Shown here: positions 1 through 64,000 of the stretch, in pieces | Position numbering within the stretch: the first letter of the stretch is position 1 | How the letters are laid out: each line of letters opens with the position of its first letter | Assembly: GCA_026770705.1 (NCBI GenBank) | Contig: JANJGN010000031.1 | Coordinates: forward strand, 992,001 to 1,056,000 | Direction of reading: 5' to 3' | Length of the DNA stretch: 64,000 nt | Source of the DNA: Isurus oxyrinchus | Taxonomy: Eukaryota | Translations under genes and position numbers: made by a program | The notes under the pieces: model-generated | What the model saw: the letters and a program-made list of their open reading frames with translations, nothing else | The model's database searches: none | Told to the model about the DNA's origin: nothing

Positions 1-2080
1 ATCACAGACTTCCGGCAGAGAAACAGCTGAAGTTGTTGAAACAGGAGGAGGCCATTCAGTTTCACTAACTTCTTACACAGGAAGGCCTTCTTGTCTTTCC
101 CTCCTTCATCAAAGGAAATAATTCCTCATTTTCCACCTGATTATTCCTTTATTTGTGTGAAACAACACAATATGATCACCCCTTTATCTCCTATGCTCAA
201 ATGATTATACGAAGGTGCTAGCAGTATTGGCAGGGAGATACTCTCTGGTCCACCCAGGCCTGGTTCACATGTACATCATCGATGACAATATACAAACTGC
301 CCACCTACCCACAGTCATGGGACAGAAGGAAAAAAGAGACAGAAACTCAAACTGATTTTGGGTGTGGCATCTGAGAAATTCCTCTCCGGCTACTCTTGGA
401 TTTCCAAAATCAGTCCAGAGCTCCCTATGACACTAATAATTCAATGTGGTATGTGCCTTTTGCAAGAGGCAGTTCTCACCCGAGTCAGAAACTTGTCGGT
501 CTCTTACTTGAAAGAATTCAGATTAAAATTGATTGAATGATATGGCAGGCTGTTCCAGAGGCTCACTGATATTAAAGGAAACAGTAGCATCCTGATATCT
601 AACCTGGACCGATACTCACCCAACTTTAGATAGTGACCCCTGATCCTACCTAACTTGGAGCCATTTGTTCAACTTGAACAGAAACTATTTCCTTCATCAC
701 CTTGTAGACCTCCATTAGATCACCCCAAGGCTACTCTACCTGCAGACAGACTTCCAGCTCTTTCAGTCGATATCAGAATTACATGTTCATTACAGCCAAG
801 AAAGAGCCCATTCGGCCCTTCGAGTCCATGCCTGCTTTCTGGAGAGCAGTGCAGTCTGCCACATTCTCCGCTCTATTCTGTAAATTTATTTCCCTCAAAT
901 GACTGTCCTATTTCCTTTTCAAATCATTCATTGCCTCTGCTTACACCATCCTCGTGGGCAGTGAGTTCAAGGCCTTTCGCATTTGTTGCCCTAATAAAAG
1001 AAAGTTCTTCCTCACATATCCCTTTCGCCCCAGGCATTGTGATCATTTTGGGGTCCCAAGACCACTTGTTTCAGCAGTGAACCTGGATTTATACTTATAA
1101 ACAGAATCGGCACCAAAACCTTTGTTGCCAGGCCTCTTGTGTGGTCCATTGGTGAAAGGTTTTTGCAGTCTATGTGGAAAAGGTTTTCTTGCCTTCCCTC
1201 TTCAACAATTTTGGTTTTGTAATGGTGAACTGACTAAGGGTAGCTCCTTTGCTCATTTCTCCCCACCTCTCTGCCTGGCACTTTCCTCTTCAGTTTCTTG
1301 TAATAAACTCATCTTCAATGAGCAACATGTCTCGGGGAAACAATACATGAAGTTTTGCATTGCACTCCTGATGTGTTCTTTAAGGAAATGCAAGGATTCT
1401 TCCTGAGGGATCTACCACTTGAAAGCAGGTGCTGTTCCCCGGGTTTTTGGCTCCTCTTCCAACATCAAGGAATGTTCACTGGTTCCGCTGTTTGGCCTGG
1501 CTTGCAATATTGAGCATGGACACCTCCCTGGGCCTTTGGACACCCACAGAAGGGCAGGGATGAACTCCCCCTGAGCCTATAAATGACTTTCCTACCGTAA
1601 CCTTTGTTACTTTTTTCAAAGAAAAAGAATCCCCTTTCTGAGGCATGAAATATATTTCATTAGACATGTTTGAAGTCCATAATGCAGCTCTCTCTCTCTA
1701 TCAAACAAATCATATATTGCACACACAATAATTCTCACAAGCATTTCTCCCATTAGTGTTATCAAAATAATGGGGTTGTAGATATCCGTGTCTCTCTTGC
1801 CTTTATTTTTATAATGACTTTCACCTTCTTTGAGGCTACACTCCAGTGAGCTATCTGAATTTCAGGCAAGGCATTCGTAAAGCACTCGCACAAACCCCTG
1901 AAACTTCGTGTGGGCACCGACAGGCAGGGCTGTCCATCTATGTTCAGATTCTCAAGTTTATCTAAAAGAATATTTTCATCTATTTTAATGAAATGCAATT
2001 TGTTATTAACACCATTTTAAAATTCTAACAGTAGAGCTTCATCTTCAGCAGTGAAGATAAATGCAAAGGGCTCTTTAGGT

Positions 2081-2409
2081 ACTTTTTGTATACCCGTGTG
2101 TCCTTCTAGCATTTTTTGAAAATTCTCAATTGGCGGAGTACAGTGCTTGTGAATTCTCTGGTTCTACCAGAAACTCTTGGGGATGTGCCAGTAAGTTAGA
2201 GGTGTCATGCAAATGCAGGGTGTCCTTGTTTCCTTCTCCAACACTGATCCAAAACTGACGCTCATTCATTGTGCCATTGGAAAATTTCACGAAAGATCTA
2301 CACCCTCCCCCCTCCTGCACCGATATTCACTCATAACGTGAGATATTATTTGTACACATGAGAGGAAACTCGGCCTACATTAGTGGGATTTAATGTAGAA
2401 ATATATTGA
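2081..2409 (-). pseudogene. Highly decayed TCR V relic (candidate)
   Basis: CT-rich intron-like tract and CTTTAG| acceptor. Frameshifted pieces LH*IP, LSCVQIISHVMSEYR, FSNGTMNERQF..TLHL, VEPENSQALYSA, and nonamer-like ACAAAAAGT at 2081-2089. Confidence 0.4.
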
Positions 2410-2749
2410 CTAAAGGAGAAAGAGAGTCAGGGAGATCGGCAGATGGAAGGTGAGAAAAGGAAGGAAGGAAAGAGAACAGGAGAGAGAGAGAGAAAGAGAG
2501 AGACAGAGAGACAAGGAGAATAGTGAGAGTCACAGGCATGCACCCATGGAAATGCAGAGACAGATATAGAAGTAGAGAAAATGAGATTGGGAGACAGAGA
2601 AGGGAATAATCAAGAAATACAGGAGGAAAGACAGAAACCTAGGCAGATACAAAGGAGGAGAGAGAGAGAAATATCATTTGTGTGAACAAATGTGTCTAAA
2701 CTTTTCCCCAAATGAACAAGTTCTGATTTTATGATTATGTTCCCTTTTC

Positions 2750-5250
2750 ATAGAACCAAGGAATCATAGTACTTTTCCAGTGAAGAAGGAGGCTATTAGC
2801 CCATCGAAATTGCACTGGCTCTCAGAAAGCGCTCTCCACCCAGTCCCCCTCCCCTGCCTTATCCCTGTAGCCTTGAACATTCTCTCTTTTCAGATAACAA
2901 TCCAATTCCCTTTTGAATGCCTCGTTCGAACTTACCTCCACCAGCCTCTCAGGAAGTTCGTTCGAGAATCCTATGACCCTTTGGCAGTAAAGAAAATATC
3001 CTCACATCACATTTACTCCTTTTGTCAAGTATTTTGAATCTGTGCTCTCTGGTTCTTAATATCCTCTAGAGTGGTAACAGTTTCTCACTATTTACTCTGT
3101 CTATACCCCTCAGGATCCTGAATACCTCTATCAAGTCTCCTCTCAGCCTTCTTTTATCCAATGAAATCAGTCCCAACCTCTCCAATCTTTTCTCATAGCT
3201 GCAGTTCTTTATCCCTGGAATAACTCTTGTAAAACCCTTCAGTACTCTCTCGAATACCTTTGCATCCTTCCTCAAGTATGGCCCACAGAACTGGATAGAG
3301 TACTCCAGATGAGGGCTAACTAGTGTCTTATACAAGTTCGACGTAACTTCCCTATTCTTGTACTCAGTGCCCCTATTAATGCATCCTAAGATACTATATG
3401 CTTTATTAAGTGCTCTTTCAAGATGCCCTGAAACCTTCAATGACCAATTATACTTTGAGGTCCCTCTGTTCTTGCACCTCCTTTAGAGTTTCTCCCTTTA
3501 TTTTATACTATCTCACCATATTCTGCCTGCAAAAATAAATCACCTCATACTTCTCTGCATTGAACTGCATCTGCCACTTGTCTGCCCAATCCACCAACTT
3601 GTCTATGTTTGTTTGAAGTTCACGATCATCCTCATCATAGCTGATAACGTTTCCAATCTTCATAACATGTGCAAATGTTGAAACCATGCCCTGATCATCA
3701 AATTTAGGTCATCACTATAAATCAGGAGGAGCAAGTTTTCCAACACTGACCCCTGAGGAACTTTACTACCAACGTTCTTCCAATCTGAAAAACAACCATT
3801 TATCACTACTCTCTGTTTCCTGTTACACAATCAATTTCTTCTCCAAGTCACTACTTTCCCTTTCATTCGATGTTTGGAAATTTCATCCTTGCTCAGAAGT
3901 CTGTTGTGTAGCACTATATCAAACACCTTTTGAAAATCCATAGACAGCACATCAACGTTGTTGTTCTTATTAAAGTTCGCTGTTATCTCCTCTAAAGACT
4001 CCAGTAAGAAAATTAAACATGATTTTCCCTTAATAAATCCATGCTGTCTTTTCTTAATTATCCAACACTTGTCGAATAGATTATTGATTTTATACCGTGC
4101 TATATTTTCCAAATAAATTCCTATCACTGAGTCAAACTGGCTGGCCTGTAGTTGCCGGCTTACTCCATGCACCCCAGTTTCAACAAGGGTGTAACATTTG
4201 CTGTTCTCCAGTCCTCTGGCATCTCCCCTATATCCAAGGAAGACTGGAATATTATGACCAGTAATGCAGCAATTTCTACTCTCACTTCCCTCAGCGCTCT
4301 TGGATGCAACTCATACTGTACTGTTACCTTATATATTTGAAGTAAATGTAGCCTGTCTAACACCTCCTTGTTCTCAATTGTTACTTCTTCTAGTGTACGT
4401 TACCTCCTCTCACCTCGGCCTGGGTAGCATCTTCTTGCTTTGTAAAGACAGATGCAAAGTACTTGCTTAATACCCCCGCTATTTCTCCTGACTCTCCATG
4501 AAAGTCCACTCTTTTAACTCTAATCACCCTTGTTCTTTCTTTTACCACCCTTTTACTCTTTACATGCTTATGGAAGACCTTGGGACTTCCTTCTATGTTA
4601 GCTGCCAGTCTTTTTCATGCTCTCTGCTTGCTTTTCTTATTAGAGTTTTCAATTTCCCTCAGGCCTCTCTGTATTCAGTTTAATCTCCATTGTATTTTCT
4701 ACCTGACCTCTATCGCATGCACACTTCTTGCTTTTCATCTTCACCTAGATCTCTTTCGTCACCCAGGGTTCTCTGGATTTATTTGAATACTGGTGAGCGT
4801 GATGCACTACCTGCTTGTTTCTCTTAGACTCTCTGGTGTTAACCTATTCCGTCTCTGCCTGTGTACTTCCGAGCTGCACCGTGACCACCTCTCAAAAAGT
4901 TCTGACCACGTAACCGTCACTTTTGTGGGGTACACCATATTGACTCTGGCTGCCCCTCAAGTTCCCAAACCCAGAGGTCAAGTTCCTGCAGCTGATAACA
5001 CCTACTGCAGATGTAGCCAGAAAGGGCACTTTGTGCTTGTGCGTCCTCCCACATCTGATGCGCACTCCACATGGCCGAGCTGCACTGATAACCTTAAACT
5101 TTATATGAAATGTTTACTGCAGCATGGTTTAACATAATAAATGTCCAGTCACTTACCAATCGCCCCCTCTGTGCTGAGTCCCGAAAAGCCTGTACTTACC
5201 AACCAAACAACTTACCGGACTCCTGTGGCGTTACTGTTAGATTTATATCT
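2750..5250 (-). mobile_element. CR1-type LINE, degenerate
   Basis: RT pieces (NVTPL, QHGFIKGKSCL, LYKTLVSPHLEYSIQF, RRLRGDLIEVF) in ORFs between 3066 and 4363, with many stops and frameshifts. Confidence 0.85.
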
Positions 5251-7189
5251 ATAAACTCCGCCTCTCTCTGCTACTTTATGGGCCCCTTTGACATTCAATC
5301 AGCTTCTTCCCTTGCAACGTCATAAAACGTTTCTCATTATCTCTCCTGTCCTTTTCAACATCATAAAAGCTTTAACAAGAACACCTTAAACTTATATCAG
5401 CACCATTAATGGAATTGAACGTCCGAAGGAGTTTCACAGGAATGTTAACAAACAGAAGTATTACAGGGAATGATATAAGGAGATATTCGAGCAGATGAAA
5501 AAAAATGGTCAATGCGGTGTGTTTAAGAAGCGTCATGCAGAGGAGAAAAAGAGCTGTCCACATGCTTAGACAACTTTCCCTTACCTTTGGAGGGAGGGAA
5601 TCTTTTCTCTTAAGATCAAGGTGACAGGAAACTGTTTTCAGGCTAGCAATATGTGTGGGCTTTGCGTAAGGATGGGATGGGTTCACGAGTATTTCCCTTC
5701 ACTCAGATACTAACTTACACCAAGCCCCATTCACCAGTCAACCCCCCGTCATCACGCCCACTCCCCCTCACGCTCCCCCACTATTTGCTGACCTGAATTA
5801 GTTCCAGCAATGACAAATTTTTAAATTATCATGCTCACCTGAAAAACTATATATGACCTCGCCTCTACCTCTCCCTGAAACCACGTCCGACTCTACAACT
5901 GTCTTGGATCTGTCCATTTGTCCAGATCTGACCCATTGTGTTTCTCCAAAGCTCATCGCTCCGCTTTTAGCTGCTTCGTGATTTTATAAGACTTTGAGAT
6001 GATCTTGCTGATACGAACACAACTCTTCAGAGCCTTAAGATAGTCGACGATGAGTGGCTGTTTCAGCCTGGCTGGAGCGTCGGCAACAAGGTGCGGGGCC
6101 GGGGGGTTGGGGGGCGGTGTGGTGGGGCACGTGGCGGGGAGATGGGCTAGAGGGAAGGTGGCACAGCCTCAGCATAAGAGGTCGGCTATTTGGGATTGAG
6201 ATGAGGAGAGATTTCTTCACTCAGAGGGCTGCGAATCTTTGGAATTCTCTAGTTCAGAGTGCTGGTTAAGTATATTAAGCATATTCTCCATTACATGTGA
6301 GTAATTTTTTTGGATGGTGAGAAAGTTAATGGATAAACGTCATCGGAAGGGAAAGTCGAATTGAAGTAAAGGATCAGCCAGGAAGCTATTGAATAGTGGA
6401 GCAGATTCGAAGGGACGAATGGCCTCCTCTTGCCCCTTTTCACTATGTCCTTACATTCCTATAAGCGTAAAAATGAGATCCTACTCAAAACCTTTGTTTC
6501 TCTCCACCCGTCTTCCATCGTTCAAGATGCTTTAGGACCATAAATTTTATATCTGATGTCTTAACTTCTACTCATACCAAGCTGTGTCAATTTTTAATTG
6601 ACATACGCTCCAGGAAAGCATGTGGGGCGTGATGCTATCTAAATGCAGGTCGCCGTTGTGACTCTGAGTAGCTACAGGAAGTTGAATGTTGAGGGAATTT
6701 ATTGTGTCTTTCTTTCAATGGAGCAGGTTAAGAAGCAGCTTTACCCAACTCCCAGGACTTCCTTTAATGGCCGGGGTTACCACTGAGGTGATCAAGGTGA
6801 AGCTATGAGGTTAATTGTGACGCTTTGCTCAACTGCGGAATCGATCTCATTTACACATTCACTCCCTCCAGCACCAGCGCACAATGGCAGCAGTGTGTAC
6901 TGTCTATAAAATAGGCTGCAGTTGGGCCCGTCCCACAGCACCTCCCAAACCTGGACCTTGAGCACCCAAAATGACAAGGGCAGCAGGCTGGTGGAGCATC
7001 ATCATTTATAAAATTCCGCTCGAAGCCACATACCATCCTGAGTTGGAACTATGTCGGCTCATCCTGTAAATTCCTCCCTAACAGCACTGTGGGTGTACCT
7101 ACAGCAGCTGCAAATGACTCGGGCCTTCATCACCAACTTCTGAGCAATAAATGCAAGCAAACCTGCAAAGGACATTAAGATTTTTTTTA

Positions 7190-7594
7190 TTCATTCAGGG
7201 ATGTGGACTTCGCTGGCTGGGCCAACATTTGTCGCCCAGCCCTAGTTGCCCTTGCGGTGGTGAGCTGCATTCTTGGACCGCTGCAGTCCATGTGGTGTAG
7301 GTACACCCACAGTGCTGTTAGGAAGGAAGTTTCAAGACAATGAAGGAACGGCCTTGGTCGATCCGTCCGGTTTGTTCAACTGAACGGCTTGCTCGGCCAT
7401 TTAAGAACCAACCACATTGACAGGTTGGGATTCGTGAACAAGATGGGCTTTTACAACAATGATTTCAATGCCATTTTTATTAAATTCAAATTCCCCCATC
7501 TGTAATGGTGGGATTTGAACCCGGGCTCCCAAAGCATTACCCTGGGTTCCTGGATTTTTAGTCCAGCGGCGATACCACTGCGCAATCGCCTCCC
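7190..7594 (-). mobile_element. tRNA-derived SINE with LINE-like 3' tail
   Basis: A-box-like TTGCGCAGTGG and B-box GGTTCAAATCC (7511-7521), with a tail shared with 6830-7155 and 10950-11165. More degenerate copies lie at ~9340-9740, 13715-14055, 14870-15210, 30088-30375, 33600-33950 and 57380-57605. Confidence 0.75.
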
Positions 7595-10148
7595 AGATTT
7601 TGGATTTTAACTCGGCAGAATTTCCAGCTAAATTTCTGTTTCCTTCATTTGACCAGTTCTAGCAGGTTACTTAGACTGGCTGAGGGCTGAGCTGGTTGGT
7701 TGAGCCAGTTTAATGAGTTGAGATGTCTCTTCGACGTGGCTCACAACATATTTTATTATTTATTGAATTTGAACTCTTCCAAGAATCAGTTCTCTGGCTT
7801 GTAACTCGACGTTAAACATGTCAAGAAATGTTCTATTCAAATTGCGCACGGCGATAAACTGTACCTTCCACCAGTTGTTCACTTTACATGACAGTGCAGA
7901 TCGCCACCTCATTTCAAGGCGTACACAACAAATGTAGGGTCTGCCCGGGAATGCGAGAACTGGCGGAAATATACAGTGAATAAAGGTTCTAAACGAAACC
8001 AACATTATAGAAACCACATCGCAGACGCCGGACCTACATTTTTGCAGAAATTGGAGGAAATAAATACCTGATTAAAGGTTCAAAACGAAAAAAGCAGGAA
8101 TTGCCAGAAATTCAGAACAAATACGTTGTCTCAAGTATGCCAAAAATTTTCGAAACACACAAGGCGTGCAAGGGTCAAAAGGAACAATAACAACCTGCAT
8201 TTATGCAGCACAGCAACGCAATGCCCAAAGGCAATTCACAGAACCATTGAAAACCACGATCCTGAGCCGCATTAATAGATATTAGCTCACGTGACGAATA
8301 GATTGTTGAAAGAGGTAAATTTCAAGGAGTGTCTTAAAGGAGGATGGCATTTAGAAAAGTGGAGATCTGTAAGGAGGCAACTGAAGGCAGACCGCTCAAT
8401 GCTGGAGCTCAGGAATAACCAAAAGGCCAGAATTAGATGAAAGGAAATACCTGGGACGTTTGTGGGACGGGAGGAGTTTGCAGGGATAGGGAGGGGCGAA
8501 GTCATGAAGGTATTTCAAAGCAAGGATGAGAATTATAAAATCAAGATATAGCAGGGCCAGGATCCAATGTAGGTCAGCGAGAAGGGGGATGCTAGGGAAA
8601 GGGGACTCACTGTGCAACAGGCTCATGTTTGCGGGGCTGAGATGTGCGTAGGAATCGTTAAGTCTAGATTTAACGAAGGCACGAACGAACACTTCAGCAG
8701 CATATAAGCTGAGACAGGGGCGATGCTGAACAATGTTATTAAGATGGTGACAGTGATGGCGCCGATAGTTGTTTGGAAACTTATCTCGGGATTAAATATG
8801 GCTCGAAGCTTATTAAGAGACTTCATTAGTCAGTAATTTCAAGAAATACACCACAGATCCTGGGCCTTATTGGGACCAGATATTTCAGGAAACATACAGA
8901 AGATGAAAAGTCGAATTGGGAAGCAGAAACATGCCAGCGATACGCAACAGATACAGGACCTGAAGAGACACCAATATTTGGACGGACAGCACAACAGACA
9001 CTTAAGCACAAAAACAGAAAGTGGTGGAAAAAAGTCAGGAGGTCCGGCAGCATCTGTGGAGAGAGAGAAACAGTGTTAACTTTTCAAGGCCAGTATTTCG
9101 GAAGGTGAGAATTTTGTACTAATACAGAATTGAAGGGTACAGGGTACTGCACAAATATTGCCGCGGGTTAGACGTGGCAGCACATCCAAGTAATTGTAGA
9201 TATGACGTTCGAATGGAGGTTGTGATACAGAGCAGTGAGGGGAACAATGAATACATGTCAGGCAGCTCACGTTATTGGAACGGCTGGTGCCGGACGCACA
9301 TGTTTAGGCCTCTATTTCATTGTTTAATGTTTTGTTTGCATTCATGATTTGGAGCGTGGCTGGGGAAATACAGAATCTATTGCACACCTCTATTGGCATT
9401 GTGAAGGTGGTGACAAGCCAACGCAGTGTTTATCAATTACAGCTTTACCACCCGGCAGCTTTATGGTTTGCCCGTGCATTTCAGAGACAACCACATTGTT
9501 GTGAGTCTGGACTCACAGACCAGGCCAGATAAGAGCACCAGGTTTCCTTCCTTATAGAGCATTAGTGAACCAGATGGAGTTCTGTGACAATCCAATAGTT
9601 TCATGGTCACCATTACTGAAACTAGTTTATTAATGTCAGTTCCAAATTCATTTAATTAAAAATGCATTACCTGTCATGGTAGTATCTGAAATCATGTCTT
9701 AAGACTATTCTGGATTCTAAGTCGAGTCTACTCTATTAACTTACCTTTTAAGGCAATTTTTCCCCCTCAGTTGCCTTGGTGGAGAAACACAATGTATGTG
9801 GGTTTGTTCTGCAAATAATGTGTGATGTTCTGTATCAACTGCCGTTAAACCCACGCAGCAGAGTGATGTTCTGTTCATTTTGCATCTCTGGATATATTTG
9901 AACCTTGTCAGGTGTACTGTTATAACCACACACCCTGACGGTTTGTTTTCCATCTCTGCTTCTCTGTAATTTGATTATGTCGCTGTATTTTATTGACAAA
10001 GACTGGCGGGCATCAAAACGAAACGTAGAGAGAAATTAGTGGAGATTAATTGAACGAACAGGGTAGAGGGGAGGAGTGGGGCTAGTTGAATTACTCTTGG
10101 AAAGAGTGGGCATGGACTCGAGTGGGCAGAAAGGCCTCCACTCGATCA

Positions 10149-10176
10149 CAGAGAGAGAGTGAGAGAAAGAAATAGA

Positions 10177-10221
<45 letters not shown>
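10149..10221. repeat. (GA)n microsatellite
   Basis: Direct inspection. Confidence 0.95.
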
Positions 10222-10223
<2 letters not shown>

Positions 10224-11829
10224 CTTCCTCTGCTGGGAGAGCCTCAAACGATGGAGGATCATATGATCGAGCGGTAAGGGAATAAAGGCCCCAAAATATT
10301 TCCTTTGGTGGCTCGATGTTCCCTGAATATAGAAGTGATCAAATCGAGGTGAGTAAAATGATTTAATGTGATGACAGGATAGATAGGGAGAAATTATTCC
10401 TGCTGGCAAGAAATCCAGAATGAACGGGCTTAATCTCGTGTGATGTTCTGCATCACCTGCCGTTTGACCCACACAACAGACTGAATTTCTGTTCATTATG
10501 CACATGTTGATCTATTTGAACATTGGCAGCTGTCCTCTGCTAACCGCACACGCTGAGAATCAGTTTTCTACCTCTGCTTTCCCTCTGAGAAAGCTATTCA
10601 TCTGGCCCCATGCCCCGCTCTTAATACATCGCCCTGTAAGAACATATCAGCTTCCCTTTTCGAAGTTACTATTCATTTTCTAGCACCCTTTCAAAGCTGC
10701 AAGCCATAAAGTAACTGTCACCTCTTTTCTGCAAGTCACCTTATTTGCCTGTAATTAAAGTCTCCTGGTTACCGACTCTAAATCCAGGGAAGCAGTTTCT
10801 CCAAAGCTACTCTATCGAAGCCACTAACATTTTTAAACAGTTCTATCAATTTCCTCCAACTTAACCTTCGTACCTCTAAGGAGAGCAATCGCTGATTCAC
10901 TATTGTCTCTACAAAAGTGAAGTCCCTCAACCCTTGTACCATTCCAAGCCACTCACCATTTTGACTTGGAAATATATAACCATTCCTTCACTTGTCGCAG
11001 GGTTAAAATCCTGGAGCTCCCTGCCTAACGGTACTGTGGGTGTTACTACACCACATGGACTGCAGTGGTGGAAGAAGGCAGCTCCCACTTCCTTCTCAAG
11101 GGCAATTAGGGGATGACTAATAAATGCTGGCCCAGCCAGCGGTATCCATACCCATGAACGAATGAAAAAAACAGTCTCGCACAAATCCTACATATCAATG
11201 CTAAAGCTTTGAGATCCTTGCTAAAGTGTGGTGCTTAAGAACTGGACACAATAATCCAGCCTCATTCCTGGTACCATGCTGGCAAATCTCACCATGGTCG
11301 CCTATTTTCTAAGGAAACCAATCACAGTTGTTCTCGTCTCGGCACCTAATAGAGATCATCCACCCCTTTACCACTCTGGTTAATCTCCACTTAAGCTCCT
11401 CTGTTCTGAACAGCATAAAAACAACGTCTCCAGTGTCTCCATAAGAGAGAGAAAAGTAACTCATCCAATCAAGTTTGCATACTAGAGAGGGGAACCAAGG
11501 ACACGTGATGCAGAAGGCGAAGGACACTTTTGCAAGGAGAGAAACAATGACTCTCTTTTCAGGGATACGCAGAAGAACCGTCACAGCAGCAGTTCTACTT
11601 TTTTTATTTTCGTGAATGCATCCAGGTGAATATGTTTAAAATAAATGAAATGTATTTATTGTAAACTGGTATAGGACCAAAACCATTGTTCGCTTTTCGG
11701 CCTGGAGACTAATTGAAAAGGCAAATGTGTAAGAGTGATTATGTAACCTGGCCTCGTCGTTCTTTGATAAAGTCCTGCTCTTTGTCAGACTGCCTACCTT
11801 TCTCACTGTCTCTGTATGTCCCACTAACT

Positions 11830-12419
11830 GACACTATCTGCCTATCTGTAAGTTTATCTGCCTATCTATCTTTCTATTTAACCAGGNNNNNNNNNNNNNN
11901 NNNNNNNNNNNNNNNNNNNNNNNNNNNNNNNNNNNNNNNNNNNNNNNNNNNNNNNNNNNNNNNNNNNNNNNNNNNNNNNNNNNNNNNNNNNNNNNNNNNN
12001 NNNNNNNNNNNNNNNNNNNNNNNNNNNNCTATCCACTTATCTATCTATCTTTCGATCAATCTATCTGTTTATCTATCTCTCTATGTCTGCCTGCCTATCT
12101 ATCTATCTATCTATCTATCTATCTCATGTCTATTCATCTGTCCATCTATCTATCTATGTATGTCTGCCTGCGTGTCTATTTATCTGCTGATCTATCTGTC
12201 TGTCTATCTATCTATCTTTCTATCTATCTAGATTTGTCTGCCTTTCTATCTATCTCTCTGTCTCTCTATCTATCTGCCTATCTAAGTCTGCCTGCCTATT
12301 TATCTACTGATCTATCTATCTGTCTATCTATCTATCTATATTTCTATCTAATATCTATCTATCTATATATCAATCTGTCCATCTGCCTATCTATCCACCT
12401 ATCTATCCACCTAGCTACC

Positions 12420-12452
<33 letters not shown>

Positions 12453-12522
12453 CTGTCTGTCTATCTATCTATTATCTATCTTTCTATCTATCCATCTATC
12501 GACCTATCCATCTATCTAATAT
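11830..12522. repeat. Degenerate (TCTA)n/(TCTG)n microsatellite array containing an assembly gap
   Basis: Tetranucleotide repeats on both sides of 142 Ns (11887-12028). Confidence 0.95.
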
Positions 12523-12653
12523 CTTCTGTTGGTACCAATACATGTACTTCAGCGATTGACTCTGCCGGCAGTTGAACTCCACACTTTTCCCTCGTTCAAT
12601 GGACAGTCTCGTTGGGGATTGGGAGATTCGGTGCTCGCCCTGACAGATCACAT
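12523..12653 (-). pseudogene. TRBV: TCR-beta-like V exon, 5' half only (V12)
   Basis: Polypyrimidine tract and TTGCAG| acceptor, then VICQGEHRISQSPTRLSIERGKSVEFNCRQSQSLKYMYWYQQK (first Cys and WYQQ intact). It ends abruptly at the (TCTA)n array; no FR3 or RSS found. Confidence 0.88.
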
Positions 12654-12968
12654 CTGCAACAGAAAAAAAGGGAACTAAATTTAAAGGGGTGGCTGGGAAC
12701 GTTGTGGAAAGCAAATCAGTTGCACTCCTGTTAATAATGAGCAAATGGCACAGCAACATCATGGAATGAGTACATTGGAGGTTAATTGGCAACACCCAAA
12801 AGCTGCTCTTCCAGAGTCTCCGCTCCACCATTACCTCCGACCAAATTTCTTCTCCCCGACTGGCCCAGCGCTGATGGCAGGGAGTTCAACTTCTAACATT
12901 CAGTTAAAAACTTTCAATTTCTGTGATAATAAGCTCATAAAATGGGGTCATAGGATCAAATGACTTAC

Positions 12969-13014
12969 ATGGCAGCAATACGACAATGATGCATGAATCG
13001 AGACCCAAATACAT
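12969..13014 (-). pseudogene. TRBV: TCR V leader exon (V12)
   Basis: ATG at 13014, 46 bp, MYLGLDSCIIVVLLP+1 nt, then a canonical donor T|GTAAGT. The phase-1 end matches the V exon acceptor at 12654-12655. Confidence 0.85.
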
Positions 13015-14359
13015 TCTGCGCAGATAGTGTTCGTCTCCGACCCTTGGTTTCCTGGTTTTCTACAGCTTGCTGATTGTATCAACGGGCGATATTGCAGTTG
13101 CAACCTGCTCTGCTGGAAGTATATTTAAGCGCCGTGTGTGACTGATCAGTTCCTCTGATGCGTCTTTATATGTCAACTGTTGCACAAGTGGAGGTTGCTT
13201 GGTTTAAGCCCCACGTCCGAGAGGAAAGTGTAATACCTAAGGGGACACTCCCACTACAATAGGAAATAGTTGCTGCTGTGCCAGAAGAGACAGTACCGAG
13301 GGAGCGCTGTTCTGCCGAAGGGCTGTAAGGAGAGAATGCCGCACTTTTGGAGGTATCACATAGTATTGCCCTATTGGAGAAGTACAGAAGGATTACTGCT
13401 ATGTCGGGGCGCCAGTACTGAATGAATGCTGAACATTCTTTCTGCTGCTCTTTCAGGCAGGTCCCTTATCCTCAATTTAGAAAAAAGCAGGACAATTCTC
13501 ACAGTATCCTGGGGAACAATGTATCCCTCAAAGGACTTTACTGAAACAGGTTATCTGATAATTGTTACAATCCTGTTGTCGGAGCTTGCTTCTGCCTTTC
13601 CAGACTTCACAAAAGTTTCATTGTCCGTGATGCTGAGATAGTTAAAGGCTATCGAAATTGCTGCAAGTTAAACACATGCTTAAGGGAAAGTAAAAAATCA
13701 AAAACATTCTTTATATTCCCCGTGGGATGTGGGTGCCTGCTCTTGAACTGAGTAGCTTATTTTTACTAAGCCATTTACAGAGTCAACCACATCTGGAGTC
13801 ACATGTAGGCCAGATAATGACGTCAGTTTTCATTTTTCAAAGGTCATTAGTGAACTAAGTGGGCTTCTGTGACAATCAATGACAGTATCGTGATCATCAT
13901 TAATCAGGATGGTTTTCAATTCTAGAATTGTTATTGATTGCATTTAAATTCCACCAGTTGCTATGGTGGGATGTGAACTCAAGTCAGCAAAGCATTCGCA
14001 TAACATTTTGGATTATTAGCCCATTAATTTCACCACTACACCACTGTCGCATTGAGGGTCTTCCGTATGTTGAGTAATGCACAGGAGATGAGGTAGTTCT
14101 CTCCATGCGCATAATTCCAATTGCAATTCTGGGAGAAATTCACTGTCGCTGTATCAAAATCCTTGAACTCCTTTCCGGAGAGCACGTGGATGCTTCTACA
14201 ACACGTGGACAGCAGTGGTTCAACAAGGCAGCATACCACCACCTGCTCAAGGGCTGTTGGGTGTGTGCAATATATATATTCGTTGAAGGGATGTGGCTAG
14301 GCTAGCTTTCATTGCCCACCCCTAATTGCCCTTGAGATGGTGACGGTATGCTGCTTTAG

Positions 14360-14537
14360 GAAGTGATCTATGCGTCTGTTCCCTGCTGGCGGTGAACGTC
14401 TTGCAATGGAATCTCAATGTCATCAGTTTCAGCATTTGGTTACCACGCGCCAACCGGTTCCATCTGGTGTAATCGAACACCATTTGTAAATTGCTACCTT
14501 TTTTCAGCGAGTGCAAACTTCTTTACTGGCATTAGTT
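14360..14537 (-). pseudogene. Decayed TCR V fragment (candidate)
   Basis: Acceptor CCTTAG|; TGG AAC CGG (WYR-like), then GNQMLKLM and TTC ACC GCC AGC AGG (FTASR, cf. FTAER and FIASR in V63 and V34). The 3' end is replaced by a SINE tail. Confidence 0.3.
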
Positions 14538-15359
14538 CTAAGGTGCAAAAATGGGAAAAGGCCTAGGCTTAATATCGTCCTTGGAAGTATTTCAACAAAA
14601 AAGGGTCATTTATTGGAGCAATCTCCTTATGAAGACGTTGCTGACAGATCACACTGGGTGATCAAAGCCCCCATTTAAATGATCTCTTTCAGAAAATAAT
14701 ATTTTTTGATAGATGAGTAAGCTGACACATAACTAATCTACCGTTTATGGTCTGCTTGTGGTTCCTAAAGATCTTTGACGCTTTGATCATTTTTCGTTTG
14801 ATGCCTGGGATTGTAGACAAATTGATGAATTTTCAGTTTGTTCTAAGATTTCAATGCGTATTGGCGTTATTAACAAGTCCAACATTTATTGTCTATCCCA
14901 GGCTGCCCTTGACAAAGTGGTGGTAAGCTGCTTTCCTGAATGCAACTGAATGGTTTAATAACCTCGTTCTGGAGCAACCCACTGTTGTGGGTTTCAAGGT
15001 ACATGTAGGCCAAACAGGAGGAGGACGTACGAGGTCCTTTCCTAAAGGACATTGTGCAGCCAGATGCTGTTATTTTTTGCGAAAACCTAGTTGTTCTGAC
15101 GTCACCAGTGTTGGTAATAGCATGATTACCAATTTATTGAATGAACTGAATTCAAATCTCCTCGGTATTCTTGACTTATGTCTCAGATCATTGTTCCAGG
15201 CTTCGAGATTACTAAACACCCCTGCTGCCGTTCAGTGAGCAATACCTTCATTATTGTAGTATGGGATTAATAGAATGGGAAAAGTGCAGCGAAATGCACT
15301 GTCATCTTTTCTGGGCCAATAATTTCTGTGTACCTACGAAATTTATTAGGATGTTTTGA

Positions 15360-18300
15360 GCATAAGCTCATAAGAAACAAAGGCAAGTGTAGGCCATTCT
15401 TGCCCTACAGCCTGCTACATTATTCCATTCGATCATGGCTGATCTGAATGTGGTCTGAATCCACTTTCCTGACGGCCCTACATAACTCTTGACTCCCTTG
15501 TACATCAAAATTCTGTCTAACGCAGCCTTGAATATATTCAATGGCCCAGCATCAACTGCCCTCCGGGGAGAAGAATTCCAACGATTAAAGGCCCTGTAAA
15601 CTTTCCCTCATCTCCCTCTGCAACAGGAGACACTGTCCTTTTAATCTGTGCCTCCTAGTTTGCCTCACAAGTGTAAACAGCTTCTCAGCATCGACCCTAT
15701 TATGTCTCTCGGAATCTTAAATGTTTCAATAAGGTGATCTCCCATTCTTCTAAACTCCACTGGATATATGCAGAAGCTACTGAAGCTTTCACCATAAATC
15801 AAGCCTTTGGTCTCAGTAATGAACCTAGTGAACATTCTCGGAACTGCTTCTAGTGCAAATATATCCCTCCTCAGGTAAGACTGGAACTTACACAGTGCTC
15901 CAAATGCGGTTTCACCAAGGTCTTGTAACGTTTACCCAGGATTTCACTGGTTTAATATTCCACCCCCTTTCAATAAATGCCAACATTCCATTTTCCTCCC
16001 TATTACATTGCTGTACCTGAAAGTTGATTTTTTGTGATTCTTGCACAAGGTCACCCAGATCCCTCTGCACCGCAGCATTCTGCAGTCTTTCTCCATTCAC
16101 AATAATGCACTACTTTTCTATTCTTTCTGCCGAAGTTGACAACCTCAAATTTTCCCACATTCCTATCTTCCTTTTTTGCCCACTAACAACCTATCGCACC
16201 ATTGCAGACTCTTTGTATCCTCCTCACAACTGACTTTCCTTCTTGTTTTTGTATCATCAGCAAATTTGGCTAAAATGCAGTCTGTCACTTAGTCTAAGTT
16301 ATTAATATAGATTGTAAATAGTTGCGGTCATAACGCTAATCTTTGAGGCACTCCATTAGTTCAGTTTACCAACCTGAAAAATACGCCTTTATTAACTTTC
16401 TGTTTCCTGTTAGTTTCCCAAACAATTCCCACGCTAAAATATAACCCCCACCATGATATCTCCTGTCGTAATTTTTTTTTTGTGGCACGTTATCGAAAAT
16501 CTTAGAAGTGCAAATCAACTGCCTCCCTTCTGCCCGCTCTGTTTGTGACATACCCTAAGAACGCTAACAAATTTGTAAACCAGGATTTCACTTTCATAAA
16601 ACCATGTCGACTCTGCATGACAGCACGGATGTTATCAATATATCCTGCTACTAGTTCCTTAATTATGGATTTCAGCATTTTCCCTATTCCTGATGTTAAG
16701 CTCACTGGCCTAAAGTTTCCTGCTTTTGGTTCCCACTCCTTTTTTGAGTAGATGTGTTGCATTTGCAATTTTCTAAGCCGCTAGAACCTTTTCAGAATTC
16801 TGGCAATATTGGAATTTGAATGCATTCGCTATTTCTGGAACACTTCGTTTAAAATCGTATGATGCGGCTTTCAGGCCCACTGGACTTCCCAGCGTGTAGT
16901 CACATTAGTTTACCTAGCACATTTTCCCTAGCGATCGTGATTGTTTTAAGCTCCTCCTTTCTTTCCTTCTCGATTTTCTTTTCTCTGTGTGAAATACATT
17001 CAAAGCTTCGGCCAGTTTCTTGATTACCATTATTAATTCCCCAGTCTCAACCTCTGAGGGAATAACGCTTAGCTTAGCTGCTAGTTTCCAGGGTATTATA
17101 CTTACAGCAGATTTAACTGTCTAATTTTATATTTTGGTCGAGTTTACTTCAATTTATTTATCTTTAATATATTGTCAGTTATCCTTTGCTAGTTTATACA
17201 CTTTTCCAAATTGGTTTCCTTGCTGCAAATTTTTGCAGTATTTTGCACCTATTCTTTCAATTTAACAAAACCCTAAAGTTCTATACTTAGGCAATCATGC
17301 TACCCCATTCTCAGGAAATGCGTCATTCTCAATGGAATATACCTTTGTTGAGCATTATGAAATATTTTTCTGCCACTGCTTCTGTAATGTCTTATCTTCC
17401 AACTTTTTTCCAGCTGCCTTTAACCAACTCTGTCTTCCTAACTTTGTAATTGCCTTTATTTTGGTTTAAGACTCTAGTTTCAGACAAATTTCTTACATTA
17501 AAACTGAACGAGAGGGCAGGCATTGTTAGACCTGGTTCTGGAGAATGCGTTGGCCCAAGTGGATCCAAGTGAAGAGCGTTTAGAGGACGGTGACCATTCT
17601 ATCATAAGGTTTGGGTTAATCATGGAAAAGGGCAGGGAACAATCCAGAGCAGGGATAATTAATTGGGGAAAGCCAACTTCGATGAGATGAGAATGCCTCT
17701 GAGTCGACTGAGTTGGAATCAAATATTGGCAGAAAAGACGGTGGCTGAACATTGGGCTCCCTTCAGAGGGATGGTATTGCAGGCAGCGTTAAGGTATATT
17801 CCCTTGAATGGGAAAATGTGCACATATAAATCTAGAACACTCTGGATGATGAGAGAAATAGAGGCAAAGATGAATAAGAAGAAGTACACCTACGACACAT
17901 GTCAGGCAGAAAATACAATGAGGAATCAAGCTAAATATAAAAGGACCATTGAGGAAATGAAAAAAATAATGATCAAATATCCAAGGAGGGAGCATGAAAA
18001 CAGACTGGCTGTTAACATAAAAGGGAATCCCAAGATCTTCTCTAAGCATGTTAATAATGAAAGGGTGGTAAAATAAAGGGCAAAGCGAATTAGGGATAAA
18101 AGAGGATATTTTCATGTGGAGGCAGGGGAAGTTGTGGAGATATTAAATGAGTACTTTGCATCCGTCTTTACAAAGGAAAAAGATGCTATCCAGGCCAAGA
18201 TGAGAGAGGAGGCACCTCGTACACTCGGGGAATTTATAATTGGGAACAGGGAGGCATTAGAAAATTAAAATCGAGAAGGCACCTGGACCGGATGAGGCGT

Positions 18301-21000
18301 GACTGAAGATACTGAGAGAGGTGAGAGTGGGAATTTCAGAGGCACTGGTGGTACTCTTCCAGTCTTCCTTATAGACGGGGTGGTGCTGGATTGCTGGAAA
18401 ATTGTGAATGCTAAACCCTTGTTCAAAAAGGTGTGCATGGATAAAGCTCGTAACTACAGACCAGTCAGTTTGATTTCAGTCGTATGGAAACTTCAGGAAA
18501 CTATAGTTTGGGATGAAATGAATAGCCAGTTAGACCGATTTAGTTTAATTAAATAATTCCAGCATGGATTCATTAAGGGAAAATCACGTTTAACTAACTT
18601 TCGGGAGTTATTTTTGAGGAGGTAACAGAGAAGGTTGATAAAGTCAATGCTGTTGTTGTGGTGTATATGGATTTTCAAAGGGCATTTGACAGTATCAGAC
18701 AACAGATTTGTGAGCAAAATTCTCACTCATGGAATAAAAGGGAAAGTAGGCACTTGCATAAGGAATTGGCCGATGGACAGGAAACAGGGAGCAGTCATAA
18801 ATGGTTGTTTTTCAGATTGGAAGAAGGTCTGTAGTGGAGTGCCCCAGGGGTCAGTGTTTGCATGCTTGCTATTCCTGATATACATTAATGACCTAGACTG
18901 TGGTGTGCAGGGCATAAGTTCAACATTTGCGGAGGATAAGAAGATTGGGAACATTGTCAACTGTGATGGGGATAGTCTTGAACTTCAAAAGGGCATAGAC
19001 ATGTTGTTGGCTTGCGTAGACAATTGGCAGATGAAGTTCAATGTGGAGAAGTGTGAGGTGATTCATTTTGGCCAGAAAAATGTAGAGAGACACAGTGAAA
19101 TACAGGGAGAAGCTCTAAAGGAGGTGCAGGAACAGAAGGATCTCGGTGTATATGTGCATTAATCATTGAAGGTGGCAGGGCGTGTCGAGAGAGCAGTTAA
19201 TAAAGCATATGGTATCCTCGGTTTGATTAATAGGGGCATTGGGTACAACAGTAAGGAGGTCTTGTTGAACAGGTGTAAGACACCAGTTATGCCTCATCTG
19301 GAGTACTGCATCCAGTTCTGGGCGCTATATCTGAGGAAGGATGTGAAGCATTGGAAGGAGTGCAGAGGAGATTCACAAGAATGAGTCCAGTGATAAAGAA
19401 CTGTAACGATGGACATAGATTGGAGATGTTGGGATCATTTTCCATGGAGGAAAGAAGGCCAAGAGGAGACTTGATAGCAGAATTCAAGATCCTCAGGTGT
19501 ATGGGCAAGGTAAATAGTAAGGAACATCTCCCACTCAACATTACATCGACAACTAAAGGGCACAGATTCATAATAATGGGGAAAAATGAGTAAATTTGAT
19601 GTGAATAACAGTTTTTTCACCCAAAGGGTGGTTGGAGTCTGGAATGAACTTCCTGAAAGGGTGGTAGAGGCAGGCTCAGTCAAGGTGTACTGAAAAGAAA
19701 AAATATGCAAGGTTAAAGGATAAGGCAGGGGAGTGGTCTATCAGAAAGCCAGTGCAAACTCCCTGGGCCGAAGGAACTCCATCTGCACTGTAAAGATACT
19801 GTTATTCTGTGAAAGTGAAACTTGATCATGTCATGACAATTTTCGCCCAGAGGATCCATTACTCTGAGGTAATTAATAAATCCTGTCTAATCACACATTA
19901 CAGGCGTAGAATCGCATGCTCCCAGGTGCTTTCTAGATGCATTGCTCTAACAATCTGCCCCAAATACACTCTATGAACTCATCTTCCAGGCCACCTCTAC
20001 GAACTCGATTTGTCACATCTGCATGAAGATTAAAACCTCCCACAACTGATGCAGTACCTTTCTTAGAAGACGCCATTATCTCTTAATTTATAGCCCGTGT
20101 TATAGTGTTCCTACCATCGGGCCAAAACGCTGCTCCCACCAATGAATTACATTCTTTGCTTTATTTTCTCCCCCTACAAAACTGACTCGACATCTTAATA
20201 TTCTGACACAGGATCATTTCTCACTAATGTAGTGATCACATCCTTTATCAACAGAGCTTCCTTACCTGTTCTTGTTCCTTAGCTTTCTGAAATGTCAAAC
20301 AACTTGCAATAGTCACTTCCCAGCCTTTGTCACCTTGCAGCCAAATCTCTAAAGGGCTGTCACATTATTCACATTGATATCGATCAATTTCTGTCAATAT
20401 GTACACCTTGTTACGAAGGCTGTGTGCATTTAGATTTAAATTAAAACAGACATTTTTAATTTTGTCCTTTGTTTTATCATTTTTCCCTATTCTGGTCTTA
20501 ACTGTTTGTGCACTTTTACATTCATGCATTCTCTCCCTTGCTGTGATAATCTCCTTGTATTGCTGGCATTCACTATTGCCTTGTCCTTTCTCCTTAACTT
20601 TAAATTTTTTCCCACGAGAATCTCCCACGCAACTATTAGGTTTCAAGCCCCCTTTACAGCCCCAGGTATATGATTGGCCAGCAGACTGGTCGCTGTGTGG
20701 TTCAGCTTAGGCTTGCTCAATGATATAGCTCCCCCTTTCCCCATTACTCGTATCAGCGCCTGAAAAATCGAAATCCATCACTCTTACATGCAAGTTTTAG
20801 CAACTCATTCAATTCTAGGCTCTTAGTTACCTTGTGACAATTTGCCCGTGGCTCGGATAGTTATCTGGGGATTATTGCCTTGGTGGTTTTGCTTTCTTAA
20901 TGTATCCACCATTGCTCGCACTTCCTCAGCAGAACCTCTTTCTTAGTCCCAGCTATGACTTCAGTACCCACGTGGACCACAATTAGTGGATCCATCCTCT
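15360..21000 (-). mobile_element. CR1-type LINE split by a nested element (15360-17508 and 19811-21000)
   Basis: RT motifs NFRPVSLTS, HGFMKVKS and QRDLG; the upstream endonuclease-like part (LNAHSLRNK) resumes after 19811. Confidence 0.75.
17509..19810 (+). mobile_element. CR1-type LINE nested in opposite orientation
   Basis: NYRPVSLIS, SGVPQGSV, FLIYINDLD, WQMKFNVEKCEVIHFG and PHLEYCIQFW, followed by a CR1 3' tail. Confidence 0.88.
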
Positions 21001-22469
21001 CCCATTTCATGTTATTTTATCATTGGAATTTTAAAAATGTTCCTCTGTATTCCAATATCCAAGTGAGTTCCACATTTTTACATTGAAAAAGTAGTAGTCC
21101 TGCCGACGACCATCAGGCGACACTGCCATAATCCATTCTGAAAATGCAACCATTTCCTGCGATTCGATTTTTTTGTCCTTAAGCCACTTTTTATCCAGGC
21201 TGACACTGAACCTCTTCTCCCATAAGCCCTAATTTTGTTAACCACAGTTTAAGTGCAGCACTTGATGAAGCACTTTCCTATAATCCATAGAGTCAACGTG
21301 TGGCTCCAGATTCACAGTAAAGTGGTTGACTCTTAAATGCTTTTTGAAAAACCCTAGCTAGCCATTCAGTTCAAGGCAGTTAGAGATGGGTAAGAAATGC
21401 CAGCCTAGTCAGTCACCCAAATCCCATGAAATAATATATTTTTTTAAAAGCTGTTTCAACGTTTCATGTTACATTATCAAAAAAATCAATTTGTCAATCA
21501 CCATCTGCTTGCTTACAGTTCGACTGGTATTTGGAATGAGGATCGGGCCTGTTACAATTTCAGAAGGAATTTAGAAAAAGATACTTCATTGTTAAAAAGG
21601 AGATGGTGCAAAGTGAATGGCAGCAGCTGGGCCCTAAGTCACCTCAGTGAAAGTGTTCAAAATCCATCTCTTCTGTATCTGCCTAAATGCATTTCTGAAA
21701 TGCAGTCAAAAAGAATTTGTATCGACCAGAATTGGCTTTCTGTCTTTGAGACTGGGAAGGGGTTGGGGGGTTGGGTGGGTGGGGCGGGGGGGGGGGGGCG
21801 GTGGGTGTGGGGGTGGGTTTAAAATCTTAACTAGAATCTATCCAGTCTTAGAAATGTGCCATTCAGTAAACTCGGAATGATAAATGAGCTACTGTGTAAC
21901 AATCATAAAGGAGGAAATCAAAACTACATCACAAAGAAGATGGATTAAAAATAATAACTGGATCAAAAGTAACAACAAAACGATGAGAACAATATGGCTG
22001 GACCAATGAACCAAGCGAGCGCAGCAAAAATAGCAAGAATAGAACGAAAATATCTTCAAACTCCATGGCTTCAGTGCTGCTTATATGTGAAGAGGATTAT
22101 TTGGAACTCTTCCCTTGACAAACAAAGATATTTCACCAATGCTACAACCCCCACTCCTCACGCCCTCCCCTGCCCCCTCAAATCTCTCTCCCTCTCTTTC
22201 CGTGGAGAAGTTTAAACCTGTCAATGTGGAGGTGATGATCTGACACCCACTATGGAATAATATTAATAATAACAGAGCCCCGCCCCTAACCCAGTGACGC
22301 AATAAGGGCCAATTGAAACTGTCGTTAATTAATGAAGAATTTCTGTTCACCCCTTGCTTGATGACATTCTTGACACCAAAGTTATTTAAGCAGCTGACAA
22401 ATTGTCCAAATTCCGTTTGGAAGCCACTATTTGGTCTGCCTTCACAAACCCCCAGGATATGCATTCCAG

Positions 22470-23050
22470 ATGCTAACCGATTACCACTTGAAACGGTTTT
22501 CCCTAACGTCATCGTTGGTACTTTTGCCATTCACCTTAAATCGGTGTCCCCTGCTTCACGATCCTTCCGCCAATGGGAACAGGCTTTTCCTGTCTGCTCC
22601 CCCCTGACGCCTCATGCTTTGGAACATCTCTCTCAAATATCACCAGAAGCTTTTGTCCTCCAAGAAGCTTCTCCAACCAATTCATGTAAGCGGCGTCCCT
22701 TATCCCCACAACCATTCTCGTAAATCTTTCCTGCAGGATTTCCGTTCATATCCCTCCTAAAATATGGAGCCCGGAACTGGACACTGTACTCCAGTTGAGA
22801 CCAAAACAGTGTTTTGTAAAGGTCCAACATACCTTCCTTGCTTTTGCACGCTTATTTCTCGATTTGCAAAACTCACGATTCCAGATGCCTGATGAACTGC
22901 TTTCTCAGCCACCACTGCCACACTAAACGATTCTATGCACAGATACCTCAGGTCCCTCTGCTCTTGCGTTACGTTTAGAGTTTAGAATCCTTTATTTACA
23001 TCACCTTTGCTCGTTATTCCGACCAAATGCATCACATCGCACATCTTCAC
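22470..23050 (-). mobile_element. CR1 3' fragment
   Basis: LYKTLFWSQLEYSVQF motif. Confidence 0.7.
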
Positions 23051-23439
23051 GAATAATGAACAATATATTATTTTCAATCATAACCAGATGCTGATGATCG
23101 GGAAAATAATATGATACTCTCAAACTGTTGGAATCAATAATCACGGAATAATATTATGAGATGATACGATCTATCTATCATCCGTCTGCCCATCTCTCTC
23201 TTTTTCTTACTACCGAACCATTAATTAGCTATCTACTGAACCATTGGACTAGAGGTGAAAGACATAGATAAAGGATACAAAGACGAGACCCAGTTAGTCT
23301 CTGAGACCACAAAAAGTCGAACACAACACTATGGCTACAGATAAAAACAAAGAAAACTGCGGATGCTGGAAATCCAAAACAAAAACAGAATTACCTGGAA
23401 AAACTCAGCAGGTCTGGCAGCATCGGCGGAGAAGAAAAG

Positions 23440-23478
23440 AGTTGACGTTTCGAGTCCTCATGACCCTTCGACAGAACT
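23440..23478 (-). ncRNA. Minimal hammerhead ribozyme motif in the inverted arm
   Basis: Exact reverse complement of the motif at 25977-26015. Confidence 0.65.
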
Positions 23479-24568
23479 TGATTTCGAGTCCAAGAAAGAG
23501 TTGAAATATAAGCTGGTTTAAGGTGTGTGTGTGGGGGGCAGAGAGATAGAGAGAGAGAGAGGTGGTTGTGTAGACAAACAAGCAGTGATAGAAGCAGATC
23601 ATCAAAAGATGTCAGCGACAATGGTACAAAAGAACACATAGGTGTTAAAGTTAAAGTTGGTGATATTATCTAAACGAATGTGCTAATTAAGAATGGATGG
23701 TAGGGCACTCAAGGTACAGCTCTAGTGGGGGTGGGGGAGCATAAAAGATTTTAAAATATTTAAAACTAATGGAAATAGGTGGGAAAAGAAAAATCTATAT
23801 AATTTATAGGGAAAGGAAAAAGGGGGAAACAGAAAGGGGGTGGGGATGGGGGAGGGAGCTCATGACCTAAAGTTGTTGAATTCAATATACAGACCGGAAG
23901 GCTGCAAGGTGCCTAGTCGGAAGATGAGGTGTTGTTCCTCCAGTTTGCGTTGGGCTTCACTGGAACAATGCAGTAAGCCAAGGTCAGACATGTGGGCAAG
24001 AGAGCAGGGTGGAGTGTTAAAATGGCAAGCGACAGGGAGGTTTGGGTCATTCTTGCGGACAGACCGCAGGTGTTCTGCAAAGCGGTCGCCCAGTTTACGT
24101 TTGGTCTCTCCAATGTAGAGGAGACCACATTGGGAGCAACGAATGCAGTAGACCAAGTTGGGGGAAATGCAAGTGAAATGCTGCTTCACTTGAAAGGAGT
24201 GTTTGGGCCCTTGGACGGTGAGGAGAGAGGAAGAGAAGGGGCAGGTGTTACGTCTTTTGCGTGGGCATGGGGTGGTGCCATAGGAGGGGGTTGAGGAGTA
24301 GGGGGTGATGGGGGAGTGGACCAGGGTGTCCCTACGATCCCTACGGAATGCCGATAAGGGGGGTGAAGGGAAGATGTGTTTGGTGGTGGCATCATGCTGG
24401 AGTTGGCGGAAATGGCGGAGGATGATCCTTTGAATGCGGAGGCTGGTGGGGTGATAAGTGAGGACAAGGGGGACCCTATCATGTTTCTGGCAGGGAGGAG
24501 AAGGCATGAGGGCATGACTCCCTTCTCTCTCCCCTTACTTCGGTGCTGCTTCATGCTCTCGTCGGGAC

Positions 24569-25594
24569 TTGGAAAAATTTATTAATTTGGCTTCCAATCT
24601 CCACCCCTCCATCATTTTCACGTGGTCCATCTCTGACACTTCCCTTCCCTTCCTTGACCTCTCTGTCTCAATCTCTGGTGATAGACTGTCCACCAATATC
24701 CATTACAAACCCACCGACTCCCACAGCTACCTCGACTACAGCTCCTCACACCCCGCTTCCTATAAGGACTCCATCCCATTCTCCCAGTTCCTTCGCCTTC
24801 GTCGCATCTGTTCCAATGATGCTGCCTTCTAAAACGGTTCCTCTGACATGTCCTCCTTCTTCCTTAACCAAGGTTTTCCACCCAAGGTCATTGACAGGGC
24901 CCTCAACCGTGTCTGGCCCATCTCCCGTGCATCCGCCCTCACGCCTTCTCCTCCCTCCCAGAAATATGATAGGGTCCCCCTTGTCCTCACTTATCACCCC
25001 ACCAGCCTCCGCATTCAAAGGATCATCCTCCGCCATTTCCGCCAACTCCAGCATGATGCCACCACCAAACACATCTTCCCTTCACCCCCCTTATCGGCAT
25101 TCCATAGGGATCGCTCCCACCGGGACATCCTGGTCCACTCCTCCATCACCCCCTACTCCTCAACCCCCTCCTATGGCACCACACCAAGCCCACGCAAAAG
25201 ATGTAACACCTGCCCCTTCACTTCCTCTCTCCTCACCGTCCAAGGGCCCAAACACTCCTTTCAAGTGAAGCAGCATTTCACTTGCATTTCCCCCAACTTA
25301 GTCTACTGCATTCGTTGCTCCCAATGTGGTCTCCTCTACATTGGAGAGACCAAACGTAAACTGGGCGACCGCTTTGCAGAACACCTGCGGTCTGTCCGCA
25401 AGAATGACCCAAACTTCCCTGTCGCTTGCCATTTTAACACTCCACCCTGCTCTCTTGCCCACATGTCTGTCCTTGGCTTACTGCATTGTTCCAGTGAAGC
25501 CCAACGCAAACTGGAGGAACAACACCTCATCTTCCGACTAGGCACCTTACAGCCTTCCGGTCTGAATATTGAATTCAACAACTTTAGGTCGTGA
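24569..25594 (+). pseudogene. Penelope-like RT C-terminus, Cys-rich linker and GIY-YIG endonuclease
   Basis: LPFLDLSV..HYKPTDSHSYLDYSSSHP..SIPFSQFLRLRRICS, one TAA at 24830-24832, then RKRCNTC and NLVYCIRCSQCGLLYIGETKRKLGDRFAEH. Confidence 0.9.
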
Positions 25595-25976
25595 GCTCCC
25601 TCCCCCATCCGCACCCCCTTTCTGTTTCCCCCTTTTTCCTTTCCCTATAAATTATATAGATTTTTCTTTTCCCACCTATTTCCATTAGTTTTAAATATTT
25701 TAAAATCTTTTATGCTCCCCCCACCCCCACTAGAGCTGTACCTTGAGTGCCCTACCATCCATTCTTAATTAGCACATTCGTTTAGATAATATCACCAACT
25801 TTAACTTTAACACCTATGTGTTCTTTTGTACCATTGTCGCTGACATCTTTTGATGATCTGCTTCTATCACTGCTTGTTTGTCTACACAACCACCTCTCTC
25901 TCTCTCTATCTCTCCGCCCCCCACACACACACCTTAAACTAGCTTATATTTCAACTCTTTCTTGGACTCGAAATCA

Positions 25977-26015
25977 AGTTCTGTCGAAGGGTCATGAGGA
26001 CTCGAAACGTCAACT
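25977..26015 (+). ncRNA. Minimal type I hammerhead ribozyme motif (non-canonical core)
   Basis: AGTT-CTGTCGA-A-GGGTC/ATGAG/GACTC-GAAA-CG-TC-AACT: stem I AGTT/AACT, 5-bp stem II, palindromic ACGT stem III, putative GUC site at 26009-26011. Confidence 0.65.
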
Positions 26016-26100
26016 CTTTTCTTCTCCGCCGATGCTGCCAGACCTGCTGAGTTTTTCCAGGTAATTCTGCTTTTACTATGGCTACAGAATTGACATTAGT

Positions 26101-26139
26101 AGTCACTGCCATGACGCACACCGGGCATGAATCATTCTG
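26101..26139 (-). other. Degenerate 23-RSS of V26
   Basis: CAGAATG (26133-26139), 23 bp spacer, GCAGTGACT (26101-26109). Position and spacing are correct but both motifs are poor matches. Confidence 0.45.
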
Positions 26140-26444
26140 CTCCATCACTTGCAGCGTAGTAATACATCACTCTGTCATCGCAGTCTACAATCAGAATTTT
26201 AAGAATTTATCTTTTGAGTTAGGGTCTCAGCACCTCGAATCACGTTTCCAACTCAGCCTTAAAAGCCAGTTCACTCCCAGATACGTTCATCACCACAAGC
26301 TTGAGGCCCTGTGCATGGTACTGGCGGTACCAGAGCATCCTGATATGGTGGGTGCCATCCTGTTGACATTTTGTGTTGTGTTGTCCCCTCGTCCCGCGGC
26401 CATTTGTTTGGGAACCTGAGATACTGAAGCACATCGAAAATAGT
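26140..26444 (-). pseudogene. TRBV: TCR-beta V exon pseudogene (V26)
   Basis: TTCAG| acceptor, then YFRCASVSQVPKQMAAGRGDNTT[frameshift]KCQQDGTHHIRMLWYRQYHAQGLKLVVMNVSGSELAFKAELET*FEVLRP*LKR*ILKILIVDCDDRVMYYYAASDG. One frameshift, three stops, and the second Cys reads TAC (YYCAAS-like ending). Confidence 0.88.
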
Positions 26445-26880
26445 CTGAAGCGGGAAACAAGGCACAGCATTCAGTTAATGCAGCAACATCAAAGAAAAGT
26501 CTGGATAACTCGGGTTCCGGTATATCAAAGAACATTTTCTAATAAATGAGAGCTTAGGAGTTAGGCAGCACATGAGGCAAAGAATTCAGCCCATCGTGTT
26601 TGTGACAGCTATTTGAAATCCAATCAGTCCCAATCCTCGAATGTTCTCCTGTAAATTTAGTTTTCAACGCAATTTAATCACAATTATTTATTTCTTTTAG
26701 AAAATAGAAAAAAAATCGCCTGGTAGAATATACATCGGTTCCACAACCAAATATTTGAATATAATAATTTAATGCCATTCTACATATAAAAAAATAAATA
26801 ACCTGAATGAATGATGTTATATACAGATCATTAATTATATTTGCTGACGGAACTAAGTTAAAATACAATAAAAACAGCGA

Positions 26881-26924
26881 TTGCAAGTTCGTTAACACCG
26901 CATGAGCAGGAGACTCAATTCCAT
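26881..26924 (-). pseudogene. Decayed leader exon of V26
   Basis: ATG GAA TTG AGT CTC CTG CTC AT[-1]GCG GTG TTA ACG AAC TTG CAA (MELSLLL.AVLTNLQ). Donor not recognisable. A CRE/decamer-like motif lies ~95 bp upstream. Confidence 0.5.
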
Positions 26925-27018
26925 CTTCCTAGGAAATGTAAGGTAATGGCCGGCAGAGGGAGGAGGAGAAAGAAAATATAGAGCCTATTGTTGAGGACAC
27001 CCGTGAAACGTGTGGAAA

Positions 27019-27028
27019 TGGCGTCACA
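27019..27028 (-). promoter_or_regulatory. TRBV promoter decamer/CRE-like motif (TGTGACGCCA)
   Basis: Resembles the conserved V-beta promoter CRE decamer and lies ~95 bp upstream of the putative V26 ATG. Confidence 0.45.
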
Positions 27029-30000
27029 GATAATACAGATCCCCCTGTCTGAATGCTACGAACGGAAGAAAATTATTATGCTACGGAAATGATTCAAATG
27101 TTTTGATTTCTACCAGCTTCTGATCTATCTTATCTATGATAGAAGTGTTTTGGATATTTCAGGTCCGAAATGAAAGCTAAATACGGCATGCTGGAAATCT
27201 GAAATAAATTTCGGGTTCTAAAGAGGAGCTTTTTTTTTAACAGGGGAAAGTGCGAACGCAGTCCTCCACTTTTTCAGTCGCGTGTCCCGCATTTGAGGAC
27301 ATCGCAGGCGTCAGCACACCCGGAGTGCAATGAGGTAGCCTCATCCAGGGAGCGCAATCTTCATGATTATTGTTTCTCCCTTGCCATGTAAGCCTCATTA
27401 GACTCAAAAATGTAGGCCGTACCTTCCGAGCTCCGCAGTCTGGAATTTCGGTGGTACCCCAGAAATGCGCTGGGAAACCCGTCCCGGAACTTTCAGAGAA
27501 AGGTTTCCACTGCAATTGCCCAGAAGTGCAAACTTTCTATGAGCTACTGCCCTGCACCGGGAACCAACGTAAAATGCGATTTATTCGCAAACTTCAGCTG
27601 GTTCTGGCTGGGTTAGACAAATAGTCAGAAAAAGTTGGGAGAATTAATACCTCTTCTAACTTCTGGGTAACGATACCAGATGCACAGAACACACCCACCC
27701 GCTCCACGTGACGATCCCCCCGCCACCGAGCTTCCAGGAAACTCCCCCCCCCCACACCAAACGCCCCAAAACCCCAGCAACCCCCGCGAAACTTTCGACA
27801 AAACCCCTACGCGTTATTCCACCCCCTCCCCACCCCCACCCCCACCACCACCCGGCATCGCATGGGATTTCACCAAATCCGGCCCGATTCGGTGTTCCCC
27901 ATCACTCCCTGCGGGCCCGACGCCCACTTGACCCGACACCCACCATCCAGACGCACCCCGCCCTCCACCGCCTGACCCGACCGGACACGCACCTCGCCTA
28001 CGCAGGTCTTACCCCCTTCTCGACCCGGCAGGGCGTCAGCCTCGACCACCGACGCCATCCCCCGTGGAAAGCCAGCTCTCCACCCGACCGCTGATGCCCA
28101 GTTCACGCCCTACATTTCCTAATGTACAACACCTTGCCCACCCTTGTGTCCGACAAAGCCTCCCAACCCAGCGACTGCCCCTCCCCATGTCCAATGTCCA
28201 CTACCCTCCGATGTCGGCAGCCCCCACACCCCGCCAATGTTCGACATACTCCACTCCTCCCCCGATGTCAGACCCTGCACCCCCAATATCCCTCCACCCC
28301 TCCTTTGCCCCCATCTATCGCTGAGCTTCTATCCAGCTGCACCTGAACCACCCCCTTAAACAGTATAAATATCATCACATTTCCACTTCAGCTCTGAAGA
28401 AGGCTCAGACGGATTGTAAACATTAACTCTGTTTCTCTCTCCGCAGATGCTGCTAGACCGGCTCCATTTTAGAAGTTGGTCGAAATTTCCAGTTGATGCT
28501 GGACATTACCTACAAACCAGATGTACAATATCCAACTTCAGTTCTTAACTTACTCCGATAAAGCAGGTGTTATCAACAAATAACCGGCATAGTAAAATTA
28601 GCTTGCAGTTAGTTAAGAAACAACATGATTATGAGAACATCTAATGCCAATAAATATTTTAGTCGATAAAAGAACGTTGAACGGCTTTTGAGAACACGTG
28701 CAGATTGAAATAAATTCCGGTTGTTAAATATTTGATTGCTTTATTTATTATTGCTCGATAACACTATGAACAAATAGCACGGTACAGTTTAGCTAATAGT
28801 TTTCCTCAAAGCAAGATCCCAGTACAATATCTAGAAATATTCCACATATCTCACTCGGGGCCAGAAACTGAGCGGAGGCGAGCCAATCTAGATTCGTGAC
28901 TCAGGGCAACGGGCGATGTAATGCCTGAACCAAGCTGATTATGGGTCATAGGCAAATAGCAACATCGGCGCCTGAAGTCCGGTAAGTAAATAGAAAGAAA
29001 AAGAGCCTACGTTTCTGGAGAGCGTCTGATAATCTCAAGGCAAACAATGCGCTTTCCAACCAGAGAAGGAATATTTGGAAGTGTAGACAATGCTGTATTA
29101 TTTGGATGCTCCACTGTTATATTGGCCTTTTGGACACTTGTAGAGCAGACAATATATTTTCTAACAGCTCTCGTGAGAAATGCTATGTCCAGCTGGGAAG
29201 GCAAATTAAGATATAAAAACAAAAAACGGTGGATGCTGGAAATCCAAAACAAAAACAAAGCAAATTAAGCCTCGGTTGAATTATTTCCTCACTACTGACC
29301 CTCAAACGATTTAAGCACGGACCATCTGACAGTGCAGCGCGGCCTCAGTAGAGACTCTCCACAACTGCATCTTCCCCTTAGTTTTGCACTAGGCTATCAA
29401 CGTAAATTATTCACCAACATATTGACTTGGGACTGTGTGTGCACACTGAATGACAAGAGGGATAATTGACTTCTGTTATGAGCCAGAGACTTGCATTGAC
29501 ATCCTTGGAGCAGAGATGGTTAAAGAGAGATTTAGCAGAATTGTACCAGAATTGAGGGGCATCAGTTATGTGGGGAGACTGGAGAAGATAGTATGCAAAA
29601 TAATGGGAAGATTTAGCACTTAATGCGCATCTGTTCGACAGAGAATTTATGCATAAATTGTTTCTGCTGGCAGGAGAAGTCCGTTTGACCGGCACTCTGT
29701 GCACTATATTAAACATTCACTCTCTCCACCACCGATGCAGAGTGCCAGCAGTCTGTTCCACCTACAAGATGCACGGCAGCAACTGACAAAGTCTCCCTCG
29801 ACAGCACCTAACAACTCGCGACATCTACCTTCCAGCAGGAGAAGGACAACAGAGACATGGGAACATGAAAGTTCCCCTCCAAGCCACACGCTATTATGGC
29901 TTGAGATTAGACCCCGGCTCCCTCACTATCACTGGTTCAAGAAGGCGGCTCACCAGCAATACATTTAGGAATGGGCAACAAGTGGTCCCTTGTCAGCGAC

Positions 30001-32276
30001 GCCCACATCCCACGAATTAATTTTTCAAAAATATTCGTAGGCAGAGAAATCAGAATCAGCATGGTTGGTAAAAGCAGCAGGGCACAGGGGGAGGTGGTGA
30101 CGTAGGTGACGTTTCTGAGTTAGGTATCCAATAGGCACTGTCTAATTCTCTGGGAACTGTGTTCAAATACTATGGCAGCTCGAATTTTGATTTATAAAAA
30201 TCTCTTTGGAAAGGAGATGTGCCACTTTTACCTGGCGTACGTGTGAATCCAGGTCTACAGCGACGTGTCTGCGTCTTAAGCTTCCCGCTGAAATGTACTA
30301 TTAAACCACTGAGTTCAAGGGAAATTGGGATGGGCAGCAAAATTTTATCTTGTTCGCGAAGACGGCATCGCATCAAAATATTTTTAAAGGGATCAGGGCA
30401 ATTAATTTCAATCGATGTGCTATTGCAGTAGAGGAAGCGAGGCCTGAAAGTGCGACGGAGACAGATTGAATAGCAATTTTCAAAAATGAATTGTATGAAA
30501 CATTTGAAAACCTAATGCAACGCTATTGGGAAAGAGAAAGTGCTAAGAATAATTGAATAGAGGGGCGAAAATTAAGGTTCTCGTTTAAAGATACTTTACT
30601 AACAAATCTAATAGGGGATTCAGATGCAATCTCTACCTAAGGAGTGGTGAGAATATATAACTCACTGCCACAGTGAATTGATTGTGCCGAACAGCATAGA
30701 TGGCTTTAGTGGAGAAGTTAGTTAAGGATATGAGGGAGATGAGACTGGACGAGTCCTGATACGGTAAAATGAAGAGGATTAAGATGAGATTTGTGTGAGA
30801 ATATTGAATAGCTCCTTCAAAGCGCCGGGCCCGGGCTTAACTGTAAATGACCCTGATCTGTGCGCTATGATTCCATGATACATAAAAGTGCCTCCCTGCT
30901 TCAAGCAGAGGAGGTTTAATTTCCCATCTGAGAACAGAGTTTTAAAGGGTTAATTTTTTCGCAGTGTTGAACTCTTGGATGCTTTGAAAATTGTTCAAAA
31001 GACAGCTACAGTCTGATAGACAAATGGTTTAACGGTTTTCAACAAATGCTTAAACCGCCATCAGGAGCCAGGTGTGCCAGTGAGAAATGAATCTGGACAG
31101 GTGTCTCAATTTTGCACTGTGAATCAACTGTTCCTCTTTTAACGGTTCTAAGATTACTTATTTCCTGTCTGGATAGATTTGCTCCTCTTAGAGCAGAGAA
31201 GTCAGGGCAAATTTGAAAGAGGAGTTGAAAATCATGAAGCGTTTTGATAAAGTAAATAATGAGACATAAAGCAGGATGGCCGTTCACCAGGAATTTAAAG
31301 TAAATCCATAAGAACCAAAATGGGGACATACGGACATAGGAGCAGGAGTGGACCATTCGGCCTCTCGAGCCCACTCCGGCATTTCACCAGTTCATGGCTG
31401 TCCTACTTCAACGCCACTTTCCCGCACGATTCTCAGATTCCTTGATCAGTACGTCAGTGGAGATCAGTAGAATCATTCTCTACAGCGAATTACTGTCACC
31501 TGGAATGATTCTGCTGGAAAGGGCTGCGGAAGCAAATTCGATAGTAACTTTTAAAAGAGAATTGGAGAAGTATATGAAGCGGAATATTTGCAGTGCTATT
31601 GGGAACGTTTCAGGAGTATGCGAATTGATAAGTTAGCTCTTTTGGAAAGCAAAGGCAAGCACTATGGACAGAATGGTCTTCCCTCGAGCGGCATAATTTT
31701 ATGATTCTATGATAATCAGCGCATCTCTGGCCGCCAGTGCAACAAAGGGAACACCGGCTGGGACAACCACTTCTTTGGATGTAATGGCCCTCTGAAAAAT
31801 TCAAGGTCACAATCAGGAGCTTTGTGTAATTCCTTGCCAAACACTTCCGTCCGTTCTTTCAATAGGAGAATTAATCCATTTCCCCAACTCGTCACCTGCT
31901 CGGAAAATTCAGAGATTATTTTAACGCAACAGTGCTGCTGAATTATATTAATTAAAAATATATTGATGTAATCTGAAGCGAAAAAGAGCAAGATGGTGAA
32001 TCAAGATTAATAAAACGCCAATCATGATTTATATTATTTACTTAAATGCTGGAATATAATTAATTACGTTAGGTAGGTAAATAGATATTTTGATAGATGA
32101 GAGCACTATGACAGTTGAAATCTTGATAACAGGTAGAAAATTAGTTCCACAGATAGATAGAAATTAACATAAAGAGGCAGGCAGACAGATAGTTAGATAC
32201 ATACAGGGAGACAAAGATACTAACAGACATACAGAAAGATGGATATATCTACCATAGGTTTTTATGATCCATTTAG

Positions 32277-32313
32277 GGTTTTTGTTGAGCTCCCCCATCT
32301 CTGCGTCAATGTG
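32277..32313 (-). other. RSS of V32 (21-bp spacer)
   Basis: CACATTG (32307-32313), 21 bp spacer, perfect nonamer ACAAAAACC (32277-32285). Confidence 0.85.
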
Positions 32314-32609
32314 TTTACTCCAGGCGCAATAATACACAGCCGAGTGATTGGCCCACAAGCTGGTAGTCTCCAGGTAAGAGTGGGTGTTGTCGGGTTTTCT
32401 GGTGGTGAATCTGTCCACCTCATCGGATGGAGTGACTGTTCCAATGTAGGAATAAAAAAGGTTCTGAGGCTCATGGCCAGGATGCCATCGGTACCAGTAG
32501 AAATTGCTGCTAGCATCTGCTTCCGTGTAAAGGCACTCGATGCTGACTGGAGTGCTCGGGGGACTAGATATGTAAGCGGGAGACTGTTAGACATGCACGT
32601 CCGCAACAT
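32314..32609 (-). pseudogene. TRBV: TRBV30-like V exon with a single in-frame stop (V32)
   Basis: TTACAG| acceptor, then VADVHV*QSPAYISSPPSTPVSIECLYTEADASSNFYWYRWHPGHEPQNLFYSYIGTVTPSDEVDRFTTRKPDNTHSYLETTSLWANHSAVYYCAWSK. The only coding lesion is TAA at 32587-32589. Confidence 0.93.
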
Positions 32610-33161
32610 CTGTAAAGCAGAGAGTGAAAAGACAAGTGTTTACAGTGACACCCCTTGAGGGAGCACAATAGCAGGTTGAGGAATAGAGGAGACGAGATTG
32701 ACAGCAGGAATTTCAGGAAGCCATTTAAGTATAGAGAAAGAACGAAAGCCAGAGAAAGAGAGGGAGGGCAGAATCAGAGACAAAGGCAAATAGAGAGAGA
32801 CAGAGAGAGAGAAACAAAGAGAGAGGTAAAACCAAGAGCATTCGATAGGACATGAAAGGAATAGAGTGAGATAGAGTGAGAGAGAGGAAACAGACAGGGG
32901 GGCAGGGAGACAAGCACACAAAGGAAGGATCAAATTAGAGAAAGTAATAGGCAGAGAGGTAGAAAGGGAAAGAGGTAGAAAGAAAGAGAAACAGAATGAC
33001 AGGGAGAGAAATACAGAGTGACAGACAGACACATCGACATACAAACAGAGGCAAAGGGAATCCACACTTTCAAGATACGTGAATAAGCTCAGGAAGGGGC
33101 TTAAACCCTAATCAGGGCACACAGGGCAATAAAAATGAGGTCATTGACAGTTCCACCTTAC

Positions 33162-33204
33162 CCGGTAAGATCAGCAACACAGCCCAGAGTTGAGATACAG
33201 ACAT
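33162..33204 (-). pseudogene. TRBV: TCR V leader exon (V32)
   Basis: 43 bp, MSVSQLWAVLLILP+G, donor G|GTAAGG, phase 1. Confidence 0.88.
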
Positions 33205-33361
33205 CTTCTAAGGGTAAAAGGCCGGTGGTTTCAATGCAGAATATCTCAAATTCTGGGCGCTAAGTGAATTTACTGCCGCCTACTCCAAATGATACAATGT
33301 GTGCTTGCAAGGGACAGGCTCCTTTTTGTTCGATGACTCCGACACAGGACATGTTATTTCC

Positions 33362-33427
33362 GGGGCGGAGTTAATGCGGAACACTGGATATTTACTTTTC
33401 GCACTTTGATAGCAGAGTCTGACGTCA
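33362..33427 (-). promoter_or_regulatory. V32 promoter: GC box and perfect CRE palindrome
   Basis: GGGGCGG at 33362-33368 and TGACGTCA at 33420-33427, about 160 and 216 bp upstream of the leader ATG. Confidence 0.55.
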
Positions 33428-34047
33428 GTTTAACCCCGTAACGTTTACACTTAGTCTGAATCATTCGTTACCTTCCCAGTGAGTGACAGATTTTAATCTG
33501 AAGACAACCAATGAATTATACATTTTGCTTTCTCCCTATCTCTGCTTTCTCTGCCTGTAGCCAGTACTATGTCTGAGTCTAGCTGGTAGCACAGTGGGTT
33601 TCTTGCTGGTAGGGTAGCATTGAAGATTAGATTAATGATCCATGGACATGAGGTTAACTCCCAATCCTGACAGCAGATTGAATAAAATCTGCTATAAAAA
33701 GCTGGTATCAGTATTCATGTTCTTGGAACTGTCGAATTGTCGTAAAAAAACGTCTTGTTCGCTAATGTCTAGTAGAGAATTAAATCTGCCATCCTTACCT
33801 GATCTGACCTCGACGTTCCTCCGGATATAGCCCAATGTAGTTGACTAACTGCTCTCTGTGAAGGTGGCTCTCTACCGATTTCTCGAGGACTAAATAAAGG
33901 ATAATAATCGTTGAACTTGTGACTGACACCGGCATCCCCTGAATGAATTTAACAAAAGTTCTTTCCCTTCTCATGTTCTCAATAAGTTTGTTTCTGCCCT
34001 GAGCCACATTCCCGCCTGCATCGTCTTTTCCCCATTTTGTCACCGTG

Positions 34048-34295
34048 TCAGACGCAGTAATTCACCCTCCAGTGCACCCCCCCCCACCGACCCCCCACCC
34101 CCACCCCCTCCAACCCCCTCACAGCCTGGACGCTTGCACGTGGAAGGTCGAGTCATCGGATCTCGAGGCGATGAAACCGTCCAAAGGGTCGATGTTGCCG
34201 GAGTTGGGAGAGTGGAAAACGAGAAAGAACTCTTGATTTGGGAGATGGTGATACCAAAAGAACCCGGAGCCGTAGGCTCCCGATGCAGAACAGGA
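34048..34295 (-). pseudogene. TRBV: TRBV30-like V exon remnant lacking acceptor and FR1 (V34)
   Basis: SCSASGAYGSGFFWYHHLPNQEFFLVFHSPNSGNIDPLDGFIASRSDDSTFHVQASRL*, a G-rich run, then CAC TGG AGG GTG AAT TAC TGC GTC TGA (aligns to HSGVYYCAW of V60). It is followed by heptamer-like CACGGTG at 34041-34047; no nonamer at 23 bp. Confidence 0.82.
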
Positions 34296-34381
34296 ATAAG
34301 AAGGAGCACAATGGGAGTAAAATTCAGGAACATGACATTTGCAATCAAACTGCTCCATTGCACTGAAGGGGGGAGATTCAC

Positions 34382-34424
34382 TGTGTAACAGCAGCGCAGA
34401 TACCAGACATTGAGTGAAATGCAT
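34382..34424 (-). pseudogene. TRBV: TCR V leader exon (V34)
   Basis: 43 bp, MHFTQCLVSALLLH+A, donor A|GTGAAT, phase 1. Confidence 0.75.
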
Positions 34425-35874
34425 TTAAAAAGTTTAGAAGTTTTCACAACAGAAACAGAGTCCTGGTGGATGTGCAGTGTCTTTTTGGAACCACAATTCT
34501 GTTTGAGTGACAGCTGTAGCCCGCTCACGCTAAGCCCCGGCTTCTAAGCGTCTGATGAACATCCTAACACCTCCACCCCCATTGACCCCTGTCTCTCCAA
34601 ACTGTTGAAGCCACTGAACCTGGTACTATTCTGTTAAATACACCCCCCTTACGTTTCTCCTCCTTTAAGGAGATCTCAAGCTTCTCAGATCTCAGATGGA
34701 TGTCCCACAACCCTGACACCAATCTGCTCTATCTCAACTGCATCTTCCCTGGAGCCTTAACATCCTAATGGAGAGTTCCCAACTTTGCACACACAATACT
34801 CGAATGAAGCGTGAGCGGTACTCAAAAGAGGAGGAATGAAGGGGAGGTTTATTTAACGGAATGGTACCATGGATGAGTGGCTTTAACAATTTGGAGAGAC
34901 TGGAGAATCTCGTGGGCTGTGGTGTTATCGAGTAAGGATTCAGCAATTGTCAGTCAGATTGTAAGAGGCACAGGGAGATTGTCTATCCATATCTAAACAT
35001 TAGAACATATCTAATGAAATTCTATAGCAAGTCCGTTCACAACTGAATTTTTACAAAACATGGGGAACATGCGTCAGTCCGAGAATATCGGAAAGATTCA
35101 TGGCGGCAACAAATCGATTGCAGGCTTTGCAAAGTTCACTTTAAATCCGGGTTTTTGATTGGTAGTGTGTCAGATCTCTTTCTTAATTTTCTTTCTTTCT
35201 CTCGCGTCCTTTTCTCTCTGTCTCTTCCATTCTCTACGTCCCTTATTCCCCCTCTCTCTCTATATATCTCCTTCTCCGACTGTTTATCGTCCTCTCTCCT
35301 TCTCACTTACTAAAGAATTTCGTAACCCTTTTCGGAATGTCGAGAAGTTAGGGGCTGCGGTGGAGCAGACAGATTTAAGAATGGCAGGACATAAATGACT
35401 ACGTTCTGTTGGACAGTTGCAATAAACATTTAAAAAGTGCTATGTAGTGGTAGCCTTTAACTCAAGGCATTGGAAGTATAGATGGGAGGGATTTACGAAA
35501 GTTTTTATAATGCTCTCGGTAGATCCCGCGTGGAGTGCTGTGTTAAGTTCTGGCTCTCTGTCTCTACGGCCCCTTCTTCCGACTGCTAATCCCACTCTCC
35601 TTCCTTCCCCTCATCTCCCTCTCCTTTTCACACTCCCTCTCACTCTCCCACTCCACTTCTTCATCCTTCCCTCTTCTGCTGTTTCCCTTGTACTTTACTA
35701 TTTCCTTCCATCAGCTCTCTATCCTACCACCCCTTCCTCAATCCTTCCCCTTATCTTCCTTTTTCTATTCTCCTTTACCCACTTCCACCCGTGATCATTG
35801 TCTCCATCCAGTTCATCTCCCCACCCTTCCTCTGTTCCTCAAAACCCCTTTTCTCTCTCCTTCCTCTCACTCTC

Positions 35875-37965
35875 ACTGGAAATCCCAGGTGGTGGCCCAT
35901 TTGTTGCCTTCACCCTTCTCGGTTGTAGAGATCATGCATTTGCAAGGTATTGTCAAAGGAGCCTTGGTGAGGTTCTGCAGTGCATCTTGCAAATAACAGA
36001 AACTGCTGGCACTGTGCCTCTGTTGTGAAGGGAGTGGATGTTGAAGGTGGAGAATGGGGTGCCCATCACTGGGTGGGATTGAGCATCTTGAGTGCTGTTG
36101 GATCAGCACTCATCCAGGCAAGTGGAGGGTATTCCATCATACTCCTGACTTGTGCCTTGTACATGGCAGACAGGCCGTGGGGAGTCAGGAGCTAAGTTAC
36201 TTTCCGTGGAATTCCCAGTCTCTGAACTGTTCTGGTAGCCACACTATTTATATGGCGAATACAGTACAGTTTCTGGTAAATTGTACCCCAGGATGCTGAT
36301 AGTGGGGAATTCAGTGATGGTAATATTATTGACTATCAAGAGGTGATGGTTAGATTCCCTTTCTTCGGGATGGTGTTACCTGGCACTTGTGTGGTGTGAA
36401 TGATACTTGCCACTTACCAAGCACGAATATTGCCCAGGTCTTGCTGCGTATGGGCACTGACTACTTTAGTATCTGAGCAGTCGTAAATGGTGTTGATAAT
36501 TGTGCAATCATCGGCGAACATCTCTACTTCTTACCTTATGATGGAGGGAATTTCAATGATCAAGCAGCTGAAGAGCCTAGGGCACTATCCTCTAGAACTC
36601 CTGCAGGGTTGTCTTGAGACTACGGAATGACCACCAAAATAGCAACCATCTTCCTTTAGACCATAACACATAGGAGCAGAAATTAGGCTATTCGGCCCAT
36701 CGAGTCTGCTCCACCATTCAATCATGGTTGATAAGTTTCTCATTCCCATTCTCCCGCCTTCTCCCCATAAACTTTGATCCCTTTAACAAGCAAAAACCTA
36801 TCTATCTCGGTCTTACATACACTCAATGACTTGGCCTCCAGAGCCTTCTGTGGCAATGAATTCCATAGATTCACCAGTCTCTGGCTAAAGAAGTTTCTCC
36901 TCATCTCTGTTCTAATGGGTCTTCCCTTTACTCTGAGGCTGTGCTCTCGGGTCCTAGTCTCTTCAACTAATGGAAACATCTTCCCCACGTTCATGCTATC
37001 CAGGCCTTCCAGTATTCTGTAAGTTTCAATCAGATCCCCCCTCATCCTTCTAAACTCCAACGAGTTTAGACCCAGAGTCCTCAAAAGGTCTTCATATGTT
37101 AAGCCTTTCATTCCTGGGATCATTCTCGTGAACCTCTGCTGGACCCTCTCCAGGGCCAGCACATTCTTCCTGAGATACGGGGCATGAAATTGCTCACAAT
37201 ATTCTAAATGTTGCCTGACCAGGGCCTTATAAAGCCTCAGCAGCACATCCCTGCTTTTATATTCTAGTCCTCTCGAAATAAATATCAACAACGCTTTAGC
37301 CTTCCTAACTAGCGACTCAACCTGCAAGTTAACCTTAAGAGAATCCCAGATTAGGACTCCCAAGTCCCTTTGCACTCCAGATTTCTGAATTCTCTCCCCA
37401 TTTAGAAAATATGCTATGCCTCTATTCTTCCTACCAAAGTGCATGACCTCACACTTCCCCACGTTGTATTCCATCTGCCACTCCTTTGTCCATTCTCTTA
37501 ACCTGTTTAAATCCTTCTGCAGCCTCCCCGTGTCCTCAATAATACCTGTCTCTCCACCTAAGTTTGTATCATCTGCAAACTTAGCCAGAATGCCCTCAGT
37601 TCCTTCATATAGATAATTAATGTATAAAATGAAAAGTTGTGGTCCCAACATTGACCCTTGCAGAACTCCACTAGTCACCGGCCGCCATCCTGAGAAGGAC
37701 CCCCTTATCCCCACTCTCTGCCTCCTGCCAGACTACCAATCTTCTATCCATCCTTTGTGCTAGATATAATTCCAACCTGTGGAGAGTTTCCCCCTGATTC
37801 TCATTCGGCCCAGTTTTGCTAGGACTCTTTGATGCCACACTCCGTCAATTGCTACTTTGATGTCAATGGCAGGCACTCTCACATCACGTCTTGAGTTCAG
37901 CTCTTTTATCCTTGTTTCGACTAAATTTGTAATCAGGTCAGTAGCTGAGCGCTCTAGCCTGCACG
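35875..37965 (-). mobile_element. Second LINE family (CR1/L2-clade-like), host of the 36658-37750 insertion
   Basis: Reverse-complement homology to 39235-39847 and 41320-41705 (MEYSP.AWMSA region). Confidence 0.7.
36658..37750 (-). mobile_element. Relatively young 5'-truncated CR1 LINE with an uninterrupted 324-aa RT C-terminal ORF
   Basis: ORF 36740-37714 (SGVLQGSMLGP, KFADDT, RRNFFSQR). Flanked by TCCTTT at 36652-36657 and 37751-37756 (putative TSD), inside another LINE. Confidence 0.92.
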
Positions 37966-38213
37966 TAATCGAGAAAGGGAGTGTGTGAAAAGTAGCAAGA
38001 GTGTGAACCACAGGCTGACAGGCGAGACTGAGAAAGAAAAAGAAATGAGAGACAGTGTGAATGAGGAGGGGAGAGACAGAGAGTGTGAGAGAGTTGGAGA
38101 GAGGGAGGCAGAACGATGCACAGAGAGAGAATAAGATAAAGAGAGGAAATGTAGCTAGATAAATGGAAAGCGGCAAAAACAAAATGTGCTACAGAATGAC
38201 AGAGCGACAGATA

Positions 38214-38447
38214 AACACACACAGACAGACACAGGCACTCTCTCTCTCTCGCACACACACACACACACCCACCCGCACTTTCTCACACAGACATACACAC
38301 TGTCACGCACACACTCTCTCTCTTCTACGCACTCACTTACACACACAGAAATACACCCTCTCTCTCTCTTACACACACGTCCACTCTTTCTCTACACACA
38401 CTCACACACACCCTCTATCATACAAACACACACTTACACACACACAG

Positions 38448-38478
<31 letters not shown>

Positions 38479-38560
38479 CTCTCTCTCACACACGCACCCA
38501 CACACACACACATACTTTAACAGATACCACCCTCTCAAACACACATACACACACGCACAG
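38214..38560. repeat. Compound (CA)n/(CT)n microsatellite
   Basis: Direct inspection. Confidence 0.95.
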
Positions 38561-39847
38561 ATTGGCAAGCAAGCTGATTCCCGCTTGATCAACACAAAAA
38601 GGGAAGTGACCAATTCTGCACAGCCTTCTTACGTCCTTTATGGTTTCCTCCAAGATTTGCATCGAAGGGGTTGGCCCCTCAAAGGACTTCAAGTTTCTAT
38701 ACCCGCTCCATTGATTATTAATTGTAACTTAACATGGCCATTCTGGTGAACCTGAGATGCTACCCCTCTAAGAGGAATGTACCCTTCCTGAGTTTCGGTG
38801 CCCAGAACTGAAACAGTTACTCCAGGTGGAGTATGACCAGTCCGATAGACAACTGGTTCAACATTTCTACCCCTCTTTATTCCAGCCCCCTTTGGAATAT
38901 TCCATTGGTCTTACCAATTCCGATATGGACCTGCCTGCAGACTTTCGCCAATTTGTTTGGCCGAATAGGTAAATATTTCCCCTCTTCCTTTGTTTCTAGC
39001 TTTTAACCATTCAGAAAATATTCTGCTTCATCTATCTAAGGTGCGCCTAAGAACCACCTTTAACATTCATTTCCTCCACCACTGACACCATGCACCTCGG
39101 GTGACTGGTTGTCTCAGTTGGCTAAACGTTTGATCTAGATCAGGTTGGTGCAATCAGCAGGGGTGGATGCCAAGGCTCCTCATTGACCTACCCATTGTGG
39201 AGATTAGGATACCGTGGGTTGTCTTTGTCTTTTGACCAAGTGTGGCATGAAGGAGCCCTAGCAAAACTGGGGTCAATGGGAATCAAGTAGAGAAATCTCT
39301 GCTGGCTGGAATCATACCTAGCGCAGTTAGCACCCATTCATCTTAGTTCCAGGGGATCACTGCACTAGTTCCTCAGGATGGTGTCCTCGGCCCAGCCAAC
39401 GTCAGCTAATACATCAATGCCCTTACTTCCATGATAATGTGGGGTTGACTCTTAAATGCCCTCTGAGCAAGGGCAATTATGGATGAGCAATAAATACTGG
39501 CCTAGCCAGCGGTGCCCACATCTCATGTACGAATAAACAAATATAAATAATAAGGCCAAAATTCGGGATGCTCACTGATATCGCGAGAAATTCAGCATCA
39601 TTCACGACTCCTCAGATTCTAAAGCAGTCCATGTCCAAATTCAGGAAGCCCTGAACAATATCAAGGCTTTGGCTGACAAATGGCAAGTAACATTCACGCC
39701 ATACAAGTGTCAGGCAATGAACTTTTCCCGCAACAGAGAATGTAACCATTGCCCCTTGATATTCAATGGCGTTATAATCACTGAGTCTCCCACTATCAAT
39801 GTACTGGAGATTATCAATGACCAGAAACTAAACTGGACCAGCTATAA

Positions 39848-41319
39848 AACCCCTCCATCATTTTCGCATGGTCCATCACTGACACTTCCCTTCCCTTCCT
39901 TAACGCTCTGTCTCAATTTCTAGTAATAGACTGTCCACCAATATTCATTATAAGCCCTCTGACTCCTACAGCTACCTTGACTACAGCTCTTCACATCCTG
40001 CTTACTGTAAGGACTCCATCTGATTCTCTCAGTTCCTTCATATCCATCGCATCTTTTCTGATGATGCCACTTTCAAAAACAGTTACTCTGACATGTCCTC
40101 CTTTTTCATTAATGGAGGTTTTCCACCCATGGTGATTGACACGGCCCTCAACCGTGTCCAGCCCAACTCCCACGCATCTGCCCTCACACCTTCCTCGCCC
40201 TCCCAGAGTCCTAATAGGGCCCCCGTGATCGTCACTTATCACCCCACCAGCCTCCACATTCAAGGGACCATCCACCACCATATCTGCCAACTCCAGCATG
40301 ATGCCACCACCAAACACATCTTCCCTGCACTCCCACCCCCGGCGGCTTTCCAGAGGGACAGTTCCCTCTGGAGCACGCTGGTCCACTCCTCCATCAGCCC
40401 CTACACCTCTACCCCTTCCCACGATACCTTTCTGTGCAACCGCAGAAGGTACAATACCTGCCCCTTTACTTCCCTTCTCCTCACCACCCAAGGGCCCAAC
40501 CAATCCTTTCAAGTGAAGCAGCATTTCACTTGCACTTCCCTCAATTTAGCCTATTGCATTCGCTGCTCCTAATGTGACCTCCTCTACATTGGAGAGACCA
40601 AACGCAGACTGGGTGCTTGCTTTGTGAAACACCTTCGGTTTGTCCGCAAGCAGGACCCAGACTTCCCTGCCGTTTGCCATTTCAACACTCCACCCTGCTC
40701 TCATACCGACATATCCGTCCTTGGCTTGCTGCATTGCTCCAGTGAAGCTGAACGCAAACTGGAGGAAGAGCACCTCATCTTCCGACTAGGCACTTTACAG
40801 CCTTCTGGACATAACACTGAGTTCAGCAACTTCAGATCATGAACTCTCACCTCCATCCCCACCCCCTTTTCGATCTCCCTTTTTCAAATAATTTATTATT
40901 TTTATATATTTTTCTTTTCCCATTTATTTTAAAATTTAATTCGATCTAAGGTTTTATCTCCATCTTTTCGCCCATTGTGATTCTTCCACTCACCCAACCC
41001 CCATCTGTTACTTGCTTGTCCTGCTTTCTACCCTTATTGTCACCATTAGCACATTCATAACATAATATCACCACCATCGACACCCCTTTGTCCTTTTGTC
41101 TATGACATCTTTGGCAATCTCCTCTTTGCCTCCACGTATCACTGGCCCTCTATCCAGCTCTACCTGTCCCACCCCTTTCAACCAGCTTATATTTCACCTC
41201 TTTTCTATAATTCCTTAGGTCTGATGAAGAGTCGTTCGGACTCGAAACATTCACTGTATTCCTCTCTGCAGATGCTGTCAGGCCTGCTGAGTTTTTCCAG
41301 CTATTTTTGTTTTTGTTTT
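39848..41319 (+). mobile_element. Older 5'-truncated Penelope-like element nested in a LINE
   Basis: Degenerate homologue of 24600-26070 (ORF pieces 40093-40572 and 40624-40842). It interrupts a LINE whose sequence runs ...AACTGGACCAGC / GCCATATAAATA... on either side. Confidence 0.85.
41217..41255 (+). ncRNA. Hammerhead ribozyme motif with canonical core, decayed stems I and III
   Basis: CTGATGA-A-GAGTC/GTTCG/GACTC-GAAA-CATT at the 3' end of an older Penelope copy. Confidence 0.6.
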
Positions 41320-41705
41320 AGCCATATAAATATAGTGGTTACCAGAGCTGGTCAGGGACTAGGAATCCTGCAACGAGTAACTCACTTCCTGACTCCCCAA
41401 AGCCTATCCAAAATCTACAAAGCATATGTCAGCAGTGTGATGGAATACTCTCCATTTGCCTGGATGAGTGCTGCTCCAACAACACTAAAGAAGCTTGACA
41501 CCATCCAAGGCATATCAGCCTGATTGGCACCACATCCACCACTGACACACAGTGGCAGCAGTGTGTACCATCGTCAAGACGCACTGCAGGAATTCACCAA
41601 GGCTCCTTAGGCAGCACCTTCCAAACCTGGGGCTACGACCATCTTGAAGGACAAGGGCAGCAGCTAGATGAGAACACCACAACCCGAACGTTCCCCTCCA
41701 AGATG

Positions 41706-42511
41706 GATGTGAAGTATTCCCTTAAATCTCTGATAATGTCCTCTGGCTCCATCCATAGATTAGCCCTTTTGTCCTTAATGGGCCCTCCTCTTTCCTTGGT
41801 TATCATCTTCCCATTAATATATTTATAGAATATCTTGAGATTACGCTACTTTTACGAGCCAGTGCTTTCTCATATCCCCCCTTTGCTCTCACAATTGCTT
41901 TCTTAAGCTCCACCCTGCACTTTCTGCACTCCAGTAATGCCTCTGCTAATTTGCTCCCCTTGTATCTGCTAAAATCCTATCTTTTCCTTCACACCGTATC
42001 CTGAATATCTCTGACCATCCAAGGTTCTCAGGGCTTTTTGCTCCTTCCTATGACCCTAGAGGGAACATGTTGAGCCTGCATCCTCCCCACTTCCTTTTTG
42101 AACACCCCCCCACCCCCACCGCCACCCACTGCTCTTATGCAGATTTCCCCACAAGTAGATGTTCCCAGGCTACCTTGACCAAATCAAGCCTTATTTTAAT
42201 AAAATCCGCTCTCCCCCAAACCAAAACATTTTTTTGCATCTTGTCTATTTCTTTGTGCATTATAAGCTTAAATTGTATCATGTTGTGGTCACTCTCACTA
42301 AAATGCTCCCACACCACCACCTCAGCCACCTGCTTGGCTTCATTACCCAGAATTAGGTGCAGCATTGCGCCGACCCTTGTTGGACACTCTACACATTGAC
42401 CTAAAAAGATCTCCTCTACACATTTCAGGAAATCCACTCCATCCAAGTCCTTATCACTATATCTATCCCAATTTGTTTTGCGAAAGTTGAAATCACCTAA
42501 TATAATTACCC
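41706..42511 (-). mobile_element. CR1 internal fragment (endonuclease end and linker)
   Basis: FLKCVEEIFLGQCVECPTR...SDHNMIQF. Confidence 0.8.
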
Positions 42512-42513
42512 AA

Positions 42514-43830
42514 TGACACCGCTGGACAAGCTAAATCTCAGGTGGAATCCAACCTGATAGGTCCTAATGTATTGTCTTCGATACATGGAGCGTGACTACT
42601 GAACAGAGTGACAGGAGTCAGCTGATTAACTTTTAACAAAATAATAAAATATTAATTAAACCAGTAAAGATGAACTATAATGCATCATTCCTTTACCCAG
42701 AACTATACTTATACAAATATATACAGATTCATAAGGATAACAGAAGTTTCAAAAGCCATTTATAGTCTCATGTTCACTGTATATAGACAGTCCACCTAAA
42801 GCAATAGGCAGCCTGTGGTCAGGCACACCACACCCTGAAACTAAGTGACAGATGCCACCCCGAACAGATGTTATTGATATCTCAGCTCCGTCCAGATACT
42901 TGTCACAACATGAGCCAACTGATCTCACTGAACTCCATCTTTCTCACAAGGTTTTCCAATCTCTGCTGTTGAAGAATTTGTGCTGGAATCTTCCCCCAAA
43001 TAATGCTTTCTCTCAGGCATATTCCACAAGGGTCCATTCGAACTGTCCTTCCGACATTCCTCCCCCTGGATCACCACATGAATTGAAACTTCTTTCCATG
43101 AACGCTGTCTCAATGCCTCAACCATGCCAATTGAACACCACTGCTTCACAAGCCCAAATTAAAGAATTACAGTCCTTCCCGACTTCTTGCTTTAAATCTG
43201 CTTCCTGCAGATTTATTCTCTCTAAGCCTGAAGCTTGGCGCCTTCCTCTCAGCTCCTTACTTTCACTTCCACAGAACAATACCTCTTCCAGCTTCCTGTC
43301 CTTGTCCTTTGACCAGGCTGTCCATTCGGGCCCTTTACTGTTCCACTAACCTGGATTTGGGGAGTTTCTTCTTTAGTTTCTGGAACCTGCTCCTGCAGTT
43401 TCCTTTCCTCTTCAGCCTTTCTTGGCAGCTGGCCTGAACTTTAGTTTGGGACTTGTTATCTGTCCCTCTGTTGTCCAGCCTCTCTGGAGTCCTGGCTTCA
43501 ACTGAACTCAAACTGCTTTCAACTGAACTGAAACTACTTTTCTGGTTCTGTGGAGCCTCCTTCTCTGGACCTCTGTGGCTAGGAAACATCACAATTTCAT
43601 TCAACTCTCGTTTGCTTTAATCCCCTTTCAAGAGTAATAAAATCTTCAATAAAATCAAGGCATCTTAAAAAGTGAAACTAAAACTCAACATCTTCTTTCC
43701 TTAACACACAAATAGAGAAATACAAATCAAACTTAAAATTAAAGCTCAAATTCAAACCTAAAGATATACCTTCTTCCTAAAACACCCAAATACAAATATA
43801 ACTTACTTAAACCTTCTCTATTTCCTAAGA
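42514..43830. mobile_element. Possible solo LTR (~1.3 kb)
   Basis: Begins TGACACC exactly where the CR1 fragment stops; non-coding, with an internal 21-bp tandem at ~43500-43540. Terminal CA and TSD not confirmed. Confidence 0.35.
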
Positions 43831-44481
43831 GAATGAGATGGGAAACAGGAGACAGAGGAGATCGGGGGAGGGGTGGTGGTGGCGGGGGTTGGGTGGGGGG
43901 GGGTGGTGGTGCAAGAGGCGGGGGAGATGGGGAGAAGGAAGCAGAGGAGATGGGGAGCAGGAGGCAGATGGGTGACAGTAGAGGGCACCCATAGCCTGGG
44001 GACCTCATTGCAACCCTTTACACAGCTGTGGAAATAACCCCATTGCTGATTTTTTCAACAAGATTTTTTAAAAGAATAGGAATGTTTTGCTTTCTGAAGG
44101 TAAAAAAGAAACAATGTTAATTGCTATAAATAGCAATACTCCTCCGTTGTGGAGGAGGGATCTTTGAAAAATAACTTAGTGTATTGTTGCAAAGCAGAAT
44201 TTTCACTCAAATAAGATCATTTACCTATTGCATTTGTCTCCGCGGGCAGCCATATTATTATCCTATAGCCCTACCAGTTGTTCTTCTAGGTAGGCAGTCT
44301 CCTTAAACGGGTTTATTAAGCCATTCTATAATAAAATGAAAGCATTCATGTCATAATCTTACCAAACTAATGAACAACAAAATAAAAACAAAACCCTACA
44401 ACCACACCAACCCCCTTCACTTCTCTCTCTCTCTCTCCACCCCACCCCCCACCCCCAACCCCCCCCCCCCCCCCCCACCCC

Positions 44482-44636
44482 CCGCCTACACACCTTAAAC
44501 CAGCTTATATTTCAACTCTTTCTTGGACTCACTCAAGTTCTGTCGAAGGGTCATGAGGACTCAGAACGTCAACTCTTTTCTTCTCCGCCAATGCTGCCAG
44601 ACCTGCTGAGTTTATCCAGGTAATTCTGTTTTTGTT
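44482..44636 (+). mobile_element. Penelope 3'-tail fragment (same subfamily as the 23-26 kb element)
   Basis: Near-identical to 25920-26070, including CTGTCGAAGGGTCATGAGGACTC. Confidence 0.8.
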
Positions 44637-45734
44637 AAGTGACCAACAGACCATTTAAAGTTGGTCCAACACACGTGTTCTGATGAAGGTCTACACCAAA
44701 ACATGAACTTGTTACTTGTCTTTACATATGCTTTGATCTTTAAATTCTCATCCTTGTATTCAAATCCCTCTGTGGCCTTGTCCTGCCACACCTCTGTAAA
44801 TCTGTAATCTTCCAAGATCTCTGTAATCGTCCAATTCCCAACTTTTGCACATACTCAATTTGGACTGATGGCATGTTTCTCTGCTCTTGAAAACCGGGAC
44901 TTCCGCTCAAATTTTCGGTTACCTTGTTCTACTATTTTCACATGGCTTGGTGTCAAACCTTGTCTGGAATTTGATACCATAGCAACTTATGTCACAGCGA
45001 GCCTCTCATATGTTGTGCAGCAACAAAATAACATCTTTCAATCATTTTCACTTTTGGAAGAAAACAAAAATCACAGATAAAAACACTGCCTGTTCAGAAT
45101 TCAAGAACCATCTGAAATGCAGGCCCAGATTTTTGCTATGGCAAACGGGTTCTCCGTCATGGTAAATATATCAAGATCATAAGTTACATCTCCAAACATG
45201 GTATATCCCATCTTCACATGGAAGGGGATGGAGTCAGGCTGGGTTCCATGCATGCACCTGTGAGACAGGCCATTTAGATCACCAGCTGCCTCCACTGAAG
45301 TGCGATTTTGATAGGCCAGGAATGTGAAGCCCGGCGTGTGCAAATTAGACCTGGTCTGGTAAGAACTGGATTCGTTTTGATAGCAAGGATACACCTTTGG
45401 AGAGGTAAGGTACTCCGTTTGATATGGATTTGGGACACATTTGGGAAAGCAAGGCAACTTTTGGGGTAGGTAAGGCACACTTTGGGATTGTTGAAAGTAG
45501 ACACGATTATGCAGAAAATGTGCATAAACACATTTGGACTGTCTCAGCTGTCAAAGAACTGTCACAACTCATTGGAACTGTCAAAGCTGTGAAATAACTG
45601 CCAAAACTCTTTGGAACTGTTAAAGCTGTCCAGGGGTGTAACTCTGCTGGGCTTTAATTCAAAGCAAAATTGTAGAGCTCAAAGAAAAATCACTGCTATT
45701 CTGTTTGTTGACATAATGTTGTCTTATTGGATTT

Positions 45735-47092
45735 AGAGTCACAGAGTTATAGAGGTCTACAGCACATAAAACTCCCTCAGCCCATCGAGTCAAACAAGTA
45801 CCTAACTATTCTAATCTCATTTTTCAGCACTAGGCCCATAGCTTTGTAAGCCATGGCATCACACGTGCACATCCAAATACTTCTTAAATGTAACGAAGGT
45901 TTCTGCCTCTACCACCCTTTCAGGCAGCAAGTTCCAGATTCCTACCACCCTCTGGGTGAAAAAATCTTCCTGACCTCGCCTCTAAACCTCCTGCCCCTTA
46001 CCTTAAATCTATGCCCCCTGGTTATTGACCCATCCACCAAGGGGTAACTTTGCTTCTTGTCTACCCTATCTATGCCCCTCATAATGTTATGAACCTCAAT
46101 CATGTCCCCCCTTAATCTTCCCTGCTCCAGGGAAAATAACCCGAGTCGATCCAATCTCCCCTCATAACTAAAATTCTCCAGCCCAGGCAACATCCTGGTG
46201 AATCTTCTCTGCACTCTTTCTAGTGTAAACACATCCTCCCTATAATGCGCATCCCTGTATTGCACACAATACTCTAGCGTTTTACACAGTTCCAGCTTTA
46301 ACCTCCCTGCTCGTATATTCCATGCCTCGGCTAAGAAAGGCAAGGATCAAGTATGCCTTCTTAACCACCTTATCTACCTGTCCTGCTACATTTAGGGACA
46401 TGCACACCATGATTCCTCTGATCCTCAGTGCTTCCCCGAGTTCTACCATTCATCATGTATTCCTGTGCCTTGTTTGACCTGCCTAAGTGCATCACCTCAC
46501 ACTTGTCCAGATTAAATTACATTTGCCACTGATCAACCCTTCTAAACAGCCCATCTACATCCTCCTGTAATCTAAGGCTATCCTCCTCACTATTTACCAC
46601 CCCATGTCATCCGCGAACTTACTGGTCAACCCTCCTACATTCATGTCTAAATCATTTATATATACCACAAACAGCAAGGGTTCCAGCACCGATCCCCATG
46701 GAGCCCCACTGGACACAGGCATCCAGATACAAAAACACCCCTGGACCATCACCCTCTTCTTCATTCCCCACTCAGCCAATTCTGGATCAAATTTGCCAAA
46801 TGGCCTTGGATCTCATAGACTCTTACCTTCTTTATTAGTCTCCCATTGTGCGACCTTATCAAAAGCCTTGCTGAAGACCAAGTAGACTATGTCAAATGTA
46901 TTGCCCTCGTCTACACACATGGTCACATCTTCGAATAATTCAATCAGATTGGTCAGACATGACCTCCCCTTAACACAACCATGATGACTGTCCTTGGTTA
47001 ATCCCTGCCTCCTCACGTGTAGTTTAATAGTGTCCCTCAGAATTGCTTCCACTATTTTCCACACAATTGTTAGACTGACTGGCTTGACGTTC
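45735..47092 (-). mobile_element. CR1-type LINE 3' part
   Basis: HGCVKGRSCLTNL, FSKAFDKV, KFADDM, ERVQRRFTRMLPG. Confidence 0.88.
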
Positions 47093-47168
47093 CCGAGGAA
47101 TGATTGAGCAGGCTGGGCTTGTGATAGTACTCTAAATTATTTTCAACAAGAACTGACCGCGGGACGCT

Positions 47169-47259
47169 CTTCCCAGACTGCTTCACCATGATGCTAACTG
47201 CAGGGCAATCTTCCCAGATTGCTTCACCTCGATGCTAACTGCAGGACATACTTCCCAGA
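47169..47259. repeat. 41-bp tandem repeat, ~2.2 copies
   Basis: CTTCCCAGA recurs at 47169, 47210 and 47251 with a conserved TGCTTCACC..GATGCTAACTGCAGG. Confidence 0.9.
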
Positions 47260-48664
47260 ACATAGTTTAATCTATTTTAAACTGGAGAAAAACTGGAGGA
47301 AAAACTGAAGAAGAACACTTACGCACTACTCACTAATCAGCTTTCACCTTTTTGCTGATGTCATTAGTATTAAGTTGTAATGACTTATTTTACAAACTAA
47401 CGTTACCACAGTTTGTTGCCTATTAAGTGAGCCATTTGATTGATATCTCTAAGTGGCTATAGAATAGAAATAGTTGTTTTCCTATGAGATTACTTGAAGG
47501 AAGTTCAATGTATCACATGTTCTTTTAAATAATGAAGTCATGAATAGACACATCATTTTATTTTAATCAGCATAGCTCCTGACGTTTGCCTATCGTGGAT
47601 ATTATATTGTTTTTTGTTTCAATGATACACACAGGCCGTCGACTTTGTAGCTGAGCTAACTTTATTGATCAAACGTTTTCCTAACATGAACACATATCTG
47701 CAGTGGCTGAATTATATCAAGAGAGGTTCCAGCATGGCCTATCTGACCTTCAACCCCCAGGCCAGGGGGTTGATGCCATATCTAGTACAGAGTGCCATAC
47801 AGTATCTAATACTGCAGCCACAACCATAATCAGCAATTATCATGACAGGTACTAGTTGAGTTTTCGGAGAGGATACGTAAAAGGGGGGTGGGTGGGGCAA
47901 ATGGACTGGCATGAGTTAGCACTAAGTTGGCACGGGGGTCTATAAAGGGCCATGGAGATAGTTGGTTGGCATAGGCTTATGAGGAGCCATAAGAGTCGAT
48001 GGGAGCATGAGGTGGATTCTGTTGCCATGGAAGTGGCATGCCGAGTGTGTGAGGTCTGAGGGGATGTGAGCGGTCAGGGTTGGAGGGATGTTTATGTTAT
48101 AATCTTTATTTTTTTTGGCCTTCCTCCCAGCCTGCCTTGGCACTTGTCACCTTCTATTCCAGCTTAACCCACGCCCTCTGCTGAATGCAACTCGCCATCA
48201 GTAGCCCAGTCAAGCTGGTGTATTTAGCTTTGGCTGATCAGATTTCATTGCTGAAACCATTTACTTGCCAATGCCCTGCAACAAACATTTGCTTGTTTCA
48301 ACAATGAGGTATGTGGGGGGTCATGGGTCATACAATGGCAAGGGAGGAGAATAATGGGGGCATACAGCACATGAGGAAAGAGTTAGATGAACGTCATTAT
48401 AATCTGAATGTTCCATTTCATATTCCGTTCCTCATTTACAGCATGAGCAGAAAGAACTTGCATTCAAATAGCGTCATTCACAACCTCAGGATTTCCAAAA
48501 GCACTTTAGATCTAATGGAATACTTTTGAAGTGTAGCTACTGTTTTAATGTGGGAAATGCAATAACTGATTTGTGCACAGGCAGATCCCACAGACAGTAA
48601 CTAGTGCAGTGCCCCAGGGATAATTTCTGAGACTTCAACTATTTACAACTAGCAAGCAGGAAAC

Positions 48665-50045
48665 AAAGAGTCTGCAAAGAGGTATAGATAGATAAGTGAG
48701 TGGGCATATATTTGGCAGATGGCATATAATGTGGGAAAATATAAAATCATCCATTTTGGTAGGAAGAACAGACAAACAAAATATTATTTAGATTGATTCC
48801 AGAGATGCGGGGCTTGTCTTATGAGGAGAGATTGAGTGGTTTAGGCCTATACTCATTAGAGTTTAGAAGGATGAGAGGAGATCTAATTGAGGTATAAAAG
48901 ATGCTAAAGGGGATAGACAATGTAGATGTGGAGCGGACATTTCCCATTCTGGGGCATTCTAGAACAACAGGCCATAGCTTTAGGCTAAGGGGTGGTATAT
49001 TTAATCAGAGATGAGGAGGAATTAGTTTTTTCAAAGGGTCGTGAATCTGTGGAAATCACTACCTCAGAGTACAGTGGATGTCGGGACGCTGAATAAGTTT
49101 AAGAGTGAGAAAGAGATATTTTAATTAGTAATGGGTTGAAAGGTTATGGGGAGAGGGCAGGAAATTGAAGTTGACGCCGAAATTAGATCAGCCATGATAG
49201 TAATAAATGGCGGGGCAGGCTCGAGGGGCTGAATTGCCTATTCCTGCTCCTTGTTCTTATGTTCTTATGTAAAGAGAGACAGAGACTAAGAATTTATTTA
49301 CAGAGGAATCTGGGTGTCTTTGTACATGAATCACAAGAAATTAACATGCAGGCAGAGCAAATAATTAGGAAGGTAAATGGAATGTTGCCCTTTATTGCAA
49401 GAGGGATGGACTTTAAAAGTAGGGAAGTCTTACTGCAAACTGTAGAGTTTTGGTAATACTGCATCTCTAGCACTGTGCACAGTTCAGACCCATTTAAATT
49501 AGGAGGAATATACTTCCATTGAAGACAATTCGGCGAAGTTCACTAGGTTGATTCCTGAAATGAAGGGGTTGTCTTACAAGGAAAGGATGAGCAGGCTGGG
49601 CCTATAGCCATTTAGAAGAATGTGAAAACTCTTATTGAAGCACACAAGGTTATGAAGGTACTTTACAGGATAGATGCTGAGGGAGAATGTTTCACCTCAT
49701 TGGGTAAGCTAGAATGAGGGGGTGGGTGGTGGTGGGGGGATGGGGGGGTCAAAGTTTCAAAATAAGGGTTGTCCATGTGAGACAGAGGTGAAGGTTATTT
49801 TCTTCTTTCAGAGGCTTATGAATCTTTGGAATTCTGTACCCCAAACATCCATGGAAGATTGGTCAGTTAATATATTCAAAGTTGAGTTAGACAGATATTT
49901 GATCGACAAGAGAATCAAGAAAAATGGGGAACAAGCAGAAAAGTGGAGTTGAGGTCAAGATTGGATCAGCGTTGCTTACTGAGTAACCAATCAGGCTTAT
50001 GGAGCCAAATGTCCTACTCCTGATCCAATTTATTATACTCCTGTG
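48665..50045 (+). mobile_element. CR1 3' part containing a nested CR1 3' fragment (~48791-49269)
   Basis: The host frame breaks at ...TATTATTTA and resumes after a TTCTTATG-repeat tail. Confidence 0.75.
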
Positions 50046-52159
50046 TAAGCAGCAATGCGATTATGAGCACAAATTCTGTTTTAGTGATGTTAGTTGAGGG
50101 ATAAATATTGGCTGGGATACTGAGAGAATTTGCCTACTCTTTTCAAATATGCCACAACTATAGAGTAAAATCACAAAAGCTACAGCCTCAACTAGGGGCC
50201 ACACTCAGAGGAAGCACTTGCAAGAGGCACTGGGGGTGACAATACTTTAGTCCTAATTTCTTACCTTGCATTCCTTTCAAACACTGATGAATTCAACCCG
50301 TATGTTATCGTTATATATAGGGTCATTGGAGAGATGTTTTAGACAACTCCAAAATCAAAACAAGAGTAATCAACCAAAGGTTTATGCAGGAAAACTAAGG
50401 CTCCATGTATAGACACCATCATTATGTCACCTACGTTCATTATAATGAGTCTTTTAAAGATGCCCATGTACAGGCCAATACGTACTTAAAAGTAAAACTC
50501 TTCCTGTTGTAAAGTAGGCCCATAAAGTTTTGAACCAAAAGGAAAATAAAACCTTCATATACTAACCTGTAGCTTGTCCACTGCAACTTTCAAGGATTCG
50601 TGAATATTTGTTGGTCCTGTGTCTGCGTCACTCACTCCTCCTGTAGCCCAGAGAAGGACGAAAAGTAAGAAAAATATCTCAAGGAGAAAGATGTTACTCC
50701 TGACCAATAGGTAATACAACAGGCAGTTCATGTGAAAATAAATTGTAGCCATTGCAAAAGCTTTTATTTACAATCTCTAGAATTTTGCTGTGCAAATCAT
50801 TTCTTACAGACCGGGGTCGCAATGCTGAGAAACTACAGAAAAGCATTAGCTGATAGGCCAATAAATAGGCACGAGAGAGGAAAGGACACAAAGCAAGACA
50901 GTTGGACATTAATTGTTGATGGCAAAAGTTGGACAGTCAGTGGATTGAGTATGCTGTAGTATCTAATAGTACAGAAGGAGGACATTCTGTCCATTGTGAC
51001 TGTGCTGGCTCTTTGATGGAATCATCTAATCAGTTCCCCTCAGTTTTCCCTTTTCTGTTACCCTACACATTTATCTTTTTATGTATTTTCTAATTCTCTT
51101 TTGATAGTTACTATTTAATCTGTTTCCACCATCCTTCTCAAACGCGCATTGAACATTGTGACAACTTACTATAAGAAAAAATTCTCACCCCCCACAACCC
51201 CCAACCCGCTCAACATCCCCAAATCTTATATTTCATATACTTTGGTGTATATCTTGTGGTTTCGGTTGTGGTTCAGAAATATTAAGGTCGAGGAAACAAA
51301 CCTCGATATGTTGTTAGAAGGAAGTTAATTTATATAGGAGGTCTGTTCCAATTGAATGTTGGAAATGTTGTGGTCATTTCGCAAGATTTCTTATGCTATT
51401 TAGAGTTTTTGACATCTATTCAAGTTTCTTCCAGCTTTGCTAGGTTAAATTATTTCTGCATTGCAGTACCTTTAGTGGCCACTACCTTAGCTAGCCATGG
51501 GATTATTAATTCACTGCAATGGTGGCGCCGTCGAGCACTTTCTGATTTTTCTCGGGCTTACTTAAGTACCACCCAAAAAACAGCCTTTTTTGGGGCGAAA
51601 TTGGAGTTCTCTGTTTCAAAAGGTAAGTAAAACAGTTAAAAAAGCTTTTTTTAAAACCTTCATTTAGCTGTTAGGAACTGTTAATGGAGAGACTCTTCTC
51701 CCCAGCCCATGCTGCAGTATTTACCTTCAGCAATAATTGACACATTTCTGCCTGTGAGTTCTGCTTAGTGAGGTCTCACTCCTGCGAAGTAAGTCCTGTT
51801 CCTCCACAAACTTTGCAGCAAATAGACTTTTACTAATTAAGCTCTCCCAGAATTGGACAATATTATTGGAACTCGATGCCTGCTAGCCGGAGCAAGTTGT
51901 GATTCCAAGACATTGGTATGGTGTGTGGAATGTCTATAAAGCCACAGAATCACTTACACACAGAAAGGTTTGATAGATGTTTTAATTTCACACCAGTCCA
52001 TTCCTTCCTGCTGCATGTGAAGGATTGCGACTTCAATTTTGCTCAATCAAATCTTCAAAACATACTGCCAGCATGTTGTGGATGCCACACTTGAAAATCA
52101 AAGATCTCCAGAAAGCACCAGCTGCCATCATGTTACCACCGTGGCAAGGTCTTCTTCTA

Positions 52160-55100
52160 GGCATAGAAGCACAGAAAATAAGAGCAGGAGGAGGCCAAGC
52201 AGCCCTTCGGTCATGGCTGAACCTCTACCTCAATGCCAAACTCCCAGTTTTCCCCACGGCCCTGGACGCCTTCAGAGTCCAGAAATCTATCTATTTCCTT
52301 CTTGAATATATTCAACGACTTGACCTTCACAGCCTTCTGTGGGAGGGAATTCCATAGTTTCACCATCCTCTGAGTGAAGATGTTTCACCTCATCTCATCC
52401 TAAGTAGTCTAGCCCATATTCTGAGATTGTGACCGCTTGCTATAGAACCCTAGCCAGAGGAAACATCATCCCTGTATCCAGTCTGTCCAGTCCTGTCAGA
52501 ATTTTATAGGTTCCAATGGGATCCCATCTCCTTTCTCTGAACTCTAGTGAATATAGGTCTAGTCGGTCCAATCTCTCCTCTTAGGACCATCCTGACATCC
52601 CAGGAATCAGTCTGGTGAACCTTCACCGCACTCCCTCTATGGCAAGTATATCCTTTCTTAGGTAAGGAGACCAAACTGCACACAGTACTCCATCTGTGGT
52701 CTCACAAAGGTACTATACAGCTGCAATTAGACATCCTTGCTCTGGTAGTCAAGTCCTCTGGCAATGAAGGCCAGCATACCATTTGCCTTCTTAACTGCGT
52801 ACTGCACCTGCATGTTTGCTTTCAGTAATTGGTGTACAAGGACACACAGGTCCCTTTGTCCCTCATAATTTCCCAATCTATCACCATTTAATAGTACTCT
52901 GCCATTCTGTTTTGCCTACCACAGTGGATAACTTCACACTTATCCACATTTTACTGCATCTGTCATGCATTTTCCCACTCACTCATCTTGCCTAAATCGC
53001 CTTGAAGCCACTCAACATCATCATCACTCACATTCCCACTTAGATTTGTGCCATCGGCAAATTTGGAAATATTACATTTGATTCCCTCATCCAAATCATT
53101 GATATATATATTGTAAATAGCTGGGGTCTAGGCACTGATCCCTACAGTATTCCACAAATCACCGCCTGCCATTCCAAAAAAGACCCATCTTTACCTATGC
53201 TCTGTTTCTTGTCTGATAATCAATTCACAATCCATGCCAATATCTTAGCCCCAATCCCATATGCTTTAATTTTACACACTAACCTCTTACGTAGCATTTT
53301 ATCAAAAGCTTTCTGAAAATCCAAATACGCCACATCCACTGGTTCTCCCTTATCTATGCTGCTAGTTGTGTCTTAAAAAAAATCTGCAGTAGGTTTGTCA
53401 AACATGATTTCCCTTTCATAAATCCATGTTGACTTTTTCTAATCCCACTGATATTTTCTGAGTGTCCTGTTATTACATCTTTATAACAGGCCCTGCATTT
53501 TCCCCACCACTGATGTTAGGCTAACCGGCCTATAAGTCTCGGTTTTCTCCCACCCCCAACCCCCACACCCCACCCCCACCCCCGCCGCCTTTTATAAAAT
53601 AGTGGGGAGACATTTGCCACCCTCTAATATTCCAGGACTGTTCTAGAACCTACAGAACTTTGGAAGATGACAACCAACTCATTCATTATTTCCATGGCCG
53701 CCTCCTTTAGCACCCTGGGATATAGATTATCAGGCCTTGGAGATTTATCAGCTTTCAGTCCAATTAATTTCTCCAGCACTATGTGTTTAGTCATACTAAT
53801 TTCCTTCAATTCCTCCTTCTCTCTCGGCCCTCAATTCCCTAGCATTTCGGGGAAGTTATTTGTGTCTTCCTCGACAAACACAGAACGAAAGTAATGGCTT
53901 AATTACTCTGTGATTTCCTTGCCCTCCGTTATAAATTCTCCTGTTTCAGACTGTAAGGGGCCTACATTTGTCTTCGCTAATCTTTTCCTTTTTACATATA
54001 TATAGAAGCTTTTACAGTCGCATTTCTGTTCCTTGCAAGTCTACTCTCATACTCTATTTTTCTCCTCTTCATCAACCTCTTTGTCCTCCTTTGCTGAATT
54101 CTGAACTGCTCAAAGCTTCAGGTTTGCTACTTTTTCTAGTAACGTTGGAAATGTTTGCCATGGTTGGACTGCTTTTCGCGCTGTGTTTTTGCACCAGAAA
54201 GGAATGTATAACTGTTGCAATGCATACATTAGCTCCTTAAATATTAGCCATTGCTTACTCAACGTCATGCCTTTTAGTGAAGTTCCCCAATAAATGCCTC
54301 ATACCTTCATAGTTTCCTTTGTTTCGATTTAGGACCCTAGTTTCGGATTGGACAACTTCACTTTCTAAACTAAAGAAGAATTCTACCATGTTATGGTCAC
54401 TGGAAGGAGGCTGCACAGCAAGATAGTAATTAACCCATTCTCATTGCACAAAACCGAATCTAGAACAGCCTTTGTTGGTTCCTCGGCGTACTGGTCTAAA
54501 AAAACCAGCTCGGACACGCTTCAGGAATTCATCTTGTCGTATATACTGTCATTTGTGCATTGAAGTTTAAAGTCCTTGTATTCTGTGCCTTGCGAATGCA
54601 GAACAATAAGGTGCCAGTTGTGTTTAAAAATAACCCAATTGACATCATTGTCATCATCCAGGACGAGGTAATACGACTCTCTGCACGCTTCTTTATAAAT
54701 CTTCGTAGCCAGTTTAGCGATAGGTGAATCAGCTGGCAAACCTCCGTACAATAAATCCCTGACCCAAGTATCACTGGGCTAATAGAAAAACAAAGGCAAA
54801 AAATAATTTGTTAATTTGGTTTGCCCAGCCTATACGTAGATTAAAGTCACCCATGATTGCTGTAGCACTATTGTTACATGCACCTCTAATTTCCTATTTA
54901 GTACAGTCTCCTACCTTACCACTACCTTTTGGAGGCCTATAGACAACTTCCTCTGATGTTTCCCACCCCTTGTTACTTCTTGGCGCCACCAAGACTTATT
55001 CTACATCTAGATTTTCTGTGCCAATATCCTCTCTCACTGCTGCAATGATTTCATCTTTAACTAACAATTCCACACCACCTCCTTCTCCTTTTTGACTGTC

Positions 55101-55190
55101 CATACTAAATATCGAACACCCTTGGATATTGGTCACCCTGCAGCCATGTCTCTTTAATCACAATCATACGATACCCATTTACATCTATTC
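52160..55190 (-). mobile_element. CR1-type LINE (continues at ~56812-57140 after a nested element)
   Basis: LKADKSPRPDNLYPRVLKE, plus continuous reverse-complement homology to 55191-56811. Confidence 0.85.
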
Positions 55191-56811
55191 TAGGGAAATG
55201 GTGTTGGAGGATTTGTTGGGATTGAAGGCCAATAAATCTCCAGGGCTTGATAATCTACATCTCAGAGTACTGAAGGAAGTGGCCCTATAAATATTGGATG
55301 CTTTGGTGGTCATCTTCCGAGATTCTGTAGACTCTAGAACAGTTCCTATAGATTGAAGGGTAGCTAATGTAACCCCACTATTTAAAAAGGGAGGTGGAGA
55401 GAAAGCTGGGAATTATAGTCCAGTCAGCCTGAAGTCGATATTGGTGAAAATTTTAGAGTCCATTATAAAGGATTTAATAGTTGAGCACTTGGAAAACAGT
55501 GGGAGAATCTGACAGAATCAGCATGGATTTACGGAAGGGAAATCATGCTAGATAAATCTACTGGAATTTTTCGAGAATGTAACTGGTAAAGTTGATGAGG
55601 GGGAGCCAGTCGATGTGGATTACTTGGACTTTCAGAAGGCTTTCACAAAGTTCCACATAAGAGATAAGAGTTTGAACTTAAAGTGCATGGGATTGGGGGT
55701 AGTGTATTGAGATGAATACAAAACTAGTTGGCAGACAGGAAACAAGGAGTAGAAATAAATGGGTATTTTTCCGAATGGCAGGCAGTGACTAGTGGGGTAC
55801 CGCATGGATTGGTGCTGGGACCCAGCTATTCAAAATATATATTAATGATTAAGATTAAAGAACTAAATGTAATGTCTCCAAATTTGCAGATGACAAAATT
55901 TTGGGTGGGAGGGTGAGCGGTGAGAAGGATGCAGAGATGCTTCAGTGTGATGTGGACAAGAGCAGTGAGTGGGAAAATGCATGCCAGATGTAGCATAATG
56001 TTGATAAATGAGAGGTTATCCACGCTCGTAACAAAAAAAGGAAGGCAGATTATTATCTGAATGACTATAAATTCAGAGAGGGGAATGTACAATGAGACCT
56101 GGGTGTCCTCATACACCAGTTGCTGAAGGTACCCATGCAGGTGTAGCAGGTGGTAAAAAAGGCACATGGTATGTTGGCCTTCATAGCCAGAGGATTCGAG
56201 TACAGGAGCAGGGATGACTCACTAAAATTGTACAGTTCTTTGGTGAGACCACGCCAGGAATATTGTGTGCACTTTTGGTTTCCTTGTCTGAGGAAGGATG
56301 TTCTTGCGATTGAGGGGTGTAACGATAGTTTGCCAGACCAATTCCTGGGCTGACGGAACAGGCATTTGAGTAGAGATTGAGTTGGTTAAGATTATATTCG
56401 CTGGAATTGAGATGGACGAGGGCGGATCTCACAGAAACGTATAAAATTCTAACAGGACTTGTCAGGGTAGATGCGGGAAGGATGTTCCCGATGGTGGGGG
56501 AGTCCAGAACCGGGAGTCATAATCTGAGGATATGGGGTAGACTATTTAGCACTGAGATGAGGAGAAATTTCTTCACCCAGAGACTGGAGAGCCTGTGGAA
56601 TTCGCTATCACAGAAAGTAATTAAGTCCAAAACATTGTATGTTTTCAAGAAGGAGTTAGATATAGTTCTTGGGCCAAAAGGGATCAAATTATATTGGAAG
56701 AAAGCAGGAACAGACTATTGAGTTGGATGATCAGTCATGATCATAATGAATGGTGGAGCAGGGTCGAAAGGAAGAATGGCCTATCCTGCCCCTGTTTTCT
56801 ACGTATCTATG
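55191..56811 (+). mobile_element. CR1-type LINE nested in opposite orientation
   Basis: VTSGVPHG, LAFIARGFEYRS and RRNFFTQR, with a 3' tail ending TCTATGT. Confidence 0.88.
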
Positions 56812-58154
56812 TACAGTGCCTTTAGACTTGTCTCTTTACTCATCTTTTTGGTACTATGGCCTTATTTGTTTCTAGCCCCTCTTTCCACTTTTCTGTCTTT
56901 CATTTATATATTTAGGTCCCTCTTTTCTGTCTCCCCACTCAGTTCCCATTCCACTGCCACTCTAGTTTTAACCCTCCCCTACTGTACCAGCGAATATGCC
57001 TGCGGGAATAATGGACCTGATTCTGCTGGGGTGCAACCCAACTCCTCAACTCGGATACGATGCTCCTTGAGCTGCAAAAACTTACTACAAATGTGTTCAC
57101 TCTGGTGTCCAGCAGCGCCCACATGCTGCACCAGCAGTACATCACCGTACTGCTATAACTATTGTATATTACTTAATTGATTAATTAATAACTCTAGTAT
57201 CTCTGTTCTTTACACTTGAAGAATCCCTCGCTTTTTATACTCCATTGGAATGTTTGTTTACATCAGTATTGATCTTATACTCAGCAAACTGCTTTTAAGA
57301 AAAGGGGAGAAAAAAATCTAGAGACCTAAACACAAACTAAAGACATTGCTTTTACTTTAACGACTAGGAATAATTTTTTCATACATTCATGAGATGTGGG
57401 TGTCGCTGGCTTTGCCAGGATTTAGGGGCCATTCCTAATTTCCCCTGTACAGAACGCATTTAGGCCAGACCAGGTAAGGACAACAAATTTTCTTCCCTCA
57501 AGAAGACTAGTGAACAAGATGGATTTTCACAACAATCAACAATGGTCATCATTGGACTTTCAAATCCATATTTTTATTGAATTCAAATTCTACTATCTGC
57601 CTACGGTGGAAACAGGACTTGTAGAGATTTAAGGACCAATGAGGCACCAGAATGGACCTTGGGGCTGCAAGTCAATTTCCTTGAGTGAAGACACTTTGAA
57701 AGGACACTGGAAGACTCACCCTGGTGTGGCAGGGAGGAGGAAGCCTTTTGAAAAGTCAGAAGGAACAGGAGACCTGATCAACAGGCTACAGATCCGCTGA
57801 GAGCATAGCATAATATATAAATACATTGTAATGTTTTTTTGAAATGTGTTAATTAATTAATGAGGAAAGACCTTTTCTCCAGTTTGGCATGTTAGTGGCC
57901 CATTAAGTAATGTTGAGTCGAAGTTGATTTTAGTTTTTTTACCATAAAATCTTAAAACATGAAATATTGGCATGTGATTGTTAGTAGCCAGGAAATTCAT
58001 ATCTCCTTTAAAAATCATTTGGTCTCCATGGGGTTTGTAACATGATATCGCACCTCAAACTTCTAAGTGTGATAGCTTACACCCTTTGCATACAATCCAA
58101 GGAGTATACAGAGCTGGTATGGGAGAGATTTATAAGAAAATACCTTTCAGAGTG

Positions 58155-59450
58155 TAAGAACTTAAGAAACAGGAGTAGGAACATACACGTATACATACAC
58201 ATTTAGAGCAGGAGCAGGCCATTCAGCCCTTCGTGCCTTCTCTGCCTTTCAACAAGATCATGGTTAATCTGATTGTGGCCTCAATGCCACTATCGTGCCA
58301 ACTCTAATACCCTTTGATTCCCTTGTTAATCAAGAGTCTATCTACCTCTGCCTTAGAAATATTCAATGGCCTGGCTTCTAACACTGTCTCCATAGACACA
58401 GGACTCTCAGAGAAAAAAGTTCTCCACATCTCTGTCTTTGATGGAAGAGCTGTGATCCCTAGTTTTGGTCTGTCCTGTCAGGCCGAACATTCTTTCCACA
58501 TTAACTCAGCTAAGACTCCTCAGGATCCTGCACGTTTCATTTAGATCAATTGTCATTCTTCTAAACTACAATAGCTATCTCCCAAACAATACAAATTTTC
58601 TTCATAGAATATTCCCCCTAGCCTATGCCAGGAATCAGTTGAGTAAACATTCTTTGAACCGCTTTCAATACAATTATGCCCGTTCTTAAATAAGGAGACC
58701 AAAATTGTTCAGAATACCCCAGATGTGGTCCCACCAATGCCCTGCACGACATGAGAAAACATCCCTATTTTCATATCCCATTCCAATTGCAATAAGCAAC
58801 AGCATACAAAGTGCCTTCATAATCACATGTTGCATCTGCAATACCTTTTTTTGAGAGTCACGTACGAGGACACCCTGATCCCTCTGTACCTCTGTAAACT
58901 CTCTTCATTTAGAGAAAAAGCTGTTTTTTTATTCTTCCTGACAAAGTAGATAAATTCACATTTTCCCACATTAAACTCCATCTGCCAAATGTTTGCACAC
59001 TGCTAACCAATCTATATTACTTTACAGACTCCTTCTGTCCGTTTAAGAACTTACTTTCCTATCTATCTTTGTGTCATCAGCAAATTAGCAACTATAAATT
59101 CGACCCCTTCATCCAAATCATTGATATAGATTGTAAATAGTTAAGGCTCCAGCACTGATCCCTGTAGCACTCGTTACATCTTTCCAACCCAACAATCACC
59201 CATTTATGCCTGCTCTTGGTTTCCTGTTAGCTAGCCAATCCTTTATCCATGTTAATATGATACGCCAACACCATGAGGACTTACTTTGTATCATAACCTT
59301 TGATGTGGCACTTTTCAAATGTCTTCTGAATCTAAGTACACCACGCCTACAAGTTCCCCTTTATCCACTTTGCTACTTACTTCCTCTAAGAGCTCTAGTA
59401 AATTAGTAAAACATGATTTCCTTATCATAAAAACATGTTGACCCTGCCTG
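58155..59450 (-). mobile_element. CR1-type LINE, old 3' part
   Basis: Homology to the other minus-strand CR1 copies; TAAGAAC tail repeats at the left end. Confidence 0.75.
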
Positions 59451-60187
59451 CTGTAGAGGAATTGATAGGATTTTAAAATGTAAATAACAGTAAATGATCA
59501 GTAAGAAAAACAGGAAGAAAGCATTCAGCCCCTTGACTGCTCTCCCATTCAATAAGATCATAGCTGCTTTGATCATGACTTTAACTCAACATTCCCGGCT
59601 GCGCCCCATCCCCCTCCACCCATTAACGTTGAATCTTCTACACTTCAAAAGTCTGTCAAACTTTGTCTTGAATATGTTCAATGGCCAGTCTCCATTGCAA
59701 TCTGGGGTAGAAAATTCCAAAGATTACTGATCCTCTGTAGGAATAATTGTCTCCTTATTCCCATCTTAAATAGAAGGTCCTTTTTTCTGAGACTATGTAT
59801 CCGGTTTCACAATCCCCACGACAAGAGCATCGTCTTAGCATCCGAACGATCAGGCCCTCTTCAGAATATTGCGTTTCAATAAGATCACCTCTGATTGTTT
59901 GAAAATTTAATATTAGGAGTTTCCCACTATGTTGTAGACTCCTCCCATCTGCATCAAACACCGTCTAGTGTTTCCTTTTTCCCTTTTGAACAGTTCAATT
60001 AAATCACCCCTCACTATTCTAAATTCAGGGAATGCAGCAAGGTTAATGCAACCTGTCTTCTTAATTTACCCCACGAAATCCCGGTTTTGTTCTGGTGAAT
60101 CTGAGTTGTGAACCCTTCAGTTTTGTCCTGTTCACTATCACCTCCCACACCAACCCCACCACCCCACCCCCAACATTTGCTTTTGCA

Positions 60188-60292
60188 ACTTCCTGCCGCT
60201 CGCAGTTCCACATAATCCAATCAGGGAATGAGGGGCGGGGCTGATAAAAAAGGGCGGGGCTGTCACTCTGAATTGGCGGGGCTGGGCTGTCA
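60188..60292 (+). promoter_or_regulatory. V60 promoter region: ETS-like site, CCAAT, three GC boxes
   Basis: ACTTCCTG (60188), CCAAT (60217), and GGCGGGG at ~60232, 60252 and 60275, just upstream of the putative leader. Confidence 0.5.
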
Positions 60293-60365
60293 ATCAGTGT
60301 GAGGAGGAGCATTGTATTTCCAGTGTTTTCTTACCAGTGATACAGATTGGTTAAAAGGGAACCTG

Positions 60366-60411
60366 AAGTGGAAAAAGTATCTGTTGCTGGCTGCGTTAAC
60401 CATGTTTCACT
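60366..60411 (+). pseudogene. Leader exon of V60 with lost start codon
   Basis: AAG TGG AAA AAG TAT CTG TTG CTG GCT GCG TTA ACC ATG TTT CAC T|GT: 46 bp, hydrophobic core YLLLAALTMF, phase 1. AAG stands where ATG is expected. Confidence 0.55.
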
Positions 60412-60600
60412 GTTATGAACTTGCCAGGCAACAATTCCTATTCAGCCTTTAGCTTCCAGTCCCACTTGCTGACCTTCCCTTACTCTCTCTCCTTCTTGTC
60501 TTTTTCTATTTCTCTACATTTATATCTTTCCTTCCTTTGTTTCCCCAACACCCAATATACCCCCTTTAATAACGGCTTAGGCTCGCCTTCTCTTCCCCAG

Positions 60601-60828
60601 ATGCGAACGCACAGACTATCCGCCAGACTCCCTTACATGTTCTGATACAGATAATACTCGGGGAACGAGCTGCACTTTCTGTTTTACTCCACAGGCACCA
60701 ATATTGTAAATCCAGTGGGGCCGGTGGAGGATTTCACCGCCTGAAGACCGCGAGACTCCGAGTTCAAGTTGGAGTCCCCCAGCCTGCGGGCGGATCACTC
60801 AGGCGTGTACTATTGCGCCTGGAGCCTG
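60601..60828 (+). pseudogene. TRBV: TRBV30-like V exon pseudogene with 68-bp deletion (V60)
   Basis: TCTTCCCCAG| acceptor, then ANAQTIRQTP[del]YMF*YR*YSGNELHFLFYSTGTNIVNPVGPVEDFTA*RPRDSEFKLESPSLRADHSGVYYCAWSL. The exon is 228 bp versus 296 bp for V63. Confidence 0.92.
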
Positions 60829-60867
60829 TACAGTGACTCAGAGAGATGGAGCAGCTGAACAAAGACC
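60829..60867 (+). other. 23-RSS of V60 (heptamer mutated)
   Basis: TACAGTG (first C of CAC lost), exactly 23 bp spacer, ACAAAGACC. Confidence 0.85.
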
Positions 60868-61460
60868 CCAAAGGCTGCAGGAAACAGTTTTGAACGATAA
60901 AAGTGCGCGGTGGCTGCACCTGCTGTGTTTTGTTTTTCTTGCAGAGCGAGCATTGTTTTTGACAATAAGAGAAAAGGCTACAACGAAAGTGACTGATCAG
61001 GTTGAGGAGCACTGGAGAAAGTGAAAAGGAAAATTAACGAGGAGGTTACCAGAACTGAGAGGCTATAGTTAGCAGAAAAGGATTGGCAGCCTTATTTCTA
61101 ATGGATTAAGTGCATTGAAATATATTCATTATAGAGGTTCTTGAAATTGTGAAAGTTGTTTGATAGGGCAGATAAAGTGAACATATTTCCACTTTCTAGG
61201 AAGATCAAAACGATTAGAAGACGCCATCAGTAATACATTTAACTGGGAATCTGGGCGAAACTAACCCTGAGGGTGGTGAGAATGTGGTTGGAGAAAGGAT
61301 ATACTAAAGGTGAAATTACACAAACACGTGAGAGAGAAATAAATAGATTCAACTAAGTAACGTTAAGAAAGAAAGATAAGAGATAAATAGAAAGGGAGAG
61401 GGAAGTTTAGAGAAAGAAGGACAACAGAAAAGAGACAGAGAGAGAGGGCGAGTGAAATCA

Positions 61461-61720
61461 CTAAGATAAAAGCAAAATACTGCAGATGCTGGAAATCTGA
61501 AACAAAAACAGAAATTATGAAAAACTGAGCAGCATATGTGGAGAGATAAAGAGCATTTTGAGTCCGTATGACCCTTGTTCAGAGCTCAAGAGAAGTGGAA
61601 ATGTGATGAAACTTATAGGGGGATGGGGCAGGTGGAGCTGGATAGAAGGCCAGTGATAGGTGGAAGCAAAGAAGAGATTGACAAAGATGTCATGAACTAA
61701 GGAACAACGGGAATGTTAAT
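61461..61720 (-). mobile_element. Penelope-derived 3'-tail fragment
   Basis: CTGCAGATGCTGGAAATCTGAAACAAAAACAGAA tail with a decayed hammerhead. Similar scraps occur at ~9005-9090, 28300-28465 and 29213-29262. Confidence 0.7.
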
Positions 61721-62497
61721 GTTACTGGTTACCTAAACCGCGTCAGGACTATATTTTACCTTCAACTGGCCACCTCGAGTCCACATTTCTCAGCACACTG
61801 ACCCAACAAAAATCCATCAATCTCAGTTTTGTAATGTAAGATTAACCCCCCATTAATCTTTTGCTGGGAGACGGTTCCAGATTTCCACAACCATTTGTGA
61901 GAGGAAATATTTCCTCACATCACCCTGAAAGACCTGTCTCTAATTGTGAAGTTATACTATTTTTTCAGGTGTGGGAATCTAGAAAATGAGGTACCTATCG
62001 CCTGCGATTACTGCTTTCGAAATCCATGAAAGAAACTCAAATGTGGGTCTTTCATGCAGAAGGTAAGACAGACAAGGTTATGCAACCTGTCCTCATGATT
62101 TAAAACCGTAAACGCAGGTATAATTCTGTTGAATAAGCTTTGTACTCCCTCCAGGTCCAATTCATCCTTCCTGAGGTGTCTGCCCCGAATGGAAAGAAGG
62201 ATTCCCGAAGGAACTTGCTCTGGGTTCCCTCCAATGAGCCAGAACTTCCTCCGTTTCGCCTTCTAGTTCCCTTCAAGTAAAAAATCCATTGGACTGTATG
62301 ATTCTTCCTCATACAGCGAGACAACTAATTCCCTTTGCAGCTCCAGACATCCTTGCTTCCCACGAGATAGAACCTATTCTGCTCTATCTTTGTGAGGTCG
62401 ACCCTGGATGACTTGAGAATGGTTCACATTAAACTGCATCTGCCGCGCCTTTACCCAAGCTGTCCCCTTTCAAACGCCCCGTTCCGCGCAATAATAA

Positions 62498-62534
62498 GGG
62501 TGGGGCTTTCAATCAGAGGAGGCGGGGCGTGGCC
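62498..62534 (+). promoter_or_regulatory. V63 promoter-like GC/GT boxes
   Basis: GGGTGGGG, CAATCAG and GGCGGGGCG; similar arrangement to the V60 upstream region. Confidence 0.4.
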
Positions 62535-62870
62535 TTTTACACCTAAATCATTTCCTTAAGCTCTTCATGTTTTCCTCAATGATTTTAAACAAGCAGGTCA
62601 GCTCCCAACAAGACTCCATCTTCTTGGCTCAGCTCATTTCCTTATTACAGGAAAGGTTTACCAGTCAACATATACGTGGTTTTGAGTTTCCTGAGCTTAT
62701 TTCAATGCCAGTGATTTTTTTTATGCAATAACCTGTTTAACAACAATTCTTTATATTTCCTTTCCTTCATTATTCCTTTCCTTCCCTTCCTTTCTTTCTT
62801 TCCCTCCTTCCTTCTTCACCTCTAAGATTTCTTCAGTTCTGACCTCCTCCTCACCCTGTCTCTTCCCCAG

Positions 62871-63166
62871 ACGTGAACTTGCAGCCGATCTGCCAGACTC
62901 CCGCCGCTATCTACAAATTTCCTAGGCAGGCAGTGGAACTGAATTGCGAGGTAGAGGGCAGGAGTATCCCTGCTAATTACGGGTACAGACAACACCAGGA
63001 GAAAGTGTCCCAAGTAATGTTTTACTCCAGTAATATCAGCCACGTGAGTTCAGAGGGGCCGGTGGACGGTTTCACCGCCGAGCGACCGACTGGCTCCAAG
63101 TTCAAGCTGCAGTTCTCCACCCTGCGGGCGGATCACTCGGCCATGTATTACTGCGCCTGGCGTCTT
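62871..63166 (+). CDS. TRBV: TRBV30-like V exon, open frame but probably non-functional (V63)
   Basis: TCTTCCCCAG| acceptor, then VNLQPICQTPAAIYKFPRQAVELNCEVEGRSIPANYGYRQHQEKVSQVMFYSSNISHVSSEGPVDGFTAERPTGSKFKLQFSTLRADHSAMYYCAWRL. Both Ig cysteines are present, the conserved Trp reads GGG (Gly), and no intact leader was recognised. Confidence 0.92.
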
Positions 63167-63206
63167 CACAGTGATTTAAAGAGATGGAGTATCTCAAACA
63201 AACACC
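63167..63206 (+). other. RSS of V63
   Basis: Perfect CACAGTG (63167-63173). The best nonamer, ACAAACACC at 63198-63206, gives a 24-bp spacer homologous to that of V60. Confidence 0.88.
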
Positions 63207-64000
63207 AAAGGCGGCAGGAAACGGCTGTGAATGAGGAAACCAGGTCGTGTTGTAAAGAAAGAAAAATTGGGTTTATTTTGCAGAATGAATGTGTTTTTGA
63301 CAAGAAGAAGAGACTAAAAGATAGATCGGGAATATAGAAAGCAAGGAAGGAAAGATGGAATGTAATAAACAAAGGATGAACGACAGAGAGGAGAGAATTT
63401 GTTTGCAATCGATATACTGAAGCTGTGTTGCATTTATCCACAAATACAGCCGAGGACTCCTTAGGACCCTGAAACAGACGACTGCAATTTTTTTATATGG
63501 CACAGCAGGATCCCATTAAGCTCCCTCGATCTTGTTACGTATAAGCAGGCGGAGGTCAACTGCCCCTGACCAGGCAGGAAGAGACCATTTAAAAGACTCT
63601 CGAGCCTGTAGCACAGAAACAGTAGGAGACCCATTCACTCCCTTTGTGCTTGTTACACATGAACGAGAGGAAGCCATTAAGCTCTTTCAATATGTTATAT
63701 AGAAGAGGAAGAGGTCATTCATTTCCTCGTTGCTGTTAAACATGAACAGGCCGAATTCATTCATTTACCCGAACTGCTTTGCCTTTCAATTAGATCATTG
63801 TTAAAATGTGTCTTAATTTAACTTAAATGTATGTTTATTCCATATGTATCTCTTGAAAGCTCCAAGTTCACCCTTAACTCCAAGAAGATCATCAGTCGTG
63901 TGAAGGAATGGAACAGGACATCTGAAAATACCTAGCCTTAATTTCAATGCTTTGCCATCTTGTCTGGATTCAGCCACCACCGGGAACTGTTTCACTTTAT

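Follow-up and report, generated by a model that had tools for sequence, protein, structure and literature searches.

We propose that the four V segments V32, V34, V60 and V63, which lie between positions 32,277 and 63,206 of the 64,000-nucleotide stretch analysed here (the window, carried by contig C31), are non-functional members of the TRBV30 lineage in a shark TRB locus that contains two complete D-J-C clusters in opposed orientation. Their mixed strands would probably result from tandem copying of a unit that combines what is left of a dead V…Cβ on the minus strand with a plus-strand V module. We give this reading as a whole a probability of about 0.8.

The window sits in a TRB locus of ~760 kb with ~106 V segments, mapped from 864 kb scanned on C31; another 140 kb of flank contained no additional V. 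V genes were called functional or pseudogenes by a simple rule. The TRBV30-like segments account for 73 of the 106, and 19 of these 73 are intact, so that the lineage is indeed multi-copy here, as an earlier note on this DNA had supposed for a "fish" host that is in fact a shark and not a bony fish. The model of a single inverted gene 3' of the last C, from which that note had started, does not apply to this family of 73, the four window genes being located 5' of both clusters. Likewise, the note had assumed one D-J-C cluster, whereas two were located on C31, in opposite orientation: cluster 1 on the plus strand at 1,182.6-1,205.1 kb (D, about nine J and C), and cluster 2, its mirror copy, on the minus strand at 1,347.5-1,325.3 kb. 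The D segment, GGGACAGGGGG, is flanked by a 12-RSS (5') and a 23-RSS (3') and is present in two copies, at C31:1,182,586 (+) and 1,347,514 (-); its core, GGGACAGGGG, is conserved according to PMC11754216. The J pattern (FGXG and a 12-RSS) gave 12 hits in cluster 1, nine of them convincing and 3' of D, one upstream of D and two doubtful, and 9 hits in cluster 2. The C genes comprise a C1-set Cβ exon, a hinge, a transmembrane exon with a charged Lys and a last exon; the C and transmembrane exons are open in both clusters and the splice sites are canonical. Compared with named shark TCRβ constant domains, C1 scores 50-66%, and 96.5% with a white-shark model.

The two arms of the locus differ in V content. 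The left arm has 11 intact plus-strand V, mostly of other families, and the right arm 17 intact minus-strand V, 16 of which are TRBV30-like; 11 of these 16 fall within 22.6-kb tandem units 98.6-99.2% identical, the copy number of which could be misassembled. Intact TRBV30-like copies always lie upstream of a D-J-C and share its orientation (19/19). Conversely, the inverted TRBV30-like copies found 3' of C in both clusters (nine in total) and the six minus-strand ones of the left arm were all scored as pseudogenes. As for the genes that flank TRB in tetrapods, none of 14 matches to the Eph ligand-binding domain, which would have indicated EPHB6 synteny, falls on C31, and among the 150 trypsinogen exons scored none is near the locus; the first V has a C1s-like gene 30 kb to its left.

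Within the window, all four V segments are defective, through a stop, frameshifts, lost leaders or damaged RSS. V32 (minus strand) retains a leader exon with its ATG and GT donor (33162..33204), and its V exon (32314..32609) is interrupted by an in-frame TAA at 32,589-32,587; its RSS (32277..32313) consists of CACATTG, a 21-nt spacer that is 2 nt shorter than in the intact paralogue, and ACAAAAACC. V34 (minus strand, 34041..34400, outer limits approximate) is a decayed exon with frameshifts and a poly-G stretch, after which it ends in NYCV-stop, with a heptamer-like CACGGTG and no nonamer; YYCAW is still present in its paralogue 93 kb away. The V60 exon (plus strand, 60601..60828) carries a 60-bp deletion, a frameshift and stops, its leader has lost the ATG near 60,375, and its RSS (60829..60867) combines TACAGTG, broken at the first base, with a 23-nt spacer and ACAAAGACC. 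Finally, the V63 exon (plus strand, 62871..63166) has an open frame in which the conserved Trp is replaced by Gly at 62,981-62,983; a search for a usable V63 leader found none, and its RSS (63167..63206) is made of CACAGTG, a 24-nt spacer and ACAAACACC. Thus none of the four (0/4) associates a leader, an open Cys-Trp-Cys exon and a 23-RSS starting with CAC. The four exons and their strands had been recognised correctly from shared motifs, except that V34 does not carry the HS(G/A)..YYCAW ending attributed to it. YYCAW occurs three times in the six frames of the window and was absent from 30 base shuffles; V32 and V63 match the Pfam V-set. The spacer motif noticed in three of the segments, AGAGATGG.G.A.CT.A, has exactly three occurrences in the window, one in each RSS of V32, V60 and V63. 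Taken by themselves, these four genes are ordinary pseudogenes.

The minus-strand pair belongs to a larger minus block, which begins with V12 (12520..12633), where only the 5' third of the exon is present and which belongs to another V family, with an intact paralogue at C31:1,103,434-1,103,718, and also includes V26 (26141..26371), a V pseudogene of another family. A strand switch had been announced as an inversion breakpoint between 34.4 and 60.2 kb. The switch is real and its ancestral position can most likely be narrowed to 41702..56504, from the point where homology to an older minus-block paralogue stops to the point where mirror homology to the right-arm V array starts; a single breakpoint is not supported, since the minus/plus order is present in three tandem units. 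From 12.5 kb on, the window is collinear, whole switch included, with a 96-97% identical paralogue 88 kb upstream, except for one insertion and 1.4 kb in which V32 lies. The second paralogue, ~80% identical and located downstream, aligns with the window up to 41.7 kb and has the identical minus-then-plus order. In two of the three units a dead Cβ (ψCβ) adjoins the minus block, on the minus strand at C31 912 and 1,099 kb, ~4 kb from the paralogues of the window's block. The window's own unit shows no ψC and has a run of N at that junction, the left edge of the minus block, so that a gap and a deletion are indistinguishable. The interval between the ψC copies and the minus block yielded no D or J remnant, and a DNA search revealed no ψTM exon beside these copies. 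We regard the minus block as the probable remnant of a defunct minus-strand V…Cβ unit, present in three tandem copies.

The affinities of V32 and V34 may point to another origin for the minus pair. V32 is sister to a V at 1,225.6 kb (99/81) and V34 to a V at 1,228.0 kb (100/98), the first two inverted V 3' of C1, and these occur in identical order and on the identical strand with similar spacing; the pair may therefore stem from that block, as a displaced copy of the inverted V behind Cβ1, rather than being the array upstream of the minus-strand Cβ relic. However, repeats aside, the likeness is confined to the exons and their close flanks (68-74%), the C2 arm contains no mirror counterpart of the relevant stretch of the 3' block, and in two units the pair shares its orientation with V12, V26 and ψC. 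We consider this origin unlikely, while granting it appreciable weight.

The copying of a relic-bearing unit, which we prefer, also has to be separated from errors of assembly, in which haplotypes or a fold-back joined in one scaffold would account for the switch, for the tandem units or for the mirror arms. TR loci are difficult to assemble, identity reaches 96-97% between the 88-kb copies and 99% between the right-arm units, and the minus block has the N run at its left edge. That run, however, is the only one in 1,004 kb and none occurs between V34 and V60; moreover, the switch recurs in both the 96-97% and the ~80% paralogue, which makes misassembly unlikely. The mirror blocks (C31 1,125-1,252 kb against 1,437-1,288 kb, 78-90% identity, covering 90.7 of 131 kb) belong to arms that differ by ~20% with many indels, far above allelic difference, and that face each other across an axis at 1.25-1.29 Mb; judged by its sequence, the mirror duplication of D-J-C, at ~78-85% identity, is old. 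Both C types also appear in independent public data: contigs span the C introns at GT..AG joints, three runs contain both C1-type and C2-type transmembrane contigs and one spliced contig terminates in the C2 last exon, these runs being from other individuals or relatives, with an RNA status that is a guess and contigs that may be mixtures of variants. Of the 12 base differences that separate C1 from C2, one exon-1 contig shows only 5. Contigs on the J2 cluster were mostly repeat matches, with three J-length pieces at 2-3 differences that are assignable to neither cluster, and no RNA record covering the C1 stretch was listed. Altogether, an assembly artefact appears quite improbable.

Under the 12/23 rule, joining within each arm would proceed by deletion, with the intact plus-strand left-arm V going to D-J-C1 and the intact minus-strand right-arm V to D-J-C2, while cross-arm joins would require inversion. 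As a deletion in one arm spares the other, each chromosome would have two independent chances at a beta chain, and chains with Cβ2 are predicted to be mostly TRBV30-like. The mirror-image J-C sets likely enable one chromosome to build two different beta chains. The need for inversional joining of one pair, put forward in the earlier note, is geometrically right for V32 and V34 toward the nearer, plus-strand D-J-C, which they could reach only by inversion. Its functional relevance, in contrast, is unsupported because both minus genes are pseudogenes: with all window segments defective, such a joining would yield no product and no protein.

A simpler scenario would have a single inversion flip a working part of the TRBV30-like array, the genes being used by inversional joining to one D-J-C. 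The strand switch is real, V32 and V34 do need an inversion to reach D-J-C1, and two segments might be usable in that way: at C31:1,103 kb, an intact V from another family on the minus strand, and at 1,235 kb, 3' of C1, an inverted V exon for which no leader was found. Against it stand the pseudogene state of V32 and V34 and of every left-arm minus-strand (6/6) and 3'-inverted (9/9) TRBV30-like V, the existence of two D-J-C clusters and the threefold repetition of the switch. This scenario is very improbable in general, and for V32 and V34 largely refuted.

Assignment to the TRBV30 lineage, suggested beforehand by the exon signature, agrees with trees and profile comparisons. The window segments share a clade with proteins that carry the name TRBV30 in bichir, crocodile and turtle (support 99/87; 39 of 69 rows), and an all-shark clade was rejected (p-AU 0.011). 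The tree references were picked by similarity and named automatically, with no mammalian sequence among the rows; no mammalian TRBV30 occurred among the best 120 of 185 listed matches, mostly bird TRBV. The trees set TRBV30-like genes apart from other TRBV, TRAV, TRGV and IGHV. An intact paralogue at C31:1,477.9 kb has as its best match a human TRBV30 chain (Mel5 beta chain; 87.5 bits, about 47/95 positions identical as counted on the printed alignment), whereas no other single TCRβ V domain exceeds 57.7 bits, and the family profile search also placed TRBV30 as the closest human V. PDB searches named no family, either with V32 alone (top 60, scFv chains only) or with the C exon, for which multi-domain antibody chains made up most of the matches. 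On the trees and the chain match, we assign the four segments to the TRBV30 lineage. The reading of CAW-ending genes as TCR gamma or other non-beta V, prompted by the shark's own TRGV on C5 that likewise end in CALW/CAYW with a 23-RSS, is refuted, unless denser sampling shifts these genes, by the match to the TRBV30 chain, top among single-domain structures, and by a quick tree (8 redundant reference rows dropped, 7 added) in which the TRBV30-like clade (37 of 68 rows, SH-aLRT 98) does not include the shark's two TRGV, and is contradicted by the conserved TRBD and Cβ of the surrounding locus.

The shark genes share their V lineage with mammalian TRBV30 (mouse TRBV31) and the amniote 3'-inverted TRBV clade, as described in PMC11754216 and PMC11264764, and both shark arms have inverted members 3' of Cβ. 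They differ in number, one copy in mammals against ~73 in the shark, and in arrangement, the intact shark copies being forward-facing upstream of D-J-C and the inverted 3' copies dead. Two complete opposed D-J-C clusters with related J sets on one chromosome are also known from salmonid and pike TRB (PMC10464911); however, the salmonid units are head-to-head with V in the middle, whereas the shark units are tail-to-tail, with C genes facing each other, the main V arrays outside and only V relics between them, and the two duplications are likely independent. Newt, axolotl and tuatara TRB likewise have multiple D-J-C units and multiple inverted V, but in tandem where the shark units are opposed (PMC12698447, PMC12529555, PMC11754216). 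Most inverted newt V are expressed, unlike the dead inverted TRBV30-like V of the shark.

A third D-J-C, divergent (55% identical), and a second large V array are located on unplaced contigs, C2826, C163, C1134 and C1481 being those that may make up a second TRB locus; the third Cβ had no close orthologue, the best reaching 61% in a library that hides relatives above 50% identity. A wider reading, which we hold tentatively and at somewhat less than even odds, is that the inverted TRBV30-lineage block 3' of Cβ predates the split of sharks and bony vertebrates, and that at least three Cβ genes work in two loci: the two mirror units, one fed almost solely by TRBV30-like V, and the third D-J-C with its own large V array. 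Since the inverted block sits behind both mirror C copies, it would predate the D-J-C duplication. How the reverse TRBV30 gene arose is unresolved according to PMC11264764, and TRBV inversion was traced to amniotes, some amphibians and salmonids in PMC11754216, the tree of which includes nurse-shark V, given in supplements, that may bear on any prior placement of shark TRBV30-like genes. Inverted members behind both shark C genes would move the inversion back to the jawed-vertebrate ancestor, and the locus would show that a large TRBV30 family in forward orientation can be functional even as inverted copies of the lineage decay. With its opposed units of very different V content and its divergent third Cβ, this shark offers a direct test of V use by arm, of inversion across arms and of allelic exclusion; if at least three Cβ work, shark TCRβ would be multi-unit, between the translocon and the Ig-style cluster plan, and exclusion would be needed among up to six units per cell.

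The papers searched gave no published map of a shark TRB locus and no mirror arrangement. Rast and Litman reportedly proposed multiple TCRβ clusters in the horned shark in 1994. The constant domain and J motifs resemble those of other shark TCRβ, known as single proteins (nurse shark ADW95896.1; Heterodontus, Mustelus, Carcharodon, Chiloscyllium and Scyliorhinus models). TRBV30-like V are multi-copy in other sharks as well, with four models on one scaffold in Chiloscyllium and two on one scaffold in Scyliorhinus; in Heterodontus, Cβ models that are nearly identical occur on two scaffolds.

The positions given by the earlier note for four V segments (V32 and V34 on the minus strand, V60 and V63 on the plus strand, window 32,277-63,206) were confirmed, with three occurrences of YYCAW in the window versus none in 30 shuffles and a shared spacer motif that is confined, within the window, to three RSS. 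V34 is indeed present, yet more decayed than had been claimed, as it ends in NYCV followed by a stop and has no nonamer. The sequences of the four segments are real; all four genes are pseudogenes (0/4 functional). V32 keeps a good leader, but a TAA interrupts its frame and its spacer is 21 nt long. In V60 the ATG is gone, and the gene shows a frameshift, stops, a TAC heptamer and a 60-bp deletion relative to its paralogue. V63 carries Gly in place of the conserved Trp, has a spacer of 24 nt and lacks a usable leader. Two V relics of other families (V12 and V26, at 12.5 and 26.2 kb) lie on the minus strand and form a minus block with V32 and V34. Inserted right beyond V26 is a 2.7-kb element whose terminal inverted repeats measure 1.14 kb (97.5%; window 23,381-26,074). 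It is probably a foldback DNA transposon, missing in the paralogue at 927 kb of the contig (C31) and with copies (92-97%) at C31 899, 1,375, 1,446, 1,576 and 1,579 kb.

The assignment to the TRBV30 lineage was right. In the lineage trees, built on 98 columns of non-mammalian rows with references that were picked by similarity and carry automatic names, the four window genes fall inside a 39-row clade (99/87; 69-row tree) that also holds other sharks' models and proteins named TRBV30 from bichir, reedfish, crocodile and turtle. Other TRBV, TRAV, TRGV and IGHV sequences are outside, and a constraint keeping all 34 shark rows together was rejected (p-AU 0.011). The best PDB single-domain match of an intact family member is the Mel5 beta chain (5xov; 87.5 bits, with no other single TCRβ V domain above 57.7), and Mel5 is described as using TRBV30 (PMC5887915). 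A TCR gamma identity of the window V was rejected, the TRGV of the same genome, which also end in CAxW, remaining outside the TRBV30-like clade. A likely TCR gamma locus lies near a contig end (C5:196,790,000-196,830,000, L115-L118), with a C and two J-like segments plus V that end in CALW or CAYW, on the minus strand.

The window covers C31:992,001-1,056,000 of a 4.98-Gb genome (G000); the nearest proteins come from sharks, the Cβ1 domain being 96.5% identical to a white-shark model. Contig C31 carries two opposed D-J-C clusters. A D with 12/23 RSS and the conserved core, some nine J and a C of four exons make up cluster 1 (1,182.6-1,205.1 kb, plus); cluster 2 (1,347.5-1,325.3 kb, minus) is a second D-J-C set. 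A J-like segment with FGDG and a splice donor is located at 1,182,154 (L013), 430 bp upstream of D1, and its peptide also occurs inside gene model P0286 of the white shark. The arms are mirror copies between about 1,125 and 1,252 kb (78-90% identity blockwise, 96% for the C exon), and a fold-back artefact is unlikely because they are too divergent. The C introns are bridged at GT..AG joints by public contigs from other individuals or relatives. Both a Cβ1-type and a Cβ2-type transmembrane contig are present in each of the runs X1, X2 and X7, and a spliced contig of X4 ends in the last Cβ2 exon, which suggests that both genes are expressed, these four runs (other individuals or relatives) being only presumed to be RNA. 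Downstream of the constant genes lie inverted V, seven behind Cβ1 and five behind Cβ2; nine of these 12 are TRBV30-like and all nine were scored as pseudogenes. One inverted pair across the mirror axis are sisters in the tree (99/93), so the inverted block is older than the mirror duplication.

Scanning 864 kb around the window gave 117 clusters of V-like hits; 11 assigned to an insertion-bearing seed were removed (one of them a real, broken V63 paralogue), leaving 106 V segments at C31 844-1,601 kb, and an additional 140 kb of flank contained no V. By best seed, 73/106 are TRBV30-like; in 19 of these the exon is open and the RSS acceptable. A leader was identified for every one of the 19, and for 29 of the 30 intact V overall. 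The left arm has 11 intact V on the plus strand (three TRBV30-like) and the right arm 17 (16 TRBV30-like), 11 of these 16 sitting in ~99% identical tandem units. About six units of ~22.6 kb (98.6-99.2% identity) occupy C31:1,477,000-1,607,500, and every unit holds two intact TRBV30-like V plus several broken ones. They either arose by expansion very recently or reflect an error in copy number. The left flank harbours a C1s-like complement gene (CUB exon at C31:733,800, single-exon protease domain at 815,464-816,162).

From 12.5 kb on, C31:916-985 kb matches the window at 96-97% and stays collinear with it through the V34-V60 interval, V32 being deleted in that copy; an older copy (~80%) at 1,103-1,125 kb has the same order, minus then plus. 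Both paralogues possess a minus-strand Cβ pseudogene (ψC) about 4 kb left of the minus block (C31:912,101-912,265 and 1,099,265-1,099,462; 73-76% DNA identity to Cβ1), and no D or J was found between ψC and minus block in either. The window's copy is without ψC and has a run of N at this junction, which fits a gap as well as a deletion. From 56.5 kb of the window on, the plus block mirrors the right-arm array (77-84%). Because of the paralogue collinearity, the ψC beside the minus block and the mirror plus block, the simplest reading is that a unit in which a dead V…Cβ relic on the minus strand adjoins a plus-strand V module would have been copied in tandem, placing the strand switch between ~41.7 and 56.5 kb of the window. 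A derivation of V32 and V34 from the inverted block behind Cβ1 competes with this tandem copying, the first two genes of that block being sisters of V32/V34. Misassembly is probably not the cause of the inversion.

Between themselves the two ψC share 85% identity, and with Cβ1, Cβ2 and the constant gene of a third cluster 70-76%; they are a further, extinct Cβ lineage. Four kb from one ψC, a V on the minus strand (C31:1,103,434-1,103,718, L005) is intact, has both a leader and a 23-RSS, and forms a long branch in the trees; it could be used only via inversion onto D-J-Cβ1.

V-D-J joining is governed by the 12/23 rule. Under this rule, plus-strand V of the left arm would join D1, and minus-strand V of the right arm D2, by deletion, and joins across arms would require inversion. 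Rearrangement of either arm would leave the other intact, so that each chromosome could make two beta-chain attempts. The inversional joining proposed for the minus pair holds as geometry, V32/V34 reaching D-J-Cβ1 by inversion only, but no protein would result.

Every ingredient of the Isurus TRB has precedent in other vertebrates. In the parts of the sources covered here, mammals have a single reverse TRBV30, of an origin called unresolved (PMC11264764), and a 3'-inverted clade is described in amniotes, salmonids and some amphibians, with five genes in tuatara (PMC11754216). Several inverted clusters occur in newts alongside six D-J-C units, multiple inverted V being called common outside mammals (PMC12698447), the axolotl has five tandem units (PMC12529555), and in salmonids and pike V-D-J-C units form opposed pairs whose V genes lie centrally (PMC10464911). 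Inverted V after Cβ are mentioned generally, without a shark TRB map, in PMC12227049, and the covered parts of PMC6795676 contain nothing on one; no such map was found in the literature searched, which covers few subscription journals. What gives the find its value is the overall layout: a shark TRB whose two mirror arms stand tail to tail, dead inverted members of the TRBV30 lineage behind each C, an expansion in forward orientation that feeds one of the arms, and a third, divergent Cβ.

This third TRB D-J-C is on the minus strand of an unplaced 58.5-kb contig without V (C2826:19,100-35,500, L082-L084; GC 53%). It comprises a D with 12/23 RSS, six J, the first four of which match cluster 1 in order, and open C and transmembrane exons, its C being 55% identical to Cβ1. 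Three further unplaced contigs (C163, C1134 and C1481, L101-L114) carry TRBV-like genes of another family, at least 56 in number and closely related to one another, with 23-RSS and ends CAASE/CAAGE. This array is a candidate V source for the third D-J-C, and together they may be a second TRB locus.
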